Of a stretch of DNA of 64,000 nucleotides, positions 1-64,000 are shown one piece after another. Within the stretch, counting starts at the first letter, position 1, and every line of letters starts with the position of its first letter. The notes beneath the pieces are model-generated. The model did not search any database. It saw only the letters and a list, made by a program, of their open reading frames with translations, and was not told where the DNA came from. Both the position numbers and the translations under genes were made by a program. The stretch is from Defluviitaleaceae bacterium (GTDB lineage: Bacteria > Bacillota > Clostridia > Lachnospirales > WRAX01), in contig WRAX01000005.1 in the NCBI GenBank assembly GCA_009779935.1, positions 24,248 through 88,247 of the forward strand. The letters run 5' to 3'.

Positions 1-1
1 A

Positions 2-1075
2 GTGCTTGTGGAGGCGGAAAGCGGCCGCATTTTGTGGGGTAAGGATGAGCAAACCCCATTGGCAATGGCCAGCACCACAAAGATAATGACCGCCCTAATG
101 GTGCTGGAACACGGCGGCCTGGATGACATGGTAACAGTTAGCAAGCGTGCGGCGGCGGCCCCAAAAGTTAAAATGTTTTTGGAGGCAGGAGAGCAGATTA
201 AGCTGGAAGATTTGCTGTATGCCCTTATGTTACAGTCATCTAACGATGCGGCGGTGGCTATTGCGGAACATATCAGCGGCACGGTGGAGGATTTTTGCAG
301 CCAGATGACAGCCAAAGCCTATAAAATGGGTGCTGTGCACACTATTTTTGAAACTGCCAGCGGGCTTGATAAGGGCGAGCACCAATCCACAGCGGCGGAT
401 TTGGCTTTAATAACCCGATATGCGCTGGAAAACCCTGATTTTGTGAGCCTTATAGCCACACCTGCCCACACGGCAACCAGCAACCGCAAAACCTATGCCA
501 TAACCAACAAAAACCGCTTGCTAAACGAATACAGCGGCGCAATGGGCGTAAAAACGGGCTATACCAACAAGGCGGGGCATTGCTTTGTTGGTGCCGCCGA
601 AAGGGATGGTATGCAACTGATTTCTGTGGTGCTTGCCAGTGGCTGGGGCAACCGTGGCAAGGAGCAAAAATGGGTGGATACTAAAAGATTACTAAACTAC
701 GGCTTTGATAATTTTGAAATGGAAGAAATTGTGGCAGAAGGGGATGCGGCAGGTGTGATGGAAATAACCCGTACCCGCACACCTCAAATCCCCCTGTATT
801 ATGGGGGCTCTATCACCATACCTGTGCGTATTGACGGGGAGGATATAAGTTTAATACCCCATTTTCCCGTACAAATGCCGGCTCCCGTGGAAGCGGGCGT
901 GCAGGTGGGGGAAGGCAGGTTGCATATTAATGGGGAGTATTTTGCCACAATACCCATATACACAGCCCAATCCGCCAGCCGGCATGATTTTAAGACATCT
1001 TTGGAAAAGGTTTTGAAGGCATTTTTCCAATTGGGCACAAGCCAAGAAGTGGAAATTGTTTTGCCTGAGTTATGA
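2..1075 (+). CDS. serine-type D-Ala-D-Ala carboxypeptidase (PBP5/DacB-like), N-terminus outside window
   Basis: ORF open to window edge; SxxK (ASTTK), SxN (SSN) and KTG (VKTGYT) penicillin-binding motifs in the translation. Confidence 0.85.
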   Translation: MLVEAESGRILWGKDEQTPLAMASTTKIMTALMVLEHGGLDDMVTVSKRAAAAPKVKMFLEAGEQIKLEDLLYALMLQSSNDAAVAIAEHISGTVEDFCSQMTAKAYKMGAVHTIFETASGLDKGEHQSTAADLALITRYALENPDFVSLIATPAHTATSNRKTYAITNKNRLLNEYSGAMGVKTGYTNKAGHCFVGAAERDGMQLISVVLASGWGNRGKEQKWVDTKRLLNYGFDNFEMEEIVAEGDAAGVMEITRTRTPQIPLYYGGSITIPVRIDGEDISLIPHFPVQMPAPVEAGVQVGEGRLHINGEYFATIPIYTAQSASRHDFKTSLEKVLKAFFQLGTSQEVEIVLPEL

Positions 1076-1108
1076 TAATGGCAGTTTTGTGCCATTAATG
1101 TTTTGTGT

Positions 1109-1140
1109 GGGGCGGCACCTGCTGCCCCCTTTTTTATTTT
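1109..1140 (+). terminator. rho-independent terminator after the carboxypeptidase gene
   Basis: 8-bp stem GGGGCGGC/GCTGCCCC, 4-nt loop, then TTTTTTATTTT. Confidence 0.6.
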
Positions 1141-1154
1141 ATCTAAAAAAGTGC

Positions 1155-1195
1155 TTGACAAAAGAATTGTATTAATGTATTATGTACTTAGTACA
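1155..1195 (+). promoter_or_regulatory. sigma-A-type promoter plus palindromic candidate operator of the GntR operon
   Basis: TTGACA 1155-1160, 17-nt spacer, TATTAT 1178-1183; perfect palindrome TGTACT-T-AGTACA at 1183-1195. Confidence 0.5.
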
Positions 1196-1214
1196 ATAAG
1201 ACAGGGGGAGGGAC

Positions 1215-1613
1215 ATGGATAATAAAGGGCAATTTGACAGCTCTATACCCATATTTCAGCAAATTGTGGAGCGGATGCTAAATGACATTGCGGCAGGCAC
1301 ACTTGCGCCGGGGGATAAAGTGCCCGCCGTGCGCCAACTTGCGGCAGAATATAAGGTAAATCCCAACACCATGCAAAAATCACTGGAAAAATTGGGTGAT
1401 ATGGGCTTTTTATACACCGAGCGCACCAGCGGACGCTTTGTAACCAAAGATGCGGCAAAAATCGAAACCCTGCGGCGGGATATACCCGCAAGGATAACTG
1501 CAGCATATGTGGAAGAAATGGCTGCATCGGGCATTGTAGCGGATGAAATACCCGCCTATGTGGAATTTTTTTTGAAAGAGAGGAAAGGGAATGGAAAAAA
1601 TACTGGAAATTAA
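1215..1613 (+). CDS. GntR-family transcriptional regulator, short YtrA-like type
   Basis: 132 aa; winged-HTH segment PGDKVPAVRQLAAEYKVNPNTMQKSLEKL; followed by overlapping ABC ATPase and membrane genes as in ytrA-type operons. Confidence 0.8.
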   Translation: MDNKGQFDSSIPIFQQIVERMLNDIAAGTLAPGDKVPAVRQLAAEYKVNPNTMQKSLEKLGDMGFLYTERTSGRFVTKDAAKIETLRRDIPARITAAYVEEMAASGIVADEIPAYVEFFLKERKGNGKNTGN

Positions 1614-2295
1614 TAACCTAAACAAAAGCTATGGCAATTTTGTTGCTGTCAAAAACATGTCCTTTGATGTGGAAAAGGGCAAAATTGTGGGTCTGCTGGG
1701 CCCCAACGGCAGCGGCAAAACCACCATGATAAAAACCATTATGGGACTTATGAGTGATTACACAGGCAGTGTTACCATAGCAGGTAATCCACCCGGGTCT
1801 GCGGCAAACAAACACATTGCCTACTTGCCCGACCAGCCCCATGTGCCACGCTGGCTCACCGTAAACCAAGCTATCAACTTTTTTGCGGATTTTTATGAGG
1901 ATTTTGATGCAAAACGGGCGGCGGATATGCTGGATAAAATGCGCATACCACGTGACAAGAAGCTAAAAGCCCTTTCCCGTGGCATGCAGGAAAAGGTAAA
2001 TCTTTCCATGGTAATGTCCCGCCGTGCCAAGTTGTATATATTGGACGAACCCATCGGGGCAGTGGACCCCGCCAGCCGTGAATTTATAATAGATACAATT
2101 TTGAAGAATTTTAACGAAGAAGGTTCAATCCTCATTTCCACCCATATTATTGCTGATATAGAGCCGGTGCTTGATAGGGCATTGTTTATCCGTGAAGGGG
2201 AGCTGATTCTTAACGACGATGCTGACAAAATACGGGAGGAAAAGGGACAATCCCTTGACCAACTGTTTAGGGAGGTTTTTAAGAATGTTTATTAA
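1591..2295 (+). CDS. ABC transporter ATP-binding protein
   Basis: Walker A GPNGSGKTT, signature LSRGMQEKV, Walker B LYILDEP; overlaps the GntR gene end. Confidence 0.9.
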   Translation: MEKILEINNLNKSYGNFVAVKNMSFDVEKGKIVGLLGPNGSGKTTMIKTIMGLMSDYTGSVTIAGNPPGSAANKHIAYLPDQPHVPRWLTVNQAINFFADFYEDFDAKRAADMLDKMRIPRDKKLKALSRGMQEKVNLSMVMSRRAKLYILDEPIGAVDPASREFIIDTILKNFNEEGSILISTHIIADIEPVLDRALFIREGELILNDDADKIREEKGQSLDQLFREVFKNVY

Positions 2296-3097
2296 GCAGT
2301 TAAAATATGATTTTATGTTTAGTGCAAAAACATTTTTTGCCATGTTTGCGGGCATACTTGCCCTTACATTTTTTGTTAGCATAGCGGACTTTTTGCCCAA
2401 TGATATGTTGGAAATAATGCGCATTTTAATTGTTGGGGTAGGCGGTGCGGCGGTTGCCATTGCCAGCTACCTGCAAATACTAATATTTTACCAACGTAGC
2501 TTTTTTGGGCCCGAGGGCTATTTAATGCTTACCCTGCCTGTAAGCCGTGGTAAGTTGCTGGCTTCTAAATTTATAACCACATTTGTTTGGTTTTTGTTTA
2601 TGCTTATACTTATCCCAATAATGGTTTTTATTATCGAACCGCCAACGGTGCAAACTGTTTGGGAAGTTATTAGGGAAATAGTTACGGGGCAATTTGTTGC
2701 AGGGCTTATCACCAATATGTTGCTGCCTGCCTTTGTGCTTATTGCCCTTCTGTTTTTTACCATAACCCTTGCCAACAGCGTTGTTTTTGGCAAAAAGGTG
2801 CATGGTGTTGTTGCCGGCATTGTTTCTGCCGCTTTGCATTTCTTTTACATTTTTGGGCTTGCCCGCTTATCCCAAAGGTCTTTTGCAACAGAGCGCATTT
2901 ATGGTAGCCATGATGGCTTTGAATGGTCTTTTTACGCAGATGTGCCACTGGTTGGAATAGAATACGGCAGGATAGCCATTGGGGAAGGCATAAGGGAATT
3001 TGTTGATATCTTCTCCATCGCTTACACTGTGGGCGTTGCAATTTTGGTAATTGCCACCACTATGCACCTACTTAAAAAGCGCATTGCCTTGCGCTAA
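2285..3097 (+). CDS. ABC-2-type multi-pass membrane protein (putative permease partner)
   Basis: ATG at 2285 (MFIKQLKYDF) overlaps ATPase stop; about 6 hydrophobic segments; the track ORF from 2219 is an upstream extension. Confidence 0.65.
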   Translation: MFIKQLKYDFMFSAKTFFAMFAGILALTFFVSIADFLPNDMLEIMRILIVGVGGAAVAIASYLQILIFYQRSFFGPEGYLMLTLPVSRGKLLASKFITTFVWFLFMLILIPIMVFIIEPPTVQTVWEVIREIVTGQFVAGLITNMLLPAFVLIALLFFTITLANSVVFGKKVHGVVAGIVSAALHFFYIFGLARLSQRSFATERIYGSHDGFEWSFYADVPLVGIEYGRIAIGEGIREFVDIFSIAYTVGVAILVIATTMHLLKKRIALR

Positions 3098-3110
3098 TAC
3101 ATCTAATATC

Positions 3111-3142
3111 CTTTTCCATGATTGAGAATGGAATTGGCATAA
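3111..3142. repeat. 32-nt repeat, copy 1 (second copy at 55862-55893)
   Basis: CTTTTCCATGATTGAGAATGGAATTGGCATAA; 31/32 identical to 55862-55893, same orientation; contains TTCCAT..ATGGAA hairpin. Confidence 0.8.
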
Positions 3143-3249
3143 CAGCATCCCCCCCAAGCTTACAGTTGCGCTTGGGGGGAATTGCCATTAAAGTTTGCCT
3201 TGACAAGTGCCGATATAATATTGTAAACTATATTAACGTGTAACAGCCC

Positions 3250-3972
3250 ATGGAAGGGGGCAGGCTTGTGATAACCAGCTTGTTTTATTATGGACATTAT
3301 CGGGATTTTTTGTCACGCAGCGGCGGCGGCAATAAAAATGTAAACCCTAACGGAAGCATCTACAACCGCCAACATATCCAGCAGGCGCATAAGGTGGCAG
3401 AATCATCCATACTTCTCAATAAAAACGACAATATGCGCACCAAACAATTCATTGCAAACCTTACCGTAAACGTGGTGCAGTTAAAAGATGCTACAAAGCG
3501 GCTTTCTTTTGATGCGGGCAATTTGGGCAACTTGCGCTCGGCTGTTAGTTATGAAAAGCATTTGCAGTGGATGGATGCAGATTTGCAACGGTTTGCCGCC
3601 ACATATAATAATATAGGAATCCTATCCCAAGATATGGGGCATTCGGGTGCTTTGGGCAATTTACAGCACAGCATACGCAATATTGCCCAAGATAATAAGG
3701 TACTGCTATCCCATGTTGGTATTGTGGAAATGGGCGGGCAAGGCTTAACATACCACGGCATCGGCAATGCCAACACCCGGGAAATTGCCCGTGCAGCAAG
3801 CGAGGCCTTAAAGGCCGGCTATGAAGCTGCAAGGGATTTTTTGATACATCCCATGGCAACCCATCTGGAATTTAGGGATTTGGGCTATTATTACAATTAT
3901 ACCATAGGTGCTATGCCGCAGGATACAGTAAGATTGATAGAATCGGGCATTTTAATTGATAGGGTGATATAA
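3250..3972 (+). CDS. hypothetical protein
   Basis: 240-codon ORF, end overlaps the start of the next gene (ATAATG); RBS-like GGAAGGGGG precedes an alternative GTG at 3268; no motif recognised. Confidence 0.5.
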   Translation: MEGGRLVITSLFYYGHYRDFLSRSGGGNKNVNPNGSIYNRQHIQQAHKVAESSILLNKNDNMRTKQFIANLTVNVVQLKDATKRLSFDAGNLGNLRSAVSYEKHLQWMDADLQRFAATYNNIGILSQDMGHSGALGNLQHSIRNIAQDNKVLLSHVGIVEMGGQGLTYHGIGNANTREIARAASEALKAGYEAARDFLIHPMATHLEFRDLGYYYNYTIGAMPQDTVRLIESGILIDRVI

Positions 3973-5588
3973 TGGAAAGATATGAAAACTGGTTAAACCA
4001 CCCAACTTTAGACGATGAAACCCATGCAGAACTGATGACGATTAAAGGCAACCCCACGGAAATTGCAGAACGCTTTCACAAAGACTTGGAATTTGGCACA
4101 GGCGGCCTGCGGGGCATTATGGGAGCCGGCACCAACCGCATAAACCCATATACCGTCCGCCGAGCCAGCCAAGGCCTGGCGGATTATATTTTGGACAAGA
4201 CAACAGACGGAGCAAAACGTGGCGTTGTTGTATCCTACGACAGCCGAAGATATTCCCGTAGATTTGCGGAAGAAACAGCCAATATCATGGCAAAAAACGG
4301 CATAAAAGCCTATCTGTTTGCGGATATGCGCCCAACCCCCCAGCTTAGCTTTGCCATACGCCACTTGGGCTGTGTTGCGGGGGTGATGATAACCGCCAGC
4401 CACAACCCGCCCGAATATAATGGATACAAAGCATATTGGGAAGACGGGGGGCAATTGGTATATCCGCAGGATGAAGAAGTTATAGCATATGTAAACCGCA
4501 CACCCCCACTCATCCCTGCCCCGCTAAAGGGCGAGATAATAATGCTGGGCAAAGAACTGGACGCAGCCTATTTATCCGTAGGGTTGGGGCTTGCCACCAA
4601 CCCTGCCACTAAATCCAATCTGTCTATCATCTACACTCCCCTGCACGGCGTGGGCAATACCATAATGCTGCAAGCATTAAGCAATGCAGGCTTTGATGAT
4701 GTAATAACCGTGCCGGAGCAGGCAAGCCCCGACCCAAACTTTACCACCATAAAATACCCCAACCCCGAAGACCCTGCCGCCTTCGCCCTTGCGGTGCAAC
4801 TTGCCCGCACAAAAGACGCAGACATAATAATTGCCACCGACCCGGATGCGGACCGTTTAGGCGTTATGGCAAAAAATGATAAATGTGAATTTGAGCTGTT
4901 AAGCGGAAACGCCGTGGGAGTGTTATTGACGGAGTTTATCTTGTCCGGCGGTGATATTCCGCCTAATGCGGGCATTATATCCACTGTGGTTTCCACCCGC
5001 CTAACATCGGAAATTGCAAAAGCCCACAATGCCCATTATGCGGACACCTTAACGGGCTTTAAGCACATTGCCGCCCAAATACGCAAATGGGAGCAAGAAG
5101 GCGGCATAAATTACATTTTTGGTTTTGAAGAAAGTTTTGGCTACATGGCGGGAGATTTTGTGCGGGATAAGGACGGTATTTCTGCCGCTGTGTTAATTTG
5201 CCGCTTGGCGGCCACTTGCAAGGCAAAAGGCAAAACCCTTTTTGATGCGCTGGATGATATCTACAAAAAATACGGCTATTTTGCGGAACTTGGGCATTCC
5301 ATCACCCTAGGGGGGCTGGAAGGGCGTGCCAAAATACAGCAAATGATGGACGATTTGCAGGACAACCCGCCAAAAACCTTGGCAGGTGTGGATATTACCG
5401 AAAAGCGCACCCCGGCAGCCGATGTGCTGTACTTTACCTTAGCGGATGGCAGTTGGTTCTGTGTGCGTCCATCAGGCACCGAGCCTAAGATTAAATTTTA
5501 CATGGGTGTGCGGGCAAATAGCAAAGATGAAGCGGACAGCCGCCTAAAAACCCTATCACAAGCCCTTTTTGAGCATATTGGAGTGTAG
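3972..5588 (+). CDS. phosphoglucomutase/phosphomannomutase (alpha-D-phosphohexomutase family)
   Basis: 538 aa; active-site loop TASHNPPEYNGYK; metal loop ATDPDADR; C-terminal RPSGTEPKIKFY. Confidence 0.9.
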   Translation: MERYENWLNHPTLDDETHAELMTIKGNPTEIAERFHKDLEFGTGGLRGIMGAGTNRINPYTVRRASQGLADYILDKTTDGAKRGVVVSYDSRRYSRRFAEETANIMAKNGIKAYLFADMRPTPQLSFAIRHLGCVAGVMITASHNPPEYNGYKAYWEDGGQLVYPQDEEVIAYVNRTPPLIPAPLKGEIIMLGKELDAAYLSVGLGLATNPATKSNLSIIYTPLHGVGNTIMLQALSNAGFDDVITVPEQASPDPNFTTIKYPNPEDPAAFALAVQLARTKDADIIIATDPDADRLGVMAKNDKCEFELLSGNAVGVLLTEFILSGGDIPPNAGIISTVVSTRLTSEIAKAHNAHYADTLTGFKHIAAQIRKWEQEGGINYIFGFEESFGYMAGDFVRDKDGISAAVLICRLAATCKAKGKTLFDALDDIYKKYGYFAELGHSITLGGLEGRAKIQQMMDDLQDNPPKTLAGVDITEKRTPAADVLYFTLADGSWFCVRPSGTEPKIKFYMGVRANSKDEADSRLKTLSQALFEHIGV

Positions 5589-5594
5589 ATAATT

Positions 5595-6836
5595 ATGACA
5601 TACGAGCAAGCACAGGAATACTTAATAAACAGCTATGGCGCAGGGCGCAAAAAGGGGATGGATGCAGTGGCACAAGCCCTGGCCGCCCTGGGCGACCCAC
5701 AGGATAAGTTAAAAATTATCCATGTGGCAGGCACCAATGGCAAGGGCAGTTTTTGCGCCATGATGGCATCCATTTTGCGGGAGGCGGGCTATAATGTGGG
5801 CATGTTTACATCCCCGCATATAGAGGTGATGGAGGAGCGTTTTGACATAAATGGCCAGCTCATTTCCCATGATGACTTTGTGGATGTTTTGGAGAAGGTT
5901 GCTAAAATAAGCCAAGATATGTTTGAGGATGGGGACTGCTTCTCCTTCTTTGAATTGCTTACGATTATGGCATTTGTCTACTTCCAAAAGCAGGGGGTGG
6001 ATTTTTTGCTGTTGGAAGTGGGCATTGGCGGGCGGTTGGATGCCACAAATGTGATAAGCAAGCCGTTTTTAACCGCAATAATGCGCATTGGTTTTGACCA
6101 TATGGAAATACTTGGAAACACCCTAACCCAAATTGCCGCAGAAAAAGGCGGAATTATAAAAGAAAATGTCCCATTAGCCTTGTATGATGACGTGGATATG
6201 GTGTATAATGTTTTTAAGAAGATGGCGGGGGATAAAAATGTTAAAATTTACCACGCCAAAAATATGGGTTTGGGCAATTTGGAAGTAAGCTTGCTGGGCG
6301 AGCATCAACGGGAAAATGCCCGTGTGGTACTTTCGGCATGCGCCGCTTTAATGGATTTGGGTGTTAATTTGCGCCCGGAACATATTAGGTATGGTCTCAA
6401 AAATGCCCGGCACCCTGCCCGCATGGAAATTATGGGCGAAAACCCCACCCTAATTTTGGAAGGGGCACATAATTTGCAAGGGGCTTTGGCTTGCGCCTGC
6501 AATATGCGCCAAATGTTTGCAGGGCAAGAAATTACCGTGCTAATCGGCATCCTGAAAGATAAGGAGATTGGCGAGATTGTAACCGCTTTGACAGGTTTTG
6601 CCAGCCGTGTAGTATTTACCCGCCCCATGTATGAATTTAAGGCCGCCACCCCGCAAGAATTACAATTGTCTGTTAATTTGGACGATGACCATATGGAGCA
6701 GTATGTGGAGGAAGATTGTATAAAAGCCCTGCATTTGGCACAAAAAATAACACCCGCAGATGGGGTTATCCTCTGCACGGGTTCACTATACTTAATGGGC
6801 GATATTAGAAAATATTTGCGACTGCGAGGTAAATAA
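5595..6836 (+). CDS. folC: folylpolyglutamate synthase / dihydrofolate synthase
   Basis: 413 aa; Mur-ligase P-loop HVAGTNGKGS; GIGGRLDATNV motif. Confidence 0.9.
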   Translation: MTYEQAQEYLINSYGAGRKKGMDAVAQALAALGDPQDKLKIIHVAGTNGKGSFCAMMASILREAGYNVGMFTSPHIEVMEERFDINGQLISHDDFVDVLEKVAKISQDMFEDGDCFSFFELLTIMAFVYFQKQGVDFLLLEVGIGGRLDATNVISKPFLTAIMRIGFDHMEILGNTLTQIAAEKGGIIKENVPLALYDDVDMVYNVFKKMAGDKNVKIYHAKNMGLGNLEVSLLGEHQRENARVVLSACAALMDLGVNLRPEHIRYGLKNARHPARMEIMGENPTLILEGAHNLQGALACACNMRQMFAGQEITVLIGILKDKEIGEIVTALTGFASRVVFTRPMYEFKAATPQELQLSVNLDDDHMEQYVEEDCIKALHLAQKITPADGVILCTGSLYLMGDIRKYLRLRGK

Positions 6837-6837
6837 A

Positions 6838-6981
6838 ATGATTGATTTTCAAAAAGAATTAAAAAAATACCAACCCCTACCGGAAGCTGATGGGGCGGAG
6901 GAAGCCGACAACCAAGGTGATGCCAAAGATATGATGGAGCTTTTACAATACCTTTTTGCCAGCCAAAAAGGTAAGGAGTGA
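6838..6981 (+). CDS. small acidic hypothetical protein (47 aa)
   Basis: ATG 2 nt after folC stop; MIDFQKELKKYQPLPEADGAEEADNQGDAKDMMELLQYLFASQKGKE; stop overlaps next gene start; below the track length cutoff. Confidence 0.3.
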   Translation: MIDFQKELKKYQPLPEADGAEEADNQGDAKDMMELLQYLFASQKGKE

Positions 6982-8339
6982 TGCCCATGGATGCTTATTT
7001 ACAAAAAATGGCACAGGATATTTCCAACCGCCAGTATAATGCAGGACTTAAAAAGGCGCAGGTGGGGGATTTAAGCGGGGCGGTTGCCATGCTGCAACTT
7101 AGCCTGCAAACCAATAAAAAAAATACCTATGCCCGCAATTTGCTGGGGCTTTGCCATTATGCCACCGGGCGCATTGGTTTTGCCATGGGGGAATGGGAAA
7201 CCAGTTGCCGCCATCAGCCCGAGGGTAATTTGGCAAAAACTTACCTGGAAAATGTTAGGGGCGACTTTCAAAATTTAGAGAAATATGGCGAGGCAACTAA
7301 GGGTTACAACGAAGCCCTAGCGTTTTTTAGCGATGGCGATGAGGATTTGGCAGTTATCCGCTTAAAGCGGGCTGTGGAGATTTTACCCCGTTTTGTGGAT
7401 GCCATGAACTTGCTTGCACTTTATTATCTGAAAGAACAGGACAAAACCAAAGCCGCCGCCATGGCGGAGCGGGTGCTGGAAGTGGATAAGGGCAACGAAA
7501 CTGCAAAACAGTATTATTTTGCCATTTTTCAAAAGCATTACGGGGAAAAGCCTGCAAGAAGCCAGAAATTAGAGAGCAGGAGCCAAATGAAGGCAGAAAA
7601 GCCCGAGGCGGCACCTGCAAAGCGCAACCCATTGGCGGTACGCAACCAAAAAGTTTTTACCAAAGCATCACCTGTGTCCGGGATTGTTTCTGCTATTATT
7701 GGCATGGTGGCAATGTTTTTGTTTATGCAGACGTTGATTTTACCGGGAATGCTTGCAGAGCGGGATGATGAAATTGCCGCACTGCACACCCAAATAACCC
7801 AGCAACAGCATGACCATGAGCAAACCGCCGCAACACATGCCGACATTTTGCTTGAAACACAGACACAGATAAGCGGCCTTGACAGGGAAATTTTGGACTA
7901 CCAAGACGAGGTGGAAAGGCTACAAAACCAGGTTGCTGTGGGCAATGCCCTGCATCTTTTGCGTGGGGGGCAACCCGCTACCGCTTTGGCACAATTGGAG
8001 AATGTGGACAACACACAGCTGGATGAAGTTACCTTGGCGTTTTACGAAGAAATACGCCAAACAGCCCCGCCCTTGGCGGAACAGGCCTACCACAGCCAAG
8101 CCGTTGCGTTTTTTAACGCCGGCAACCGTGTAGATGCCCGTGTGGCTTGGGAAAATGCAGCCGGTCACAGCCTGCCCGGCAGCAATATCGGTGGAGATAT
8201 TTTGTATTGGCTTGGCCGCATTGCGGAGTTGGATGGCAACCCCGCCTTGGCATTGCAATACTATGAAACCGCACTTGACAGCTTCCCAACCTTCAGCCGC
8301 CGCTGGAATGCCCAAAGCCGCCGTAATGCTTTGTCATAA
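6981..8339 (+). CDS. TPR-repeat protein with one central transmembrane helix
   Basis: TPR-like repeats at both ends (e.g. ARNLLGLCHYATGR, LYWLGRIAELDGNPALALQYYETAL); hydrophobic segment IVSAIIGMVAMFLFMQTLILPGM; RBS AAGGAG 6973-6978. Confidence 0.7.
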   Translation: MPMDAYLQKMAQDISNRQYNAGLKKAQVGDLSGAVAMLQLSLQTNKKNTYARNLLGLCHYATGRIGFAMGEWETSCRHQPEGNLAKTYLENVRGDFQNLEKYGEATKGYNEALAFFSDGDEDLAVIRLKRAVEILPRFVDAMNLLALYYLKEQDKTKAAAMAERVLEVDKGNETAKQYYFAIFQKHYGEKPARSQKLESRSQMKAEKPEAAPAKRNPLAVRNQKVFTKASPVSGIVSAIIGMVAMFLFMQTLILPGMLAERDDEIAALHTQITQQQHDHEQTAATHADILLETQTQISGLDREILDYQDEVERLQNQVAVGNALHLLRGGQPATALAQLENVDNTQLDEVTLAFYEEIRQTAPPLAEQAYHSQAVAFFNAGNRVDARVAWENAAGHSLPGSNIGGDILYWLGRIAELDGNPALALQYYETALDSFPTFSRRWNAQSRRNALS

Positions 8340-8446
8340 ATATTGCGCAGACTGACTGGTGAATGAAAAAGTTTTCAAAATTTGCAGACAAATAATAATA
8401 GATGGCGTATATATAAGCAACACAACAAAATTTTGGAGGTAAAATT

Positions 8447-8794
8447 ATGAACAAGTCAATTTTTGGGCTGGATGAGAGATGGGCGGCGTTTTTGGCATAT
8501 TTCTTCACATTTATCGGTGGCATTGTGGTGCTGGTTTTGGAGAAGGAAAACAGATTTGTGCGCTTTGCCGCATTGCAGTCAACAGTATTTTTTCTGGTAA
8601 TTTTGGTGGTTAGCTTGGGATTGAGCTTATTATCCAATATTTGGTTTATCGGTTGGATTTTTGGCATTGTGCGGTGGGCTGTGGGCGTTGCAGGTTTTGC
8701 TGCTTGGCTATATCTTCTCATCACCGCTGCCAGCAACCGCGCAGTAAAAATCCCCATCATCGGGGATATCTGCTGGGAGCAGGTGCATAAGTAA
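8447..8794 (+). CDS. small integral membrane protein (resembles DUF4870 family from memory)
   Basis: 115 aa, 3 hydrophobic helices; N-terminal WAAFLAYFFTFIGGIVVLVLEKENRFVRFAALQS pattern. Confidence 0.6.
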   Translation: MNKSIFGLDERWAAFLAYFFTFIGGIVVLVLEKENRFVRFAALQSTVFFLVILVVSLGLSLLSNIWFIGWIFGIVRWAVGVAGFAAWLYLLITAASNRAVKIPIIGDICWEQVHK

Positions 8795-8863
8795 AAACCA
8801 AAATTAAAAAAACACCATTGCATTAAATGTAATGGTGTTTTTTAACGGGTTTGGAATATATCA

Positions 8864-10393
8864 CTACCAAATCGTACCAAGTAATGACATGGTAAGCATT
8901 AGGGTTGATATTTGCCGCTCCACTTGGTCAATTAAATCCTGGTCCCACTGGCTTATGTTTATAAAGTTGGCTTGCGGCACAGTGGCACCTGCTTCTGCAC
9001 CAATTTGGATGGTTATGGTTATGTCGTCAATCACAATATCCTCAAATTGCAGGTTCATGCTGTCATCTTCCAAGAAGAATAAACCGCTAAAACTGCCGCT
9101 ATCCCGCTCATCTGCAAAGCCAAGGGTAAATGCACCTGTTTCAGGTGTCCATACAGATGAGAGGGTGCCCATATGCGGTGTGTCATTCCACCAGCCGTCT
9201 GTGGTTATTGTGATGGTATTTTCATAAGTTATGCCGGTATTTTCCAATGCCCATTCAATCAAGATGGTTTCTTCACGGGTTTCACCACGCCAAGTAGTTA
9301 CGCTGGATGTTTCCAAAGTCCAAGTATCCAGCGCATGTGCGCCTGTATCCAATGTCATGGAAAAAATGTCATAAGCACCGGCGGCATTAAGATGCCAGCG
9401 CACAAGGCGGTTGCCATTGCCGATGTAGAAGTGCATGGTGATAAGAATATCATATTCCGCTTCAACAATATCATCAATTACCCATTGCACTTCTTCCAAC
9501 AATACCTCAAAGGAGCTTTGCCGTACAATGGGTTCTCCAGACCATTCATACCACCATTGGTCCCATTCGGCCATTTGTTGGGCGGTTCGGGCATCTGCTG
9601 TGTCCAAGATAAAGCGCAACTGCTCGTCGGCGGCAATTACGTTATAAAGGCGGGTTAAAAGGCTTATAAGGTCGTCATTGGTTATTTCAAGCGTAATGCG
9701 CTCCGCATCAACGCCGTTTATGTTGGTGGAAAGCCTTTCCTGCTCAATTTCGTTGATAAAGTCATTAATCAGCATTATGTAAGGCTGAAAATTGTGCTCC
9801 TCTTCCGCACCTACGCTGTTAAGCATAGCCATTTGCCCTGCCAATGTATCCAGCAAGCCGGCGATATCATCCAAATCTCCTTGGGTCCAATCCATAAGAC
9901 CTGCGAAGTTTTGGGCATCCTCTCTAAAACTGTCAAAAAACACGCCAAAATTGCCTTCGCCTAAAAATGCGTCAGAACCTATTGCAAGGCTGTTTTCGTC
10001 GGCAAATGCACGCAAATCAAAATTCATACCAAAAAAACCTGCATCCAAAAACATGGCGGACTGGGCATTTTCCGCATTGCTGTACAAGCGGGCACTTACA
10101 TCGGCGTTGATGCCGAAAAAGCCGGCTTGGCGCACGCCCACATCAGCAGTAATAACCCCGTCTTGCAGGGCTTCTGCCGCCCTAACAGCGGATATTAGGG
10201 GTGTGGTTTCCAGCCTTTGCATAAACTCATCCCCAAAATTCTCGAAGGAGCTGTTTATGGTTAGGGCCGTGCCAAACAAATGGCTGAAAGCAGCATATAA
10301 ACCGATAGAGCCCACAGCAAGCACAAAAACCAGCACGCCTGCGGCAATTGCAGTTTTGCCCTGCCAAAATCTTTTTTTGTTGGTATTTTCCAT
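8864..10393 (-). CDS. membrane-anchored acidic hypothetical protein
   Basis: 509 aa; N-terminal anchor TAIAAGVLVFVLAVGSIGLYAAF; RBS GGAGG upstream; longest ORF of the region. Confidence 0.6.
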   Translation of the reverse strand: MENTNKKRFWQGKTAIAAGVLVFVLAVGSIGLYAAFSHLFGTALTINSSFENFGDEFMQRLETTPLISAVRAAEALQDGVITADVGVRQAGFFGINADVSARLYSNAENAQSAMFLDAGFFGMNFDLRAFADENSLAIGSDAFLGEGNFGVFFDSFREDAQNFAGLMDWTQGDLDDIAGLLDTLAGQMAMLNSVGAEEEHNFQPYIMLINDFINEIEQERLSTNINGVDAERITLEITNDDLISLLTRLYNVIAADEQLRFILDTADARTAQQMAEWDQWWYEWSGEPIVRQSSFEVLLEEVQWVIDDIVEAEYDILITMHFYIGNGNRLVRWHLNAAGAYDIFSMTLDTGAHALDTWTLETSSVTTWRGETREETILIEWALENTGITYENTITITTDGWWNDTPHMGTLSSVWTPETGAFTLGFADERDSGSFSGLFFLEDDSMNLQFEDIVIDDITITIQIGAEAGATVPQANFINISQWDQDLIDQVERQISTLMLTMSLLGTIW

Positions 10394-10458
10394 TGTAAAA
10401 CCTCCTATGCCTAATTACTTAACAGACCAATTATAGCACAGATTAGGCATGCCGTCAA

Positions 10459-10773
10459 CTAAATAAAATGTCCCATAAACTTGGACATGATGCAGCCGTT
10501 TATTACAAAAGTGCTGTGGAAGGCAAATTGGGGAGTGTATGGTACGGGCTGGTCCACCCGCAAAATAATTTCTGTTGTTAGCATCCCATCCGAATCCGCA
10601 TCACGTACAAGGATAATAAAATCGCCAACAGGGCTTGCGCCTATCCACTGCACATATTCCAACATTTCGTTTTTGATGCCATCCACTTCATTTTTATGGA
10701 TTTTTTTGGCAAATATTAACACATTCTCCACTATCACAACCGCACCCCTTTTTGGATGATTATACCAAACCAC
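10459..10773 (-). CDS. hypothetical protein (104 aa)
   Basis: ORF only; no motif recognised. Confidence 0.35.
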   Translation of the reverse strand: MVWYNHPKRGAVVIVENVLIFAKKIHKNEVDGIKNEMLEYVQWIGASPVGDFIILVRDADSDGMLTTEIILRVDQPVPYTPQFAFHSTFVINGCIMSKFMGHFI

Positions 10774-10825
10774 AAAATAATTTGCAAGGGCAGGCGGGCT
10801 GTGTTATAATAAGAACATCAATATT

Positions 10826-11689
10826 TTGGAGATGAGAATGGACAGCCAACCAAATATAGGCCTTGTACTTTCCGGCGGTTTTGCAAAGGGTGCATACCAA
10901 GTGGGGGTTTTTAAGGCCATCGAGGAGTGTTTTGGCGACAATAAATTAAAATACATCAGTGCCTCTTCTGTGGGGGTGCTTAATGCTTATGGTTTTTTGC
11001 AAGGCAAGGCGGATTTAGTGGAGCAGGCCTGGCGTAGTTTGCAGTTTAGCAGCTTTTCCAGCTTTACTAAGGCATATTTCCGCTCATCTTTTATTTCTGA
11101 TTTTGTGGGCAAAATTAGCCAAGATGCAGATCCCTGCCCCGATGGGTTTTATGGCACCTTTCTCAATATTAGTAAGGTTAAACTAAATTATGTGCATCTA
11201 AGCCGTGTGGACAAGCGTTATGTGCCTGATTTTTTGTTGGCAAGTGTTACCCTGCCTGTGTTTTCCCGTGCGGTGGAAATTGCCGGCACCAAGTATGTGG
11301 ATGGTGCCTTGGTGGATAATATACCGGTAAAACCACTTACCAAGCTTCCGCTGGATTATGCTGTTGTGGTGCATTTTGATAATGATAATTATAGATTTGA
11401 AAACGAAACCTTTGACAGCAAACTAATAAAAATAAACTTTTTAGACGAGGGCATTATTAAAAGCTCCCTTTCCTTTACCCCGGCAGCAATTGATGGCATG
11501 ATAAAGGCGGGTTATGAAGCCGCAACCCACGCCTTTGAAAAGGTTTTTAGCCGTGGTTTTTCGGATACGGCATACATACACCACAAAATTAAACAACTGC
11601 ATGACGGGCGGGAGAAAAAGCCCTTTCGCTTGACGGGGGATGTGGCAATTAATAACATGAACAAAGTTTTGAAAAAAGTTATAAAATAA
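10826..11689 (+). CDS. patatin-like phospholipase
   Basis: Oxyanion motif GLVLSGGFAKGAY, nucleophile-elbow-like SASSVG, DGA (VDGALVDN) Asp motif; start uncertain (TTG 10826, ATG 10832 or 10838). Confidence 0.8.
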   Translation: MEMRMDSQPNIGLVLSGGFAKGAYQVGVFKAIEECFGDNKLKYISASSVGVLNAYGFLQGKADLVEQAWRSLQFSSFSSFTKAYFRSSFISDFVGKISQDADPCPDGFYGTFLNISKVKLNYVHLSRVDKRYVPDFLLASVTLPVFSRAVEIAGTKYVDGALVDNIPVKPLTKLPLDYAVVVHFDNDNYRFENETFDSKLIKINFLDEGIIKSSLSFTPAAIDGMIKAGYEAATHAFEKVFSRGFSDTAYIHHKIKQLHDGREKKPFRLTGDVAINNMNKVLKKVIK

Positions 11690-11691
11690 AG

Positions 11692-11815
11692 TTGACCCGG
11701 TCAATTGATTATGGTATAATGCATTTAATTGGAATCTCATTTTTTCACCAAATTTTAGTGGAATTAAAACAACCCCCTTGGAACGGCTATTCCAAGGGGG
11801 TTGAACTTTTCTTTT
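11692..11815 (+). promoter_or_regulatory. consensus promoter followed about 50 nt later by an intrinsic terminator (candidate small RNA or leader)
   Basis: TTGACC 11692-11697, 17 nt, TGGTATAAT (TATAAT 11715-11720); hairpin AACCCCCTTGGA/TCCAAGGGGGTT 11771-11802 then T-rich tract to 11815. Confidence 0.35.
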
Positions 11816-11922
11816 GGATCAGGCAAGCGCATTTCTCCACTTCGTTTCGAGTGGAATAGGGACATTGTGACATATTTCGGCAACCAACGTAAGATGTAGC
11901 CAAAAGCTTTTAAGCAAAGCCC

Positions 11923-11951
11923 TTGACTATATAAGGCGTTAGGGATATAAT
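11923..11951 (+). promoter_or_regulatory. prfA promoter
   Basis: TTGACT 11923-11928, 17-nt spacer, TATAAT 11946-11951. Confidence 0.5.
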
Positions 11952-11986
11952 GTAAATAAGCGACCAGAAATTGATGAGGTGAAGAT

Positions 11987-13057
11987 ATGTTTGAACGACT
12001 GCAAGAAATTGAAGAAAGATACGATAATATCGGCGATGATATCAACAAGCCCGAAATTATAGCCGACCAGGCAAATTGGCAAAAACTTATGCGGGAACAT
12101 TCCATGCTTAGCCCTATTGTGGAGAAGTATCGGGAATACAGGCGTGCAAGCGCATCCTATGAGGAAAGTAAGGAGATGCTTAACGAAAGCCTTGATGATG
12201 AGATGCGCACCTTGGTACGGGAAGAATTAAAGGAAAGCCAAGAAAATATGGAAGCTTTTGGAGAGCAACTAAAAATTCTACTTTTGCCAAAAGACCCTAA
12301 TGACGATAAAAACGTGATTGTGGAGATACGTGGCGGCGCAGGCGGGGATGAAGCCGCCTTGTTTGCGGCGGATTTGTACCGCATGTACAGCCGCTTTGCC
12401 GACCGCAACCGATGGAAAACCGAAGTTTTGTCCGTTAACGAAAATGACCTTGGGGGCATTAAAGAAATTTCCTTTATGATAACGGGCAAAGGGGCGTTTA
12501 GCCGCCTTAAATACGAAAGCGGCGTGCATCGTGTACAGCGGGTGCCCGCCACCGAAACCCAAGGGCGCATACACACATCTACCGTAACCGTAGCCGTATT
12601 GCCCGAGGCGGAGGAGGTAGACGTGGAGCTTAATATGCAGGATGTGCGTATTGACGTTTTCCGTTCCAGCGGAAACGGGGGCCAGTCCGTAAACACTACC
12701 GATTCTGCCATACGTGTAACTCATGCGCCCACGGGCATTGTAATTTCTTGTCAGGACGAAAAAAGCCAGCTTAAAAACAAGGAAAAAGCCCTTAAAATCC
12801 TAAGGGCAAGGCTTTATGACCTGGAATTGGAAAAAAGAGCAAAAGAAGAGCGGGATGCAAGAAGAAGCCAAGTAGGCAGCGGTGACCGTAGTGAGAAAAT
12901 ACGCACATACAACTTTCCCCAAAGCCGTGTTACGGACCACCGTGTAAACAAAACCATCCACAGGCTGGATGCCTTTTTGGATGGGGATTTGGAAGAGATG
13001 ACGGAAACCCTGATAACTATTGACCAAGCAGAGAAGTTGAAAATGCAGGGGCAGTAG
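11987..13057 (+). CDS. prfA: peptide chain release factor 1
   Basis: 356 aa; RF1-specific PAT tripeptide ([14 protein letters not shown]) and GGQ motif ([11 protein letters not shown]). Confidence 0.95.
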
Positions 13058-13077
13058 ATTAATTCCCCATTACTTAT

Positions 13078-13108
13078 ACACCCCTGTTAAAATAAGCGGG
13101 GGTGTTTT
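13078..13108. terminator. terminator between convergent prfA and permease genes
   Basis: Stem ACACCCC/GGGGTGT with T-run on + strand. Confidence 0.5.
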
Positions 13109-13117
13109 GGTATACAC

Positions 13118-16100
13118 TCACTCCCTAACCTGCAACAGCTCCAAAGGCGGTTTTCTTGTGGTTAAAGCAACCCCGATGACCGCCCCAAGCACCGAGCCGA
13201 CGAGGTATATCCCAGCAGCCGAAAGTATTGCTACTGCACCAAGGCCCCAAGCGGCAAGTACCAGCCAAAGGATGCCCATAAGCAGGCCGCCAATGCAAAC
13301 CGCAAGCAGCTCTATTGTTAAAATGCTTTGTGTTTTGCTTTTGCCGGTTCCCAACACCCGCATGGTGGCTGCGTTTTTAGCCGATTGCAGCATTAACAAC
13401 ATAGAGAGACCTATTGCAATTGTTGCTGATATTGCAAGTGCAACGGGATACATTAAATCCAATAACAGTATTGTTTGCCCCACAGCTGTTGTTGTGTTTC
13501 GCAACTCCTCATCTTGCAGAAATAGGTGCATAGAGAGGTTGCGAAGTCCTCCAAAACTGGCCGGTATCACTTCTAAGGTTTCCCGCACCCGGTCAATTTG
13601 GGGATTATGGATAGTATCAACAGCAAAAGATAAAACCGAGTAGGAAATAAAACCTCCAAGTACATATTCCAATGCGGCAGTGGGGATTAAGGAGATGTTT
13701 GAGTTGCCGCCCGACAGTATATGGCTGTTGTGTGTGCCTATTATCCGGGCGTGAGCCGTTTCCATGCGGGAGATGTTGAGTATGAAAAAACCAATATTCA
13801 CATAATCGCCAACATTCAGCCCTTTTTCTTCCAAGGTACTCTGCGGCATGATAATCGGCACTCTGTCACCTCGCTCATAGCCTGCAAAGTCTGCCTCGCT
13901 AAATCCGGCACCAAATTCAAATTGGATGGTGTTGCCCCAAAAGTCTGTATTTCTTGCTACAAAGTCCTCAAAACGGTTAAAGCCACGCAGTGTTTCCATT
14001 CTATCAAGGTTGCCCATAATGCCTAAGGAGGTATCTATGCCTGACAATTCTTCCCAATTTTGCGGCATGGCTTCCCCGCCCGGGTTATGGACAAAAAATG
14101 CACGCCCAAAGTCGGTTTCTGTGTAGATATGGCTTAGAAGATACTTATGTTGCGCCAACATCTCCACAGTCCGCCAGCGAATGGAATTTTCTGTAACACC
14201 CATAATGATTTGGCCCGGTTCGCTTGGGCCAATACTCCCTGTTACAATTATGGTGTTATTTAGCCTGTCAATTTCATTTTGGTTGCGTATGCCAGCTTCT
14301 TGCAGCCAACCTATGGCCACAACAAATATTAATGCCACAGCAAGCCCAAGGGCGGATTTTAACACATTGCGCCTAATATGACGGAAAACCCAGCCCGCCG
14401 CCCCTGCCAATTTTGACAAGGGAGCTGTCGGCAACGGCTTTTCCAGCGCAACAAATTCTTTGAACGCCGTTGTATTTGGGGCATTTTTCATATCCTCATC
14501 TATTTTGCCATACTTTTTTAGTCCAAATTGCTTAACAGCCCTAACACTATTCCCTTGCAAAGCAACCAAGGCAGGCGTGTGCAGCATATACCTCACTATT
14601 GCCGCCGTAATAATAAAAAGAGCCGCTATTACCACAGCTGTTAAGCCCGCAAGCCAGTACACGCCCAAGCCCACATCAAATTCGATAACCTGCGGTGGTG
14701 GTGGGCGCAGCATGGGGTGGGTAATTACATAATCCATTAAGAAGGTGGCGAAAGGCTCCAATGCGGTTGCCACTGCCCTTCTCGCAAGAAGCCACCCCCC
14801 AATACCCCCGGCAATTGCTGACGGGATAGCGAAAAACAGCAGGGCTTTTACCATGTGCCATGATATGGTTGCTTTGCTTATGCCCAGTGCCCGGTAAATG
14901 GCAAAGTCCTTTTTTCTTTGGAAGGTGAAAACAAAACCAACCAAACCAAGCACCACCAATACCACAACCCAAAACAATAGGGCATTAAATAGGTTTACCA
15001 TAAGCACTGTTTGGGCTGTTGCCAAAAAACTAAGGCTGTTGGCGGTATCACTCATTATCACTATATTGTAGTTATATAATTCGGGCTGTTCCTGCACCCA
15101 AATTAAAAATTCTTGAACCTGTGTGGGGTCTGACAGGGTGAAACTATACCATGCTTCCGCTAAATAATCCGGTTGCGCAAGGCTTACACCGGCGGGGATG
15201 GCAGAGGCAGGGGCAAAAACAAAGGTTGCTGGCATTCTTCCAACAAAACCAAGATGGGAGATGGGCCTGCCCCAATAGCTAAAAGTTCCCACAACCTCAA
15301 ATTCCACAGCATGGCGATTACTGTATATTGTTGACCCTGCAACGGGTATACCAAGAAATGGGATTGCCCCGCTTATATACTGCTCTTCATGGAAATACAG
15401 GGTTAAATTGCTGCCAACATACAAACCATGGTATGTGGCAAAGCGACGCTCTATATACACCACATTTCGCCCTTCTATATAATCTTCGTGGTTAAGGGGT
15501 CGCCCTTGCACATTGCGTAAACGTGCAGGTTCGCCTGCAAAATCTGCGGAGATTGTAAGGTCGCTTGTAAAAGTAACCTGCATTGACCTTTGGTGGTTAT
15601 TAAGAAAGGTGATTTGGTTGGGCAAATGCTCAAGACCAGATTTGTTTGCAAAATCCAGATTTTGGGCATTATTTGCTGGCACAAACCAAATCCCTTCTTC
15701 TTCATTAATGGGCATCATCACTAATGGGTCTATGGTACGTGTTTCCTGCTCCCATAAATTTATCATAAATGAAGACCCAATAATAAATTCTCGTGGGTTT
15801 CCCGTTTGAGGTATGACTATAAAAGGATTTCCTGTATCTTGTTGGAAAATTCGCATAATATATCGCCCACGGAACAAAAATCTTTCACCCGACTGCAAGG
15901 CTTGGGCATTTTCCGACCCTATAAGGTCTGCATCAAATTCCATGAACACAATCTGCCCTTCAACCACATGTTGGGGCATGCCTGCATAAACGTGTCCCAC
16001 CCGCATTACCACCCAATGCACGCCCTGCGACCAAATGGTTTCGTATATTACCCCGTAAAAATACGCATCGGTGATACGTGATTGGGAAGCATCCGGCAAG

Positions 16101-16438
16101 TCACGCTGCATGCCTAAATAGTCAATAACCGTCATATCGGCTAAAATACCCTCGAAAGTTATATTCCTATTCTCGGTTTCTAAAAATCCACTTTTCCACA
16201 AAATATCGGCTACATGTGCAACATCCCCATGCCCGCCATGGGGATGTTGCACAAAGCCAACAGTACGAAAATCGTCACCAATTTCCATGATATGTGCCCG
16301 CACGGCCAAATACTCCACTGTGCGCAAAACAAAGGTGAAGGTGCCAAGGGCAATTAAAAATATTAACAAAAATGTACGCATGGGTTGGCGTAGCATGGAT
16401 TTTATTATAACATTTACATTTTTTCTCATCAAGCTCAC
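13118..16438 (-). CDS. very large FtsX/MacB-type ABC permease with two FtsX modules
   Basis: 1106 aa; two repeats of TM helix, large extracytoplasmic domain and 3-TM FtsX module; C-terminal RKPPLELLQVRE; GTG start overlaps upstream stop (GTGA). Confidence 0.75.
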   Translation of the reverse strand: MSLMRKNVNVIIKSMLRQPMRTFLLIFLIALGTFTFVLRTVEYLAVRAHIMEIGDDFRTVGFVQHPHGGHGDVAHVADILWKSGFLETENRNITFEGILADMTVIDYLGMQRDLPDASQSRITDAYFYGVIYETIWSQGVHWVVMRVGHVYAGMPQHVVEGQIVFMEFDADLIGSENAQALQSGERFLFRGRYIMRIFQQDTGNPFIVIPQTGNPREFIIGSSFMINLWEQETRTIDPLVMMPINEEEGIWFVPANNAQNLDFANKSGLEHLPNQITFLNNHQRSMQVTFTSDLTISADFAGEPARLRNVQGRPLNHEDYIEGRNVVYIERRFATYHGLYVGSNLTLYFHEEQYISGAIPFLGIPVAGSTIYSNRHAVEFEVVGTFSYWGRPISHLGFVGRMPATFVFAPASAIPAGVSLAQPDYLAEAWYSFTLSDPTQVQEFLIWVQEQPELYNYNIVIMSDTANSLSFLATAQTVLMVNLFNALLFWVVVLVVLGLVGFVFTFQRKKDFAIYRALGISKATISWHMVKALLFFAIPSAIAGGIGGWLLARRAVATALEPFATFLMDYVITHPMLRPPPPQVIEFDVGLGVYWLAGLTAVVIAALFIITAAIVRYMLHTPALVALQGNSVRAVKQFGLKKYGKIDEDMKNAPNTTAFKEFVALEKPLPTAPLSKLAGAAGWVFRHIRRNVLKSALGLAVALIFVVAIGWLQEAGIRNQNEIDRLNNTIIVTGSIGPSEPGQIIMGVTENSIRWRTVEMLAQHKYLLSHIYTETDFGRAFFVHNPGGEAMPQNWEELSGIDTSLGIMGNLDRMETLRGFNRFEDFVARNTDFWGNTIQFEFGAGFSEADFAGYERGDRVPIIMPQSTLEEKGLNVGDYVNIGFFILNISRMETAHARIIGTHNSHILSGGNSNISLIPTAALEYVLGGFISYSVLSFAVDTIHNPQIDRVRETLEVIPASFGGLRNLSMHLFLQDEELRNTTTAVGQTILLLDLMYPVALAISATIAIGLSMLLMLQSAKNAATMRVLGTGKSKTQSILTIELLAVCIGGLLMGILWLVLAAWGLGAVAILSAAGIYLVGSVLGAVIGVALTTRKPPLELLQVRE

Positions 16439-17001
16439 GTCCCTTTTGAATAATAAGTCAACGCCTTATCCTGCCAAACTTTGTATGCGGACTTTGCATT
16501 GGCCTCCATCCACTCCCTATAACCAAGCTGCATTTGATCAAGCTCCTCCGCCCTTACAAGCCTGTCAGCCAAATCTTCACGATAATCCTGCCATTCCTCC
16601 AAAAATAAACACATATTTTGGTTAAAAGTTGCGCTTTTATCCTTACCGTCAAATTTAATGGCACATTCCCATTCATCATGGTGCGGGGGCCTTTTTATGT
16701 TTAGGGAAAAATTGAGGTTGCCCATTTTTTCCATGGCAAACAAAAAATCCAAAACATCTGCAAAAGAGCTTATCTGCACCTTGTTTGCTTCGCAGCCGAT
16801 TAGCTCGGCGGCATTAATGCCCAGGGCCTTGGAAATTTCATTAAGGGTGGCGAAAGATAAATCAATCTCACCCTTTTCATACTTTTGGATTGTGCGCAGG
16901 TTTTTACATAGCCTCTCCCCAAATTGGGTTTGGCTTAAACCCAGCTTTTTTCTGCGCTCCTGTATGCGTTTGCCTATGGCGATGCCGTCTATTTCCTTCA
17001 T
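16435..17001 (-). CDS. XRE-family HTH transcriptional regulator with C-terminal domain
   Basis: IGKRIQERRKKLGLSQTQFGERL...RTIQKYEKG HTH; ATG at 17001; translationally coupled to the permease. Confidence 0.8.
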   Translation of the reverse strand: MKEIDGIAIGKRIQERRKKLGLSQTQFGERLCKNLRTIQKYEKGEIDLSFATLNEISKALGINAAELIGCEANKVQISSFADVLDFLFAMEKMGNLNFSLNIKRPPHHDEWECAIKFDGKDKSATFNQNMCLFLEEWQDYREDLADRLVRAEELDQMQLGYREWMEANAKSAYKVWQDKALTYYSKGT

Positions 17002-17163
17002 AATTAACCTACCCCGCAAAATAAAATGATAATTTATTGTAGCACAGCACAATAAGAATTACAAGTGCTAAATTAGAATTGTAAAGACATGTATATAGAA
17101 AATGGGAGTATGAATATGTATTATAAATTCATATTAAAGGGTATGGAGGATTTCAAAAAATGC

Positions 17164-17192
17164 TTGACAGGTTTGTTTGATGATGGTAAAAT
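17164..17192 (+). promoter_or_regulatory. promoter of the Rrf2-nifS-nifU operon
   Basis: TTGACA 17164-17169, 17 nt, TGGTAAAAT (17184-17192). Confidence 0.5.
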
Positions 17193-17242
17193 CATATAAA
17201 CCGAGTGAAATAGTTGGAAATGTCGAAAGTGGGTGAGGTAAG

Positions 17243-17683
17243 GTGAAAATATCAACAAAAGGACGGTATGGGCTAAAAGCTGTGGTAGATATTGGTTATT
17301 ACACACGGGATGCAAAATGCGTCAGCCTAAAATCAGTATCCGAACGGCAGGCCATTTCGGAAAACTACTTGGAACAGATAATTGCGCCCTTAAAACGGGC
17401 GGGCATTGTACATTCCATCCGTGGGGCAAATGGTGGGTATTTTCTCGGCAAAGACCCCAAAACCCTTACGGCGGGTGATGTTTTGCGTATTTTGGAAGGC
17501 CCCCTAACCCCCGTGGACTGCCTTGTGGAAAATGGCCCAATTTGCGGCGAGGCGGATTGCGGTAAATGCTCCACCAAATCGGTGTGGATGAGCCTTTTTG
17601 CCGGTATTAACGAGCTGGTGGACAGTTTTACCATTGCTGACCTTATGGCGGATTATGAAAACATGTCGGGAGTATTGGGATAA
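17243..17683 (+). CDS. Rrf2-family transcriptional regulator (IscR/CymR-like)
   Basis: MKISTKGRYGLKAVVDIG N-terminus; three Cys (CLVENGPICGEADCGKC) as in cluster-binding Rrf2 proteins. Confidence 0.85.
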   Translation: MKISTKGRYGLKAVVDIGYYTRDAKCVSLKSVSERQAISENYLEQIIAPLKRAGIVHSIRGANGGYFLGKDPKTLTAGDVLRILEGPLTPVDCLVENGPICGEADCGKCSTKSVWMSLFAGINELVDSFTIADLMADYENMSGVLG

Positions 17684-17752
17684 TAGGATTTTTAAGGATT
17701 TCAGAGAATGCCCTAACTATAAATGAAAATGTGCAGAGAGGAAGTTAAAGAT

Positions 17753-18973
17753 ATGATTTATCTTGACAATGCGGCAACCACCCGCATAAGACCCGAAGTA
17801 TTGAATATTATGACAGAGTTTTTGGCGGAAAATTACGCTAACCCATCCAGTATTTACAAGCCTGCCCGCCAGGCGAAGGCTGCAATTGACAAGGCACGTG
17901 AGCAGGTGCAAAAAGCCATTGGGGCGGACAGGCCTGCGGAGGTTTTTTTCACAAGCAGCGGTTCGGAGGCTATAAATTGGGCATTAAAGAGCATTGCCAC
18001 CCAAAATGCCAACCGGGGCAAACATATTATCACCACGGCGGTGGAACATCACGCTGTTTTGCATACAATCGAATATTTGGAAAAAGAAGGTTTTGAAGTT
18101 ACTTATCTGCCGGTGGATGAATTTGCCCGTATTGAGGTGGAGCAAGTTAAAGCGGCAATACGCCCTGACACAATTTTGGTTGCTGTTATGTTTGCCAACA
18201 ACGAAGTTGGTACAATTATGCCAATTGCCGAAATTGGGGCGCATTTGAAAGAGATTAATGGCCAGCGTGGTAAGGATGACAAGGTTTATTTCTTTACCGA
18301 TGCCATACAGGCCATTGGGCGCATTCCCGTGGATGTAAATGCCTTAAATATCGACCTTATGCCTATTTCCGCCCATAAGCTGTATGGGCCGAAGGGCGTT
18401 GGTGCACTGTATGTGCGCCGTGGCGTTAAAATGCTACCCCTTATCCATGGCGGCGGGCAGGAGCGTGGCAGGCGTGGCGGCACGGAAAATGTGGCAGGCA
18501 TTGCCGCCCTTGGGTTGGCTGTGGAGCTTGCAATTGACGAAATGGATGAAACCGCCAAAAAGCATACCGAAATGCGCCAATACTTGATTGATGGTATTTT
18601 GAAGGCGATTCCCCATTCCAAACTAAATGGACACCCCGAGCACCGCCTGCCCAACAACATTAACATCACCTTTGAATTTATTGAGGGCGAAGGGATGCTG
18701 CTACTATTAGATTCCAAAAACATTGCCGCATCTTCGGGCTCTGCTTGCACATCAGGTTCGCTGGACCCATCCCATGTGCTTATGGCCATGGGCTTGCCAC
18801 ATGAGATGGCACATGGCTCCCTGCGCCTTACTTTTGGGCAGGATACGGAAAAGGGCGATTTGGATGGGGTTTTGGAAGTGCTGCCAACTATTGTGGAAAG
18901 GTTGCGTCAAATTTCACCTCTCTGGGAAGAGTTTCAGCGGGTGGGCAATATTGACATTTTCTTAGGTAAATAA
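17753..18973 (+). CDS. nifS: cysteine desulfurase (NifS/IscS type, class V aminotransferase)
   Basis: MIYLDNAATT start, PLP lysine SAHKLYGPKG, active-site SSGSACTSG; track ORF from 17723 is an upstream extension. Confidence 0.9.
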   Translation: MIYLDNAATTRIRPEVLNIMTEFLAENYANPSSIYKPARQAKAAIDKAREQVQKAIGADRPAEVFFTSSGSEAINWALKSIATQNANRGKHIITTAVEHHAVLHTIEYLEKEGFEVTYLPVDEFARIEVEQVKAAIRPDTILVAVMFANNEVGTIMPIAEIGAHLKEINGQRGKDDKVYFFTDAIQAIGRIPVDVNALNIDLMPISAHKLYGPKGVGALYVRRGVKMLPLIHGGGQERGRRGGTENVAGIAALGLAVELAIDEMDETAKKHTEMRQYLIDGILKAIPHSKLNGHPEHRLPNNINITFEFIEGEGMLLLLDSKNIAASSGSACTSGSLDPSHVLMAMGLPHEMAHGSLRLTFGQDTEKGDLDGVLEVLPTIVERLRQISPLWEEFQRVGNIDIFLGK

Positions 18974-18974
18974 T

Positions 18975-19439
18975 ATGAATAAATTTGCAAAAAAGTATTG
19001 GGATGAATTTTGGGCAGGCAAGGAAAAGCCCGAAAATGTTGTGGCAGAGCAGTTTGGCATGGAAAACACCCCCATGGCGGATGAGTTGGCCGGATTGATT
19101 GTGCAGGGCAAGAAAACTGCCACATGCAGCAACCATGCCCTATATGCCCACTACAACCTACCCTTGCCTGCCGTTGGCGGGTACACCATTATTTTGAACA
19201 GTGATGACAAGCCTGTGTGCATCATACGCACCAATAGCATGGAAATTATCCCCATGAACAAGGTTACGGAAGAGTTTGCCGCCGCTGAGGGGGAGGGTGA
19301 TTTAAGTTATCAATATTGGTATAATGGGCACAAAAAATACTTCACCAGAGAAATGGAAGAAATTGGGCAAAGTTTTGCAGAGGACATGCTATTGGTTTGT
19401 GAAAAATTTGAGCTTGTGGATGTAAAAAATAATGGATAA
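18975..19439 (+). CDS. ASCH-domain protein
   Basis: 154 aa; ELAGLIVQGKKTATCS and AAAEGEGDLSYQYWYNGHKKYF match the ASCH-family pattern as I recall it. Confidence 0.75.
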   Translation: MNKFAKKYWDEFWAGKEKPENVVAEQFGMENTPMADELAGLIVQGKKTATCSNHALYAHYNLPLPAVGGYTIILNSDDKPVCIIRTNSMEIIPMNKVTEEFAAAEGEGDLSYQYWYNGHKKYFTREMEEIGQSFAEDMLLVCEKFELVDVKNNG

Positions 19440-19642
19440 AAATACGCAGGAAAAGATGGTGGGGTGGCTAACTGCTGAAACAATGGAAAAAACTGAAAAC
19501 CACCGCAAAAACCGGCGGATATGTTTTGATTGACGAGGACTTTTTACACGAGGGCGGCAACCAAGATGACAATATGACGACATTACAGGCAGCATAATGG
19601 CGGCGTTGTGGATGCTGAAAAAACTATAAAAGGAGTAAATTT

Positions 19643-20092
19643 ATGTACAGCGAAAAAGTGATGGACCATTTTATGAACCCCCGAAACATGGGCGAAATTG
19701 AAAATGCCAGCGGTGTTGGTTTGGTGGGCAACCCAAAATGCGGGGATATTATGAAAATTTACTTGGATATTGATGAAGCGGGCGTTATCCGTGATGCCAA
19801 ATTCCGCACCTTTGGCTGTGGGGCGGCGGTTGCTACCTCTTCCATTTCTACGGAGATGATTGTTGGCAAAACCGTACAACAGGCCATGGAAGTGACCAAT
19901 AAGCATGTAACAGAAGCCCTGGACGGCTTGCCGCCGTTAAAGGTGCATTGCTCCCTTTTAGCGGAAGAAGCCATACGATCCGCTTTATGGGATTATGCCC
20001 AGAAAAAGGGCATTGTGATTGATGGGCTGGAAAAACCCTGTGATGACCACGACCATCACCATCACGACCATGACCATGATGATGAGGATTAG
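19643..20092 (+). CDS. nifU: Fe-S cluster assembly scaffold (NifU N-terminal/IscU type) with His/Asp-rich tail
   Basis: GNPKCGD, FRTFGCGAAVA, KVHCSLLAEEA scaffold cysteines; C-terminal CDDHDHHHHDHDHDDED. Confidence 0.9.
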   Translation: MYSEKVMDHFMNPRNMGEIENASGVGLVGNPKCGDIMKIYLDIDEAGVIRDAKFRTFGCGAAVATSSISTEMIVGKTVQQAMEVTNKHVTEALDGLPPLKVHCSLLAEEAIRSALWDYAQKKGIVIDGLEKPCDDHDHHHHDHDHDDED

Positions 20093-20106
20093 ATTGATTA
20101 GACAAC

Positions 20107-20133
20107 GGGCGGATAATATCTGCCCATTTTTTT
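20107..20133 (+). terminator. terminator after nifU
   Basis: Stem GGGCGGAT/ATCTGCCC then TTTTTTT. Confidence 0.6.
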
Positions 20134-20171
20134 ATAATAGTATATTTGTGTAATATTTTCTAAAAAAGTTG

Positions 20172-20199
20172 TTGACAAAAAAAGGGGGGGTGCTATAAT
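20172..20199 (+). promoter_or_regulatory. promoter with G7 tract in the spacer
   Basis: TTGACA 20172-20177, 16-nt spacer containing GGGGGGG 20184-20190, TGCTATAAT (TATAAT 20194-20199). Confidence 0.6.
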
Positions 20200-20282
20200 G
20201 TAGGTATCATATGGTTGACGATTAAATACAGCGGTGTGTACAGCCCTGTATCCTAAAAATTATTTGTGTATAGGAGGAAGCT

Positions 20283-21077
20283 ATGTATAAGAAAATTGGA
20301 ATGGTTGCATTGCTGGCACTTGTTATGGTTATGGGCGGCATTATATCCCCACAGATAACTTCTGCCGACACCACACGGCCTTTGGCAGCATCGCTAAATT
20401 TAAGCCAACATAATGTTTCGTTGGATGGATATGTGACTACTATGCTGGTAGAGGAAGCCGGGCTTTCCATAGGCTTGTGGGTGGAATATTTACCAGCTAC
20501 ACAATTTGGCAGCGACTTCTCAATAAGACCCCAAGAAGCAATTCCAAAGCTTTTTGTGCATGAAGTCCGAAACGCCGAAAATGGCGGGCTTTACATAAAT
20601 ATTGCCTGGGTTTCTCTGGATAAGGCTATGGAGGTGCTTGGTGTTAACCTATTAATGGATATTGGCAGACGAAATATTGAGGCATTTGAAATACTCGATT
20701 CCATGAGCCTTATGCGTGCCGGAGGGAATGTAAATGTATCTATAAATTTCATTTCCCCTTTGGCCTATTCGGTCTCTGTCACAAATAGAGGATTTGTGCC
20801 CGGGATAACAACAATAACCACAAGCGGCAGGCGCTTAAACGGCTCTAATTACATAGAATTACATGGGACAGGGCCACTACTTCCCGGTATGACGGAAGCA
20901 TCTGCCGGGTGGACCGGTTCTGGCAATGGTGACATTGTTAATTTTTTAACCACCAGCATTAACACCACATTTATTCACCCTAGTGGCGTAAAGGGTTTTG
21001 GGGTAGGGGGCGGTGTTGTGCCCAATCCGTTTTCTGTGGGCATTCCCCACTTTTATGGCGGATATGACACCAATTAG
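20283..21077 (+). CDS. secreted hypothetical protein (paralogue A)
   Basis: Signal peptide MYKKIGMVALLALVMVMGGIISPQITSA; weak C-terminal similarity (SAGWTGSGNG) to the 22669 ORF. Confidence 0.65.
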   Translation: MYKKIGMVALLALVMVMGGIISPQITSADTTRPLAASLNLSQHNVSLDGYVTTMLVEEAGLSIGLWVEYLPATQFGSDFSIRPQEAIPKLFVHEVRNAENGGLYINIAWVSLDKAMEVLGVNLLMDIGRRNIEAFEILDSMSLMRAGGNVNVSINFISPLAYSVSVTNRGFVPGITTITTSGRRLNGSNYIELHGTGPLLPGMTEASAGWTGSGNGDIVNFLTTSINTTFIHPSGVKGFGVGGGVVPNPFSVGIPHFYGGYDTN

Positions 21078-21102
21078 CTATCTTAAAATTTTACATAGCA
21101 AA

Positions 21103-21158
21103 GCTGCGCCGTATAAGCGCAGTTTTTATTTGACTTGCAACTGTTTGGCTGGTATAAT
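21103..21158 (+). promoter_or_regulatory. terminator-promoter cassette, copy A (terminates 20283 gene, drives lysC)
   Basis: Hairpin CTGCGC..GCGCAG + T-run, then TTGACT 21130-21135, 17 nt, TGGTATAAT (TATAAT 21153-21158); near-identical to 25955-26010. Confidence 0.6.
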
Positions 21159-21191
21159 TTGTAATGACCAATAACGAACGGGGGCTGGAAA

Positions 21192-22412
21192 TTGCTTATT
21201 GTACAAAAATACGGCGGCAGCTCCGTAGCTACTTTGGAGTTGATGGAGGCCATAGCAAACCGAATAACAAAAACCAAGGAAACAGGGGCAAAGCTGGTTG
21301 TGGTTTTGTCCGCACAGGGCGATACCACAAATAAGCTTATGGGGCTGGCAAACAGTGCAAACCCCACAGGCAGCAAAAGGGAGCGGGACATGCTTTTGTC
21401 CATAGGGGAGCAGCAGTCCATTGCGCTTATGGCACTTATTTTGCAACGGATGGGGCATGGGGCAAAGTCCCTAACAGGCAGGCAGGCAGGGATTTTTACC
21501 ACCAGCCGCCATGGGGATGCCCGTATAAAACAAATTAAAACCGAGCGCATTGCAAAGGAGCTGGACGAGGGCAATATTGTGCTTGTGGCGGGCTTTCAAG
21601 GCGAATCCGAATTTGGGGACATTACCACCCTTGGGCGGGGCGGGTCCGACACAACGGCGGTTGCGCTGGCCGCTGCACTAAATGCTGATAAATGCGAGAT
21701 TTATACCGATGTGGCCGGGGTTTATTCTGCTGACCCACGTATCGTGGCGGATGCTGTCAAGCTACCTGAAATCAGCTACAACGAAATGGTGGAACTGTCC
21801 AGTATGGGAGCTAAGGTGCTTGAAAAACGCTCGGTTGGGCTTGCCAAAAAATATGGCGTGCCATTGTGGGTGCTTTCCAGCCACGGGGATGAGGAAGGCA
21901 CAGTAATTAAGGAGGAATGCAGCGTGGAAGGGATTTTTGTAAGTGGTGTGGTTGCCAATAAAAACATTGCCCGCATCTCAGTATCAGGCATAAAGGACCA
22001 GCCCGGCGTATGGTTTAAGATTTTTAATACCATGAACCAATCAGACATAGCCATTGATTTTGTTTACCAAACCAAACATGCAGGCGGCACCAAGGATATA
22101 AGCTTTATAGTGGACATTAACCGCCTTGATGATGCCAAAAAAGCCATAGAAGCCAATGCCCACAAAATAACCCACGCCGCCATAACCCATGATACGGATA
22201 TGGCGAAGGTTTCCGCCGTATCCACGGGCATGGCAACCAACCCCGGCGTGCCAAGCCTTATGTTTGAAGCCCTTTTTGATGCTGGCATTAACATTGATAG
22301 TGTGTCCACTTCCGAAATACGTGTTAGTGTACTTATAAACAAAGAACATGCTGACCGTGCCGCACAAGTTATCCACAAAAAATTTCAGGATGAGAAGTAT
22401 ATTAGGGGTTAG
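21192..22412 (+). CDS. lysC: aspartate kinase
   Basis: 406 aa; LIVQKYGGSSV N-terminus, TLGRGGSDTTA motif, two C-terminal ACT-like regions; TTG start. Confidence 0.9.
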   Translation: MLIVQKYGGSSVATLELMEAIANRITKTKETGAKLVVVLSAQGDTTNKLMGLANSANPTGSKRERDMLLSIGEQQSIALMALILQRMGHGAKSLTGRQAGIFTTSRHGDARIKQIKTERIAKELDEGNIVLVAGFQGESEFGDITTLGRGGSDTTAVALAAALNADKCEIYTDVAGVYSADPRIVADAVKLPEISYNEMVELSSMGAKVLEKRSVGLAKKYGVPLWVLSSHGDEEGTVIKEECSVEGIFVSGVVANKNIARISVSGIKDQPGVWFKIFNTMNQSDIAIDFVYQTKHAGGTKDISFIVDINRLDDAKKAIEANAHKITHAAITHDTDMAKVSAVSTGMATNPGVPSLMFEALFDAGINIDSVSTSEIRVSVLINKEHADRAAQVIHKKFQDEKYIRG

Positions 22413-22436
22413 TTAATTAGGAGATGGGATATGCAA

Positions 22437-22467
22437 CTGCGTCCATGTGGCGCAGTTTTTTTGTTTG
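22437..22467 (+). terminator. lysC terminator (copy B of repeated terminator)
   Basis: CTGCGTCCATGTGGCGCAG + T7; same sequence recurs at 25955-25984. Confidence 0.7.
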
Positions 22468-22532
22468 GAATGCAGCATAAAGAATGATATACAAAAAGAA
22501 AATAATAAATTATATTATTTTACAAAAAATCC

Positions 22533-22562
22533 TTGACAGAAGCAGGGGGGGGGTGATATAAT
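22533..22562 (+). promoter_or_regulatory. promoter with G9 tract in the spacer
   Basis: TTGACA 22533-22538, 18-nt spacer containing nine G 22545-22553, TGATATAAT (TATAAT 22557-22562). Confidence 0.6.
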
Positions 22563-22668
22563 ATGTATATCATATATGATTGATAAAGGCATAAGCAGTG
22601 TGTACAACTTCTTTTGTCGCCAAACAAAGCGGCTTTGGCCGCAAGATTACATAAGGAGGAATTTCTAA

Positions 22669-23340
22669 ATGAGGTTTAAAAATAGGATTTTTGCAGGTGT
22701 TTTTGCAGCGGCGATGGCTTTTTCTTCGGTATCTGCATTTGCCGCAGATGCAAATGAACAAATCGGTTTTGAAACTAACTATTCGCTGGTCAACAAGGTT
22801 GCTTCCATTACTGATGCGTGCATTGTTATAGTGAGCAGTCTGAATGGGGCAGAAGTTAATCCATTCATCCACAACCAGATTAAAGTAAGTATACAGACGG
22901 GAGATGCTTCGCATGCAATTGATATAATGGCTCAGCATGGTCTTGCACTTACTGTTAAAACGCCTGTGAATGCACATGGCGTAGATACCAGATTGTTTCC
23001 GGAGGAAATTTTTGACATAACACAATCATCCTTTCATCAATTTAGATATAATAACAATCCTCGATATGGTGCTGATGTATCCGTTATTACTCACGGGAGA
23101 GTGAGGGTTGATGGGAATGGTTTTGTACACGGGATTGGATTCCCATCTGTTAGCTTCAATGCAACCCAAACGTTCGGATTTAGGACAGAATTTTCGAATG
23201 TTTCTGCTGGATGGCAGGGTTCTGGCGGCAGAAGTATAAGCGTGACAGGTAGCTTTAGAACAACGATAGTTGCGTCCTTTGTTATAGGTGCTACTGGAGT
23301 GGAATTTGCACCAAGAAGCTTTAATCACAGGAAATTTTAG
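22669..23340 (+). CDS. secreted hypothetical protein (paralogue B)
   Basis: Signal peptide MRFKNRIFAGVFAAAMAFSSVSAFA; SAGWQGSGGR motif shared with paralogue A; RBS AAGGAGG. Confidence 0.65.
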   Translation: MRFKNRIFAGVFAAAMAFSSVSAFAADANEQIGFETNYSLVNKVASITDACIVIVSSLNGAEVNPFIHNQIKVSIQTGDASHAIDIMAQHGLALTVKTPVNAHGVDTRLFPEEIFDITQSSFHQFRYNNNPRYGADVSVITHGRVRVDGNGFVHGIGFPSVSFNATQTFGFRTEFSNVSAGWQGSGGRSISVTGSFRTTIVASFVIGATGVEFAPRSFNHRKF

Positions 23341-23348
23341 TAACACCC

Positions 23349-23388
23349 AAAACATCAACCACGATAATGCGTGGTTGATGTTTTGGAA
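23349..23388 (+). terminator. terminator after 22669 gene
   Basis: 15-bp arms AAAACATCAACCACG/CGTGGTTGATGTTTT. Confidence 0.65.
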
Positions 23389-23506
23389 TTTATGCGGAGG
23401 TGACTAACTATCAAAAGTCAAGCCTTTTTTCAAAAATATTTTAAGTCAAAAAAGAGCATAGCAAACAAGCCTCCCAAGGAAGCCGGTTTTTAAGTCGGAC
23501 TAAATG

Positions 23507-24673
23507 CTATCTAAGAGCTTCGGGGTCAAACATAATACCTTTAGTTTCTAACGCATAAATCAACCGCACTAACTTCTTGGCGACATGACTTGTGGCAACA
23601 TCATAAGGCTTACCCTCAGCCATCTTTTTTCTAAAGTAAACGGCGAAGGTTTCGTTATGTAAACGAATGGCACGAGCGCAGTTCATCAGCGCATTGCGTA
23701 GATGAGAAGAGCCGCGCTTAACCATGCGTCCTTTATATTCGGTAGTGCCTGATTGAAAATGCCCCGGTTCAAGGCCTGCAAATGAAAGCATTTTGTTTGG
23801 GCTATCGAAACGACTAAAGTCGCCAAACTCCGAAACAATGATGGCAGCAGAAACAGCCCCTATGCCTTTGATGGACAAAGTGGGCGGATTTAGCTCTGTG
23901 ATTATTTCGGTGATACGGATTTCAAGCTCTTCGATTTTTGCATCGATTTGACTATGTAAATTAAGCAGAGTTTCAAGTTCGATGCGATGACACTCGCTAA
24001 AAACTCCGACAGTATCTTTAGCCAGAGATTTTAACCTAATAAACTTGTCCATAGAAAAATGGCCTCGTGATTTACGGCGAAGAATGTCATATGAACGGGA
24101 GTTCATGTTAGCGATGGCATCAGGTGACGGATAGTTAGCAAGAATATACAATGCCGTCACTGAAAACTTGTTGTTAAAAAGTGACTTAAACTCAGGAAAG
24201 ATGCAGTCAAGAACATTCGTCAACTGAATCAAATAACGGCTTCTGCCCTTAACCAAGCTGCTTCTAAGTCGTGTTAGCTGCTTTAAGGCAAATCTGGGAT
24301 AGAACGCAGTGGGATGTTGTCGATATTCTTTTGAAGCGACATAATCAGCAATAGCTCTTGCGTCCAACTTGTCCGTTTTGGTTTTACGCAAAGTATTGCT
24401 TCTGATGTGCTTGCTGATGAGAAGCGGATTGATTTCCATAAAATCAAAACCAATTTTCTCAAGAAACAACTTCAAGTTAATGCCATAGTTACCCGTTGCT
24501 TCAAGCCCGATACGAATGTTGCCAGTCCCGTATTTCTCTAATTCAGCTTGAAGCAACCCAAACCCTTGGGCGGTGTTGGCAAACGAGAAACCAGCGTTAA
24601 TCACATCACCAAAGTTGGTTTGAATAAAACAGTCATGTTTGTACTTTGAAACGTCAATACCGGCATAATACAT
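23507..24673 (-). CDS. IS110-family transposase/recombinase
   Basis: N-terminal YAGIDVSKYKHD (DEDD domain) and C-terminal LSIKGIGAVSAAIIVSEFGDFSRF...FAGLEPGHFQSG (Transposase_20-like); ATG at 24673. Confidence 0.9.
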   Translation of the reverse strand: MYYAGIDVSKYKHDCFIQTNFGDVINAGFSFANTAQGFGLLQAELEKYGTGNIRIGLEATGNYGINLKLFLEKIGFDFMEINPLLISKHIRSNTLRKTKTDKLDARAIADYVASKEYRQHPTAFYPRFALKQLTRLRSSLVKGRSRYLIQLTNVLDCIFPEFKSLFNNKFSVTALYILANYPSPDAIANMNSRSYDILRRKSRGHFSMDKFIRLKSLAKDTVGVFSECHRIELETLLNLHSQIDAKIEELEIRITEIITELNPPTLSIKGIGAVSAAIIVSEFGDFSRFDSPNKMLSFAGLEPGHFQSGTTEYKGRMVKRGSSHLRNALMNCARAIRLHNETFAVYFRKKMAEGKPYDVATSHVAKKLVRLIYALETKGIMFDPEALR

Positions 24674-24703
24674 CGGCATACCTCCAAATAATTTATTTGG
24701 CAC

Positions 24704-24890
24704 TTAATCGGTCTGCCGCAGGTCATCTGCCAATGTATTCACGTAAATAAAGCGTCTTTGTGCCATAAAATATGCAACATCGCGCTAACTAACTTATCAA
24801 CAATTAAGACAGAGCCTACGGTTTGAGTCACCTCCAAACAGTCAAGCTGTAGAACAATTGGACAAATCCGCAGTGCCTTGTCTATTATAA
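24704..24890 (-). ncRNA. candidate IS110 bridge (seek) RNA in the 5' non-coding end
   Basis: About 190-nt non-coding stretch between a TATAAT (minus strand, + coords 24884-24889) and the transposase start; holds 8-10-nt matches to the opposite IS end. Confidence 0.35.
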
Positions 24891-25156
24891 CAAGCAGGTA
24901 GCTACTCCTGCTCGGTATAACCGAAAAATATTATGAAAGGGGAAATATAATGGAGCTATCCCTGGAAAAGGAATAACTCCATTATACGTGATTCGATATC
25001 ATACATATAGAATTAAATAATTTCACAGGCACGCTTATAATAGTTTGGGAGGCAATTTTTGCCACATTATTACTCCATTGGGGAGTTCATATCGGTGTTA
25101 AAAGTTTTACAAATAAAGTAAAATGGCTATGCACCGCTGGTTTTTTTGCACTTTAC

Positions 25157-25348
25157 TTGGCTATTAGATTTTTTATTTTGTCAACAACTTTTCATTGGCG
25201 GAATAGTTTTTGGATATTGTTATTAGAAGCTATATTTAGTGTTTTGCGCGCCATGTCCACTCTGGGGCATGTTTTGGCTTTGGTTTTGTTGGTTCATCTC
25301 ATTATAAAAATCATTAAAAAATTGTATGTGAAAATTAAAAGCAAATAA
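25157..25348 (+). CDS. small hydrophobic ORF, possibly a 5'-truncated membrane-protein gene
   Basis: Frame is open back to about 24995 without an ATG; hydrophobic translation; AT-rich. Confidence 0.25.
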   Translation: MAIRFFILSTTFHWRNSFWILLLEAIFSVLRAMSTLGHVLALVLLVHLIIKIIKKLYVKIKSK

Positions 25349-25392
25349 TATCGGATTATCGTGTTTTCTCAGTTTCATAGTGGGGGCGAATC

Positions 25393-25947
25393 GTGGAAAC
25401 ATCAAATTCAAGAGGGCATTTTAAGAAAATTAGTCAAATGGTTCTATGGAAAAGATATATATTGCTTGCGGCCATATCGCTGGTTATGATAATCACCGCA
25501 GTGCTTATTACGAACCGTCCTTCTGAAATGGGGCGGATTGTATATGCGGCGCATGGATGGCATCAAAGCTACTATCGTGTTGATGGTATAAGGGTTTATG
25601 GCAATTCATTCACCCTGGATTTTTGTTTGGAAAATAACCCCATCCGGTTCAAGGAAGCCAAGGCACTATTAAACCCATTTGTTGGAAATAATGCATTTAG
25701 CATAAGTGCATCAGTTGATATTGGTGGCATGGAAAAAGTTGCAAGCGTTGCATATTATATTGGATGTGACCGCTTGTTTGAAGCGGGCATCCATTTGGTA
25801 GGGTATACTGCACTTTATGATATTGTGCACAGCGTGTTTTTCTTTGAAGGTGAAAGGGCGGTTATTGTTATAGATGAGCGTGGCTTGTTCGGCTATTTCG
25901 GGGAAAGGCATTTGAGTGTTGAAAGTTTATTTACCAACCCAAAATGA
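25393..25947 (+). CDS. membrane-anchored hypothetical protein
   Basis: 184 aa; anchor YILLAAISLVMIITAVLI; no motif recognised. Confidence 0.45.
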   Translation: METSNSRGHFKKISQMVLWKRYILLAAISLVMIITAVLITNRPSEMGRIVYAAHGWHQSYYRVDGIRVYGNSFTLDFCLENNPIRFKEAKALLNPFVGNNAFSISASVDIGGMEKVASVAYYIGCDRLFEAGIHLVGYTALYDIVHSVFFFEGERAVIVIDERGLFGYFGERHLSVESLFTNPK

Positions 25948-25954
25948 TTTAAGG

Positions 25955-26010
25955 CTGCGTCCATGTGGCGCAGTTTTTTGTTTGACTTGCCTGCCGTGGG
26001 CTGGTATAAT
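25955..26010 (+). promoter_or_regulatory. terminator-promoter cassette, copy C (drives glgB)
   Basis: CTGCGTCCATGTGGCGCAG + T6, TTGACT 25982-25987, 17 nt, TGGTATAAT (TATAAT 26005-26010). Confidence 0.6.
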
Positions 26011-26036
26011 TTGTAATAACGGAAAGGGGTGACGGA

Positions 26037-28187
26037 ATGGGCTTTAGGGCAAGTGTAGCAGATATTTCTAAGATTGTTAATATGCGACATAAAAGCCCCC
26101 ATTTGGTGCTGGGGATGCATATTGCGGGCGGCAGGCTTGTGGTGCGTGTATTTGTGGCGGATGCTTGCGGGGTTGCAGTTGTTTGTAATGCCAAAAAAAT
26201 GCGCTGGCAAATGGAAAAAGTGCATGATGACGGCTTTTTTGAACTTAAAATACCCCGCCGCAAAAACCCCTTTGCTTATCAGCTGGAAATGGATTTTGGG
26301 GATGGCAACATATATACAGCCCACGACCCATATAGCTTTGCCCCTGTTTTAACCGACTATGATTTATATTTGTTTGCAAACGGCACCCATTACAATTTAG
26401 CAGATAAGCTGGGCGCAAACCCCGCCATCATAAATGGGGTGGAAGGGGTGCTTTTTGCGGTTTGGGCACCCAATGCAATGGCTTGCTCTGTAATTGGGAA
26501 TTTTAATGGTTATGACGGCAGGCGGCACCCAATGCGGCTGCTGGGGAATTCGGGGGTGTGGGAGCTGTTTATACCCGCCCTTGCCCGCTGCGATACCTAT
26601 AAATTTGAAGTAAAGGTAGCTGATGGAACTTTAATGCAAAAGGCAGACCCCTTTGCAAAATTTGCCCAACCTGCCCCCTCAACAAATTCATTAGTATATG
26701 ACGTGGGCGGATTTGTGTGGAATGACGAGGACTGGCTTGCAGGCCGTTGCAAAGGCGGGGCATTGAATATTTATGAGGTAAATTTGGCAAGCTGGCGTAA
26801 ATCCGAGAACGGTAGCTTTTTAACATATTGCCAGTTAGCCCATCAGCTGGTGGATTATGCAATATACATGGGTTACACCCATTTGGAGCTTATGCCCATT
26901 GCAGAATTTCCCTACGACCCCAGCTGGGGATACCAAGTTACGGGCTATTATGCCGCTACCAGCCGCTTTGGCAACCCGCATGATTTTAAGTATTTTATAA
27001 ACCATTGCCACAAAAACGGCATTGGGGTTATTTTGGACTGGGTGCCTGCCCACTTTCCCAAAGATGCCCATGGGCTGGCCAATTTTGACGGCACATCCCT
27101 TTACGAGCATCCCGATCCAAAGCAGGCAAACCACCCCGATTGGGGCACACTAACCTTTGATTATGGGCGCAAGGAAGTGTCAAATTTCCTGGTTGCTAAT
27201 GCTTTGTTTTGGCTGGAAGAGTATCATATTGATGGTTTGCGGGTGGATGCGGTGGCCAGCATGCTTTATCTCAACTATTCCCGAAAAGATGGGGAGTGGA
27301 CACCGAATATCAACGGCGGACATGAGAATTTGGAGGCGGTTGAGTTTATTAAGCATCTAAATTCCATCATTTCCCAAAAATTTCCTGATGTGATGATGAT
27401 TGCAGAAGAATCCACGTCATATCCCAATGTTACGGGGCCTGCGGAGCAGGGTGGGCTGGGCTTTACCCACAAATGGAATATGGGCTGGATGAATGACTTT
27501 TTGAGCTATATGACCTTAGACCCCATCCATCGCAAATTTCACCATAACCTGCTAACTTTTGCCATGATGTATAACCACAGCGAAAACTTTGTGCTTGTGC
27601 TTTCCCATGACGAGGTGGTGCATGGCAAGCGCAGCCTGCTTAATAAAATGCCGGGGGATTTATGGCAAAAATGCGCCAATTTGCGGCTTGCCCTTGGTTT
27701 TATGTATGGGCATCCCGGTGGCAAGCTGCTGTTTATGGGCGGTGAGTTTGGGCAGTTTATCGAATGGGATGAAAACCGTGAGCTGGACTGGTTTTTGCTG
27801 GATTTTGACCACCACAAACAAATACAAAATTTTGTGCGGGATTTGAACCATTTATATAAAGCCGAGCCTGCCCTATGGGGCAACAATTTCCGGTGGGTTG
27901 ATGCGGATAATGCGGACCACTCTATAACATCCTTCATCCGCCGCCCTGATGATGCCGAAATCGATGATGAGCTAATTATAATCTGCAATTTTACCCCTGT
28001 GCCGCACGAAAACCACCAAATACCTGCTACATGCAGCTATATAGAAGCCCTAAATTCTGACCATCATAAATACGGCGGCAGCGGCGTTATAAACCCAAAA
28101 CCCCTAATGCCAGAAAATGGCACAATAACCCTGCGCCTGCCCCCATTGGGTGTAACCATCCTTCGTAAAATACACGAAAAACCTTGA
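26037..28187 (+). CDS. glgB: 1,4-alpha-glucan branching enzyme
   Basis: 716 aa; GH13 motifs GVILDWVPAHF, GLRVDAVASM, IAEESTS, VLSHDEVVHGK. Confidence 0.95.
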   Translation: MGFRASVADISKIVNMRHKSPHLVLGMHIAGGRLVVRVFVADACGVAVVCNAKKMRWQMEKVHDDGFFELKIPRRKNPFAYQLEMDFGDGNIYTAHDPYSFAPVLTDYDLYLFANGTHYNLADKLGANPAIINGVEGVLFAVWAPNAMACSVIGNFNGYDGRRHPMRLLGNSGVWELFIPALARCDTYKFEVKVADGTLMQKADPFAKFAQPAPSTNSLVYDVGGFVWNDEDWLAGRCKGGALNIYEVNLASWRKSENGSFLTYCQLAHQLVDYAIYMGYTHLELMPIAEFPYDPSWGYQVTGYYAATSRFGNPHDFKYFINHCHKNGIGVILDWVPAHFPKDAHGLANFDGTSLYEHPDPKQANHPDWGTLTFDYGRKEVSNFLVANALFWLEEYHIDGLRVDAVASMLYLNYSRKDGEWTPNINGGHENLEAVEFIKHLNSIISQKFPDVMMIAEESTSYPNVTGPAEQGGLGFTHKWNMGWMNDFLSYMTLDPIHRKFHHNLLTFAMMYNHSENFVLVLSHDEVVHGKRSLLNKMPGDLWQKCANLRLALGFMYGHPGGKLLFMGGEFGQFIEWDENRELDWFLLDFDHHKQIQNFVRDLNHLYKAEPALWGNNFRWVDADNADHSITSFIRRPDDAEIDDELIIICNFTPVPHENHQIPATCSYIEALNSDHHKYGGSGVINPKPLMPENGTITLRLPPLGVTILRKIHEKP

Positions 28188-28212
28188 CAGTTGCTGCACA
28201 AAAAGCTATAAT
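28184..28212 (+). promoter_or_regulatory. mscL promoter inside the glgB 3' end
   Basis: TTGACA 28184-28189, 17 nt, TATAAT 28207-28212. Confidence 0.5.
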
Positions 28213-28240
28213 GATGGCAAATATCGAGGGGGTAGTTGTT

Positions 28241-28639
28241 ATGAAAAAATTTTTGCAGGATTTTAAGGAGTTTGCCTTAAAGGGCAATATGCTTGCCATG
28301 GCGGTGGGCATTTTAATTGGTGCGGCTTTTCAGTCACTTATCACATCCTTAACGGATGATGTAATTTCGCCGCTGCTGGGCATTTTTGTCAATACTAATT
28401 TCGACAATTTGTATATGGAGGTTGCAGGGGCTTATGTGGCATATGGCGCATTTTTAACCTCTGCTATCAACTTTTTCATAATGGCTTTAATTATTTTTAT
28501 GTTTGTACGCTTTGCTAATAAGTTAACAAAGCGCATGAAAAAGGAGAAGGAGCAAGCGCCCGAAGCCACTTGCCCCCACTGCCTAACAACTGTAAACGAG
28601 AAGGCAACCCGTTGCCCTGCTTGCACATCCCGGTTGTGA
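28241..28639 (+). CDS. mscL: large-conductance mechanosensitive channel with C-terminal zinc-ribbon
   Basis: MKKFLQDFKEFALKGNMLAMAVGILIGAAF MscL N-terminus; tail CPHCLTTVNEKATRCPACTS; ATG 28241 after RBS GAGGGGG. Confidence 0.9.
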   Translation: MKKFLQDFKEFALKGNMLAMAVGILIGAAFQSLITSLTDDVISPLLGIFVNTNFDNLYMEVAGAYVAYGAFLTSAINFFIMALIIFMFVRFANKLTKRMKKEKEQAPEATCPHCLTTVNEKATRCPACTSRL

Positions 28640-28646
28640 TTTTTAC

Positions 28647-28717
28647 ATAGCGAACAGACTGCGAAACAGTGAATGCGAGCCACGAAGTCATTCACTGATT
28701 GAGATGCCGTTCGCTAT
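28647..28717. terminator. long imperfect hairpin between convergent mscL and MATE genes
   Basis: Outer arms ATAGCGAAC/GTTCGCTAT, inner arms CAGTGAATG/CATTCACTG. Confidence 0.4.
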
Positions 28718-30099
28718 ACCACATCCGCCACATCCGCATCATACTTGGGTATGTGCTTGCGCTCGTGGAATTTTTGCCAAAGCAGCAACCACACATTGCG
28801 GAATGTAAGTGCAATTGCAATGCCAATCCAAATGCCAAAAACCCCTAAATCTGTAAAAGTTATTATTAAAAAGACTATTAGTATGCGGGATGCGTTGGCA
28901 ATGGTGCTGGCAATGGTGGATTTGTATGTAACACCAATGCCGATAAAAAAGGCGGATGGGGACTCCTCCATACAATACAGGGTTTGGGTTAGGGCAAGCA
29001 CCCTTAAATAATCCGCCCCCATTTGTATTTCGTAAGGGCAGCTTAAAAAGATGCCTGTTAAAGGGGCGGCAAAGATGAATAAAACAGCGGAAATAAACAC
29101 CCCGTAAACAGCCATAACCCCAAGGGAGGTATTGTAAATTTTGCGCATACGCCCAAACTTTTTTGCGCCAAAGTTTTGCCCTAAAAAGCCTGTTAAAGCA
29201 GAACCAAAGCCGCCGGACATGGCCCATGCCAGCGAAAGCACTTGGTGGCCAACCCGTTGTGCTGCTATTGCCCCTGTACCAAAATCTGCCACAAAACGGG
29301 TTACAATTAGAAACACCACCGTAAAAAAGCCGGATTCTAAACCAACAGGTACGCCCCATTTGAAGGTTTGCTTAATAATTTCCCTATCCAGTTTGCCGAT
29401 GGGGCGGTATTTTTCAAAAGGCCTGTTTTTGTGCCTGCTCATAACCCAAAGTTTTATTATAAAGTTGATAATGCCCGCCGCCACTGTTGCAAAGCCGGCA
29501 CCGGCAATGCCCCAGTTAAATACAAATATAAAAATTGGCGTGATGGCAATGTTTAAGCCTAATGTGGCAGAGTTTATGATAAATGCCACCTTGGTGTTGC
29601 CAAAACCGATAAAAACCCCTGTAATAACGTGGTTGGCGAAGATGAAGGGCATACCAATGGCGGTTGCTGCCAAATATTGTTGTGCCATGGTGACGACCCG
29701 AGGGTCGTCCATGTTAAAAAAGCCGATTAGCGGCACTTGGAATATTATCATAGCCGCCCCATAAAGTGCGCCAAGGGCTATGCCGACCACAAAGGCATTT
29801 TGGGCATATTTCTGGGCGGCTTTTTTATCGCCTTTGCCTATGTTTTGGGCAACGCCAATTTGCGCACCCAAACGCCCGATAACAATAAATGCCATGGACA
29901 GCCATATATACATGCCCGCCGTACCGGCCGCCGCCACGGGGCCACCGTCATCACCTACAATACGGGAAAGCCAAAACATATCAGCTAAATTAAATGCCAT
30001 TTGCATAAAACCGGTTGCCATTAACGGTATGGAAGTTTTTATTAGCCGCTGCAATATTGGTCCCTGTGTTAAGTCGTATTGTTTTTTTGTATTCAGAAT
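28714..30099 (-). CDS. MATE-family efflux transporter
   Basis: 12-TM profile; N-terminal QGPILQRLIKTSIPLMATGFMQMAFNLADMFWLSRI typical of MATE/NorM; start uncertain (see finding); the track ORF up to 30327 is an upstream extension. Confidence 0.85.
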   Translation of the reverse strand: MLNTKKQYDLTQGPILQRLIKTSIPLMATGFMQMAFNLADMFWLSRIVGDDGGPVAAAGTAGMYIWLSMAFIVIGRLGAQIGVAQNIGKGDKKAAQKYAQNAFVVGIALGALYGAAMIIFQVPLIGFFNMDDPRVVTMAQQYLAATAIGMPFIFANHVITGVFIGFGNTKVAFIINSATLGLNIAITPIFIFVFNWGIAGAGFATVAAGIINFIIKLWVMSRHKNRPFEKYRPIGKLDREIIKQTFKWGVPVGLESGFFTVVFLIVTRFVADFGTGAIAAQRVGHQVLSLAWAMSGGFGSALTGFLGQNFGAKKFGRMRKIYNTSLGVMAVYGVFISAVLFIFAAPLTGIFLSCPYEIQMGADYLRVLALTQTLYCMEESPSAFFIGIGVTYKSTIASTIANASRILIVFLIITFTDLGVFGIWIGIAIALTFRNVWLLLWQKFHERKHIPKYDADVADVV

Positions 30100-30157
30100 A
30101 ACGACCTCCTTTGTATAATTATCGCACAACTTGCTGCCCAAGTCAACAAAATTTTTC

Positions 30158-30186
30158 TGGACAAGCCTGATTAAAACATGTATAAT
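30158..30186 (+). promoter_or_regulatory. promoter of the 30215 gene
   Basis: TGGACA 30158-30163, 17 nt, TATAAT 30181-30186. Confidence 0.45.
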
Positions 30187-30214
30187 GGCGATATGATAAT
30201 ATGGGAGGTAAGAT

Positions 30215-31549
30215 ATGAAAACGATTTTGTTGACATTTGCTTTATTTTTTTCGATGGCGGGCATTGCCCCTGTTAGCGTAGAAACCTTGGATGGACAAGC
30301 CCGAAGGCAAGCTGTGATGGAAGCCAATTTGGAAGAATGGACAATTCTTTTCTTGTCGTGGGAAGTTTTTGATGAGGAAAATTTCCAAGCCCCACCCCGT
30401 TTGATGGTGGAGTTTTTAGCAGAATCTTTTACGGATATGTATGCGGATGATTTTGGATTTAACCTACCCGCATTAATACAAGAAGCGGGGTACCCCGCAG
30501 AGCTTTTTGTGGATTATATGCTGGAAATAATGACCCATCCCGAATATGCAAGGATTTATATACAGGCATTTGGCATAGCGTGGGTAGAGCGGGCCATTGC
30601 AATGATGCTGGATGACTTGATGGAAATTTATCAAATTGGCGGGCCGGAATATCTTGTGCCTTTTTTTAGCTATATGCAGGTGTTTTATGTGGGCACAGAA
30701 ATGCAGGCCCCGCCCCGCCCTGTGTGGCATTTTACACCACCCACCCGTGAAGAAGTGGAAGACGCACTAAACACCGCCCTTGCCCGCCATGGTGTAGATT
30801 TGGCGGGCTATCTATACACCACCCGTGGACATTCTTTGGAATATTTTATGGATTATTTTATGGATTATTTGATGTGGCTTATTGACTATGATGGCCAATT
30901 GTTTGCCATGGCTTATGGCCACAACTGGCTTGCCCAACTAATGGACGAAATTGTTGGGGAAATTGTGGAATTTCAGGATATGTGGGTGGTAAGCATCGTT
31001 TCTTCTGCCGTAAAAGTTTTGGGTGTGGAGGATGCTATTTACTTCGTATTACAGCTTTTTGACTTAGTTTGGAGCGATGAGCATTTTGACGCCATATACA
31101 CCAACCCATATCTGGAAGAGATTTTGGCAGATTTTACCGTGATGGATGAAGCCTTTCTTAGCAGGCTGTTAAACATGCCCTTGCAAGAAAGGCCAAGCAA
31201 TGCCGTTTTATCAACCATAACACAGGATGATTTGGAGGTGCGCCACAGCTTTTCCCCAATATCCGTCCCCATGTTTCTTTTTGAAGGGCATGTGTATGGG
31301 GCGGCGATGAATGTGTTTTTTCGCAATGAAAGCGAAAGTGCCGCACACATCAACTTGCTGATTATGGATGAGGCAGGCAACAGCCAAGGTATTGAAGAGG
31401 TTGTAGATGCAGGCAGTGATTTTGTGCTCCAACTGCCTGTCGGATGGCACTTGGTGGCGGCAATTATAATACCCACCCAAGGTGATTTTGATGGCAAAAT
31501 TGCAGGCGAATTTGCTTTTCGCTTTACCCATGGCTCTATTAACCAATAA
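30215..31549 (+). CDS. secreted acidic hypothetical protein
   Basis: 444 aa; signal peptide MKTILLTFALFFSMAGIAPVSV; internal YFMDYFMDYLMW tandem; RBS GGGAGG. Confidence 0.6.
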   Translation: MKTILLTFALFFSMAGIAPVSVETLDGQARRQAVMEANLEEWTILFLSWEVFDEENFQAPPRLMVEFLAESFTDMYADDFGFNLPALIQEAGYPAELFVDYMLEIMTHPEYARIYIQAFGIAWVERAIAMMLDDLMEIYQIGGPEYLVPFFSYMQVFYVGTEMQAPPRPVWHFTPPTREEVEDALNTALARHGVDLAGYLYTTRGHSLEYFMDYFMDYLMWLIDYDGQLFAMAYGHNWLAQLMDEIVGEIVEFQDMWVVSIVSSAVKVLGVEDAIYFVLQLFDLVWSDEHFDAIYTNPYLEEILADFTVMDEAFLSRLLNMPLQERPSNAVLSTITQDDLEVRHSFSPISVPMFLFEGHVYGAAMNVFFRNESESAAHINLLIMDEAGNSQGIEEVVDAGSDFVLQLPVGWHLVAAIIIPTQGDFDGKIAGEFAFRFTHGSINQ

Positions 31550-31561
31550 AGCCAAATACAA

Positions 31562-31610
31562 AACACCATTACGGGGTTTGTCCGTCCCGCAATGGTGTTT
31601 TATATTTTTT
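31562..31610 (+). terminator. terminator; last core feature before the AT-rich island
   Basis: Arms AACACCATT-CGGG/CCCG-AATGGTGTT then T-rich tract. Confidence 0.6.
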
Positions 31611-31625
31611 GTAATTATCCCGTTA

Positions 31626-31889
31626 ATGGAGAAATTTCCAACCGAGAAAAAGATCGTTGCCCATTTTTTGACTATTCGCTATCCAGATGATGTAACTTGC
31701 AATTATTGTGGCCCTACAAAATTATATCCACTTAACAAAAGTATCAAGGTATTTAGGTGTAATGGTTGTACAAATAGCTTCTCCCCTCTCTTTGAAAAAT
31801 CATCAACAGACTTGCGTGAGTGGTTTTATGCCATATACCTATTTCTAAACGGTAAAAGGGGCGTTTCTGGCTTGCCAAATACAAAGTGA
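31626..31889 (+). pseudogene. IS1595-family transposase, N-terminal zinc-ribbon fragment only
   Basis: MEKFPTEKKIVAHFLTIRYPDDVTCNYCG...FRCNGCTNSFSPL...LREWFYAIYLFLNGKRGVS matches the IS1595 N-terminal pattern; the DDE domain is absent. Confidence 0.7.
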
Positions 31890-32199
31890 AATCGGTGTTG
31901 CCTACAAACAAGATGCCGCAATATGTAAAAATATTCATCATATTCTCGTTGTTGTTTGCGGCTTTTCTCGGGTGTCATAATGACTTGAATGTTAGATTGA
32001 TGTTGTCAAGGGTATTCCAAAAAACATTCAACGAAGATGGGAAAAATAAATTTGACTTTATAATATGAAAAACTAAGGCTTGACAAAAGAAGATAGCCTG
32101 TGATAACTTAAAAGGCAGCTATCTTGCGCTAACAAAAAAATTGCGTGTGGGTTAGCATAAGCTAACTGCAAGCAAAAAATAAATTTTTAGAGGTGTTTT

Positions 32200-33027
32200 A
32201 TGAACGACATTACGTTCGCATTTTTGTTGACCGCTATTGCGGGTACAGCAACAGGCTTGGGTGGTCTTGCCATTTTGTTCTTGAAGAAAGCAAGCAAAAG
32301 ATTTTTGTCCATTTGCCTTAGTTTTTCTGCTGGAGTTATGCTCTACATTTCTTTTGGTGAAATACTGTTAGAAGCGTTTGGAGACCTTGAATATGCCCTT
32401 GGTGATGGAGTGGGCTATTTGGTTGCAACAGTAGCGTTTTTTGTTGGCATACTCCTTGTTGCCGCAATAGACAAGCTTATTCCACATAATGATGAAATTG
32501 CTGAACTTGCCGATTATGCAGAGCAAGGCAACAGTGATAATGTTACTCAAAAAGAGAAAAAGGAATTAAAGCGCACAGGGGTTATGGCGGCGATCGCTAT
32601 CACAATACATAACTTGCCCGAAGGTATAGTTATTTTCATGGCGGCACTTCATGACCCTGCATTGGGCATAGCCATAGCTATTGCTATTATGTTGCACAAC
32701 ATTCCAGAGGGCATAGCTACTGCGGCTCCTATATATTACGCAACAGGCAGTAAGTTAAAAGCGTTTTTATTTGCTTTTGGTACAGGATATGTCCAACTGA
32801 TAGGCGCACTTATAGCATGGTTTTTGATGCGCAATGTATTTGACGATATGGAAGCTGTTTTCGGTATCGCTTTTGCTGTAGTGGCTGGTATTATGGTGTA
32901 TGTATCAATACATCAGTTATTGCCGGCGGCTAAAAAATTTGGAAAACATCATGCTGTAATGAAGTGGTTATTTGCTGGAATGGCGGTAATGGCGGTTAGC
33001 TTGGTTGCTCTTGAATTTGTTTTTTGA
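32200..33027 (+). CDS. zupT: ZIP-family zinc transporter
   Basis: 275 aa; paired HNLPEG/HNIPEG motifs (TIHNLPEGIVIF, MLHNIPEGIATA), 8 TM pattern. Confidence 0.85.
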   Translation: MNDITFAFLLTAIAGTATGLGGLAILFLKKASKRFLSICLSFSAGVMLYISFGEILLEAFGDLEYALGDGVGYLVATVAFFVGILLVAAIDKLIPHNDEIAELADYAEQGNSDNVTQKEKKELKRTGVMAAIAITIHNLPEGIVIFMAALHDPALGIAIAIAIMLHNIPEGIATAAPIYYATGSKLKAFLFAFGTGYVQLIGALIAWFLMRNVFDDMEAVFGIAFAVVAGIMVYVSIHQLLPAAKKFGKHHAVMKWLFAGMAVMAVSLVALEFVF

Positions 33028-33066
33028 TAGCTTTACTGTGTTGCTAATGGGAGGTCAATAAGCATT

Positions 33067-33663
33067 ATGCCTTGGTTTAGAAGCAACTATTTTAGGATCG
33101 ATACAAGGATTGTCGGAGTTTCTGCCTGTGTCCAGTTCGGGGCATTTTGATATAAGGACAGAGGGTAATCTAACCTTTATAATTGTGCTTTAATAAAAAA
33201 GCCATTCCAAAAGACAACCGCACTCTTGGTAATTGCTACTATTCCGCTTGTAGTCGTGACGTTGCTGTTTGAAAAGGCATATAGAATCATTGTTTTATAC
33301 GGTTCATCTATTGCCTTTCGGCTTTGTTATAACAGGCATTTGCGGTTTTGCCCGGCATATCTGGTTCCGGCAGTACCATCACGGCAACAATGGCAGGGGC
33401 ATAAACCGTGAAAGTGCCGCAAAGTTTTCATTCCTCATGTCTGTCCGGCGGCAATTGTAGCAATGGTATTTAGGGTTAGCTGCATAATTTCAGACCCGGA
33501 ATTACTTTCAGGGTTAAACTTTGTGAATTTAAGTTTGGGCTTTGTAACAGGGTATATGGCAATAAATATCATGTTGGATATCGCAAGAAAGGCAAAAGTT
33601 GAAATACTTTGCCTTTCTTGCGTTTTTGCGTTAGCTGTGCTGATTTTCTTTTTTAAGAAATAA
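33067..33663 (+). pseudogene. uppP: undecaprenyl-diphosphatase, degraded
   Basis: UppP segments lie in different frames separated by stops: [64 protein letters not shown]-terminal GFVTGYMAINIML. Confidence 0.8.
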
Positions 33664-33686
33664 GTGGATGTTTTGGAGGGTGCGCT

Positions 33687-33749
33687 ATGAAATCAAAAAC
33701 AAAGTTAACTGTGAGCATCTTTGGTGGCAGTAATGCTGTTGTTTGTTAA
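33687..33749 (+). CDS. 20-aa ORF, candidate short hydrophobic signalling peptide
   Basis: RBS GGAGGG 6 nt upstream; MKSKTKLTVSIFGGSNAVVC; lies about 250 nt upstream of the XRE-TPR regulator. Confidence 0.25.
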   Translation: MKSKTKLTVSIFGGSNAVVC

Positions 33750-33994
33750 GTTAAAAGATGGCCAAAATTGTGGCATGTGATTTATAACATCTTCTAAGTG
33801 ACCATTATGCAATATTGTTACACCAAATGATAAGCTGCATTAATAGCTTATGCATGCTCTTCCGCAAGGTGATGGAGTGTGGTGTAGTTGAAAATATTAG
33901 CTTTACTATCAGTGGCAAATATGATACAATATAAGTACAAAAAATTACAAAAAAACTGAAAATCCCCTATTTTATGGGGGAGGGGGGAGAAATT

Positions 33995-34917
33995 ATGAAA
34001 ATGTACATTGGTAAAATGGTTAAGAAGTTGCGCTCGGAAATGGGCATGAATCAAGAAGAATTAGCAGGACGGCTTTTTATGTCAAACAAGAGGCTTTCAC
34101 GTATTGAAACCGATAAGGCGAAGGTGGATGTTTGGCAAGCCATAAAAATATTAGAACTTGCCGGTCAATCTTTTGAAGATTTTTGGTTGATGCCCTTGGA
34201 TTCTTCTGATTATGACGGATACTTGATTTATCGAAATTTAAGAAAGAGTTTGCGTGATAATAACAATGCTGAAGCGGAAAGTTTTTTGGAGCAATTCAAG
34301 AAAAGTCCAATATCCAAAGAACCTTTTGCCCAGCAAACCATAGCATGGGCAGAAATTAGGCTAAACAACAATTTAAGCCATGAGAAGCCATAAAAAAATT
34401 ATATGAGGCATTGCGTATGTCAAACCCAGAGTTTGATGAATCCAAGATAGCCGAATACCGCTTACAACACCAAGAAATACGAATACTGATGAGCATCGCA
34501 GTGAGAAGTAACAAAATCGGTGACAAGGATAAAGCGATATACATAACGGAAGCCCTAATTAATAACAGGGAAAATCTCCGAACTTCGGAGGATGATAAAG
34601 CAAGCTTCCTGCCTGCGCTTTTGTTCAATCTGTCTAATTATCTTGGTCAAGCTGGTAAGATAAGAGAATCCTTGCAAGCTTGTGACAAAGGCTTAGAAAT
34701 TTGCCGTGAGTATAATCGCTTTGATCTTACACCAGTATTGCTACATAATAAGGCTACTAATCAACGCATGTTAGGAGAAGAAGAACGCATGTACAGAACC
34801 CATCTAATAAGAGCATATCATTCCGCAAATGCCATGGGTCAATTTGATGTGGCCGAAGAGGTCAAAAAAGATGCCGAAGAAAGCTTCGGCATCAACATCA
34901 TGAAGTTTTGGGATTAA
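33995..34917 (+). pseudogene. XRE-HTH + TPR regulator (RNPP-like architecture) split by a frame change
   Basis: HTH part (MKMYIGKMVKKLRSEMGMNQEELA...) stops at 34391-34393; the TPR part is open in the -1 frame from 34384 (EAIKKLYEALRMSNPEF...); together about 300 aa. Confidence 0.55.
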
Positions 34918-34922
34918 CTAAA

Positions 34923-35090
34923 TCAATTATCGCCATCCTCTTTATCAGGATGCTTGTAATTAAATGGTGCCATATTGCATCCTGAATATGAGTATGCAAT
35001 ATGATAATTTAGCGATGAAAATGACAGGACAATAACCGCCGCAACAAGGAGTGTAAAAATACGGCTGGCAATTTTTTTCATATTTTTCAT
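34923..35090 (-). CDS. 55-aa secreted pro-peptide-like ORF
   Basis: MKNMKKIASRIFTLLVAAVIVLSFSSLNYHIAYSYSGCNMAPFNYKHPDKEDGDN; basic N-region, hydrophobic core, single Cys, acidic tail; RBS AGAGGGA; below the track cutoff. Confidence 0.45.
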   Translation of the reverse strand: MKNMKKIASRIFTLLVAAVIVLSFSSLNYHIAYSYSGCNMAPFNYKHPDKEDGDN

Positions 35091-35150
35091 CAAATCCCTC
35101 TTTTCCAGTGTTTTTATACTAACCCATACAGGTTACCACATGCAAGCATC

Positions 35151-35212
35151 AAAATCCATACCGATTTTTGAGAAAAAACGACAATTTTTTCTCAAAAATC
35201 GGTATGGATTTT
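35151..35212. repeat. perfect 28-bp inverted repeat with 6-nt loop
   Basis: AAAATCCATACCGATTTTTGAGAAAAAA cgacaa TTTTTTCTCAAAAATCGGTATGGATTTT. Confidence 0.9.
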
Positions 35213-35279
35213 TGTTTAATTTTATGCTACATTTAGAATCCGCATACAATAAATCAACCCCTACGCAAAAGCATTGACA

Positions 35280-35460
35280 TTGGTCTTAGTTTCGGCAATA
35301 ACCCTGCCACCGGCAATGGCATCATGGATGTTGGCAGGATGAACTTTTATGTGGAGCAGCAGACGACCTTCAACCTTCTTACCCCCCAACAAATCCACTA
35401 AACTGCGTAGCGCATGCTGTCTTTACGCTTCGGGGGTCGATGATGGTGTAGTTAGGTTTA
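35280..35460 (-). mobile_element. IS5-family transposase remnant (left, inverted copy)
   Basis: Minus-strand translation gives NYTIIDPRSVKTA and GGKKVEGRLLLHIKVHPANIHDAIAGGR in different frames; 35280-35434 is the reverse complement of 37482-37636. Confidence 0.7.
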
Positions 35461-35544
35461 GACTTTTGACCAAGTTTAATTTCGCTTTTTTCACCACACT
35501 ACATGGATTTTTATCATCAAAACGAAAGTGAAGGGGGGGTGCAA

Positions 35545-37137
35545 ATGTTAAAAATTTTAAAAATAATACTAAAAGAGCCGTCATCTAAGATAATTTTGGC
35601 ACTTTATCCTTTAATCGCTTTGCTGTCGGGTATTTTGCTAGTATATAGCAATGATATGCTCAGAAATGTTTTCAACAACCACATAATGCTATTAGAGTTT
35701 AACAACTTTTTATATAGCACCCTGTTTGTAGTTGGACTATTTGTTTCATTATTCCTTTTAAGGGTTGTGAACTCATATATTAAAGAGAAACTTCATCATA
35801 CAGGTGCGAATAATTTAATTGAGCACTACACAAACAAACTACTAAAAGCAGACTATTCATACTATCACAAAAAAGAAGCACCAGCAATTTGGGATAAGTT
35901 AGAAAGGTCTACTATTGGTACAGGGAATTTCTTTGGGTCGCTCATAAGTTCTATTAGTACAATGATAAGTTTTGTTTTTTATGCAATTGTTATATTTAGA
36001 ATAAATTTATTTGCAGGATTGATAACAATGATAGCTATTCCTATTTATTTCTTTCTTACTGTCGGATTTAATAAAAATTTCATGTCCTTGCAGATGGAGC
36101 TGGCTAATAGCATGGGGCAACTGGCTGTGGTGGGTCAAGAACCTCTCGAAAATGTGGTGAACGTAAAAACAAAAAATGCATATGGTTTTTTTGTGAATCG
36201 AATAATGAAGATACAAAGAAAAATATCCAAACTGTTTCGTAAGTTCAATGTTTTGTCTGAATATCATAATGGCATAACGGGTCTTGTGTCTGTCGTTGTA
36301 CCCATCTTGGTATTATTTGCTACATTGCAGGTTTCGGACACATTTACAACAGATATGGGGACAGTGCTGATACTTTATATTAACATACCGCTGTTTTTAA
36401 GTGGATTTACAAGCATTTACAAGAAATATATTATGTACAAAACCCACAGACATTTCATAAACGGTCTCCTAGAATTTGACGATATGCCCATAGAACATAG
36501 CGGGGAGATAGAAATAAATGACTTTGAAAACCTAGAAGTAAAAGGGGTTAAGGTGCGCTTTGACGATACACGAATTATCAGTATTCCTGATTTCGTTGTG
36601 AAAAAAGGAGAAAGAGTAATGATATTTGGGGAGAGCGGAATAGGCAAATCAACCATCTTCAACATTATAGTTGGCATTCATACAGAATACGAGGGCGATA
36701 TAATAATTAACGGTATTAATTTGCGAAATATCAGCACCTATTCCTTGCGTAATGTTTTTGGTATCGTTTTACAATCTGTCAATATTTTCTCCATGTCACT
36801 GGAAGACAATATCTTGTTAGGCATTCCCAATGACAATTTGAATGAATCAGTTAGCCTTGCCAACCTTAAAGAACAAATGGATTTTAAGGTCGACCAGGAA
36901 CTAAATAACAAAGTTGTGTCGGGTGGCGAAAAATCGCGTGTTGGGTTAGCTCAGACCCTAGCTCGCAATACCCAAGTGTTGATGATAGACGAAACGTTTT
37001 CCAGTATAGATGAAGGAATGGAAGAGCGTATAGTTAAGGGGCTTTTTGAAATGCATCCACACAAAACCTTTATATGTATCAGCCATCGCAGTTCAAGCCA
37101 GACTTATTTTGATAAATTCGTGGACTTCAATTTATGA
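35545..37137 (+). CDS. ABC exporter, fused TMD-NBD half transporter
   Basis: ATG 35545 after RBS GAAGGGGGGG; 5-6 TM then Walker A GESGIGKST, signature VSGGEKSRVGLA, Walker B VLMIDETFSSID; no N-terminal C39 peptidase domain. Confidence 0.85.
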   Translation: MLKILKIILKEPSSKIILALYPLIALLSGILLVYSNDMLRNVFNNHIMLLEFNNFLYSTLFVVGLFVSLFLLRVVNSYIKEKLHHTGANNLIEHYTNKLLKADYSYYHKKEAPAIWDKLERSTIGTGNFFGSLISSISTMISFVFYAIVIFRINLFAGLITMIAIPIYFFLTVGFNKNFMSLQMELANSMGQLAVVGQEPLENVVNVKTKNAYGFFVNRIMKIQRKISKLFRKFNVLSEYHNGITGLVSVVVPILVLFATLQVSDTFTTDMGTVLILYINIPLFLSGFTSIYKKYIMYKTHRHFINGLLEFDDMPIEHSGEIEINDFENLEVKGVKVRFDDTRIISIPDFVVKKGERVMIFGESGIGKSTIFNIIVGIHTEYEGDIIINGINLRNISTYSLRNVFGIVLQSVNIFSMSLEDNILLGIPNDNLNESVSLANLKEQMDFKVDQELNNKVVSGGEKSRVGLAQTLARNTQVLMIDETFSSIDEGMEERIVKGLFEMHPHKTFICISHRSSSQTYFDKFVDFNL

Positions 37138-37140
37138 TTA

Positions 37141-37800
37141 GAACCCACTTTCAATAAAAGTCCTGTTTGTAGTGGGTGGCCTGCAGGTGCTTGCGAGTAA
37201 CTCAGAACCCGTTTTCAATAAATCCCCAATCCTGCCGATATACAATGATAAACAGGATGTGAAAACATATGAAATATCGCACCAAATACCCAATGACCTT
37301 ACCGCCAAGCAATGGAGCTCCATAAAACACTTATTCGAGAAAGGAAATCGTGGCAGTCATTTCCGTACACATAGCAAGCGAAAACTTGTTGATGCCGCAC
37401 TTTACCTTAACAAGGCTGGATGCCATTGGAGGCAGTTGCCAAAAGATTTTCCTAAGTGGCAGACTGTGCATTCATTCTGCTCCCGAAGCGTAAAGACAGC
37501 ATGCGCTGCACAGTTTAGGGGATTTGTTGGGGGGTAAGAAGGTTGAAGGTCGTCTGCTGCTCCACATAAAAGTTCATCCTGCCAACATCCATGATGCCAT
37601 TGCCGGTGGCAGGGTTGTTGCCGAAACTAAGACCAAATACCCCACAGTCAAGGGTATTGTTGGTGGTGCCGGTTTTCGTGGCACTTTCAAGAAAGCCCCA
37701 GAAGCGATCTTAGTGAATTTGATTTTGGCTTTGGAGTTTTCGGCAAAAAGAACCCCCCACAAATCGGCGGCCCCGGCGGCGGCAACTGGACTATAATACC
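37141..37800 (+). mobile_element. IS5-family element remnant with internal deletion (right copy)
   Basis: N-terminal domain LTAKQWSSIKHLF...LYLNKAGCHWRQLPKDFPKWQTVHSF joins directly to RSVKTA; later KKVEGRLLLHIKVHPANIHD in another frame; two GAACCCnnTTTCAATAAA copies at 37141 and 37205. Confidence 0.7.
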
Positions 37801-37979
37801 AGGACCACCCAGTGGAGGAGCAGGAGAGCCGATAGAATTGACTTAGCAACAAATAAAAATTAGTCCCAATAATCTTTACATACAAGCCAATTATCACAGG
37901 AACCAGTATTTAATAATTTCCTAAAAATAGTCATGTAGCAACAAATAACCAATCTCAATATATTCAAGGAGGAATCGCA

Positions 37980-39341
37980 ATGAAAACAAAAATCCCCAAA
38001 ACCATCACAATCCTAACTCTACTAACACTAACCATGGTCTTCTATGCCTGTGGGGGTACCGAAGTAGAGTGTGGATACAACGACGACGATATCGGCAATT
38101 ATAATGATTATAAAGCCAAACATGACTATGCGTACATAAGCATACAACCCACAGAAGACGAACTTAGACATCAAGTATCACAACTTTTGATTGAAGACCT
38201 GGAATTACTTTACAAAGATATGCGTTCAAACATTATGGCTCTTTCAAATGCAGTGTATAGACGAACCCAGCACGAAGTAGGGTTTGGCATTGATATTTGG
38301 AGAAGCATGAGGCGGATTATTGAAAATCTTGAAACTGGAAGCGTGCAGTTTGGTGCAGGTGTGACGGATTTTGACGAGATGCTTGCGGCCGGCTCGCAGC
38401 ATATAGTTAGTCGATTGAATTTTTAGGTCATAACACATCTGGCCTACTGCATCTTGGGGCATCCACCGAGGGCTTTGCGGGAATTGGGTGGGATGACCAC
38501 TATGGGTCCATACTCGTCCGTCCGTTAAGAACATATCAATCCATTCAAGAAATTGATACTTCATTCAACCCCTAGGCATGGCACCAGCAAAAGCTTAATA
38601 AGTGGCAATATTGCGTATTTAAGAATAGAATCTGCTTTAAATATAGATTTAGACAGAAATAATTTAATGCAATTTTATGAAGAAATACAGAATTATAGCC
38701 ATCTCATTATTGATATAAGAAATCATATGGGAGGGCATTATTTTCATTTTGCTGACGTGGTAATGAGTCCACTTATAGAAAGTGCCGTTCATGCAACGTA
38801 TTATCAATTTTTTACAGAAGGAGAGCACCGTGCTTGGCAAATGGCAAATGTGGATGCATTGTGGGACGAATTCTATGAAATGGGTTGGCGCACTATGGAA
38901 GTTACGAATTACGAAGCTTCCGTATTTGTATCAGAAAATAACATGATATATTTTAACGAAAGTGATTTGGGCTATCTATCCTATGCCACAAGATTCCGAT
39001 ACACAATTCATCCTTCGTACACAAATTTTCCTTTCAGAGGCAAGGTGTGGTTGTTGATTGACGGCGCACAATCAGCAGGAGTAGGGGCTGCCATATATGC
39101 CGAAACATCAGGATTTGCAACAACGGTGGGCAGACCAACAGGTGGCGTTACACATGCGGAACGAACTTATTTGAGATTGCCAAACTCTGGGGTGTATGTA
39201 CATGTAGATGTAGGTTATATCGTAGATGCCAATGGCCGCTCTGTGGTAGAATTTGGATGGCCACCCCAAATACCCAGCCGCCCGGGCTTGGATGCTTTGC
39301 AGACCGTACTTGCTTTGATACAGGAGGGCTATGGGCAATAA
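37980..39341 (+). pseudogene. S41-like peptidase lipoprotein, disrupted by frame changes
   Basis: Lipobox MVFYAC; three pieces in frames 0/2/0 (37980-38426, 38426-38575, 38553-39341); C-terminal piece has IIDIRNHMGG and aligns with the intact paralogue at 47308. Confidence 0.6.
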
Positions 39342-39547
39342 AAAATCAGAAAATTATCGGGGACTGGTTCTTGGTGCTTACAGTCCGTTCATTTCAAAAA
39401 ACAAAATTGAAGAGGAATGAGGTGTGTCAATTTTTCAAAAATTCCTTCTGATATTTTAGGGTGGTAGGTGTTGGGCCGAGCGGTTATGTGAGCATGATTG
39501 GATAATTTTGAGATTTGTAGGCATAAAACAGAAAAAGGGGTGAAGTC

Positions 39548-40954
39548 GTGGCTTTATTGCATAACAATTTAATAATAAATAAAAACAGCGAAAGATTTAC
39601 ACCTTTTCTAATCAACCTACTGTCCGGAAGAAGGCGATTGCTTAAAGATGATGAATTTCAACTCATAAAATCCATGGCATTAAAACAGGACTTGGCGGAC
39701 TATACTGAGGATGAGTTAATTTTATTCGGAAACTTAAAGGCGGAGAAGCAACTTTTGGAAGAGAATGAACGCATAATGATTGAAGAGAAGATGAATGATA
39801 TAGGTTATTTTCATACAAACACGGACATTCCTGATGAAATTGAATTTTCAATTCACTTAACGTGGAAGTGCAATATGAGTTGCTCCTACTGCATTGCCGG
39901 CTCGTATGTTGGCAATGATTTGACCATAACGTCAGAGCATGTGGATAGCATCTATAACTTCTATCTAAATTTTATGAGCGAAGCTGAGCTTCAAGCAAAG
40001 GTTAAGAGCATTGGAATATCTGGCGGCGAACCCTTGCTGAACTCTGAAACTGTTGGTGCCCTGAATTACATAAATAAAAAATGGCCAAATGCTAAGTTAG
40101 GAATACTTACAAATGGTGTGAATTTGTTGAAATTCTATCAGCACTTACCTTTGAGAAATATCGAGGAAGTTCATGTTTCTTTAGATGGCTTAAAAGAGAC
40201 TCATCTGGATAGGTGATACAGTAACGAAAAAGTTTCACCAGATATCTACGATAATATAATAGGTGGCATAAAAAAACTTTTAGAAGATGAAATTTCAGTA
40301 ACGATTAAAAGCTGCATTGATAAAAATAATTATAGAGAACACCAAGAATTTAAGAGCTTCTTAAAAGAAGAGGGTATTACCACATCATCTTTTTGTACAC
40401 ATCAGAATTCTCATATAATGGACTTTAATAATCATTTAAACATAGATGAAAACTCCAATAGCGTAGAGGACATACGAAGAATAAGGGAATTTGTCTTTCC
40501 TGACCTTGCCTACATGCCACCTTTTTCTGACCTTGCTATTTTATATCAGATGATGAGTCGAATAAGTGACGAACCTTTCATGCCAAAGCGCATGAGGTGC
40601 AGTAGCGGCTTCTTATCAAAATACGCATTTGCACCAAATGGAAAAATATATTTTTGCACCTGCAACACTGCGAGTTCAGGAATGATAGGAGAATATTATC
40701 ATCAAATGTCAATCGATAACTCTGTGATATCTGGGCTTGCGCACAGGAGTGTGATGCAAAGTGATGAGTGTAAAAAATGCCCATATAAATTTGTTTGTTT
40801 GGGTTGTTGTCCGAAAAACTCAGAAGGACAGCTTGCAGATATGACAAAGATGACCTGTGGTGTATTTGGGTTTCCTGAAATTTTAGATAATATTGAGTTT
40901 GACTACCGCACAATTGCAAATGTCAAAAATAACTCAGATAGAAAGGTGGTTTGA
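39548..40954 (+). pseudogene. radical SAM/SPASM peptide maturase 1, single in-frame TGA
   Basis: CNMSCSYC (CxxxCxxC), GGEPLL, C-terminal SPASM Cys pattern (YFCTC...ECKKCPYKFVCLGCCP); ORFs 39548-40216 and 40418-40954 share a frame that is open across 40217-40417. Confidence 0.8.
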
Positions 40955-40956
40955 CC

Positions 40957-42530
40957 ATGAAGAGATTTTTGCTTTCCACTCTGGCGTTCTTCATGTTGCT
41001 ATTTTTTGTTGCTTGTAGCAACAATGAATCGGAAGCTGATGACTACAATGACAACCACGAAAACGAAGCGAAAGCTATAATGGTGGTTGATATCGAGTTT
41101 AATAATGCCAATCCAATAATGGCTCGCATAACCAACTATGCTGTAACAGCACAAATCGGAAACAGAGCTTATTTTTTTCATGATGCTGATGAAGCTGCCA
41201 CAGAATTTGTTAATATTGCAGAAGCCATAATACTGCAGCTGGAAAATTACATAGCAATACCATACTTTCGACTGCAAATTTATAACACACCTAATCCTAA
41301 AAACTATCGATTTAGCCATGTGGAGATCAGTGTAAATTTTGATAACAACGATACCTTTGGATGGCTCGCCAACCAACTTTCCCGTAACCACTTGCCCATG
41401 TGGCTGTCGGTAGGGTTGGAAGCTTACGTAAAAACGAATTTAGGCATTTTTGCACCAACCGACAGTAGCTTTTTATCAGGTACTCATTTTAGCGACTTAT
41501 CATTCGCTCCTAATATGCAGCGAACCACCGAAAGAAACATTGCTATTAATATGGCTTATGATTTTACAAGCCACTTATCGGAATCAGACATACTATTAGA
41601 TCTTGTTGCATTGTATCAAACAGGTCATACGTATCAAGCAAATGAAAAAGCATCACGGCATTTTTATAACCACTTCGGGTGGCATATGCACACAGCCATG
41701 ATAAACATGGTCAACTCAACGATTGCGATAACAAGTGGAGTAGATGTCATAACCTTCTTTTTCAATTGCCTGAGCGACATACCGCACATTAATGATATTG
41801 CAAACTACATAGAATATATACGCAATGCGATTGATTTTACTGTGGATTTTATGGCGCAGTTTACTGATTTTGAGGCTGGTGATATAAGGGTTGATATTTA
41901 CTATGATGAGGAAGCCACAATAGCTTTCGCATTTAATGACTGGATAACCATAAGAGGGGCTTTAATATTAACTGGATGGCTCACGAAGTGGTGCATGCGG
42001 TTCTATATTGGGTGTATAGCCAGCAGGGTATTCGTCCACCCCGTCATCTTGAAGAAGGATTTGCCATGTATGTTGATTCCATTTTTATCCTTTCGGAAGA
42101 ATTTGACCATCAACTTGCCCATTTGAGCCATCTTGAAAATGAATTTGGTGAAAATGCTCTCAGAAACATGGTCAGTAAAGAGATTGACTTTGCTTGGCAC
42201 TTTATATCACACTATCGTCTAACCCGAATGGATTATTACTACACGGGGGATTTTGGGCATCGCATCCCATACTCAGAAGTGGGGTCGCCATACCACATCC
42301 CAGCTATTAACAGGCACGAAACGGCTGCTTCTTTTGTGATATACCTTATACACACTCATGGCATCGATAGCTTTGTACATGTACTTTGGGATACCCACAA
42401 TTTTTATCATACATACGGAAGGGATATACATGGTATGGTTGAAGAATGGCGGGAGTTTTTGCACTACTTTGTTGAGAATCATGAATATTATTACGAATGG
42501 GAATCGATATCCCAAAGCTTTTGGGGATAA
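40957..42530 (+). pseudogene. MA-type (HExxH) metallopeptidase-like lipoprotein 1, frameshifted
   Basis: Lipobox LLFFVAC; LPMWLSVGLEAYV; frame change at the G4 run 41956-41959; downstream frame carries MAHEVVHAV...LEEGFAMYV. Confidence 0.65.
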
Positions 42531-42572
42531 TCATTAATTCATTTGAATGTTTACGGATCAGTTGTACTTGAA

Positions 42573-42886
42573 ACCAAGAAAATATGGGGTTGACCAACTC
42601 ATGCAAGCACTTACAAAGGAGGAAAAAACATGAAATCAAGCGATCAAATGACATCTATAATCGACTTAATGTGGGAGCCAGAAGAAACAGTGGAACTATT
42701 GTCCCCTACAATGACGCAGCAGTGTATGGATATGAGTTGTTATCCTGGCATTACACTCCCTTGGCTGTGTATGTCATGTTTTCCAATGAGCAGTAATCGA
42801 AATTGGATTTGTTAGTTAAAAGCTGAGCAAAGAAGCTGCTGCGTTACAAATACATCAGCGGTTGGTCAACCCTATATTTTCTTGGT
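42573..42886. repeat. 26-bp inverted repeat pair flanking precursor gene 1
   Basis: ACCAAGAAAATATGGGGTTGACCAAC 42573-42598 and GTTGGTCAACCCTATATTTTCTTGGT 42861-42886; 25/26 complementary. Confidence 0.85.
42630..42815 (+). CDS. Cys-rich precursor peptide 1 (61 aa)
   Basis: RBS AAAGGAGG; MKSSDQMTSIIDLMWEPEETVELLSPTMTQQCMDMSCYPGITLPWLCMSCFPMSSNRNWIC. Confidence 0.7.
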   Translation: MKSSDQMTSIIDLMWEPEETVELLSPTMTQQCMDMSCYPGITLPWLCMSCFPMSSNRNWIC

Positions 42887-42901
42887 TTTGGAGGATGTAA
42901 A

Positions 42902-43117
42902 ATGGAAAAGAGTTTAGATACAGCAAACTCAATAACATCTATCATCGACTTGATTTGGGAGGTAGATGACGTAGCAGAAGTGGTTGTGCCAATGATGAAC
43001 AAGGCTTGCATAGGCAATAGTTGCAGCATGAATACAAGGTCTCCACAAAATCCTCCCGCTTCCACCTTGGGCGGGTCCTCAAGGTGCATTAAATCCACAA
43101 AAAGGAGTGGCGTTCAC
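42902..43117 (+). CDS. Cys-rich precursor peptide 2, no stop codon before the next gene
   Basis: RBS GGAGG; MEKSLDTANSITSIIDLIWEVDDVAEVVVPMMNKACIGNSCSMNTRSPQNPPASTLGGSSRCIKSTKRSGVH runs in frame into the lipoprotein ATG at 43118. Confidence 0.6.
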
Positions 43118-44539
43118 ATGAATGTAGCTAAAATTTCATCAAGATTAAAGTGTATTAGTAGGTTGCTTATTGCTATATCGGCATGTGTAGCATTAATACT
43201 ACTATCTGCTTGTAGCGAAGAAGCTAATGTTGCAGAACATTACAACCCAGAACCCACTATCATGGTAGAATTTGTCGAAACAAACCCCATAATACAGAGA
43301 ACCACAGGATATACAATCACCACACAGGTGGGTCGCAGAACATATCTATTTGAACAAGATGACCCAGTGGCTAACACCGACTTCATTAATACCGTAGAAG
43401 CTATAATCAATGGACTGGACCAGTTTATGGACATACCATACTTCCAACTACGTATACGTCACACCACAAACCCGCAAAATTACCATTTTTCTGCAACAGA
43501 GATTAGCTTTAACCTTGACAACGACGATACCTTTGGATGGCTTGCGCATATTTTGAGCCGTGGCAGTATGCCCATGTGGTTGTCGGTTGGATTAGAGGCT
43601 TATGTTAGGGCAGGATTGGGGTTGTTTGCGCCTGCTTCGCACAACCCTTCATTTGCATTGAATAATTCGGTATTTTTGCCTTATCTCTGGGGCACGGAAG
43701 AGCACACACAAGCTATTAATGCAGCTTATCATTCAGTGGTAACAAATGGTCACTTAGAAGATGTTATAAATCACATGCCACAATTTTGGCTATCTTTCAA
43801 TTTAATAAACAACAGCATTACTGCCACCAAAGATATGCTCACAGTAAACTTTGTTTTTGAGCATATCGGCGACCTCATATCTCTTGACGATATTGAGCAA
43901 TATATAGCTTATATATCCGATGCCAAAATGTTTGTAACAGACTTTTTTACTCAGCACAGGAATTTTGAGCTTTCTCCGATAGAAATTACCATAAATTATA
44001 CCAACACCAACACTTTTCCATTGGACATGTCGCTTCCTCGACGAATTTACATAAATGATAAGAGTTATGTTTCTGCAACGCCCGCACTGTTGGCTCACGC
44101 AGTGCTTTTGGATATTGATTCAGAAAATTTGCCAGTTGGTGCATTGCGCCATGGGATTTCCAACTACTTAAGAATCAACTTTAACGCTTCTGATAATTTC
44201 ACTCATGTGCTGCCTCATACAGATGCCGGCGATAGAAGTAAACGTCAAGAGCATTATCGTAATTTGCGTATTAATGGGAGTCACGCTTTAGCTTACAACC
44301 ATTTCGCCAACGGTTATCCTAACTATTTTAGTTACAACTCCAGTGCGGGTAATTTTAATATCGGCACTACCGATACTGCCCATTCCTTTGGCTTGTATTT
44401 GATAGATACATATGAAGTAGAATATTTTTTGGATGCCATATGGAATGTTGAAAATTTTGTAAATGTTTATGGTAGGGATGTTCACGGCATGATTGATGAA
44501 TGGATGATTTTTTTGAAAGATTTATTCAGCACCGAATAA
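43118..44539 (+). CDS. MA-like lipoprotein 2 (catalytic motif degenerate)
   Basis: Own RBS AAGGAG; lipobox ALILLSAC; paralogue of 40957 (FGWLAHILSRGSMPMWLSVGLEAYV); HExxH position reads AHAVL. Confidence 0.7.
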   Translation: MNVAKISSRLKCISRLLIAISACVALILLSACSEEANVAEHYNPEPTIMVEFVETNPIIQRTTGYTITTQVGRRTYLFEQDDPVANTDFINTVEAIINGLDQFMDIPYFQLRIRHTTNPQNYHFSATEISFNLDNDDTFGWLAHILSRGSMPMWLSVGLEAYVRAGLGLFAPASHNPSFALNNSVFLPYLWGTEEHTQAINAAYHSVVTNGHLEDVINHMPQFWLSFNLINNSITATKDMLTVNFVFEHIGDLISLDDIEQYIAYISDAKMFVTDFFTQHRNFELSPIEITINYTNTNTFPLDMSLPRRIYINDKSYVSATPALLAHAVLLDIDSENLPVGALRHGISNYLRINFNASDNFTHVLPHTDAGDRSKRQEHYRNLRINGSHALAYNHFANGYPNYFSYNSSAGNFNIGTTDTAHSFGLYLIDTYEVEYFLDAIWNVENFVNVYGRDVHGMIDEWMIFLKDLFSTE

Positions 44540-44604
44540 ACTAAGGGATTCTAAGAGGAGTATAGGGTTAGCTAAATTTTACTTACACTAAGGAGGAATT
44601 GAGT

Positions 44605-44793
44605 ATGGACTTAAAAAAGATTGAAATTTTGATTACACCGGTCATCGACCTTATATGGGAAGTTGATATTATTGAAAACACAGAATTTTTGCCAACCAAC
44701 ATGGTTGTAACTTGCATGGATATTAGTTGTGGTGGTTTTGGTCTTGTTTGTGGGGGTTCCTGGAAAACCCCCATGTGTCGCCCGTTAGGTTAA
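44605..44793 (+). CDS. Cys-rich precursor peptide 3 (62 aa)
   Basis: RBS AAGGAGG 8 nt upstream; MDLKKIEILITPVIDLIWEVDIIENTEFLPTNMVVTCMDISCGGFGLVCGGSWKTPMCRPLG. Confidence 0.7.
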   Translation: MDLKKIEILITPVIDLIWEVDIIENTEFLPTNMVVTCMDISCGGFGLVCGGSWKTPMCRPLG

Positions 44794-44885
44794 TGTTACA
44801 AAAGTAGTTTAACTTTTTGGAGCAAAACCCTATACTACTCTGGGATCTAATAACTTCAAAAACTTCGAGCAACGGAGGTTTGGGA

Positions 44886-46260
44886 ATGAAGCTTATAAGG
44901 CATGTAATTCCAGTGGACATAAACAGTGAAGAAAAGCTGATGATTAACTCCTTAAACGGTATTATTGATAAAATTAGTGTACCTGTTTATGAAATCTTTC
45001 GAAAGTGGAGAGGGGTTGAGGAGATAGTTCCCGAATGCGAGGTGGAGGTCGCCTTATTTGAAAGCCTCAAAATGCGTGGGTATCTATCAAATAGCTCAAA
45101 AGATGAGGATGTTGTGAAAGAGAAACTTGTAGCTCGCTTACGGGAAATAAGCACCAAGCAAAGAGAGGCGTGCAGGAGCATCACCTTTATCCCTTCATAT
45201 AACTGCAACTTCCGATGCCCTTATTGCTTTGAAGGAGAAAACACTCTTAAAAAGGGAAATTATGACACCAGATCAAGTGGATGCCGCATTAGAATTGGCT
45301 GGTGAAAACTTGGAAAGCGTGGGGTTTTTTGGTGGAGAGCCTTTGTTGGCATCCAATAAAAAAATATTAGAATATATTATATCAAAAACCAAAGGGAAAA
45401 CTTTTAGTATCACCACCAATGGATATCACTTGGAGGAGTTTTTTGAAATCTTGTCACCACTAAAATTTTCTGAAATCTTGGTTACACTGGATGGAGGAGA
45501 GGACACTCACAATAGTCGTAGGTTTTTGGTGGGCGGCAAACCGACATATAGCAAAATTTTGAAGGGTATTGAAAAGTGCCTGTCAAATGGCATGCCCATA
45601 TGCATTAGGATGAATCTGGAAAGTAGTAATCTGGAAGAAGGTCAACTCTTGCAACAAGAACTTATGAATAGATTCCAAAAGCATGGAGGATTGGTTTCAT
45701 TTGAAATGGGAACCATTTTTGGAATACCCGAAGAAGACAAAGTAAACATTCTCACCCAGCTATATAAAACAGATGCTATATGTTCGCCAGAAGAAAAGCG
45801 AAAAAGAAATAGCATGGTGGGTAGATTTAATCCCATAATAAATAGCATGACCATAGGCACAAAGCTACGACCAACATACTCATTTTGCTCCGCTCACATA
45901 AGCAGCTTCATTGTTGATCCCTATGGAATGATATATGCCTGTCTCCCATCAGTCGGCAAACCCACCCTATCCATCGGCACATACTACCCCAACATCGAAT
46001 TTAAAGAAAAAAGCATTTACACCCGCAATATAGAAACAATCTCCGAATGCAGAGAGTGTGTCTATTCATTACTTTGTGGCGGGGGTTGCCCTTTGGGAGT
46101 TATGAGATGTGAAGATGATATAATGAAACCGGAGTGCTTCTCCATTAAAAACCAAGTGCATAACATATTGCCCAGGTTTTACAACATTAACGAAGATGCT
46201 AAAAATAAAAACAAAGAAACCAAAAACCAAAACCAGCCAGCAAAAGCTTGTTCTTTGTGA
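44886..46260 (+). pseudogene. radical SAM/SPASM peptide maturase 2, 1-nt frameshift
   Basis: CNFRCPYC lies in the frame of ORF 44817-45305; GGEPLL and the SPASM pattern (ECRECVYSLLCGGGCP) lie in the +1 frame of ORF 45229-46260; switch within 45236-45260. Confidence 0.8.
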
Positions 46261-46285
46261 TTAAGATTTTAAGTGGAGACTACCT

Positions 46286-47266
46286 ATGATGACAAACGCC
46301 CTAATATTAGCTGACATTGAAGGTATCATCGGTGTTAATGAAACATTTGGTGATAATGCCGGTGAATTGTTCACACAAGAAGTGGAGCTATGTATCAATG
46401 TCCTGTTGGAAAACGGCATCCACAAAATCACTGTTTGCGATGCCCATAACAAGGGGGACATGATTTTACCCAGAATTACCGAGGGGCGTGATAATGTCAA
46501 GCTGGTTTCGCAAGTCCGCAGTGTTTGTTTTGCAGAAAAGTATGACTTTGCAATAATGGTTGGATATCATGGAATGGAAGGCAGCCCCGGCATTTGGCCC
46601 CACACATACCGCTATGATATTAAGCAGACTTCTATTTTCGATAAAAGATTAGGAAAAAACATTCCCATTGGCGAGGTGGAGATTGGTGCCAGATGGCTGG
46701 GCTTTCATGGTGTGCCGGTTATTTTTGTATCTGGTGATAGAGAGGCGGCTTACGAAGCCAATCAATTCAACCCATACAGACAAGCTTCTTGTATAAGAAC
46801 ACTCCTTCAAACCGAAGAAATAAAGATTGAAGTTTTGCGTGATAAATTAGTGCAAGATCTCAAATCATCTTTAAAATTGGACTGGGATTTATGCTTGTCC
46901 TGTGATAATAGTCCCATTCTGGTTGAGTTTTACCACTCTGAAACCGCTGATGCCTTAGTGGCAAAGGGATATACCAAATTCATCAACGTAGATGGCAGCG
47001 AGGGCATCACATTCAAAAGCTGTTCTGAACTTGTTAGCGAAATCCATCACATAGCCGGCCTCTTAAATCAAATCGGATTTGAGGTGGAAACCGCCAACAT
47101 CGCTTTCTTAAAAGAGGTACGTGAATTAGCTAAAAATCTTGATAAAGATGCAGTTGCAAATTCGGAGGCCGGGCCACTACTTAGCACCAGCCTTACCCTG
47201 TTGGACAAGGTGGCTCGTGATAAAGTTATGGTGATTTTGAGGAGTATGGTGAATGGAAGTGTATAA
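46286..47266 (+). CDS. M55-family D-aminopeptidase (DppA-like)
   Basis: LADIEGIIG, VCDAHNKG, MVGYHGMEGSPGIWPHT and IGEVEIGARWLGFHGVPVIFVSGD align with B. subtilis DppA motifs as I recall them. Confidence 0.8.
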   Translation: MMTNALILADIEGIIGVNETFGDNAGELFTQEVELCINVLLENGIHKITVCDAHNKGDMILPRITEGRDNVKLVSQVRSVCFAEKYDFAIMVGYHGMEGSPGIWPHTYRYDIKQTSIFDKRLGKNIPIGEVEIGARWLGFHGVPVIFVSGDREAAYEANQFNPYRQASCIRTLLQTEEIKIEVLRDKLVQDLKSSLKLDWDLCLSCDNSPILVEFYHSETADALVAKGYTKFINVDGSEGITFKSCSELVSEIHHIAGLLNQIGFEVETANIAFLKEVRELAKNLDKDAVANSEAGPLLSTSLTLLDKVARDKVMVILRSMVNGSV

Positions 47267-47307
47267 ATCAATCCCCCAACACCCCAACCCGAAAGGTGGT
47301 AAATTAA

Positions 47308-48726
47308 ATGACAAAAAACAAAAACAAAAACATCAACCCAATAGCCCGCACCGGCCTCTTAGTTCTGGCGATGGTTCTTTTTCTATTAATACCCACAAGT
47401 TGCGGCAGCCAAAACAATGAAGATGAAACCCGTTTTGTCTTAGAGTCCGACTGCCCTTATCTTTACGACTTCCATTACTTAATACGGCTTATGGAGGATA
47501 CATTTCCTCACTTTGGTGTAGTGTATAGAAATTTTGGAGTGGATGTGAGACAACTGGCAGATGAAGCCATGGAGCGCATCGCAAACCATCCTGGTATGGA
47601 CGACAATATTCTTTTTGATGAAATTGCAGACCTTTTTATTCCACTTTTACCAGTTGTTCATGCGCAGCCCTTATTCTACCAGACCTTTCCACTCTGGAAA
47701 TACAGATTTGGAGGAGCTGGCGTAGGGCAACTAATAAGCGAAGGTAGTGCATTCAATGCAAATACTTTTAACAATGTGCGTTCAATAGAATTTTATGAAC
47801 GCCAAAGGCAAGCCGGATGGGACATGACACCACAAACGGAAGAAGCGTTCGCTTTGCGACCTGCTATACACACTGACCTTGATAATTTTCCTGTACAACC
47901 CGCATGGAATCGAATAGCAGCCACCTATATAATCGAAGAAGGCAGAATTGCTTATATGAACATACCTACTTTTATGCATCATGGCGCAGGCGGAATAGAA
48001 AGGGGAAGTTTGTTTAATTTCTACACAGAAATACAGGATTACGAGCACCTTATTATAGACATTAGAAATAATGGAGGTGGATATACCTTTTTTTGGGAAA
48101 ATAATATCATGCTACCACTATCGAACAATGCGCCCGTTGTACCAATATATAACTTTTTCCCCCAAAGCGAACGTGGCTTAAAGTTTGCACAAATTTTTGC
48201 TGATGACCACTACCAGAAAGGTATAGGAGCAGATTTGGTGACCTCAGAGTCATTTTCTGCCAATTATGCATATCCTATATCTATATCAGAGTTTTTAAAT
48301 GATAGGCAATTTCCATACCTAAACCAATCCGACCTACAATACTTAGGATATGTGGTCCCACTTACCCAAAGTGTAAGAAATCTAAACCCCATGTGGTATG
48401 TGCCGGAAATACCTTTCCATGGTCAAATATGGCTTTTGATAAATCCCGTAAACGCTTCATCTGCCAGCATGTTTGCCCGCCACGCCAAAGATTCTGGTTT
48501 TGCCACTTTGGTGGGGGAGCAAACAGGTGGACATTTTGGTGCTGGGACACTTCGTATTTTCTTCCCCCTACCCAACACAGGCATTATTGTAACTTGGGAT
48601 GTAGGCTACAAAACCGACCAATACGGAAGATCATGGGAAGAATTTAGAGTAATGCCCCACCACCAAAACATGCCTGGTATGGATGCGCTTGAAACTGTGC
48701 TTTTTCTTATTAATGAAGGGTATTGA
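47308..48726 (+). CDS. S41-like peptidase lipoprotein (intact copy)
   Basis: Signal/lipobox LLIPTSC; IIDIRNNGGGY, NASSASMFA, GEQTGG motifs of C-terminal processing peptidases. Confidence 0.75.
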   Translation: MTKNKNKNINPIARTGLLVLAMVLFLLIPTSCGSQNNEDETRFVLESDCPYLYDFHYLIRLMEDTFPHFGVVYRNFGVDVRQLADEAMERIANHPGMDDNILFDEIADLFIPLLPVVHAQPLFYQTFPLWKYRFGGAGVGQLISEGSAFNANTFNNVRSIEFYERQRQAGWDMTPQTEEAFALRPAIHTDLDNFPVQPAWNRIAATYIIEEGRIAYMNIPTFMHHGAGGIERGSLFNFYTEIQDYEHLIIDIRNNGGGYTFFWENNIMLPLSNNAPVVPIYNFFPQSERGLKFAQIFADDHYQKGIGADLVTSESFSANYAYPISISEFLNDRQFPYLNQSDLQYLGYVVPLTQSVRNLNPMWYVPEIPFHGQIWLLINPVNASSASMFARHAKDSGFATLVGEQTGGHFGAGTLRIFFPLPNTGIIVTWDVGYKTDQYGRSWEEFRVMPHHQNMPGMDALETVLFLINEGY

Positions 48727-48880
48727 TTGAGTAGGTGTGGGATGATGAATTGAACTCCAAAATTATACCACTATGTAAGTGGGTACTGACTTTATCGCTT
48801 ATGCCATGGTATAATTCCGTTAAATTCTATGAATGCAAATATACTTAATATTAAGAATATAGTCACGGAGGCCAAACCCC

Positions 48881-50707
48881 ATGAAACCCCTAACCCTCTG
48901 CAAACCCTATCTACTGCAACATAAATTAAAACTAACCCTATACATAACAATAACCCTATTAGCCACTGCCATATCCATCCTAACCCCCTTCATCATAGGT
49001 AACTTCCTTGATCACCTAATCGAAGGGGGTGATGTGGGGGCTATTTTGCGTTTTTGTGCAATATTTGGTGGGTTGGGGCTTTTGCGTATATTCAAAAACT
49101 ACATAACATCCCTTATATACGTTAGGATGCAAACCCAGATGAGTTACAACTTTCACCATGATATCACAAAACACATCCAAAGCCTTTCACTCTCCTACAC
49201 CAACAATCAAGACAGCACCTATCTAAACCAACGCATAAATAGTGACACAGGCAGCCTGATTGTATTCTGCATAACCATCCTTAACAACGTACTGGTAAAC
49301 CTAATTATGATTATTGCACCCTTTATCATACTGCTAACCATGAACTGGTTTATTACGGTTTTATTGGCCGGCTTTCTTTTGTTATATGCCGTCTTATATA
49401 CGGCCTTCAAAAAACCCATTTACAATGCAGGGTTTCGCTTAAAAGAAGCGCAGGGTAAGTTTTTCTCCACCCTTTTTGAACAATTAAAACACATCAAACT
49501 CATTAAAACAAACTCCATACAGCCCGAAATTAGCCGTAGGACTGATAGTGGATTTGTAAGATTTAAGGCGGCAGCTGTTCACAACCAAAAAGTAAGTTAT
49601 GTGTACTCCGGTATGGATGGATTTATATCCACACTCGCACAGATCGCCTTATTTGTGGTTGGTGGCTTGCAGGTGCTGTCCGGTAATTTCACCATAGGTA
49701 TGTTTACCATCTTTACCAGTTACTTTACCATGATTTTGGGTTCCAGTAGATATTTCTTTGGCCTTGGGGCTTCTTATCAGCACACCCTTGTCGCTTATGA
49801 TCGGGTCAAGGAAATATTGAACCTTAAACCCGAGGGTGGGGGTAGAAAGATAATTGACAGTGTTAGCAAGATACAAGCAACTGACCTAAGTTTTTCTTAT
49901 GCGGTTGGAGATACGAGCCACAGTTTAAGTCAAGACCAAAAAGAAAGGCGAGAAGGAAACAACCGGAAAAAAGATGACCCTCACGAGGGCATTAACTCAC
50001 ATAATATCAAAAATCATAATCCAGCCCTAAATTTCAACGAAACAGGCAGCACTACCAAAGCGAATCCTAAGGTGAACGACATCATCGAAACAAAGCGAAA
50101 AAGGGTTCTTGAAGGACTTAGTATAGAACTAACCAAGGGTAAAATTTATACCCTATCCGGCTCAAATGGCTCGGGCAAGTCCACGCTTATCAGTTTAATG
50201 ATGGGTATGTATGCTGATGAATATGATGGCCGTATAACCTATGACGGCACAGATATTAAAGACATAGACATGATTGCCGCAAGAAGAAGCCTTATTGGAT
50301 TTGCAGAGCAAGAACCTACACTGATAAAAGATTCTATTTTGTTTAACCTTTGTTTTAATGAGTCGCTCGATTCTCTTTGTTCATCAAACCAACGCATCAA
50401 CAATCTGGACAAGCATATGCAAACCCTTGGGATGAATGATTTTATTGATAAAAACGGATTGCATTTCCCGCTAAACGAAAGCAATACCAACACCTCCGGT
50501 GGAGAGAAGCAAAAAATATCCATCTTAAAGGTACTGTTAAAAGACCCACCTGTTATGATTTTTGATGAGCCTACATCTGCACTTGATTCTGATGCCACCG
50601 AAAGGTTTATGGGATATTTGCAGGGTATTAAAAGTAATAAGATTATTGTTATAGTTACGCATGATGGGGTTGTGGAGGAGATGTGTGATGAGAGGGTTTG
50701 TTTGTAA
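48881..50707 (+). CDS. ABC exporter (TMD-NBD) with a hydrophilic insertion at the start of the NBD
   Basis: 6 TM; Walker A GSNGSGKST, signature TSGGEKQKISILK, Walker B VMIFDEPTSALD; no C39 domain. Confidence 0.85.
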   Translation: MKPLTLCKPYLLQHKLKLTLYITITLLATAISILTPFIIGNFLDHLIEGGDVGAILRFCAIFGGLGLLRIFKNYITSLIYVRMQTQMSYNFHHDITKHIQSLSLSYTNNQDSTYLNQRINSDTGSLIVFCITILNNVLVNLIMIIAPFIILLTMNWFITVLLAGFLLLYAVLYTAFKKPIYNAGFRLKEAQGKFFSTLFEQLKHIKLIKTNSIQPEISRRTDSGFVRFKAAAVHNQKVSYVYSGMDGFISTLAQIALFVVGGLQVLSGNFTIGMFTIFTSYFTMILGSSRYFFGLGASYQHTLVAYDRVKEILNLKPEGGGRKIIDSVSKIQATDLSFSYAVGDTSHSLSQDQKERREGNNRKKDDPHEGINSHNIKNHNPALNFNETGSTTKANPKVNDIIETKRKRVLEGLSIELTKGKIYTLSGSNGSGKSTLISLMMGMYADEYDGRITYDGTDIKDIDMIAARRSLIGFAEQEPTLIKDSILFNLCFNESLDSLCSSNQRINNLDKHMQTLGMNDFIDKNGLHFPLNESNTNTSGGEKQKISILKVLLKDPPVMIFDEPTSALDSDATERFMGYLQGIKSNKIIVIVTHDGVVEEMCDERVCL

Positions 50708-50922
50708 AGAATGGCAAGCGTGGCGGTGTTAGATGCACAGACCACATCCCCAACTCAATGCCTCACCTCAGAACCCAAACTTGATGTCCACGCCCACGCC
50801 GTGTTTTGTGTGGGCTTGGTATCAGTAGTTATACCCATAGATACACCGCATTATAATGCTTCTTTTTGTATTGTCTTTGACAGCACTGGATAACATTGAT
50901 TGAAATTTTCAGCATGGATATA

Positions 50923-51156
50923 CTACCGGTCATCAACCTGTAGTATATCCACAGCACCCTTAACAATATCGCAAACATCCCACAAGGTGTCGCAGTCCAA
51001 AACTTCCAACACTTTATACTTACGGCTTGAAAGGTCAACGGCTCGCACTTGATCACAAAGAACATACCCTGTTGTAGCAGTTTTTGTTAGCTTCACATGC
51101 ATGATGTTTTTTCTGTATGTGTTGGTTATTGGGCATATATAACGGAAATTGAACAT
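50923..51156 (-). pseudogene. MazF/PemK-type toxin, C-terminal fragment
   Basis: HVKLTKTATTGYVLCDQVRAVDLSSRKYKVLEVL resembles the MazF C-terminal half; the N-terminal half is missing. Confidence 0.5.
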
Positions 51157-51321
51157 TTATCAAACTTTGAAATTTTAAGGTAGGCCATACTCAACTTGGG
51201 AAATATACCGTGCCGCCTTAATCGACTTTTCGACTTGTAAAAGGCATCAGAAGTTATTTATTGAGATTATTGACAACCTAAACATTGAAGCCGAACAAGT
51301 AAAGGCATAATAAAAAACGCA

Positions 51322-51376
51322 GCAACTTCTGATACTGTTTGCTATTAACCGCAAACAGTATCAGAAGTTGCTTTTC
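51322..51376 (+). terminator. strong terminator at the right edge of the island
   Basis: Perfect 21-bp arms GCAACTTCTGATACTGTTTGC/GCAAACAGTATCAGAAGTTGC, 8-nt loop, then TTTTC. Confidence 0.7.
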
Positions 51377-51538
51377 TATTCAAAACCACATTTAGCGAAC
51401 AGGTCTAATGCAGTTGTTGCATTTTGTTAAAAATCCTGCGAAAAGAGGGACTGTAAAAGACTAATATTCTCACAGCATTGTCATCACTAACATAAAATGT
51501 ACAAGGAGCTTTCTTGCAGGATAGGGCATTTGCCTTTT

Positions 51539-51624
51539 GTTGACCCCTCTGACTTTGCCGAAAACCACGTGACCACGTGAAGCCGTGGCTTTTCGGCTTG
51601 CAGATGGACTACCCAAGGGTCAAC
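51539..51624 (+). promoter_or_regulatory. nested stem-loop element upstream of the 51662 operon
   Basis: Outer 8-bp stem GTTGACCC/GGGTCAAC; inner 13-bp stem GCCGAAAACCACG/CGTGGcTTTTCGGC; loop contains tandem CCACGTGA CCACGTGA. Confidence 0.4.
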
Positions 51625-51661
51625 TGCTAAAATTTCATTATATAAAGGAGGTGCAATAAAT

Positions 51662-52372
51662 ATGTCCAACGAAATGCCTATTTCAGTATTGATTAGAGGT
51701 GACACCCACATTCTTTACTTTGATGATGGCAAAATTGACGATGACGGCAATATAGAAACGGCCTATATACGGGTCACCCAAGGTGTTCTTTGTGCAGGCG
51801 ACAGCGAAGTTAAGGTTTCTGTTAATGACTATATTTCTAAGGCAGATTGGATATTACTTAGAGAATATAGACAAGCGGCTCAAAACGACTTTCTTAGGCG
51901 TGATACCTTTATTGATGTCAGCGAGGAAGTTAAAATGATTGCTTCGGGATATATTGAGAATAATGGGCTTGCCCTTGAGGGTGTGGAGGATTTGCGTGGT
52001 GCTGGGCTCATCCTTAATTATCGCCCGAGCAAAATCTTTCCTTGCGATTGCGACGATGCTGGATTTTTTGGAAGAAGGGTTCATCTTACCGGCTTTACGC
52101 ATACCCAAAAAACACCGTGGTTTTACAGCGGGATATCAGACAGGATAACCCTTTTTGTTTGCAACAGGGGCAAGGATGATGTGATGATTGGACTTGAAAG
52201 AAGTCCTGATTCGGCAAGTATCATTAAAGATGCTCAGGAGATATGCGTTGGCCCGGGGCAAACCGCAGAAATTACTCCTTACAAGTTTTCGCAGTTTATA
52301 AGGCTTACAGCAAGCTCTGAAAAAAGAAGGATAAACTGCGAGGTATGGCATCAAGCGCAGCTAAAAGTCTGA
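51662..52372 (+). CDS. hypothetical protein, no signal peptide
   Basis: RBS AAAGGAGG; 236 aa; C-terminal about 70 aa similar to the C-terminus of the next ORF. Confidence 0.6.
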   Translation: MSNEMPISVLIRGDTHILYFDDGKIDDDGNIETAYIRVTQGVLCAGDSEVKVSVNDYISKADWILLREYRQAAQNDFLRRDTFIDVSEEVKMIASGYIENNGLALEGVEDLRGAGLILNYRPSKIFPCDCDDAGFFGRRVHLTGFTHTQKTPWFYSGISDRITLFVCNRGKDDVMIGLERSPDSASIIKDAQEICVGPGQTAEITPYKFSQFIRLTASSEKRRINCEVWHQAQLKV

Positions 52373-52463
52373 TAATTTGTATAACGCCCCATTTTGAGAC
52401 AAGAACCCTTTTGCATATACAAGCATAGTATGTACTACAGTCAAGAAAAAGGCTGAAAACACA

Positions 52464-52988
52464 ATGCAAAAGGAGGTGAAAAAGATAAATTCACTTGTTT
52501 TTAACACAACTGCCGAAGAGCTGCGTACCAGTGTTTATGGCTATAACCAAGGCACAAGCACGTTGCAGCTGTTGCAGTTGAATAGCGATGGAGAATTGCT
52601 TGTTTCGGGAGATTTTAGCCTGTCAAGTAACGTAACAATCGCAAACACGCTGCTGACTGTGTTGGTGTCCGGCAATCAATTCACAGCAAACACTCAAACG
52701 CTGGATGGTGTAACATCAACAGGCATTGCTCTTGCTGCAACGGATATTTCGCAATTGAAAACAGCGACCATGTTTGTTGACAACACAGATGCCAATCCGA
52801 TTACTGTAACTTTGCAATTAAGCCCTGATGGAACAACGTTTTTTGACGACCCCCATTATACGGATGTTGTAGTAGACGGAACAACTTCTACTATTATGGT
52901 AGTCGGAATCTTTGCACAGTATGCACAAATCGAATATGATGCGGGAGCAGGGGCTACATTCGCTGTGTATTACAATGGGCAAGCGTAG
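52464..52988 (+). CDS. hypothetical Ser/Thr-rich beta-type protein
   Basis: 174 aa; TMFVDNTDANPITVTLQLSPDGTTFFDD... segment parallels TLFVCNRGKDDVMIGLERSPDSASIIKD... of the previous ORF (I recall a DUF6385-like family, unverified). Confidence 0.6.
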   Translation: MQKEVKKINSLVFNTTAEELRTSVYGYNQGTSTLQLLQLNSDGELLVSGDFSLSSNVTIANTLLTVLVSGNQFTANTQTLDGVTSTGIALAATDISQLKTATMFVDNTDANPITVTLQLSPDGTTFFDDPHYTDVVVDGTTSTIMVVGIFAQYAQIEYDAGAGATFAVYYNGQA

Positions 52989-53040
52989 GGCAGCAACCAA
53001 CACTTTTTTGAAATTTGTCTTGCAAGGAGGTGAAATAGAA

Positions 53041-53406
53041 ATGTTTGATTTTGAACGTGAAAACAGACACGGAAGAGAGCGTGATGCCGTGCGTGAACAT
53101 GAGCATGAATGCAGACACGAACACAGGAATGAGCATGAGCATTTTACAAAGCACAGAAAGGTTTGCACTGTAGAAACAAGCGAAGATGTGACCATCACAA
53201 CACCTGTCATGCTTAATGCTTATGTAGATAGCTGCAAAGTTGAAATTGAGTGCAGAGGACACGATATAATAAGAGAGTCTTCTCGCAGACCAAATCACAG
53301 CAGGTTTAAAATACGCCAGAAAATGCATGTACACATCCCTATTGACTTCGTTGCTGAATGCAATGTGGGTGAAGGTCGAGTGGATTTCGATTTTGATGAG
53401 GAGTAA
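53041..53406 (+). CDS. His/Glu/Arg-rich hypothetical protein (121 aa)
   Basis: RBS AAGGAGG; MFDFERENRHGRERDAVREHEHECRHEHRNEHEHF...; the track ORF from 52912 is an upstream extension. Confidence 0.55.
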   Translation: MFDFERENRHGRERDAVREHEHECRHEHRNEHEHFTKHRKVCTVETSEDVTITTPVMLNAYVDSCKVEIECRGHDIIRESSRRPNHSRFKIRQKMHVHIPIDFVAECNVGEGRVDFDFDEE

Positions 53407-53476
53407 GTTTAAGTAATATGTACAGGCGGGCTGCTGAATGATTTTTAGCGGCTTTTGCCTGTACTAAATAAAGAAG

Positions 53477-55270
53477 GTGATAATTATAAATACTTTAAGC
53501 TTGTGCATGATAGTTAAGGATGGCCAAAGGTATATTGAGCAATGCATTGAAAGTGTTTTGCCCGCAGTTACGGAAATTATTATTGTTGATACAGGGTCAA
53601 CAGACAGCACTTTGGAAAAAATAAAGCGCTTTAACCCGTCTGTTTATCATATGCAGTGGAACAACAACTTTTCAGATGCAAGGAATTTTTCGATAAAATA
53701 TGCAACAGGGGATTATGTAATCGTTTTGGATGCTGATGAGGTTGTGTATTCTGAAGATTTACCTAAGCTGGTTGAAGTTATGAAAAACACCAGGTCAGAC
53801 TGCCTTACTGTGCGGTTTCACAATCTTACTGATGAAAATGACGATAACGTTTTTAATATGCACGAAGGCTTGCGAATTTTCAAAAATGGGTTATATCGCT
53901 TTGAAGGCGCCATCCACGAGCAGCCTGTATTTAACCTTACTGATAGAATACCTATTACAGAGCAGTCAGGAATCAGGATAAAGCATTACGGATATTTAAA
54001 ATCTAATTCAGGGGAAAAGAAATTTAACCGCAATATGACAATCTTAAATGAAGTGCTTGAAAAAACCCCAAACGAACCCTTTCATTTATTTAACATGGGA
54101 AATCAATACATGAGCACGGGTGATTACAATGCCGCTTTAAAATACTATGACAAAGCGCACGAACTCAAAGATATAAAACTTGCATACTCTCCACACTTGA
54201 TATTTCGCAGGGTATCGTGCCTGAAAAATCTATGCAGGGAAGAGGATGCCTTAATTGCAGCAACCCAGGGGCTAAAACTCTATCCAGCTTGCACAGACCT
54301 TGAGTTTCTTCGAGGTTTGCTCCTTGCTGGCATGAAACGATACACGTTAGCAATCGACAGCTTCACAAGATGTGTAGAGATGGGGCAAGCACCACCTAAT
54401 CTTTGCTTTTTTCCAAACACCGAAAATATCCGCCCCATGATTGAACTGGCAGAAATATACAATATCATGGATGACCATCATAGGGCTTTGGAATATTATT
54501 TGAGGGCTATAAAAGTCGATGGCAAAGCCTATTATCTGATTTATAAGATTGCCGCCTCATTAAATAAGCTTTTTGCAGATAAGTCCATGGTTTATAAAAA
54601 TCTTTGCAACCTGTTTGCTGACAGTAGCTATAGACCAAATGCAATAGTGATGACTGACGCATTGCTTAACGAAAAACTATTTGAACAGGCCGAGATAACT
54701 TTGGATACTTGTATGAATAGCATAAATGATGATGACCCAGAAGAAAATGCGGACATTATTTTTCTTAGAGGCAGGATGTTATTTTATGCCAAAGAATATA
54801 ATTCGGCATTTCAAAGCTTTAGAGATTATATTTGTACAGACAAGACTAAGGGCATACTTCCAAATATGGAGAGCAGAGCCAGAAAATACATGCTTGCGTG
54901 CGGTTTGCTATGTAACGATTGCCGTGATTTTTCCATCACTTTAAAGGAAGTGATGGATGATTCGATAGAGAAATCTGTCTATCACGCATTTTTAGAAGCC
55001 GCCAGCAGCCCTCTTGATGATAAAGCCCTATGCATCATATCGCAGGTTCTATCAAATTTACTGGCCGTTTCAGAATATGATGTATTTGAAAAGGCTCTAA
55101 ACATACTGAATATAGTCGAAAGCAATAATATTTTGCTGCGCCTTTCTAAAATATATTTTAACAATGGCTTCCACGATATGGCCGTTAAAACGATTTTGAG
55201 GTCAGTAAAAGAACTCGGCACCCTCGACTCAGAAGCGATCATGATTTTAAGTAAGAAGTTTGCAACGTGA
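53477..55270 (+). CDS. family-2 glycosyltransferase fused to TPR repeats
   Basis: LSLCMIVKDGQRYIEQCIESV...IIIVDTGSTDST...VLDADE GT2 motifs; C-terminal 400 aa TPR-like. Confidence 0.8.
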   Translation: MIIINTLSLCMIVKDGQRYIEQCIESVLPAVTEIIIVDTGSTDSTLEKIKRFNPSVYHMQWNNNFSDARNFSIKYATGDYVIVLDADEVVYSEDLPKLVEVMKNTRSDCLTVRFHNLTDENDDNVFNMHEGLRIFKNGLYRFEGAIHEQPVFNLTDRIPITEQSGIRIKHYGYLKSNSGEKKFNRNMTILNEVLEKTPNEPFHLFNMGNQYMSTGDYNAALKYYDKAHELKDIKLAYSPHLIFRRVSCLKNLCREEDALIAATQGLKLYPACTDLEFLRGLLLAGMKRYTLAIDSFTRCVEMGQAPPNLCFFPNTENIRPMIELAEIYNIMDDHHRALEYYLRAIKVDGKAYYLIYKIAASLNKLFADKSMVYKNLCNLFADSSYRPNAIVMTDALLNEKLFEQAEITLDTCMNSINDDDPEENADIIFLRGRMLFYAKEYNSAFQSFRDYICTDKTKGILPNMESRARKYMLACGLLCNDCRDFSITLKEVMDDSIEKSVYHAFLEAASSPLDDKALCIISQVLSNLLAVSEYDVFEKALNILNIVESNNILLRLSKIYFNNGFHDMAVKTILRSVKELGTLDSEAIMILSKKFAT

Positions 55271-55547
55271 TGGTTTTTGGATGTGTATAAGAGTTAGTTT
55301 ATAGTTGCCTATGGGCTCTACAGTACTCATTGCTACATCAATGCGCTGGCCACATCCCCGAAAAGTCTCAACAATAAACCCAAACACAACAAAGCCCAAA
55401 TACTAACATCGAGCTCATCGTATCGTGTAAACACTCTCCTATACTACTGAACACACCTAAAAGTTGTTCAATATTATAAGTTTGGTGGTATTTCCACCAC
55501 GATAACGACCTATTGACTGACTTCCGCTTTTTTAAGCTCCGCTGGCA

Positions 55548-56194
55548 TTAGGATGAGCCTCGATATTCAAGGGTTCTAAACAATAATTTTGAATTGTGTA
55601 CGCCATTGGAATTTTCACTTACCACCCATTCCCGGAAGAACTGGGCATTACGGAAAGTGTAGCGAATTTCGTCCAAAGCGGCTTCTGTATGGCGGCCGCT
55701 GTCTTTGTTGGCAATTAAGCTTGGGTTGTTAAATGGGCTCATCCATTTATGGCTGATAGAATCAGGCATATGACAATCCGCACAACTAATACCAATTCCA
55801 ATTCGAAACATGAAAAAGGATATTTTGAAAATCGCAGGTTTCAGTGCGTTTTCAAAATGTGCTTTTCCATGATTGAGAATGGAATTGGTATAAATGCCAT
55901 GCAGATGGGGACTAAGTCGTTATGCACAGCACCCCTGCCATAAACGGTTTCAAATTCCGGATGCTGCATTTTAATTTGGCGCACACCGCTGCGTGGGTTT
56001 GTGTAATCTGCAAAGGGGCGTCCGTTCGGCATCCTTGTGATATTGTTAAAATAGCATAAAACATCGGTTGGATGCATGGTTTGCATATTGGAATAGGTCA
56101 GGATAACTTCCCAAGTTAACGGGTCAAAATGATATTCCACATGGCATTGGGCGCAAGTGGCAGACCCCGGAGAAACCATGCCAATATTCGGCAA
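55548..56194 (-). pseudogene. nrfA: cytochrome c nitrite reductase relic
   Basis: CAQCHVEYHF and MQHPEFE in ORF 55841-56194, SCADCHMP in ORF 55548-55811; the N-terminal about 200 aa and the C-terminus are missing; non-NrfA insertion between the pieces. Confidence 0.7.
55862..55893. repeat. 32-nt repeat, copy 2
   Basis: CTTTTCCATGATTGAGAATGGAATTGGTATAA inside the insertion that splits the nrfA relic. Confidence 0.8.
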
Positions 56195-56251
56195 AGCGTT
56201 AAAACATACTGCGCCATATTACATCCTCAAAATTAACCATCATTAAGCTAC

Positions 56252-56291
56252 AAATCATGGCAGGGGCAAAGCTTTGCCCCTGCCATGATTT
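56252..56291 (-). terminator. pheT terminator hairpin
   Basis: 40-nt perfect palindrome AAATCATGGCAGGGGCAAAG/CTTTGCCCCTGCCATGATTT. Confidence 0.6.
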
Positions 56292-56318
56292 GTTCGCAAG
56301 ATATATGGTGGAGGATTG

Positions 56319-58694
56319 CTATTGGCGCAATGTTGCACCAAAGGCTTCGGCTGTGGCAGCTAAGATTTTGTCCATGGCTTTGGTGGCTTCTTCATCGGTT
56401 AGGGTGCGGTCGTCAGCTCTAAATGTTAAGCTATACGCCATGGATTTTGTGCCGCTTGGCAGGTTTGCCCCTGTGTATATGTCAAAAAGGTTAATCCCAC
56501 GCAGGTATTTGCCGCCTGCGTCCTTTATTTTGGCGGACAACTGGCCGTGGGTTATGGCATTATCCACCACCAAGGCAATGTCACGCTGGATTTGTGGGTA
56601 GCGGGGCAGGGGCTTATATGCTTTAATCATATTTGCTTGGTTGCGCAGTAAATCAAAGTTAAGCACTGCCACATAACAAGATGTGCCAATTTCGTAATTT
56701 TCTGCCACTTGGGGGTGTATTTGGCCGCAGTAGCCCAAGTTTTTGTAGGCGGCGGTGCGTCCCGGGTGCATAAATGGCAGGCTTTTTTGTGGCTCAAATC
56801 CAATAGTAGGCTCTTCCAGCCCAAAGGTGTGACCAATAGTTTCAAGCACACCTTTAATGCCGTAAAAATCCACGCTACCAAAGCCGCCTACCACCAAATA
56901 CTCGGTTTCTTTGGGTAGGCCGCCACATTCGCTTGGGTGATATACTTTTACCAGCTCAAACAGGCGTGTTTGTTGGTTTCTGCGGTTATAATTGGTGGCC
57001 AGGGCCGTTAAAACGCTGTTTATTGGGTTTGTGCGCATTATGCCGGTGTCTTCACCCAGCGGGTTGATGATGCGCACGGCATTGCGCAAGGGATTATCAA
57101 CGGGAATCAACAATTTGTCAAAGGCTTTGGGGGATTCAAAGGCATATGTCAGCATTTGGGAATAGCCCAGCGCAACCATGGTTTCCGTAAGTGCATCTTC
57201 CATGTGTTGTTGTGCTGTTTTGCCGCCTACATTGGATGATGCCGCCACAACTGTGGGTATTTTATCATAGCCATACATACGGGCAACTTCTTCTGCTAAG
57301 TCCTGCCAAATCTCTAAATCATAACGGAAGGTGGGGATGGTGGCGGTATTGCCCTGCACGGCTATGCCCAAACGCCCTAAAAACTCCGCAATTTGCGCCC
57401 TGTCAACATCGATGCCAATAAGGTCGGCTATTTTTGCCGGGTCAAAGTCCAGTTTGCGCACTTGGCGTGGGGCGGGATAATTGTCCACAAGCCCGGGAAC
57501 TATATCGCCGCAGCCAAGCTGTTCTACCAGCTCCAAGGCACGGTTTATGCAGGCAAGGGCAAGGTTTGGATCCAGCCCCTTTTCATAGCGGCCCGATGAA
57601 TCTGTGCGAAGTCCCAGCCGTTTGCTGCTACCACGGATGTTTACCCCGTTAAAATTAGCAGATTCAAATAAAATGGTTGTGGTATCATCCACAATTTTAG
57701 AACCTTCGCCGCCCATTATGCCTGCAATGCCCACGGCACGACTCTCGTTGGCGATAACAAGCATGTCTGCATCCAAAACCCTCTCTACCCCGTCAAGGGT
57801 GGTTATTTTTTCACCATCACAGGCATTGCGCACGATTATTTTGTTGCCGTTAATTGCACGTATGTCAAAAGCGTGCATGGGCTGCCCCATCTCCAACATC
57901 ACATAATTGGTAATATCCACAATATTGTTTACGGGTCGCAAACCACAAGCCATAAGCCTTGCACGCATCCATTGGGGGGAAGGCTCAATTTTGACATTCT
58001 CCACAACTGCCGCAACATAGCGGCTGCAAAGCTTATCATTCTGTATCTCAACAGCAACTCTATCCAAATGCGGTTTTCCCAATTGATAATCGATAATCGA
58101 TAATCGATAATTAAGCGTAGCAGCAACTTCCCTTACCAACCCATGGATGGAGAAACAGTCAGGGCGGTTTGTGGTTATCTCAAACTCCGCCACATCCTGC
58201 AACATGCCAAGGGCTATGCGGGCATCGCTGCCAAGCCCAAGCTTCGGCGGCTCCGAGAATATGTAGATACCATCCTCGGGTGCTTCGGGATATTCGGCAC
58301 GGGTATGCCCAAGCTCTTCAACAGAGCATAGCATGCCTTCCGATTCTTCACCCCTAATTTTGCCTTTTTTAATTTTAAGCCCATCTGCCAAATTTGCACC
58401 GTGTAGGGCAACGGGTATATAGTCACCTACGGTTAAATTGGTTGCACCTGTTACAATTTGCTTAAATTCGCCACTGCCAATGGCAATGCGGGTTACAATC
58501 AGCTTGTCCGCATTGGGGTGGGGGTTAATCTCCTCAATACGCCCTACAACAACCCCTGTAATGTCCGACCCTAAATGGTGTATTTTTTCCACCTTAGAGC
58601 CGCTCATGGTCATTTTATCGGCAAAATCGATTAGGGATATGCCGAGGTTGTCTATATCAACAAAATCTTTTAGCCATGATATGGGTAAATTCAT
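56319..58694 (-). CDS. pheT: phenylalanine--tRNA ligase beta subunit
   Basis: MNLPISWLKDFVD start after RBS AGGAGG; tRNA-binding, B3/4, B5 and FDX-ACB regions recognisable; the track ORF to 58760 is an upstream extension. Confidence 0.95.
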   Translation of the reverse strand: MNLPISWLKDFVDIDNLGISLIDFADKMTMSGSKVEKIHHLGSDITGVVVGRIEEINPHPNADKLIVTRIAIGSGEFKQIVTGATNLTVGDYIPVALHGANLADGLKIKKGKIRGEESEGMLCSVEELGHTRAEYPEAPEDGIYIFSEPPKLGLGSDARIALGMLQDVAEFEITTNRPDCFSIHGLVREVAATLNYRLSIIDYQLGKPHLDRVAVEIQNDKLCSRYVAAVVENVKIEPSPQWMRARLMACGLRPVNNIVDITNYVMLEMGQPMHAFDIRAINGNKIIVRNACDGEKITTLDGVERVLDADMLVIANESRAVGIAGIMGGEGSKIVDDTTTILFESANFNGVNIRGSSKRLGLRTDSSGRYEKGLDPNLALACINRALELVEQLGCGDIVPGLVDNYPAPRQVRKLDFDPAKIADLIGIDVDRAQIAEFLGRLGIAVQGNTATIPTFRYDLEIWQDLAEEVARMYGYDKIPTVVAASSNVGGKTAQQHMEDALTETMVALGYSQMLTYAFESPKAFDKLLIPVDNPLRNAVRIINPLGEDTGIMRTNPINSVLTALATNYNRRNQQTRLFELVKVYHPSECGGLPKETEYLVVGGFGSVDFYGIKGVLETIGHTFGLEEPTIGFEPQKSLPFMHPGRTAAYKNLGYCGQIHPQVAENYEIGTSCYVAVLNFDLLRNQANMIKAYKPLPRYPQIQRDIALVVDNAITHGQLSAKIKDAGGKYLRGINLFDIYTGANLPSGTKSMAYSLTFRADDRTLTDEEATKAMDKILAATAEAFGATLRQ

Positions 58695-58719
58695 AATACT
58701 CCTCCTATGGGCGGCAAAC

Positions 58720-59334
58720 TTAGCTGTCTTCGCCCAAAATTTCTTTATAAACGTCCTCAAAAACTTCTTCCAAGTATATGGTTAAATCATCAAATAAGGT
58801 TGTTTTTAGGCTTTTGGGTGGCAGCGGTTCACCTTTTTGTTCCAACTTCTCGGTTTCGTAATTGGTTATTATGGTATAAAATTCATCCATTACCAAGTGG
58901 CCATTTTGTTGCAAGTAAACCTCCACAGTAAGGTTGTTTACATCCACCAACCAATACTCTTTAACCCCGGATGCGCCGTAAACTTCTTTCTTTCGCCCCC
59001 GATCATAGGAGCTTGTTCGGGGGGATAAAATTTCCACAACCAAATCAGGTGCGCCATATATGGCATTTTTGCCTTGGTACTTGCTTTTGTCGCACACAAT
59101 GCTAACATTGGGCACATAGGTGTTTTCTTGATTTAGCTTAACATCTGTGTTGTCGGTAAAAACTTTGCAAGGCTTACCCTTCAAATGGTTGTGGAAAAGT
59201 GCGAAAATATTACCCTTTACAATATTGTGATAAATACCGGGACTTGGTGACATTAGCGTAATTACACCATCAACAATTTCCCATTTGCGTTTGTGATTGT
59301 CCTCACAGTGTTCTTGATTTTTCAAAACGGCCAT
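58720..59334 (-). CDS. Uma2-family (DUF820) putative endonuclease
   Basis: 204 aa; PDLVVEILSPRTSSYDRGRKKEVYGASGVKEYWLVD PD-(D/E)xK-type core typical of Uma2. Confidence 0.75.
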   Translation of the reverse strand: MAVLKNQEHCEDNHKRKWEIVDGVITLMSPSPGIYHNIVKGNIFALFHNHLKGKPCKVFTDNTDVKLNQENTYVPNVSIVCDKSKYQGKNAIYGAPDLVVEILSPRTSSYDRGRKKEVYGASGVKEYWLVDVNNLTVEVYLQQNGHLVMDEFYTIITNYETEKLEQKGEPLPPKSLKTTLFDDLTIYLEEVFEDVYKEILGEDS

Positions 59335-59346
59335 AACAAAACCTCC

Positions 59347-60381
59347 CTAAAACTGTTTTAAGAAGCGTATATCATTATCAAACAGCAGGCGCATATCGTC
59401 GATATTATAGCGTTGCATTGCTATGCGCTCCAAGCCCATGCCAAAGGCAAAGCCGCTGTATTCATCAGGGTTAATGCCGCAGTTTTTAAGCACATTGGGG
59501 TGCACCATGCCGCAACCCAAAAGCTCTATCCATCCTTCGCCCTTACAAAGGCGGCATGTGGGCATTTTGGCGGCATCACCCCCGCAGCCAAAGCAGGAAA
59601 TGTCCATTTCGGCAGATGGCTCCGTAAAAGCAAAATGGTGGGGGCGGAAGCGGGTTTTAACATCCTCACCAAACAAGGTTTGGGCAAATACGGTTAATGC
59701 ACCTTTTAGGTGGCCCATGTGTATGCCTCTGTCCACCACAAGCCCCTCCATTTGGTGGAAAACGGGGCTGTGGGTTGCATCAATATCATCCGAGCGAAAA
59801 ACCTTACCGGGGGCCACGATGGCAATGGGCAACTGCCCCTCTTCCATCTTACGTATTTGTACGGGGCTGGTTTGGGTGCGCAATACATGGCCGCCCTCCA
59901 CATAAAATGTGTCTTGCTCGTCCCTTGCAGGGTGGTGGGCAGGGATGTTAAGGGCTTGGAAGTTATGATAGTCAGTTTCGATATCGGGTCCTGTGGCAAT
60001 TTCGTATCCCATACCCGTAAAAATATTGCATAACTCCTCTATTATCATGGTCATTGGGTGTTTTGTGCCAAGGATGGGTCTGGTTCCGGGCAATGTAACG
60101 TCAATAAACTCACTTTCCATTGCTGCTGCCATTTCTGCCCCTGCAAGGGTGGTTTTGCGTGCTTCTAAGGCTGTTTCCAACTCCTGCCTTATGCTGTTGG
60201 CAATTTCGCCCATTTTTGGACGTTCCTCCGCACTTAATGCGCCCATTCCCCGTAAAATTTGTGTCAACTCACCCTTTTTGCCAAAAATTGCCACACGCAG
60301 CTCGTCCAAATCCCGAAGGGTGGTGGTTTTTTCCAAGTTTGCCAAGGTTTCGTCTTTTATCTGCAATAACTTCTCTCTCAT
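59347..60381 (-). CDS. pheS: phenylalanine--tRNA ligase alpha subunit
   Basis: 344 aa; class II motifs HPARDEQDTFY, FRPHHFAFTEPSAE, GFAFGMGLERIAM. Confidence 0.95.
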   Translation of the reverse strand: MREKLLQIKDETLANLEKTTTLRDLDELRVAIFGKKGELTQILRGMGALSAEERPKMGEIANSIRQELETALEARKTTLAGAEMAAAMESEFIDVTLPGTRPILGTKHPMTMIIEELCNIFTGMGYEIATGPDIETDYHNFQALNIPAHHPARDEQDTFYVEGGHVLRTQTSPVQIRKMEEGQLPIAIVAPGKVFRSDDIDATHSPVFHQMEGLVVDRGIHMGHLKGALTVFAQTLFGEDVKTRFRPHHFAFTEPSAEMDISCFGCGGDAAKMPTCRLCKGEGWIELLGCGMVHPNVLKNCGINPDEYSGFAFGMGLERIAMQRYNIDDMRLLFDNDIRFLKQF

Positions 60382-60408
60382 ATCATCCCAACTTTCGCAT
60401 TTTCCATA

Positions 60409-60437
60409 ATTCTAACAAATGGTGGGGGATAAGTCAA
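60409..60437 (-). promoter_or_regulatory. pheS promoter
   Basis: Minus strand TTGACT, 17 nt, TAGAAT; only about 30 nt of leader, no room for a T-box. Confidence 0.45.
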
Positions 60438-60444
60438 TATTTTC

Positions 60445-60473
60445 TTGACATCCAAGTGGGTTGTTGTTACAAT
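60445..60473 (+). promoter_or_regulatory. promoter of the 60503 gene
   Basis: TTGACA 60445-60450, 17 nt, TACAAT 60468-60473. Confidence 0.5.
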
Positions 60474-60502
60474 TTGGGTATATCATTTTTGCGGAGGAGC
60501 TT

Positions 60503-62767
60503 ATGGAGCAGGATATTAGGAATATATTGCAGAGCCTACACGGAACCATTTTGCGGATTGACGGACAATTAAAGTCCGTGAAAGCAAGAGAAGCTAATGA
60601 GGAGATAGAAGCCTACAAAACCAGTCTTTATCAGTATTATTTTAATGAGAAAGGTAATGCCCTTAATCACATTTACCATATTTTAGATGTACATTTTAAG
60701 AATGCGATAACTTATGAAATTAATATTTTGATGACTTTTGGGGATGCTGAGGGCGTAGAGCATGCAAAGGAAGCTGCAATCACATCCATGGTGTTTAATG
60801 GGGAGGAGCTGGCGGAATTAGAGGCTTTGCGCAGTGGACAACCTGTGGGGGATGATTTTGCTGCCCTTGCCATGGGGGAACTTAACCGCCTTGCCGCCTT
60901 AGATGCCGCTATTCGCCACCGGGCGCAAATGGCGCAAATGGATGCTTATAATTTGCGGGCAAAAATTGCCCAAACCATCCCCGCCATCGAAAAACCGGCC
61001 ACCGAAAAGAAAAGTGTGGAGCGGTACATAGGTTTGAACATTTTAAATGCCGTGGGGGTTTTGCTGTTTATCATCGGTGCAGTTGCGGCGGTGCGCCTTG
61101 GTTACACATGGGCAGGCTTTGTGCTTGGCGGTATATTTTTGGTGGGCGGTGAGGTGATAAACCGCCGCAAAGCGGGCATTTTCTCCCTTGGCTTAACGGC
61201 GGGCGGTTTGGGCATTTCTTATGCCACCTTGGCCATTAGCCATTTTGTGCAGGGAAGCATTTCAATTTTCCCTTTGCTAATAATTGGTTTAGCCATTTCG
61301 GTGCTGGCTTTTTACTTGGCTACACGGTATAAATCCCAAACATTGCTTGCCATCACATTGGCGGGGGGCCATATACCCATTTTCATTATCCTAATAGATT
61401 TTAATCATATGGCTCTTGAAGGGATGTTAATTTACCTTGCCGTATTTAACTTTATGGCTTTAATTGCAGCCATGTACAACAACTGGCCTGTGCTTGCGGG
61501 TGTTTCTGCGCTTTTTGGCTGGTATCTGTTTTTTGGCGTAATGTTCCAAACGGATGTGTGGCGGTTTGCGGGGATTGCGGCAGCCATACTTGCAGTGGTT
61601 TATGGGCTTTTGAGCCTTTTGGCTACACGCAACAAAAGTGCAAAAGCCTTGCCCGTTGTTCTTTTGGTGGCGGCAGGCTGTTTTGTTGTAGCATTTGTGG
61701 TAATACAAATGGATTATATGTGGATAAGCCCCGCTTTGGCAGTGCTTGCGGCAGGCTTGGCAATTGTCGGCATTGTTAAGGATATACGTGGACTTGTTAT
61801 TTCGGGTGTTGCCGTGGGCGGTGTTGCCGTGGCATGGCTTTTAACTGCGGACATGCTTGTGCTTTTGATTAGGTGGCCTATGAACTGGTTTTACATCACC
61901 ATCCAAGCTGCCACAGTTACATTTGCAGGCGTAGCTGTACTTGTGGTGCTTGCCCTGCGCAACCAACTGGAAACGGCTGCACAAAAGGCATATAAATACA
62001 TAGTGATGGTGGGTACATGGCTTTTTGGCGTGTTTTTGGCAATTAGGCTGGTTGATGATTTTGCATACCAAAGTCCGATTTCTACAGGGTATTTGGGTTT
62101 TTCCACAATAGCCATTGTCACATTGATATATGCTAAAATTTTGCCAAAAATACCCAGGCTTGGCGGGGTGGGTACGGATGTTATGGGCTGGGTATTTAGC
62201 ATTATTGGCATGCTTAGCATCTTTACCCTTAGTGTATTTTGGAGGATAACCACAGGTTATGTAACAAGTTATCCGGAAGATATTGCCGCTATTGCCATTA
62301 GCATATTAATCGTGGTTAAAGGTTTTGGTTTGTTGGCGTTTTGGGACATTATGCGCCGTGCCTTGGCAAAGGAGAAGGATGGAAAGCGATGGATGCCAAT
62401 AATTGCACCTGCCTATTTTATGGTTGTTTTTACCGCAACCGTGGTTATGGATTTTGGGCTGGGCTTTTACAGCTTTTGGATTAGCTTGGTTTACATTGCC
62501 ACAGCACTTCTTTGGACAATTTTCGGTTTTGTAAGGAATTTTGCGCCATTACGCCGTGCGGGTCTGGTGCTTGCCTTGCTTTCGGTTGGCAAACTATTCC
62601 TTTTCGATTTGCACCGGTTGACGGAGGAGTTTAGGGTGCTGTCCTACTTTATAATGGGTGGGGTGCTGGTTGCCATATCCTTCGCCTACCAATATTTTAG
62701 CAAGCGTTTGGATGCTACGGCCATTAGTGAAGTGGACGAAGCCCTTTCCAAGCCTGGGGATGAGTGA
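60503..62767 (+). CDS. large polytopic membrane protein with N-terminal coiled-coil (resembles DUF2339 from memory)
   Basis: ATG 60503 after RBS GGAGG; about 180 aa soluble N-terminus then about 18 hydrophobic helices. Confidence 0.6.
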   Translation: MEQDIRNILQSLHGTILRIDGQLKSVKAREANEEIEAYKTSLYQYYFNEKGNALNHIYHILDVHFKNAITYEINILMTFGDAEGVEHAKEAAITSMVFNGEELAELEALRSGQPVGDDFAALAMGELNRLAALDAAIRHRAQMAQMDAYNLRAKIAQTIPAIEKPATEKKSVERYIGLNILNAVGVLLFIIGAVAAVRLGYTWAGFVLGGIFLVGGEVINRRKAGIFSLGLTAGGLGISYATLAISHFVQGSISIFPLLIIGLAISVLAFYLATRYKSQTLLAITLAGGHIPIFIILIDFNHMALEGMLIYLAVFNFMALIAAMYNNWPVLAGVSALFGWYLFFGVMFQTDVWRFAGIAAAILAVVYGLLSLLATRNKSAKALPVVLLVAAGCFVVAFVVIQMDYMWISPALAVLAAGLAIVGIVKDIRGLVISGVAVGGVAVAWLLTADMLVLLIRWPMNWFYITIQAATVTFAGVAVLVVLALRNQLETAAQKAYKYIVMVGTWLFGVFLAIRLVDDFAYQSPISTGYLGFSTIAIVTLIYAKILPKIPRLGGVGTDVMGWVFSIIGMLSIFTLSVFWRITTGYVTSYPEDIAAIAISILIVVKGFGLLAFWDIMRRALAKEKDGKRWMPIIAPAYFMVVFTATVVMDFGLGFYSFWISLVYIATALLWTIFGFVRNFAPLRRAGLVLALLSVGKLFLFDLHRLTEEFRVLSYFIMGGVLVAISFAYQYFSKRLDATAISEVDEALSKPGDE

Positions 62768-62772
62768 GAGTG

Positions 62773-63717
62773 ATGGGCGAAAAATATAACAAGCGCAAAC
62801 TTAGAAACATCTGCCTTTTAGGTGGTTACCACCAAATTGTTGCTTATTTGGCGGGGGTGGAGGGCGGCAGTGGTTTGCTGGCGAAGTATAGAGCCGTTTT
62901 TGAGGGTGACAAATGTTTGATAAATGCAAAAGAGCCGGAAGTGGCCGCATTTTTGCGGATTTATGAAGATTACTTGAAATGGGCACTAACCCATCAAACC
63001 ACAACAGACCGGTGCAAGGCGTTTCTGCTGGAAAAATTACAAACCATATTTGCCCATGTAAAAGACTGGGACGAGTTGCAAACTGCCATAGTCGTATTTT
63101 TGGAGGGCAAGGGCTATCATGCCAATTTTGGCGTTACAGCCCCTTATCCCACCCTATATCTATGGAAACGGCAAAAGGTGAAGAAAATGTCAGTTCGCCT
63201 GCCCCATGGCATTGCGGAAATAGACGTTTGCGCAATGAAGGGGGTCGTAACCCGTGGTTGGCTTGGTTACTTGTCTTTTGATAAAATAAGTGCAGGCGGT
63301 TGGGTGACGGCCACGGGCTGTAACTATTTTACCGATAAGTACAACATGCTGTCATCAGACTTTAAGGTAAGCTTGTTAAAACATGAAGCCCAGCATTTTT
63401 ATGATTTGGAGCAATTTCCGGAAATGGAAAGTGCCGATTTGGAGTATCGTGCCAAGTTAGTGGAGCTGATTTACCACAAAAAAATACAAAGGTTTTTTGG
63501 GCTTATCGGCGGCATGGGGGATGAAGATGGGGGCGACCGCAAAACCAATCCCCACGGCCATGCTAATAGGAAGATTGTGGAAGCAATGTCAACCCGCAGT
63601 TTTGGGAGACCCCTGGAAACCGACCAAGAGTTGTGGAAGGCAGTAAAAAAGAAAATCCCTGCCATGGCGCAGAAATTGCTGGATGAGGATAATAAGAGAT
63701 TAAGGGGAGAAGTTTAA
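62773..63717 (+). CDS. hypothetical protein with an HExxH motif
   Basis: About 314 aa; LLKHEAQHFYD; start overlaps previous stop region. Confidence 0.5.
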   Translation: MGEKYNKRKLRNICLLGGYHQIVAYLAGVEGGSGLLAKYRAVFEGDKCLINAKEPEVAAFLRIYEDYLKWALTHQTTTDRCKAFLLEKLQTIFAHVKDWDELQTAIVVFLEGKGYHANFGVTAPYPTLYLWKRQKVKKMSVRLPHGIAEIDVCAMKGVVTRGWLGYLSFDKISAGGWVTATGCNYFTDKYNMLSSDFKVSLLKHEAQHFYDLEQFPEMESADLEYRAKLVELIYHKKIQRFFGLIGGMGDEDGGDRKTNPHGHANRKIVEAMSTRSFGRPLETDQELWKAVKKKIPAMAQKLLDEDNKRLRGEV

Positions 63718-64000
63718 TGAATGCCTATATACTAAAAATCATTGCGATTGTGGGTATGGCCTTGCAACATGCCGCCCTTGTGCTGGGTGATACCATTCCC
63801 ACAGTTTTGCACTTTCCTTTTCAGTTGGCGGGCGGGTTTACCTTCCCAATCATGGCATTTTTGCTGGTGGAGGGTTATCGCCACACCCGAAATGTAAAGG
63901 CCTATGCCCTGCGGCTGGGTATTTTTGCCCTTGTGTCCCAGCCTTTTTATATGTGGGCGTTTGGCACATGGTTTGGATTTAATATTATGTTTATCCTTGC
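63717..64000 (+). CDS. TraX-family membrane protein, C-terminus outside window
   Basis: ATG overlaps previous stop (TAATG); MNAYILKIIAIVGMALQHAA...FPIMAFLLVEGYRHTRNVKAYALRL typical TraX N-terminus. Confidence 0.7.
   Translation, partial: MNAYILKIIAIVGMALQHAALVLGDTIPTVLHFPFQLAGGFTFPIMAFLLVEGYRHTRNVKAYALRLGIFALVSQPFYMWAFGTWFGFNIMFIL

Follow-up and report, generated by a model that had tools for sequence, protein, structure and literature searches.

Can the length of a guanine run inside a promoter spacer govern the gene downstream in an uncultured gut bacterium? The question arises at a locus of a Defluviitaleaceae MAG, an uncultured inhabitant of the higher-termite gut, where two genes, p1 and p2, are each preceded by a promoter (P1 and P2) with a poly-G tract between its -35 and -10 hexamers. 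We analyzed the 64-kb stretch of DNA that contains them, referred to below as the window. In Treponema pallidum tp0126 and tprL and in Neisseria meningitidis porA, poly-G tracts of 7 to 11, placed between or near the two hexamers, are variable in length within isolates and determine how strong the promoter is (PMC7864442). The porA and tp0126 tracts lie between the two hexamers, that of tp0126 with an optimum at 17-nt spacing, and the tprL tracts of 7 to 11 G vary in vivo (PMC7864442).

Direct reading and a promoter scan bore out the original prediction of the promoter geometry to the base, each promoter consisting of TTGACA, a G-containing spacer, and TGnTATAAT (Table 1). The 16-nt spacer of P1 (20172-20199) is made up of AAAAAA, G7, and TGC, and the 18-nt spacer of P2 (22533-22562) of GAAGCA, G9, and TGA. 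The hexamers scored 12/12 in both promoters, with TG ahead of both -10s. Perfect TTGACA-N16-18-TATAAT sequences were found at three sites in the 64 kb as opposed to 0.07 expected, and P1 and P2 are two of them. Located upstream of a Shine-Dalgarno sequence and an ATG, P1 and P2 are predicted to be strong sigma-A-type promoters. None of the window's remaining promoters with G or C runs had a credible consensus.

The two spacers differ in length within the G run alone (G7 in the 16-nt spacer, G9 in the 18-nt spacer). The nine spacer positions outside the run align without gaps, and four of the nine differ. The seven aligned G positions, on the other hand, are uninterrupted in both copies; by our own calculation, the chance of this is ~0.56^7 = 0.02, assuming that G positions diverge like the remaining spacer positions. 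The distance between -35 and -10 is set by the G tract, and each copy is one G off the 17-nt optimum. The predicted geometry exactly matches the one described for promoter spacers in which a homopolymer acts as a switch.

Table 1. Coordinates of the promoters, leaders, genes, and related features in the window
Feature	Coordinates	Strand	Remarks	Basis
P1 A-rich upstream stretch, AAAAAAGTTG	20162..20171	+	UP-element-like; conserved in P2 as AAAAAATCC	direct reading, repeat family D1
P1 -35 hexamer, TTGACA	20172..20177	+		direct reading, promoter scan
P1 G7 tract	20184..20190	+	A6 directly 5' (A7 counting the last base of the -35)	
P1 extended -10, TGCTATAAT	20191..20199	+	TATAAT at 20194-20199	direct reading, promoter scan
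P1 conserved transcript start and leader	20205..20244	+	TATCATAT 20205-12, TTGA 20215-18, AGCGGTGTGTACAGC 20230-44	predicted
p1 (NCBI FWE21_02695)	20283..21077	+	264 aa, signal peptide; SD AGGAGG 20272-77	
p1 intrinsic terminator	21100..21126	+		terminator scan
Aspartate kinase gene	21192-22412		between p1 and P2	
Aspartate kinase terminator	22435..22457	+	insulates P2 from transcription arriving upstream	
P2 -35 hexamer, TTGACA	22533..22538	+		direct reading, promoter scan
P2 G9 tract	22545..22553	+	within the 18-nt spacer	
P2 extended -10, TGATATAAT	22554..22562	+	TATAAT at 22557-22562	direct reading, promoter scan
P2 conserved leader	22568..22608	+	TATCATAT 22568-75, TTGA 22580-83, AGCAGTGTGTACAAC 22594-608	
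p2 (NCBI FWE21_02705)	22669..23340	+	223 aa, signal peptide; SD AAGGAGG 22653-59	
Partial third copy of the module's -35 region, AAAAGTTGTTGACAAAATAA	25173..25192	-	19/20 identical to P1	repeat search

The likeness between P1 and P2 continues into the leaders and is well above chance. TATCATAT lies 5 nt past the -10 in both copies; TATAAT-N5-TATCATAT occurs in the window at these two places alone (0.05 expected), and both occurrences of GTGTGTACA in the window (0.23 expected) are in these leaders. The leader blocks TATCATAT, TTGA, and AGCnGTGTGTACA / AGCnGTGTGTACAnC take matching positions in P1 and P2 and are found nowhere else in the 64 kb, in agreement with the shared promoter-leader originally described, whose TATCATAT, TTGA, and GTGTGTACA blocks are confined to these two leaders. 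Such homologous upstream DNA, extending beyond generic hexamers and placed ahead of different genes, identifies a real, duplicated module of predicted promoter and leader, with transcription predicted to start at about 20206 and about 22569. A second promoter inside the leader (TTGAcg/TTGAta ... TACAgc/TACAac) was dismissed on visual inspection, since its -10 lacks the invariant T of position 6.

A good Shine-Dalgarno sequence is present at each gene, as is a separate terminator or hairpin; given the terminator that follows it, p1 is monocistronic. Sec-type signal peptides were recognized by inspection (MYKKIGMVALLALVMVMGGIISPQITSA/D and MRFKNRIFAGVFAAAMAFSSVSAFA/A), and the products are predicted to be secreted. 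The two proteins have no lipobox, LPXTG motif, or Pfam domain; Pfam and NCBIfam searches assigned neither to a family, and word-indexed searches returned only the proteins themselves. An exhaustive HMMER search of 1.84 billion representatives with p1 yielded two distant homologues and no others, and a profile search with the p1 family added no further relatives. No homologue of p2 besides itself was found, leaving it an orphan. The AlphaFold model, based on a three-sequence alignment, was poor (pLDDT 49), and its Foldseek comparison with the PDB gave only beta-sandwich matches, none of them significant. Both p1 and p2 are fast-evolving and lineage-specific, with low GC3, features that in secreted proteins are typical of contingency loci.

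The two proteins had been described as distantly related paralogues, a claim that was not supported. Pairwise BLASTP gave an E value of 0.007 over 77 residues. The similarity was not significant by phmmer against the window's ORFs (E = 0.33-0.35), by a search of p2 with the p1-family HMM (E = 0.38), or by hhalign (probability of 1.2%), where the 13 aligned columns corresponded to the motif SAGWxGSG. Given this common motif, it is possible that the genes duplicated long ago and that their proteins then diverged rapidly.

We favor, tentatively and just short of calling it probable, a slippage-tuned duplicated promoter module that would change the expression of each gene in a graded and independent manner. 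One strong promoter-leader module, comprising the A-rich stretch, TTGACA, the G-run spacer, TGnTATAAT, and a ~40-nt conserved leader, would have been copied ahead of two monocistronic genes for lineage-specific secreted proteins. Replication slippage may have produced the 2-nt spacer difference; a length difference confined to the tract is what slippage would leave. Ongoing low-frequency slippage, greater in G9 than in G7, would give rise to subpopulations with 15- to 19-nt spacers. The expected outcome would be a heritable, reversible, and graded change in transcription of each gene independently, a volume control like that of porA or tp0126 as opposed to reciprocal on/off switching. A second, conventional layer of control, such as an operator or an RNA element, is probably carried by the conserved leader blocks. 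Because the two tracts are descended from one ancestor, they represent one event, not two, which weighs against the slippage model.

This model departs from the original prediction in two respects. Expression was expected to be reciprocal, but no mechanism couples the two tracts, which lie 2.4 kb apart as independent loci. Strict on/off switching was also proposed, but the perfect -35, -10, and TGn should keep promoters with 16- and 18-nt spacers active; therefore, a single-G change would tune rather than switch expression. What is known of sigma-70/sigma-A promoters is the basis for expecting a graded effect. The same perfect hexamers and TGn should buffer changes of +/-1 nt, which speaks against the slippage model, as does the shortness of G7: G/C tracts are usually hypermutable from a length of ~8, which G9 exceeds and G7 at best borders on.

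A static duplicated promoter is also possible, and we place it somewhat short of probable. The G run would then be just a piece of spacer, conserved or neutral, within a strong promoter that is constitutive or conventionally regulated. The extended -10 would let 16- and 18-nt spacers both work, the 2-nt difference would be an old fixed indel, and slippage would be too rare (mismatch repair would be present, and G7 and G9 are short) or too weak in effect to be of biological consequence. The perfect -35, -10, and TGn are consistent with such a promoter, and the block-wise conservation of TATCATAT and GTGTGTACA needs no slippage as an explanation. The sole distant p1 homologue with a readable promoter has an ordinary TTGACT-17-TGgTATAAT with no homopolymer, which favors a static promoter and counts against slippage. 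Homopolymer frequencies can be read both ways. The window contains three G runs of at least 7 as opposed to 5.5 expected from a first-order Markov model. Thus, such runs are not overrepresented, as a static promoter would have it; the nonrandom part is their placement in two homologous consensus promoters. Long runs are otherwise avoided, however, with 2 A/T runs of at least 8 observed versus 17 expected, and no homopolymer in the 64-kb window, whatever its base, is longer than G9. The window also has a G7 at 35533 and a C7 at 3149. That a slippage-prone homopolymer should fill the spacer, that both copies should be exactly one G off the optimum, and that the length change should be restricted to the tract likewise argue against a static promoter.

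Tract lengths in all other assemblies of the locus matched those in the window, G7 in four and G9 in three, with 0 length variants among these consensus sequences of essentially one strain. This favors the static promoter and is weak evidence against slippage, since a comparison across consensus sequences of essentially one strain has little power. The assemblies bearing the locus all come from termite-gut samples, some of them probably from the same reads; their consensus sequences are 99.96-100% identical, with 0-2 mismatches over 1-9 kb. Exact-protein look-ups with p1, p2, and NifU retrieved solely contigs 99.96-100% identical to the window, and those with the aspartate kinase and the IS110 transposase added nothing new for a cross-strain comparison.

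It is quite improbable that the G-rich block, TATCATAT, and GTGTGTACA form the binding site of a shared regulator, either a transcription factor or another DNA- or RNA-binding factor, and thereby reflect co-regulation of a small regulon and not mutability. Such a site would fit the three separate perfectly conserved blocks within an otherwise diverged 75-nt region, as well as the palindromes TCATATATGA in P2, CATATG in P1, and TGTACA. It would also fit a leader that neither a known RNA family nor a stable fold explains. A riboswitch or other known leader RNA was rejected: neither leader had an Rfam hit, whether at the gathering threshold or with the E value relaxed to 1, and their folds were not significant (z-scores of -0.56 and -1.07), leaving no stable conserved fold. 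However, a 2-nt length change inside a protein site should be poorly tolerated, no regulator gene adjoins either copy, and the window and the scanned public collections contained no more copies of the motif. Scanning for TATCATAT-N2-4-TTGA-N9-14-GTGTGTACA gave 4 hits in genome contigs, 16 stretches in metagenome contigs, and 0 in viral contigs, all unrelated and in about the number expected by chance; 11 of the 16 were one recurring unrelated sequence, mostly from human-gut assemblies. No promoter of the P1/P2 kind was among the matches from these collections, which evidently lack the MAG itself. A regulator site and slippage can coexist.

We give almost no credence to miscalled G-run lengths: Illumina chemistry has known, described trouble with G tracts (PMC9187656) and two contigs begin within G9, but MEGAHIT-type, JGI, and Logan assemblies, built from two to three read sets at a minimum, all gave the same G7 and G9. 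The two short-read contigs (L005 and L007) begin at 22549. Length heterogeneity as the cause of such breaks was rejected, since, for one of the two, an overlapping contig from its JGI sample (L032) spans the intact G9. It ends ~50 nt beyond the tract, with an A-to-C mismatch at 22574, which fits a branch or an error past the homopolymer. For SRR10512952, the Logan contig begins within G9, and the linked ERZ27257297 assembly crosses the tract.

By analogy, P1 and P2 are plausible candidates for a promoter-spacer switch of the porA/tp0126 type. As in those systems, the spacer of a sigma-70-type promoter contains a similarly long G homopolymer (7-11), the gene downstream encodes a secreted or surface protein, the number of G's fixes how far the spacing departs from a 17-nt optimum, and graded expression would be expected. 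Unlike those tracts, the ones in P1 and P2 are constant in length in assemblies of essentially one strain and are only predicted to affect expression, and their host is an uncultured nonpathogenic termite-gut member of the Bacillota (Defluviitaleaceae). Moreover, the perfect hexamers and TGn should make the two promoters less sensitive to spacing, and one of the tracts is only G7. The T. pallidum tprE/G/J/L promoters resemble P1 and P2 in being several related promoters in one genome with independent poly-G tracts of differing length, so that each gene would vary independently. The tpr (OMP) genes, however, are clear paralogues, whereas here the promoter-leader alone is shared and the coding regions have no significant homology. 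Homopolymer tracts also occur in the promoter regions of multigene surface-protein sets in Mycoplasma hyorhinis (vlp, poly-A) and Bordetella pertussis (fim, poly-C), each gene switching independently. These tracts differ from ours in base and geometry, that of fim lying between the activator site and the -10, and are much longer (13-20).

To our knowledge, switches based on a homopolymer in the promoter spacer have been described almost exclusively from pathogens adapted to a host (Neisseria, Treponema, Bordetella, and Mycoplasma). A working switch in an uncultured Bacillota termite symbiont would bring mutualistic communities of the insect gut within the scope of contingency-locus biology, and the promoter module would carry its own mutability to new genes. 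The gut commensal B. breve also uses G-tract slippage (PMC9187656). As it stands, the locus is a clean testable candidate and not a discovery; the tract coordinates provide an immediate target for read-level analysis of existing Labiotermes gut metagenomes.

In its broadest form, which we consider unlikely, the module would be a portable poly-G dial copied ahead of unrelated secreted-protein genes, creating stochastic heritable heterogeneity in a Clostridia-class symbiont and spreading by promoter propagation rather than gene duplication. Putative mobile or propagated promoters, as Matus-Garcia et al. reportedly described in NAR in 2012, are homologous upstream regions ahead of unrelated genes. 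Similarly, the ~75- to 100-nt promoter-leader occurs twice in full and once in part within 5 kb, beside an IS110 element, and the genes downstream have no demonstrable homology; unlike mobile promoters, it bore no signature of transposition, was not flanked by repeats, and had no additional copies in the window and scanned collections. The partial third copy, which faces the IS110 element and has neither a G tract nor a -10, is probably a decayed relic.

Direct reading and the consensus scan agreed base for base with the original prediction for P1 and P2, the promoters upstream of genes p1 and p2, which had placed a G7 tract in a 16-nt spacer and a G9 tract in an 18-nt spacer. Both promoters scored 12/12 for the hexamers, and both had a TGn extended -10 and an A-rich stretch immediately 5' of the -35. 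Outside the G run, nine spacer positions aligned without gaps, four of which differed. All seven aligned G positions were kept, and the entire 2-nt difference in spacer length lay within the G run. Downstream of each promoter came a leader, then a strong Shine-Dalgarno sequence (AGGAGG at 20272 for p1, AAGGAGG at 22653 for p2) and an ORF with a signal peptide.

Promoter elements, genes and terminators around p1 and p2 (window positions)
Feature	Position	Strand	Description	Basis
P1 -35	20172-77	+	TTGACA	direct reading of 19900-23000, consensus scan
P1 spacer	G7 at 20184-90	+	16 nt: AAAAAA, G7, TGC	direct reading, consensus scan
P1 -10	20194-99	+	TATAAT	direct reading, consensus scan
p1	20283-21077	+	264 aa ORF, Sec-type signal peptide	
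P2 -35	22533-38	+	TTGACA	direct reading of 19900-23000, consensus scan
P2 spacer	G9 at 22545-53	+	18 nt: GAAGCA, G9, TGA	direct reading, consensus scan
P2 -10	22557-62	+	TATAAT	direct reading, consensus scan
p2	22669-23340	+	223 aa ORF, Sec-type signal peptide	
Terminators bounding the p1 and p2 units	20107-25, 21100-26, 22435-57			consensus scan
IS110-family transposase	23507-24703	-	DEDD_Tnp_IS110 and Transposase_20; directly downstream of p2	

The G runs in themselves are not unusual: the window contained three runs of at least G7 and one of at least G9, as opposed to 5.5 and 0.44 expected under a first-order Markov model. The non-random part is their context. Three perfect TTGACA-N16-18-TATAAT sites were found in the 64 kb (0.07 expected), two of them being P1 and P2. 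TATAAT-N5-TATCATAT occurred in the window at P1 and P2 only (0.05 expected), and the two occurrences of GTGTGTACA lay ~35 nt 3' of each -10 (0.23 expected). The upstream regions were also grouped as repeat family D1. Because this shared context exceeds chance, the proposal of a homologous promoter and leader common to both genes holds, and the two regions are, judged by sequence, copies of one promoter-leader module of ~75 nt. Since such copies share an ancestor, the G tracts represent one origin rather than two independent observations. Long homopolymers were otherwise depleted in the window (two A/T runs of at least 8 versus 17 expected), and G9 was the longest run of any base despite an A+T content of 57%.

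The TATCATAT block overlaps the predicted transcription start. The conserved leader blocks contain the palindromes CATATG, TCATATATGA and TGTACA and may serve as operators, or as an RNA element for some partner. Rfam gave no match, whether in the entire window at gathering thresholds or in 20100-25400 with E allowed up to 1, and the predicted leader folds did not surpass those of shuffled sequence (z = -0.56 and -1.07). Scans of GTDB species representatives, metagenome contigs and viral contigs for the leader pattern returned unrelated sequences only, in about chance number, and no further alleles or module copies.

The order of genes was Rrf2-IscS-ASCH-NifU, p1, aspartate kinase, p2, an IS110 element and GlgB. 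With terminators on their flanks, p1 and p2 are predicted to be monocistronic units inserted among housekeeping genes. Their GC3 (0.43 and 0.33) was lower than that of the neighbours (0.49-0.53). An inverted repeat (perfect over 17 bp, 6-nt loop, no clear T tract) lies 7 nt past the p2 stop codon (23347-23386, + strand); it could serve p2 as a terminator or stabiliser, or be a target-like palindrome close to the IS110 element. An imperfect tandem repeat of 15 nt, CACGACCATCACCAT / CACGACCATGACCAT, encodes the His/Asp-rich tail (DDHDHHHHDHDHDDED; 20040-20092, + strand) at the end of the NifU-like protein.

Both proteins are annotated as hypothetical (FWE21_02695 for p1, FWE21_02705 for p2; 'MAG: Defluviitaleaceae bacterium'). 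Neither matched Pfam or NCBIfam, and for each of them a word-indexed search covering 5.8 billion proteins returned nothing but the query itself. Searched exhaustively with HMMER, 1.84 billion representatives yielded two distant relatives of p1: P0003 (E = 2.5e-10) and P0005 (E = 5.4e-7), the latter from another termite-gut Defluviitaleaceae MAG. The P0005 gene (1718-2590 in L029; loci L029-L031) has a peptidase M23 gene on one side and the trigger factor-ClpP-ClpX genes on the other, a context different from that of p1; thus, the p1 family is not syntenic. The AlphaFold model of p1 was mainly beta-strand with low confidence (pLDDT 49) and had no significant neighbour in the PDB. The description of p1 and p2 as distantly related was unsupported: a single pairwise BLASTP gave E = 0.007, phmmer E ~0.3 and the p1-family HMM E = 0.38, and hhalign assigned a 1.2% probability over 13 columns, corresponding to an SAGWxGSG motif.

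P1 and P2 share their layout, a poly-G spacer between -35 and -10, with Neisseria meningitidis porA and Treponema pallidum tp0126, where the tract determines the spacing, with 17 nt giving optimal transcription (PMC7864442). The tprL tracts of T. pallidum, 7-11 G long, are variable within isolates, and promoter activity differs between 8 and 10 G (PMC7864442). P1 and P2 are candidates for this known type of promoter-spacer homopolymer switch. Because of the common layout we tentatively favour, at just short of an even chance, the reading that slippage tunes p1 and p2 each independently; changes in the G7 and G9 tracts would alter the -35/-10 spacing and hence transcription, gene by gene. Perfect hexamers together with TGn should, from what is generally known of promoters, keep those with 16- and 18-nt spacers active, so a graded effect would be expected instead of the on/off switching first proposed. 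The proposed reciprocal expression is without basis, as nothing couples the two loci. If real, the switch would stand out for its host, an uncultured member of the Bacillota from a termite gut, and for having the promoter-leader, not demonstrably paralogous genes, as the shared unit.

The main alternative, a serious possibility somewhat below even, is that the duplicated promoter is static and that its copies differ by 2 nt through an indel fixed long ago. Searching for the exact proteins recovered the locus in four sources (ERZ27257297, SRR10512952, SRR5215140 and IMG 3300010369), the last of which is gut segment P1 of a higher termite, Labiotermes labralis (PMC7800795). All retrieved contigs were 99.96-100% identical to the window. 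ERZ27257297 is probably the assembly of SRR10512952, since the accession offsets match those of ERZ27257300 / SRR10512955, the carriers of P0005; given this overlap, no more than two or three read sets are independent. No tract-length variants were found in this one strain, four assemblies having G7 and three having G9. This invariance favours a static promoter, as do the shortness of G7, the buffering of spacing changes by TGn and the conventional promoter of P0005 (TTGACT-17-TGgTATAAT), which has no homopolymer and no leader in common with P1 or P2. The homologue comparison rests on P0005, as the P0003 contig includes just 37 nt 5' of its gene, too little to read a promoter. That the G block is a regulator-binding site, which is compatible with the other readings, seems unlikely. 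Artefactual run lengths are very improbable because independent assemblers agree on the tracts.

Two contigs, L005 (JGI) and L007 (Logan), start within the G9 tract, at 22549. Length heterogeneity was ruled out as the cause, since L032, from the same JGI sample as L005, crosses an intact G9 and ends ~50 nt further on; the break thus fits a branch or error 3' of the homopolymer. Illumina artefacts on G-tract templates are on record (PMC9187656). L032 has a C at its position 5432 (window 22574), as opposed to A in the window and in the overlapping contig of the same sample. The site is inside the conserved TATCATAT block and 21 nt 3' of the G9 tract; the C is a true minor allele or else a sequencing error following the homopolymer. 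A second difference in L032, T to A, falls within the aspartate kinase gene at 21767.

What appears to be a third, decayed copy of the module adjoins the IS110 element and points toward it. These 20 nt (AAAAGTTGTTGACAAAATAA; 25173-25192, - strand, context 25100-25222) agree at 19/20 positions with the P1 -35 region and upstream flank, and lack both a G tract and a -10; 46 nt 3' is a weaker match to CAGCGGTG of the leader. The window contained no second IS110 copy, and two Logan contigs stop at 23534, in the 3' part of the element. Another G7 run, GAAGGGGGGGTGCAAATG (35533-35539, + strand), is a possible second slippage-sensitive site: if the 530-aa ORF there starts at 35546, the run falls in its Shine-Dalgarno region, and if the ORF begins at the upstream ATG, 35503, in codons 11-13. 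The only other G/C run of at least 7 is in a C6/G7 hairpin, CCCCCCAAGCGCAACTGTAAGCTTGGGGGGG (3120-3180, - strand), probably a terminator-like stem.

What the first reader, a model, noticed from the sequence alone, without database searches (positions are those of the whole stretch)
23395..24915. IS110-family element with candidate bridge RNA: 5' non-coding region matches both strands of the opposite IS end
Seen (element orientation is the minus strand): about 190 nt of non-coding DNA lie between a TATAAT (+ coords 24884-24889) and the transposase ATG. It contains GCTTGACTGTTTGGAGGTGACT (+ coords 24827-24848). The other end of the element reads GCTTGACTTTTGATAGTTAGTCACCTCC (+ coords 23397-23424). 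GCTTGACT is thus repeated directly, and GGAGGTGACT is the exact reverse complement of AGTCACCTCC. The far end also supplies a TTGACT that could act as a -35 for the TATAAT after circularisation. Established: IS110/IS621 recombinases use a bridge RNA from the 5' non-coding end. Its loops pair with both strands of the donor ends and the target, and a junction promoter forms on the circle. Inference: these matches are the donor-binding guides.
Basis: partly seen in the sequence, partly recalled or inferred. Interest (0 to 1): 0.55.

Follow-up and report, generated by a model that had tools for sequence, protein, structure and literature searches.

The report
IS110 element with its bridge RNA

Summary
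The element is real. It is an IS110-group insertion sequence on the minus strand, about 1588 bp (24990 to 23401). It encodes a 388-aa DEDD/Ser recombinase and, by inference, a 179-nt RNA (24877-24699) in its left non-coding end.

Seventy-nine relatives share a two-arm RNA fold with compensatory changes. Three guide segments covary with the DNA they should read, laid out as published for IS621.

However, it is the right target guide plus handshake bases of the target-binding loop. It reads the last bases of the right end, the core CA and 5 nt of flanking host DNA. It is not a donor guide. The donor guides lie at 24794-24788 and 24747-24740.

The GCTTGACT repeat is at chance level. On the circle, TTGACT sits 17 nt from the terminal TATAAT (24986-24981), not the internal one. 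The internal TATAAT is a conserved extended -10.

The family inserts between a Shine-Dalgarno sequence and its start codon, like IS900. The window copy matches only the right half-site. RNA expression and activity are untested.

The parts
23401..24990 (-). IS110-group insertion sequence including both flanking copies of the core CA. The element is 1588 bp with one core copy. The left non-coding end is 315 nt and the right one 104 nt.
   Evidence: Conservation among relatives starts at CAC|GTATAAT and stops at ...TAGTCAC|CTCC. Element lengths in relatives are about 1550-1650 bp.
24989..24990 (-). Left copy of the core dinucleotide CA. The crossover point is ambiguous within TCAC.
   Evidence: TCAC occurs at both junctions. 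In L004 and L153 the third base differs between the left copy (CTT) and the right copy (CTC). The right donor guide and the right target guide track those two bases separately, so the shared core is the first two bases.
23401..23402 (-). Right copy of the core dinucleotide CA.
   Evidence: Same evidence as for the left copy.
23507..24673 (-). Recombinase gene, 388 aa, with catalytic residues D7, E58, D101, D104 and S308.
   Evidence: Pfam PF01548 (E 2.8e-33) and PF02371 (E 9.9e-23). Matches to PDB 8wt6 IS621 (E 7.6e-18) and 9t56 ISCro4 (E 7.5e-19), with the motifs aligned. GGAGG lies 7 nt before the ATG.
24699..24877 (-). Predicted bridge RNA, 179 nt. A closing stem (GGCA 24877-24874 with UGCC 24702-24699) encloses a target-binding arm and a donor-binding arm.
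   Evidence: In alignment A1 of 79 relatives, 92% of cells are paired against 30-41% in slid controls. Twelve pairs show compensatory changes. The 5' end is inferred from the promoter position.
24851..24862 (-). 5' side of the target-binding loop (UCCAAUUGUUCU). It is the left target guide by position.
   Evidence: Position is analogous to IS621 (PMC11208160). Same-sense concordance with left flanks is weak but above permutation, z about 4.4. In the window copy only about 3 of 9 positions match.
24829..24835 (-). Right target guide GGAGGUG. It pairs with the top strand CA+CCTCC (23402-23396).
   Evidence: Watson-Crick pairing in 51 to 75 of 75 loci at each position. Position 1 shows G-C, A-T, C-G and T-A. 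Permutation z = 12.5.
24827..24828 (-). Handshake bases AC of the target-binding loop. They pair with the last two right-end bases GT (23404-23403).
   Evidence: Paired in 75 of 75 loci. L093 has compensating changes: GTGTC in the RNA and GACAC in the right end. The handshake concept is from PMC11208158.
24838..24850 (-). Apical hairpin of the target arm (ACAG-CUUGA-CUGU).
   Evidence: The middle pair is A-U in 39, G-C in 20 and G-U in 20 sequences. The loop sequence varies among relatives.
24788..24794 (-). Left donor guide AGUUAGU. It is identical to the right-end top strand 23409-23403, so it pairs with the bottom strand.
   Evidence: The variants AGCTGGT, AGCTAGT and AGTTGGT change together in the RNA and the right end across relatives.
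24740..24747 (-). Right donor guide UUUACGUG. It is complementary to the top strand CACGTATA (24990-24983) at 7 of 8 positions.
   Evidence: ACGUG, ACGAG and ACAAG in the RNA go with CACGT, CTCGT and CTTGT at the left junction.
24751..24786 (-). Apical hairpin of the donor arm (AGCG/CGCU) with a 25-nt inserted hairpin (24781-24757).
   Evidence: The stem is paired in 100% of cells with 10 double changes. Relatives carry different insertions at this loop.
24884..24892 (-). Internal extended -10 promoter TGtTATAAT, which would start the RNA near G24877.
   Evidence: TG and TATAAT are nearly invariant while the base between them varies. The simple scan missed it because there is no -35. Function is inferred.
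24981..24986 (-). Terminal TATAAT, the -10 of the junction promoter formed on the circle.
   Evidence: Joining the ends gives TTGACT, 17 nt, TATAAT. In the relatives, 72 of 82 reconstructed junctions have 17-nt spacing.
23416..23421 (-). TTGACT in the right end, the -35 of the junction promoter.
   Evidence: Conserved at a fixed distance from the right end.
24946..24986 (-). Left-end hairpin 1 (18-bp arms) followed by a U-rich tract. It is a possible barrier to transcription reading in from outside.
   Evidence: Inverted repeat I4. Fourteen pairs, seven with compensatory changes, and many G-U pairs, so the structure is strand-specific. The role is inferred.
24884..24921 (-). Left-end hairpin 2. 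Its 3' arm holds the internal -10.
   Evidence: Twelve pairs predicted, with compensatory changes at the base of the loop.
23396..23400 (-). Right half of the target (CCTCC). This is host DNA, the complement of a GGAGG Shine-Dalgarno-like motif.
   Evidence: It varies among insertion sites and tracks the right target guide.
23468..23484 (-). Terminator-like hairpin after the recombinase gene.
   Evidence: Found by the pattern scan and conserved in relatives.
24716..24721 (-). Second copy of CUGCGG. It can pair with CCGUAG (24821-24816) in place of the first copy (24873-24868).
   Evidence: The alternative helix is 91% paired with 21 double changes. The minimum-free-energy fold of the window RNA uses it.

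Best explanation
The locus is an intact IS110-group insertion sequence on the minus strand (24990 to 23401). It works like IS621. A DEDD/Ser recombinase (23507-24673) is guided by a roughly 179-nt RNA encoded in the long left end (24877-24699). The RNA has a closing stem and two arms, each with a large internal loop.

Loop 1 is the target-binding loop:
- Its 5' side (24862-24851) is the left target guide.
- Its 3' side, GGAGGUG (24835-24829), is the right target guide. [quoted passage not shown]
- The next two bases, AC, are handshake bases that pair with the last two bases of the right end after strand exchange.
- Together these explain why the integrated right junction AGTCACCTCC is a perfect complement of the RNA.

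Loop 2 is the donor-binding loop:
- AGUUAGU (24794-24788) matches the right end.
- UUUACGUG (24747-24740) is complementary to the start of the left end.

Excision to a circle joins TTGACT (right end) to TATAAT (left end) at 17 nt, forming a promoter. A second, internal extended -10 could express the RNA and the recombinase from the integrated copy.

The family's natural target is a Shine-Dalgarno sequence and the spacer before a start codon.

Shown here: the fold, the guide-DNA covariation, the catalytic residues and the promoter geometry. Inferred: transcription, the RNA ends and recombination activity.
For: Protein:
- Pfam DEDD_Tnp_IS110 and Transposase_20.
- Matches to the solved IS621 and ISCro4 transposases, with D7, E58, D101, D104 and S308 aligned to the catalytic residues.

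Ends:
- Conservation boundaries were defined from 160 related loci.

Fold:
- 36 pairs, 92% paired against 30-41% in slid controls, and 12 pairs with compensatory changes.

Guides:
- Right target guide against the right end plus flank: 51-75 of 75 Watson-Crick pairs per position, all four pair types at position 1, z = 12.5.
- Left and right donor guides covary with the right and left ends.
- Left target guide against the left flank: above permutation, z about 4.4.

Promoter:
- The junction promoter has 17-nt spacing in 72 of 82 relatives.

Target:
- 56 of 69 left flanks have CAT 3-10 nt from the core, against 13 of 66 in a control window.
- 42 of 45 testable flanks are open for at least 60 codons from that ATG.

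Published model: the strand rules, the core included in all four pairings, the handshake bases and the excision-made promoter come from PMC11208160 and PMC11208158.
Against: - No Rfam family matches.
- The window RNA alone does not fold better than shuffles (z = -0.37 and -0.95). Its minimum-free-energy fold uses an alternative helix that opens the target arm.
- The left target guide matches the window's own left flank at about 3 of 9 positions.
- Family-wide concordance for the left target guide is weak, and the register is smeared over 1-3 nt.
- The left guides end in U followed by an A that starts the apical stem. This does not change when the core changes from CA to CT, so left-guide pairing with the core is not demonstrated.
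- No empty site, no second identical copy and no circle junction were found.
- No expression data are available.
Confidence: 0.85

Rival explanations
1. The element spans 23395-24915. GCTTGACT and GGAGGTGACT are the two donor-binding guides that read both strands of the right end. The far-end TTGACT becomes the -35 for the TATAAT at 24884-24889 on the circle.
For: Both motifs are present. Six of the ten complementary bases (AGTCAC) do lie in the right end and core.
Against: - GCTTGACT is at chance level, and the RNA copy is a variable hairpin loop.
- The four flank bases CTCC differ between insertion sites and covary with the RNA, so the segment reads target DNA.
- Separate segments covary with the right and left ends.
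- The left end extends to 24990. On the circle, TTGACT is therefore about 115 nt from the 24884-24889 box but exactly 17 nt from the 24981-24986 box.
Confidence: 0.05
2. The element is a fixed, no longer mobile copy. The architecture is that of a bridge-RNA element, but at this site it is a relic that inserted off-target or drifted, and it does not transpose now.
For: - The same insertion, identical in sequence, is present in four public assemblies.
- The left flank matches the left target guide poorly, and there is no start codon or ORF on that side, unlike 56 of 69 relatives.
- No other identical copy was found.
Against: - The ORF is intact and all five catalytic residues are present.
- The guides, both ends and both promoters match the family consensus.
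- A 94%-identical sister copy lies on another contig of the same sample.
- Two short assemblies break inside the element, as repeats do.
- Off-target and half-match insertions are documented for IS621 (PMC11208160; bioRxiv 10.64898/2026.08.31.748434).
Confidence: 0.25
3. The GGAGGTGA in the leader is simply a Shine-Dalgarno-like sequence, or the leader is only a cis-regulatory 5' UTR of the recombinase mRNA. The match to the right junction would then arise because the element happens to sit next to a host ribosome-binding site.
For: GGAGGTGA is a perfect Shine-Dalgarno sequence. The host flank CCTCC is the complement of one. There is no terminator between the RNA and the recombinase gene.
Against: - No start codon follows the motif.
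- The motif sits in a conserved internal loop.
- Its first three bases covary in trans with flanks 1.4 kb away through all four pair types.
- Its sixth base switches T to A exactly when the core switches from CAC to CTC (75 of 75 loci).
Confidence: 0.03

Closest known systems
IS621 and the IS110-group bridge-RNA elements (Durrant et al. 2024, PMC11208160; Hiraizumi et al. 2024, PMC11208158)
   Same: - DEDD/Ser recombinase.
- Long left end encoding an RNA of about 180 nt with two internal loops.
- Left guides have the sense of the top strand; right guides are complementary to it.
- Core dinucleotide at both junctions.
- Two handshake bases 3' of the right target guide, matching the last two donor bases.
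- ATA...TAT flanking the donor.
- A promoter created at the right-end/left-end junction.
   Different: - The recombinase is only distantly related by sequence (E about 1e-18, two local stretches).
- The core is CA (CT in a sister clade) rather than CT.
- The right target guide is longer (2 core + 5 nt).
- The left end is 315 nt and carries two extra covarying hairpins and a second, internal extended -10 upstream of the RNA.
- A closing stem encloses both arms, and a duplicated strand allows an alternative helix.
- The target is a ribosome-binding site. From my own recollection, not checked here, IS621 targets a repetitive extragenic palindrome.
IS900 of Mycobacterium avium subsp. paratuberculosis (IS110 family)
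   Same: The target type is the same. The published IS900 motif is CATGNNNNNNTCTCCTT (PMC8141618): a reverse-complemented start codon, a spacer, then the complement of a Shine-Dalgarno sequence. Here the motif is CAT-N5-7-CA-CCTCC, and it is TCTCCTT in the sister clade whose guide is AAGGAGAC.
   Different: The hosts are unrelated. No long ORF lies on the complementary strand here, whereas IS900 has the hed ORF (PMC8141618). Homology to IS900 was not tested here.
ISEc21 and IS1111-type seekRNA elements (Siddiquee et al. 2024, PMC11187229)
   Same: The non-coding region lies upstream of the transposase in the IS110 type. The RNA carries short matches to both strands of the target. There is a circular intermediate with a junction promoter, and no target duplication.
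   Different: IS1111-type elements carry the RNA downstream of the gene and have longer subterminal inverted repeats. That is not the arrangement here.

Membership tests
IS110 family, IS110 group (bridge-RNA elements) | Recombinase with an N-terminal DEDD RuvC-like domain and a C-terminal Tnp domain with a catalytic serine | tested here: met
   PF01548 and PF02371. Aligned to IS621 8wt6 and ISCro4 9t56. D7, E58, D101, D104 and S308 are present.
IS110 family, IS110 group (bridge-RNA elements) | No terminal inverted repeats and no target duplication; the same core dinucleotide on both sides | tested here: met
   The ends CGTATAAT... and ...GTTAGT are not inverted repeats. CA (within TCAC) is at both junctions. 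No empty site was available to prove that there is no duplication.
IS110 family, IS110 group (bridge-RNA elements) | Long non-coding left end upstream of the gene and a short right end | tested here: met
   The left end is 315 nt and the right end 104 nt.
IS110 family, IS110 group (bridge-RNA elements) | A non-coding RNA with two stem-loops that each carry a large internal loop | tested here: met
   A covariation-supported fold in 79 relatives. The window sequence alone is not thermodynamically distinctive.
IS110 family, IS110 group (bridge-RNA elements) | Right target guide complementary to the top strand of core plus right target | tested here: met
   covariation with flanks, z = 12.5. The window copy matches 7 of 7, plus the handshake bases.
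IS110 family, IS110 group (bridge-RNA elements) | Left target guide with the sense of the left target (pairs with the bottom strand) | tested here: inconclusive
   Family-wide excess over permutation is z about 4.4, but the match is weak and the register is smeared. The window copy matches about 3 of 9. One element sits at five sites with different left targets.
IS110 family, IS110 group (bridge-RNA elements) | Donor-binding loop: left donor guide with the sense of the right end, and right donor guide complementary to the start of the left end | tested here: met
   four right-end variants and three left-junction variants change together with the RNA.
IS110 family, IS110 group (bridge-RNA elements) | Handshake bases 3' of the right target guide that pair with donor positions 6-7 | tested here: met
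   AC pairs with GT in 75 of 75 loci, with one compensated variant in L093.
IS110 family, IS110 group (bridge-RNA elements) | A sigma-70 promoter reconstituted at the right-end/left-end junction of the circle | tested here: met
   At sequence level only: TTGACT, 17 nt, TATAAT in the window, and 17-nt spacing in 72 of 82 relatives. Activity was not tested.
IS110 family, IS110 group (bridge-RNA elements) | Short subterminal inverted repeat ATA...TAT flanking the programmable donor | tested here: met
   ATA at 23411-23409 and TAT at 24986-24984, 10 nt apart across the junction. The feature is described in PMC11208160.
IS110 family, IS110 group (bridge-RNA elements) | The RNA is expressed, binds the recombinase and is required for recombination | not testable with these tools
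   There are no expression or biochemical data.
IS110 family, IS110 group (bridge-RNA elements) | Match to the published bridge-RNA covariance model | not testable with these tools
   Nothing in Rfam 15 reached a family's gathering score, either at the locus or across the window. The authors' model is not available here.
IS1111 group | RNA encoded downstream of the gene in a long right end, with 7-17-bp subterminal inverted repeats | tested here: not met
   The right end is 104 nt and holds only a terminator and the -35. The structured RNA is upstream of the gene.

The most novel reading that the evidence does not exclude
This clade may be a bridge-RNA element that targets by half-site. A nearly fixed right target guide, which is itself a perfect Shine-Dalgarno sequence (GGAGGUGA, the complement of the 16S rRNA 3' tail), would read the ribosome-binding sites of many genes. 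The left target guide would be only loosely enforced. The element could then land between Shine-Dalgarno sequence and start codon in front of many different genes instead of at one cognate site. A conserved pair of mutually exclusive helices (two CUGYGG strands competing for one CCRCAG strand) may gate formation of the target-binding arm.
Probability: 0.25. Interest if true: 0.5.

Novelty: new member of a known kind. Interest (0 to 1): 0.3.

Why it matters
The locus adds a well-resolved, naturally diverse clade to the bridge-RNA recombinases. The relatives here are mostly from Bacillota and gut metagenomes, at 50-94% protein identity to the window's recombinase. Every guide segment can be mapped to base resolution from comparative data alone.

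Three features could inform guide design and regulation of bridge recombinases:
- a long right target guide combined with a loosely matched left guide;
- an internal promoter in addition to the junction promoter;
- a possible alternative helix.

The biology (an IS110 element with a bridge RNA, and a ribosome-binding-site target like that of IS900) is already established, so this is an annotation-level result rather than a discovery.

Tried and rejected
- Rfam search of the locus (permissive) and of the whole window (gathering threshold) gave no relevant family.
- Folding the window RNA alone gave an uninformative z-score.
- A megablast of the element against plasmids found nothing.
- Exact-protein look-ups of the recombinase with three start choices found nothing on record. 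The first query began one codon off.
- I looked for an empty site through the two neighbouring genes. All four public contigs carry the identical insertion, and two of them break inside it.
- I looked for a circle junction among 180 loci. There was only one imperfect hit, L146.
- I searched the window for the cognate target predicted from the left guide (CCAATTGTTCYACCTCC). The only hit was the guide itself.
- I tried to fix the register of the left target guide by offset scans and a position-by-position matrix. The signal is spread over offsets 1-3 and was not resolved.
- A literature search for the older IS900 consensus (CNCCTT) found nothing in the held library. The motif in PMC8141618 was used instead.
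- I considered that UA at the end of both left guides pairs with the core. I rejected this as unproven, because it does not change in the CT-core clade.
Full report
**Observation**

On the minus strand the region reads TATAAT (24889-24884), then GCTTGACTGTTTGGAGGTGACT (24847-26), the ATG (24673), the stop codon (23507), and GCTTGACTTTTGATAGTTAGTCACCTCC (23423-23396).

The 10-nt complement GGAGGTGACT/AGTCACCTCC occurs twice in 64 kb against 0.04 expected. The 8-nt GCTTGACT repeat is at chance level: 1.1 expected, and 28 of 100 shuffles gave at least two.

**What the gene is**

The ORF 24673-23507 (388 aa; GGAGG lies 7 nt upstream of the ATG) carries Pfam DEDD_Tnp_IS110 and Transposase_20. It matches the solved IS621 and ISCro4 transposases. 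D7, E58, D101, D104 and S308 align to the IS621 catalytic residues (residue roles from PMC11208158).

**Relatives and true ends**

- A protein search found thousands of relatives at up to 94% identity.
- 160 loci were fetched from genomes and metagenomes.
- Upstream conservation does not stop at 24915. It runs to CAC|GTATAATGG at 24990/24987.
- Downstream conservation stops at ...ATAGTTAGTCAC|CTCC.
- TCAC is present at both junctions.
- In L004 and L153 the third base differs between the left copy (CTT) and the right copy (CTC). Two different RNA segments track those two bases. The shared core is therefore the first two bases: CA in the window and CT in a sister clade.
- The element is 1588 bp, with a 315-nt left end and a 104-nt right end. 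Relatives measure about 1550-1650 bp.

**RNA fold**

Seventy-nine upstream regions align well (A1). RNAalifold found four helices:
- a closing stem (GGCA 24877-74 with UGCC 24702-699);
- a 10-bp stem for the first arm;
- that arm's apical hairpin;
- the apical hairpin of the second arm.

I added the basal stem of the second arm (CUGUC 24812-08 with GGCAG 24731-27) and counted all pairs. 92% of cells are paired against 30-41% when partners are slid. Twelve pairs have compensatory changes, in 120 cells. No shuffle out of 500 reached any of these measures. The middle helix of the second arm is weaker, at 77% paired.

Each arm carries a large internal loop. This is the architecture described for IS110 bridge RNAs (PMC11208160).

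**Guides**

The published rules are as follows (PMC11208160, PMC11208158):
- Left guides pair with the bottom strand, so they read like the top strand.
- Right guides pair with the top strand.
- The core takes part in all four pairings.
- Two handshake bases 3' of the right target guide pair with donor positions 6-7 after strand exchange.

The four guides here:

1. Right target guide, on the 3' side of loop 1. GGAGGUGAC is complementary to GTCAC+CTCC. Across 75 loci the nine positions are Watson-Crick in 51, 67, 72, 71, 74, 75, 75, 75 and 75 cases. Position 1 pairs with the fourth flank base as G-C (19 loci), T-A (15), A-T (9) and C-G (8). Position 6 switches T to A exactly with CAC to CTC. 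Permutation gives z = 12.5. So GGAGG reads host DNA (CCTCC), UG reads the core, and AC reads the last two right-end bases.

2. Left donor guide, on the 5' side of loop 2. AGUUAGU equals the right end at 23409-03. The variants AGCTGGT, AGCTAGT and AGTTGGT change together in the RNA and the right end.

3. Right donor guide, on the 3' side of loop 2. UUUACGUG is complementary to CACGTATA at the left junction (7 of 8). ACGUG, ACGAG and ACAAG follow CAC, CTC and CTT.

4. Left target guide, on the 5' side of loop 1 (UCCAAUUGUUCU). The assignment rests on position. Same-sense matches to left flanks exceed permutation (z about 4.4), but they are weak and spread over registers 1-3. One element with a single guide (P0059) sits at five sites. 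Four share the right target CTCC and one has CTCT, while the left targets differ. The window copy matches about 3 of 9.

**Promoters and other left-end features**

- Joining the ends gives TTGACT (23421-16), 17 nt, TATAAT (24986-81). Seventy-two of 82 reconstructed junctions have 17-nt spacing. This is the excision-made promoter known for IS110 and IS1111 elements (PMC11208160, PMC11187229).
TG and TATAAT are nearly invariant while n varies. This is an extended -10 that would start transcription near G24877, the first base of the closing stem.
- Two covarying, strand-specific hairpins precede it. The first (24986-46) contains the junction -10 and is followed by a U-rich tract. The second (about 24921-24884) contains the internal -10. 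Their roles are inferred only.
- A terminator-like hairpin follows the gene.

**Target biology**

Fifty-six of 69 distinct left flanks have CAT 3-10 nt from the core, against 13 of 66 in a control window. Forty-two of 45 testable flanks are open for at least 60 codons from that ATG. The family therefore inserts between a Shine-Dalgarno sequence (GGAGG or AAGGAG, on the right flank) and the start codon of a gene facing away from the recombinase. This is the IS900 target type, CATGNNNNNNTCTCCTT (PMC8141618).

The window copy is atypical. It lies 10 nt past the terminator of the upstream gene (hairpin 23347-23386), next to a GGAGGTGA with no start codon or ORF behind it. It matches only the right half-site. 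Off-target and half-match insertions are documented for IS621 (PMC11208160; bioRxiv 10.64898/2026.08.31.748434).

**Context**

The locus is identical, with the insertion, in four public assemblies. A 94% sister element lies on another contig of one of these samples, next to an HTH gene called with a TTG start. No empty site, circle junction or second identical copy was found.

**Caveats**

- There are no expression or activity data.
- No curated RNA family is available to score against.
- The window RNA alone does not fold better than shuffles. Its minimum-free-energy fold uses an alternative helix formed by a second CUGCGG (24721-16). That helix is as well conserved as the first.

**Verdict**

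This is a genuine IS110-group element with a bridge RNA, and a new member of a known kind. The boundaries, the guide assignment and the promoter pairing needed correction.

Noticed in passing
window 24873-24868, 24821-24816 and 24721-24716 (minus strand): Two identical CUGCGG strands can each pair with the single CCGUAG strand. Both helices are conserved and share the same 21 double changes in relatives. The minimum-free-energy fold of the window RNA uses the downstream copy, which opens the target-binding arm. This may be a conformational switch or an RNA-RNA contact.
   Followed up: partly
window 24946-24986 and about 24884-24921 (minus strand): Two covarying hairpins rich in G-U pairs lie in the left end upstream of the predicted RNA. 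Each contains a TATAAT box (the junction -10 and the internal extended -10). Their function is unknown. Possibilities are a barrier to read-in transcription or a structure of a single-stranded circle.
   Followed up: partly
window 24757-24781 (minus strand); L144:102-313: A 25-nt hairpin is inserted in the apical loop of the donor-binding arm. L144, whose recombinase is only 66% identical, has a similar insertion. Other relatives carry unrelated insertions of about 20 nt at the same loop.
   Followed up: no
window 24829-24835 (minus strand): The right target guide GGAGGUGA is itself a perfect Shine-Dalgarno sequence. From my own recollection, not checked here, it is the complement of the 16S rRNA 3' tail UCACCUCC, so the 3' end of 16S rRNA genes would contain the CA-CCTCC half-site.
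   Followed up: no
window 23347-23386 (+ strand): A perfect 17-bp hairpin followed by a T-run, directly after ORF 22669-23340, looks like that gene's terminator. The element's right junction lies 10 nt beyond it.
   Followed up: no
L176 and L177 (short public contigs); window about 23534: Two independent assemblies of this locus break at the same base, about 135 nt inside the element. This is what happens where related repeat copies diverge in a metagenome.
   Followed up: no
L178:9455-9853, about window 31491-31889 (+ strand): A called 132-aa gene has a weak Zn_ribbon_IS1595 Pfam hit. It may be a remnant of another insertion sequence elsewhere in the window.
   Followed up: no
L161-L170 (relatives P0015 and P0059): Several insertions of related elements lie beside genes for conjugation or type IV secretion proteins (TrbL, PrgI, TraG/TrwB-like). 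This suggests these elements often ride on conjugative elements.
   Followed up: no

Follow-up and report, generated by a model that had tools for sequence, protein, structure and literature searches.

The region from 31.6 to ~51.4 kb of the window (the whole stretch of 64,000 nucleotides analysed here, from a termite-gut Defluviitaleaceae bacterium) most likely represents an accessory island carrying one RiPP biosynthetic cluster, probably acquired horizontally and now non-functional, and the adjoining 51.4–55.9 kb is similar in composition. A decaying accessory island in such a host is fairly ordinary; its peptide family is undescribed. As judged from their predicted products, the lesioned genes belong together in one RNPP-regulated RiPP cluster with three precursor peptides, which was missed by the first-pass annotation of this DNA, and the island appears to hold a dead member of an rSAM-RiPP family that is uncharacterised. 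Unless stated otherwise, genes are on the + strand.

Composition and extent of the AT-rich block

The first-pass annotation had proposed an AT-rich island at 31605–51390, and the fall in composition was confirmed. Its example counts were exact (14 G+C at 36001–36060 and 30 at 7801–7860), likelihood segmentation placed a GC change point at 31,590, as compared with the proposed start of 31,605, and GC was 0.387–0.402 within the low-GC block versus 0.455–0.465 outside. The GC and k-mer comparison that it had suggested set the island apart from its flanks by GC, dinucleotide and tetranucleotide signatures alike: Karlin delta* was 110–165 x10^-3 in island windows versus 20–53 x10^-3 in flanks, tetranucleotide correlations were 0.77–0.79 island-to-flank versus 0.97 flank-to-flank, GC3 was 0.395 versus 0.487 (p = 5e-9), and arginine codon usage in the island differed from that in the rest.

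The left edge is marked by a hairpin terminator (31554–31607; 22-nt arms, -23 kcal/mol) after a 444-aa host gene, followed, as the earlier annotation had it, by an IS1595-type transposase stub (31638–31772) that retains only the Zn-ribbon (PF12760, E = 1.5e-6) inside ORF 31482–31889. The right boundary is ambiguous, lying at 55.9 kb by GC and dinucleotides (compositional edge ~55,900, beyond the earlier 51,390) and at 51.4 kb by GATC density and a terminator. The observed/expected ratio of GATC was 0.26 in the island versus 0.05 in the core, a roughly five-fold higher density. Eighteen of the 19 GATC sites in the low-GC block fall within 31,652–51,051, so that the earlier end may still represent a sub-segment boundary; between 51.4 and 55.9 kb, one site was observed against ~4 expected, a contrast that is not significant by itself. 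The terminator (51321–51372; 22-bp perfect stem, bidirectional, -37 kcal/mol) is the one that had been taken as the right end. Close to it, a MazF/PemK toxin relic (50923–51156, - strand), correctly described as a stub, covers only profile positions 39–103 of 109, with a stop-ridden N-terminal third, amid ~950 bp of non-coding debris. A 40-codon ORF tail reported at 51195–51310 contains stops in the frame given, and an open stretch of ~43 codons was found in a neighbouring frame.

Beyond this terminator, a second low-GC segment (51662–55270) encodes two DUF6385 proteins, a His-rich ORF and a SunS-like GT2-TPR glycosyltransferase; its dinucleotide signature is island-like, it holds one GATC site, and no lesions were seen in it. 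At the right compositional edge lies an nrfA (cytochrome c552) relic in two fragments (55548–56194, - strand), followed by a hairpin (56250–56293) and the end of pheT. The relic is real, but it had been counted as a lesion of flanking housekeeping DNA, whereas it lies on the margin of the low-GC block. The flank genes proved full length, those with a Pfam domain having full profile coverage in every case, yet a further low-GC patch at 22,261–25,950, around an intact IS110 gene, indicates that the flank is not made up of housekeeping DNA alone.

Mobile-element debris and rearrangements within the island

Both IS5-like remnants noted previously were recovered. One (37172–37796) comprises a DUF4096 N-terminal part and a frameshifted DDE fragment; the other, a 155-bp fragment (35280–35434, - strand), is the inverted partner of 37482–37636, with arms that are 97 % complementary. 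They bracket an intact ABC exporter ('a', 35503–37137) with the lowest GC of the window (0.34–0.35), which is unrelated to the usual exporter of the cluster and was therefore probably brought in secondarily. Upstream, a palindrome with 28-bp perfect arms (35151–35212) forms a bidirectional terminator (-39.8 kcal/mol). An inverted fragment of ~170 bp (33693–33864, - strand) is a copy, at 87–96 % identity, of part of the lipoprotein 'B' gene 10 kb away (43695–43860), representing a rearrangement scar at which Logan contigs break. The left part of the island also encodes an intact ZIP-family metal transporter (32200–33027; GC3 0.355) that holds a GATC site, and, in several frames, a possible uppP/BacA relic (33226–33663); the degraded uppP gene claimed previously is hinted at by one match to a BacA motif (E = 0.009, short of the Pfam cut-off).

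Gene content of the predicted RiPP cluster

The RNPP-family regulator gene (HTH + TPR/RNPP_C, 33974–34917) is followed by a convergent 56-aa ORF (34923–35093, - strand) with a signal-like N terminus and an acidic C terminus (…KHPDKEDGDN). By its position, this ORF is a candidate secreted pro-pheromone of the regulator, and the related cluster L089 has a positional counterpart of 52 aa. RNPP_C scored 24.4 bits in the regulator fragment, just below the Pfam cut-off of 26.5 bits, and the repaired 314-aa regulator aligned end to end with intact homologues of 303 and 310 aa.

Three precursor or precursor-like genes share the leader motif IIDL[IMV]WE[VP][DE], and no curated family covers these peptides. 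PreA (42630–42815, 61 aa) has a good RBS, the leader …SIIDLMWEPEE and a six-Cys core, and PreC (44605–44793, 62 aa) combines the leader …PVIDLIWEVD with a five-Cys core. PreB (42902–43117; …SIIDLIWEVDD) is without its own stop codon and continues in frame into the lipoprotein 'B' gene, yielding a 545-aa gene model in the NCBI MAG. PreA is flanked by 28-nt inverted repeats (42571–42598 and 42861–42888), each arm of which contains an ATRGGGTT box, a motif that lies upstream of precursor genes and has the wrong orientation in front of PreB.

Two rSAM/SPASM maturase genes, rSAM-a (39548–40954) and rSAM-b (44886–46260), would encode different partner enzymes rather than duplicates, a distinction also missed previously: rSAM-a is 45–54 % identical to its a-type partners in clusters L091 and L089, rSAM-b 54–66 % identical to its b-type partners in L087, L089 and L091, and the two types share only ~25 % identity. 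Other Defluviitaleaceae contigs carry intact versions of the cluster, which in two cases adjoin recombinase or integrase genes. L087 reads RNPP (310 aa), S41, MA lipoprotein (490), precursor (63), rSAM-b (444), M55; L091 reads precursor, rSAM-a (462), rSAM-b (438), M55, ABC; and L089 reads regulator, convergent ORF, precursor, rSAM-a (split in this cluster), rSAM-b, ABC.

The remaining genes encode predicted peptidases and an exporter. Lipoprotein 'A' (40951–42530) belongs to clan MA (HEVVH…EEGF). Lipoprotein 'B' (43118–44539) is open, with its own RBS and lipobox, and is probably catalytically dead, as ALLAH…RHG replaces HExxH…EEG. Across 42 members of this lipoprotein family HExxH is at least 90 % conserved, Peptidase_MA_2 matches were obtained for 5 of the 42, and an AF2 model (pLDDT 85) had M1 aminopeptidases as its best structural match. 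The M55 peptidase gene (DppA-like D-aminopeptidase family, 46286–47266; 69 % identity to its L087 counterpart) and the S41 peptidase 'b' gene (47308–48726; lipoprotein-like N terminus) are open, and ABC exporter 'b' (48881–50707), with a ~60-aa insert and 52 % identity to the L089 exporter, is the cognate exporter of the cluster.

Next to the lesions and gene content, which are directly visible, the working of an intact cluster can be proposed from homology and gene context. The RNPP-type regulator would sense the small secreted peptide encoded convergently just downstream of it and turn on the precursor genes, whose products combine the conserved leader with a Cys-rich core. The a- and b-type rSAM/SPASM enzymes would then cross-link the core, extracytoplasmic or accessory peptidases (the clan-MA HExxH lipoprotein, S41 and M55) would remove the leader, and the ABC transporter would export the product.

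Gene lesions and their reproducibility

Broken genes were concentrated in the island (5 of 14, versus 0 of 32 in the flanks; Fisher p = 0.0015), as had been claimed, and the share of bases in long stop-free stretches was 0.73 versus 0.88–0.91. All five point-type lesions were confirmed. The split XRE-TPR gene is the RNPP regulator, with a net -1 frameshift at 34384–34393 beside an A7 run. The split S41 gene ('a', 37980–39341) carries in-frame stops at 38424 (TAG) and 38526 (TAA). The nonsense-mutated rSAM is rSAM-a, with a single TGA at 40214 replacing a conserved Arg where homologues read HLERR; the frameshifted rSAM is rSAM-b, with a net +1 frameshift near an A5G3 run (45249–45256), between the CNFRCPYC (Fe-S) and GGEPLL (SAM-binding) motifs, intact homologues being 438–450 aa long. 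The MA-like gene, lipoprotein 'A', has a net -1 frameshift at ~41956–41964, just upstream of its HExxH (HEVVH) motif. The lesions have broken the regulator and the two maturases, along with one S41 peptidase and the sole HExxH-bearing lipoprotein, and PreB lacks a stop; the cluster therefore cannot make its product here. The scattered gene fragments and IS debris likewise bear out the earlier view of ongoing decay.

A chimeric metagenomic join, or frameshifts arising as sequencing or assembly errors at homopolymers, could in principle produce such a picture, given that the source is a metagenome contig, that the three frameshifts lie at A7, A5G3 and G4/T3 runs and that the available assemblies may share the same or related libraries. 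We regard this as highly improbable. At least four assemblies (ENA, Logan, JGI and NCBI-MAG) carry the same lesions, contigs of three different assemblers cross the left junction and the covered lesions at 99.9–100 % identity, and the gene models of the NCBI MAG match. JGI contigs (99.9 % identical) showed zero differences at the lesion sites they cover, namely those of the regulator, S41-a and rSAM-a (L005) and the rSAM-b frameshift (L003). Moreover, three lesions (38,424, 38,526 and 40,214) are substitutions that create stop codons, and the motif loss in lipoprotein 'B' required several substitutions, in agreement with the earlier argument that assembly indels cannot explain all of the lesions. 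Homopolymers of such short length are not known as typical sites of Illumina errors. Hardly more probable is a still functional cluster, in which the interruptions would be regulatory (phase-variable tracts, programmed frameshifting or stop read-through) or would split genes into working subunits, with expression in part of the population. The homopolymers at three interruptions could slip, PreA, PreC, M55, S41-b and ABC-b are open with good RBSs, and the split a-type rSAM of L089 offers a parallel. Yet even the longest tract (A7) is short, and no tract-length variant occurred in the 99.9 %-identical JGI contigs at the regulator and rSAM-b frameshifts. The rSAM-a TGA falls on a conserved residue, and 13 of 41 genes use TGA as an ordinary stop. 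S41-a carries two further stops, the rSAM-b split parts the CxxxCxxC motif from the remaining barrel, the zinc site of lipoprotein 'B' is gone, and a working cluster would need five independent switches to be ON together.

Origin of the island

Loss of function in an island of foreign origin remains our preferred reading, although horizontal acquisition, which the first-pass annotation had likewise proposed, is well supported yet itself inferred. The support is a foreign signature, comprising the compositional measures given above, GATC density and codon use, together with a dinucleotide signature matching the one that clusters of this family have in other genomes; related intact clusters adjoin a serine recombinase in one case and an integrase and a DDE transposase in another. 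Alternatively, the locus may be native, old and vertically inherited, its AT-richness and odd signature having arisen in place via relaxed selection and AT-biased mutation after inactivation. We consider this unlikely, if clearly less so than the readings discussed above. It would fit the frequency of homologous clusters in Defluviitaleaceae MAGs, the evident decay and the poorly defined right end of the low-GC block, and no integrase, tRNA gene, att site or flanking direct repeat was found delimiting the island. However, the open and apparently conserved M55, S41-b, ABC-b and ZIP genes share low GC3 and foreign codon usage with the broken genes, the dinucleotide difference persists after normalisation for composition, GATC is enriched although absent from the core DNA of relatives, and IS remnants lie exactly at the left edge. 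The nearest genomes, where presence or absence of the island at this site would be decisive, have a GlgB identity of only 75–81 % and no synteny; the junction protein had no homologue above 48 % identity.

Comparison with known systems

Decaying genomic islands and pseudogenised biosynthetic clusters of host-associated bacteria are characterised by deviant composition, IS and toxin–antitoxin debris, clustered pseudogenes and rearrangements. The block described here shares these traits (deviant composition, IS and toxin debris, clustered pseudogenes and internal rearrangements), differing in the absence of the delimiting elements mentioned above.

Streptide and other RaS-RiPPs of streptococci are under Rgg/SHP control (PMC9389541, PMC13361665), and Rgg/SHP-controlled rSAM RiPPs have been reviewed (PMC9389541). 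As in those systems, a cytoplasmic RRNPP-type HTH-TPR regulator adjoins a small peptide gene, with a short precursor, rSAM/SPASM maturase(s) and an exporter nearby. Unlike them, the host is a termite-gut Defluviitaleaceae bacterium, the regulator, likened to Rgg by gene context, gives a weak match to RNPP_C, two distinct maturases per cluster occur with MA, S41 and M55 peptidases, the precursors fall outside curated models, and the window carries a dead copy.

In thuricin CD biosynthesis, TrnC works together with TrnD in a complex (PMC12093266), and thuricin-CD-like clusters include genes for an ABC transporter and for a C-terminal protease (PMC3132745). By gene content, the present cluster resembles these in its two different adjacent rSAM genes, Cys-containing precursors, S41-type C-terminal protease and ABC transporter, and the a- and b-type enzymes may pair as TrnC and TrnD do. 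In contrast, a single precursor, not a two-peptide pair, occurs in its intact relatives, the leader and core follow other patterns, and the published thuricin CD cluster descriptions (PMC12093266, PMC3132745) include no counterpart of the M55 peptidase or the MA lipoprotein.

The best NCBIfam matches of both rSAM proteins were RiPP maturases (PapB, Clo7bot, CefB and SCIFF), with CteB (5WGG) as the nearest solved structure (E = 5e-16 for the b-type). Like CteB/SCIFF and PapB (TIGR03974, NF047865), they have CxxxCxxC and C-terminal SPASM Cys motifs and Cys-rich substrates; the precursors are not SCIFF peptides. Scores were far below all curated family cut-offs (62–119 bits versus 340–425 bits), indicating that the enzymes are not members of the CteB/SCIFF or PapB families. 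Since both are CteB-like, thioether-type links would be the most likely chemistry.

Extent and base composition of the low-GC block

Likelihood segmentation of the window placed GC change points at 31,590 and 55,900, with a GC content of 0.39-0.40 inside the block and 0.455-0.465 outside. The first-pass annotation had described an AT-rich island ending at 51,390; the G+C counts of the two sequence lines that it quoted proved exact on recount and its left edge coincides with the first change point, while the position of the right edge depends on the measure applied. GATC density and a strong terminator (51,321-51,372) place this edge at ~51.4 kb, in agreement with that annotation, whereas GC content and dinucleotide usage place it at ~55.9 kb. 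The low-GC block may comprise two adjacent accessory segments. The stretch 51,662-55,270 holds an intact module, likewise of low GC content, which encodes two DUF6385 proteins, a His-rich 164-aa ORF and a GT2-TPR protein. No paper on DUF6385 was found in a literature search. The GT2-TPR protein bears a sub-threshold similarity (E = 6e-24) to peptide S-glycosyltransferases of the SunS type.

Both base composition and oligonucleotide signature were shown to deviate from the host core, as judged by GC content, Karlin delta*, tetranucleotides, GC3, GATC frequency and codon use. Relative to the flank reference, delta* amounted to 110-165 x10^-3 in all 4-kb bins from 32 to 56 kb, compared with 20-53 x10^-3 in the flanks. 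Tetranucleotide correlations were 0.97 between the two flanks and 0.965 between the two island halves, as opposed to 0.77-0.79 between island and flank. GC3 was 0.395 in the island versus 0.487 (p = 5e-9), and AGA accounted for 31% of Arg codons in the island versus 8% in the core. A second low-GC patch with an island-like signature (22,261-25,950; GC 0.398) contains an intact IS110-family transposase gene (23,507-24,703, reverse strand) and two ORFs of unknown function with very low GC3, and is probably another import.

GATC avoidance as a host signature

The host core (1-31,590 and 55,900-64,000) was found to contain seven GATC sites (O/E ~0.05), and none was observed in core loci of related contigs (L007, L008, L095 and L087), where 27-84 would be expected. 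GATC avoidance appears to be lineage-wide in these Defluviitaleaceae, and perhaps results from restriction pressure. Eighteen sites are located at 31.6-51.4 kb (O/E 0.26; Poisson p = 6e-7) and a single one at 51.4-55.9 kb. GA/TC is strongly depleted in the host core (rho 0.61), with the same tendency in core loci of related MAGs (0.73-0.75), as compared with 0.84-0.89 in all low-GC segments of the window and in related RiPP clusters elsewhere. Near-total GATC avoidance combined with GA/TC depletion thus represents a simple, GC-independent marker of recent imports in these uncultured termite-gut bacteria. Other host-core dinucleotides are also unusual (AA/TT 1.34, CC/GG 1.33 and GC 1.43); relatives L007, L008 and L095 display a milder form of this signature, and accessory DNA does not carry it.

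A RiPP cluster with two radical-SAM maturases

The island genes form one RiPP cluster. Three short ORFs encoding precursor peptides (PreA, PreB and PreC) are preceded by good Shine-Dalgarno sites, and share the leader (S/P)IIDL(I/M/V)WE(V/P)(D/E), followed by Cys-rich cores. The motif IIDL(I/M/V)WE(V/P)(D/E) recurs in peptides encoded on three other termite-gut contigs (L087, L089 and L091), where the same peptide family adjoins homologous enzymes, so that short precursors that join a conserved leader to a Cys-containing core are encoded next to maturase genes at all four loci. None of the precursors matches a curated family. PreA (42,630-42,815) is uncalled in the ENA assembly annotation, despite its canonical ribosome-binding site and family leader motif. 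The L087 cluster encodes an intact RNPP regulator, an S41 peptidase, a 490-aa lipoprotein, a 63-aa precursor, a b-type rSAM and an M55 protein; that of L091 a precursor, a- and b-type rSAMs, an M55 protein and an ABC exporter; and that of L089 a regulator, a convergent 52-aa ORF, a precursor, a- and b-type rSAMs and an ABC exporter.

The two maturase pseudogenes of the window, rSAM-a (a-type) and rSAM-b (b-type), exhibit the motifs CNMSCSYC…CKKCPYKFVCLGCC and CNFRCPYC…CRECVYSLLCGGGC, respectively, and both carry the CxxxCxxC radical-SAM motif together with C-terminal SPASM Cys motifs. Their Pfam matches are Radical_SAM and Fer4_12, and the top NCBIfam matches of both are exclusively rSAM/SPASM peptide maturases (PapB, Clo7bot, CefB and SCIFF). 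Their best scores, 85 bits for rSAM-a and 119 bits for rSAM-b, compare with cut-offs of 340-600 bits and place them far outside the curated maturase families (PapB, SCIFF/CteB, CefB, Clo7bot and CcpM, among others); CteB is the nearest solved structure. All-against-all comparison revealed two co-occurring rSAM orthogroups, with a- and b-type genes side by side in L091 and L089, indicating that the window rSAMs are partners and not duplicates. Recent tandem duplication of one module was rejected, given paralog identities as low as 26-39% and the assignment of the rSAMs to separate orthogroups, which are found together in intact clusters.

In gene content, the cluster resembles that of thuricin CD, in which TrnC and TrnD constitute a cooperating rSAM pair (PMC12093266) and whose relatives additionally encode a C-terminal protease along with an ABC transporter (PMC3132745): two distinct rSAM maturases, an S41-type protease and an ABC exporter are likewise present here. 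However, thuricin CD derives from a two-peptide precursor pair, whereas intact relatives of the window cluster encode a single precursor. A literature search retrieved neither RiPPs combining rSAM and M55 enzymes nor Defluviitaleaceae biosynthetic clusters.

Peptidases and predicted regulation

The lipoprotein paralog LipoA displays HEVVH…EEGF, i.e. an HExxH motif with a downstream Glu as zinc ligands. A word-indexed search retrieved few members of this lipoprotein family, and an exhaustive profile search 148 representatives. Conservation among 42 family members is at least 90% for H316 and H320 and complete for G339. Pfam yielded no match for the window copies; five of the 42 relatives match Peptidase_MA_2 (best E = 8e-8). 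Structure prediction with AlphaFold2 was unusable from four sequences (pLDDT 32) and reached a pLDDT of 85 from 42, and the top PDB matches of the latter model are all M1/M61 gluzincins, at weak similarity (E at least 1.7e-3, TM ~0.3). The conserved HExxH, the Peptidase_MA_2 matches and the weak but exclusively M1/M61 model matches support the earlier designation of this gene as 'MA-like'. The M55 protein matches DppA of B. subtilis.

The window regulator matches HTH_3/HTH_19, though its chain is broken, and its C-terminal fragment matches RNPP_C below the 26.5-bit cut-off (E = 2.3e-5, 24.4 bits). The intact 310-aa regulator of L087, which matches RNPP_C without a flag, aligns over its full length with the repaired protein of the window, at 42% identity. 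A convergent 56-aa ORF follows the regulator gene, as does the 52-aa ORF at the same position in L089; it exhibits a signal-like N-terminus and an acidic C-terminus, and its lone family match is to Phr_nterm (E = 0.25, non-significant). This ORF is a candidate for the pheromone of the regulator. In several clusters, a conserved box ATRGGGTT(G/A) was identified 30-40 nt upstream of precursor start codons (window, 42,571-42,598/42,861-42,888 and 44,560-44,580; L089, ~6580; L087, ~9700). Two copies make up a 28-nt inverted repeat around PreA, and the copy ahead of PreB is reversed. The box may serve the RNPP regulator as an operator or promoter element.

Homology and gene context suggest that the ancestral system would have been a peptide-pheromone-controlled operon, for which RaS-RiPPs under Rgg/SHP control provide a precedent (PMC9389541). 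Its product would be a cross-linked, Cys-rich peptide that is subsequently trimmed and exported. Thioether cross-links installed by the rSAM pair represent the likeliest predicted chemistry.

Lesions in the cluster

Broken genes were shown to be concentrated in the island, as had been noted from the sequence alone: they account for 5 of 14 genes there and for 0 of 32 in the flanks (p = 0.0015), and all flank genes with a Pfam domain display full-length profile coverage. The HTH part (33,974-34,393) and the TPR/RNPP_C part (34,411-34,917) of the RNPP regulator lie in different frames, owing to a frameshift at 34,384-34,393 beside an A7 run; once repaired, the 314-aa protein aligns end to end with intact homologues of 303 and 310 aa. 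The peptidase gene S41-a contains TAG at 38,424 and TAA at 38,526 within an otherwise continuous frame. In rSAM-a, a single TGA (40,214) takes the place of an Arg (HLERR) that is present in both a-type homologues. LipoA carries a net -1 shift at ~41,956-41,964, directly upstream of HEVVH. In rSAM-b, the reading frame shifts by a net +1 close to an A5G3 run, between CNFRCPYC and GGEPLL; repaired rSAM-b is covered over 95-98% of its length by intact homologues of 438-450 aa. The frame of LipoB is open, but ALLAH…RHG replaces the HExxH…EEG of the family, removing the zinc ligands, and PreB lacks a stop codon and reads on into LipoB. With its regulator, its two maturases and the catalytic MA peptidase all disrupted, the pathway is dead in this genome.

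TGA recoding in rSAM-a, either as selenocysteine or through an alternative code, was rejected, as TGA terminates 13 of 41 intact genes and the homologues encode Arg. The a-type rSAM of L089 (8611-10,004; also in L090), a related cluster from the same metagenome, was observed to be split as well (147 + 317 aa). A minor deletion or a frameshift interrupts it, at a position different from that in the window, which suggests that loss is recurrent in this cluster family.

Relics and borders

Rearranged fragments occur throughout the island. A 170-bp fragment of the LipoB gene is inverted at 33,693-33,864, and the exporter gene ABC-a, which has the lowest GC content of all genes and is unrelated to the usual exporter of the cluster, is bracketed by 155-nt IS5 fragments that are 97% complementary. 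Mobility genes at or inside the borders are represented by remnants, none of them intact: an IS1595 stub marks the left edge, IS5 is represented by two fragments, and a MazF relic lies at ~51 kb. The IS1595, MazF and nrfA relics reported previously were all recovered; the reported uppP relic was weakly supported. Scans of the whole window yielded no tRNA gene and no Rfam match, no significant flanking direct repeats were detected, and no integrase is encoded among the window ORFs, i.e. no integration hallmark was found.

Three long hairpins (31.55, 51.32 and 56.25 kb) were considered as a shared integration repeat and discarded, their sequences being unrelated. A perfect palindrome with 22-bp arms (56,250-56,293; -39.7 kcal/mol) separates the nrfA relic from the stop codon of pheT, and is probably a shared bidirectional terminator. 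A Uma2-family gene, encoding a putative restriction endonuclease (58,720-59,334, reverse strand; GC 0.40), lies between the normally adjacent pheS and pheT.

Origin of the island

Horizontal acquisition is the best reading of the island, as its signature is distinct, internally coherent and common to the same cluster family in other genomes, its GATC density is far above what the lineage tolerates, IS debris marks its left edge, and a recombinase or integrase adjoins related clusters. Of the proposal that an acquired island is undergoing decay, decay is borne out by the lesions, and import is something we infer, since the window lacks an integrase, a tRNA gene and att repeats, and the relatives are too distant for a presence/absence comparison. 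In a species-level collection, two termite-gut Defluviitaleaceae MAGs came closest, with GlgB identities of 81% and 75%, and neither has neighbouring genes in common with the window. For the 444-aa host protein encoded at the left junction by FWE21_02735, a metagenome scan returned no match; its best homologues (44-48% identical) occur in other contexts.

A native locus that had drifted towards AT in place would account for low GC content, and is disfavoured by the open genes, which share the foreign codon usage, and by a signature that persists after normalization for base composition. The lesions could alternatively reflect assembly or sequencing errors. However, ENA metagenome contig ERZ27257297 k141_1640169 (105 kb) and Logan contigs of SRR5215140 are 100% identical to the window, and JGI 3300010369 contigs are 99.9% identical, the sole differences being a few clustered SNPs. 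Among the latter, L005 covers the lesions of the regulator, S41-a and rSAM-a, and L003 the rSAM-b frameshift, in each case without a difference from the window; NCBI lists the same proteins for a Defluviitaleaceae MAG, under locus tags FWE21_02735 to _02805. The lesions thus recur with different assemblers, the samples being possibly related, and since some of them are substitutions, an artefact is disfavoured, in keeping with the first-pass annotation, which had argued that assembly indels cannot explain all lesions. Nonsense codons, the loss of a motif and the requirement for five simultaneous reversions argue against phase variation or programmed recoding, by which the genes would be reversibly silenced or read through.

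The feature is a decaying accessory island with a dead member of an undescribed rSAM-RiPP family, which confirms the original observation overall and corrects its extent. As a genomic feature it is ordinary: an accessory island that, on the reading preferred here, was brought in from elsewhere, underwent rearrangement by IS elements and is now falling apart. Its ORFs should be marked as pseudogenes, and no working bacteriocin-like cluster should be credited to this MAG. The comparison defines a coherent, uncharacterized rSAM-RiPP family, marked by its leader motif, its pair of maturase orthogroups and its peptidases of the MA, M55 and S41 types. We would only tentatively go further, to a dead copy of an undescribed RiPP class in which IIDLIWE-leader Cys-rich peptides are served by an obligatory, divergent rSAM/SPASM pair, processed by an unusual peptidase set (a clan-MA lipoprotein of a rare kind, an enzyme of the M55 'D-aminopeptidase' family and S41), controlled by RNPP quorum sensing, mobile among termite-gut Defluviitaleaceae and repeatedly inactivated (in the window and L089). 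If this doubtful reading were true, the presence of M55 would point to D-residues in the product or to atypical trimming of its N-terminus. The intact clusters of L087 and L091 provide templates that could be expressed to find the chemistry.

Several minor observations concern individual genes. Other gene callers choose different start codons for the 473-aa lipoprotein and the 597-aa GT2-TPR protein. The second exporter gene, ABC-b (48,881-50,707), encodes a ~60-aa low-complexity Ser/Asn/Lys-rich insert near the start of the ATPase domain, compared with homologues of 547-553 aa. In the cultured species Alkaliphilus transvaalensis and Proteinivorax tanatarense (L093, 7589-7708; L094, 7654-7773), a solitary homologue of the b-type rSAM, 47-50% identical, adjoins the gene for a 39-aa peptide with CCAC at its end (MKMK[PS]I[IV]..GWNLQ…), and such loci may represent a simpler relative of the system.
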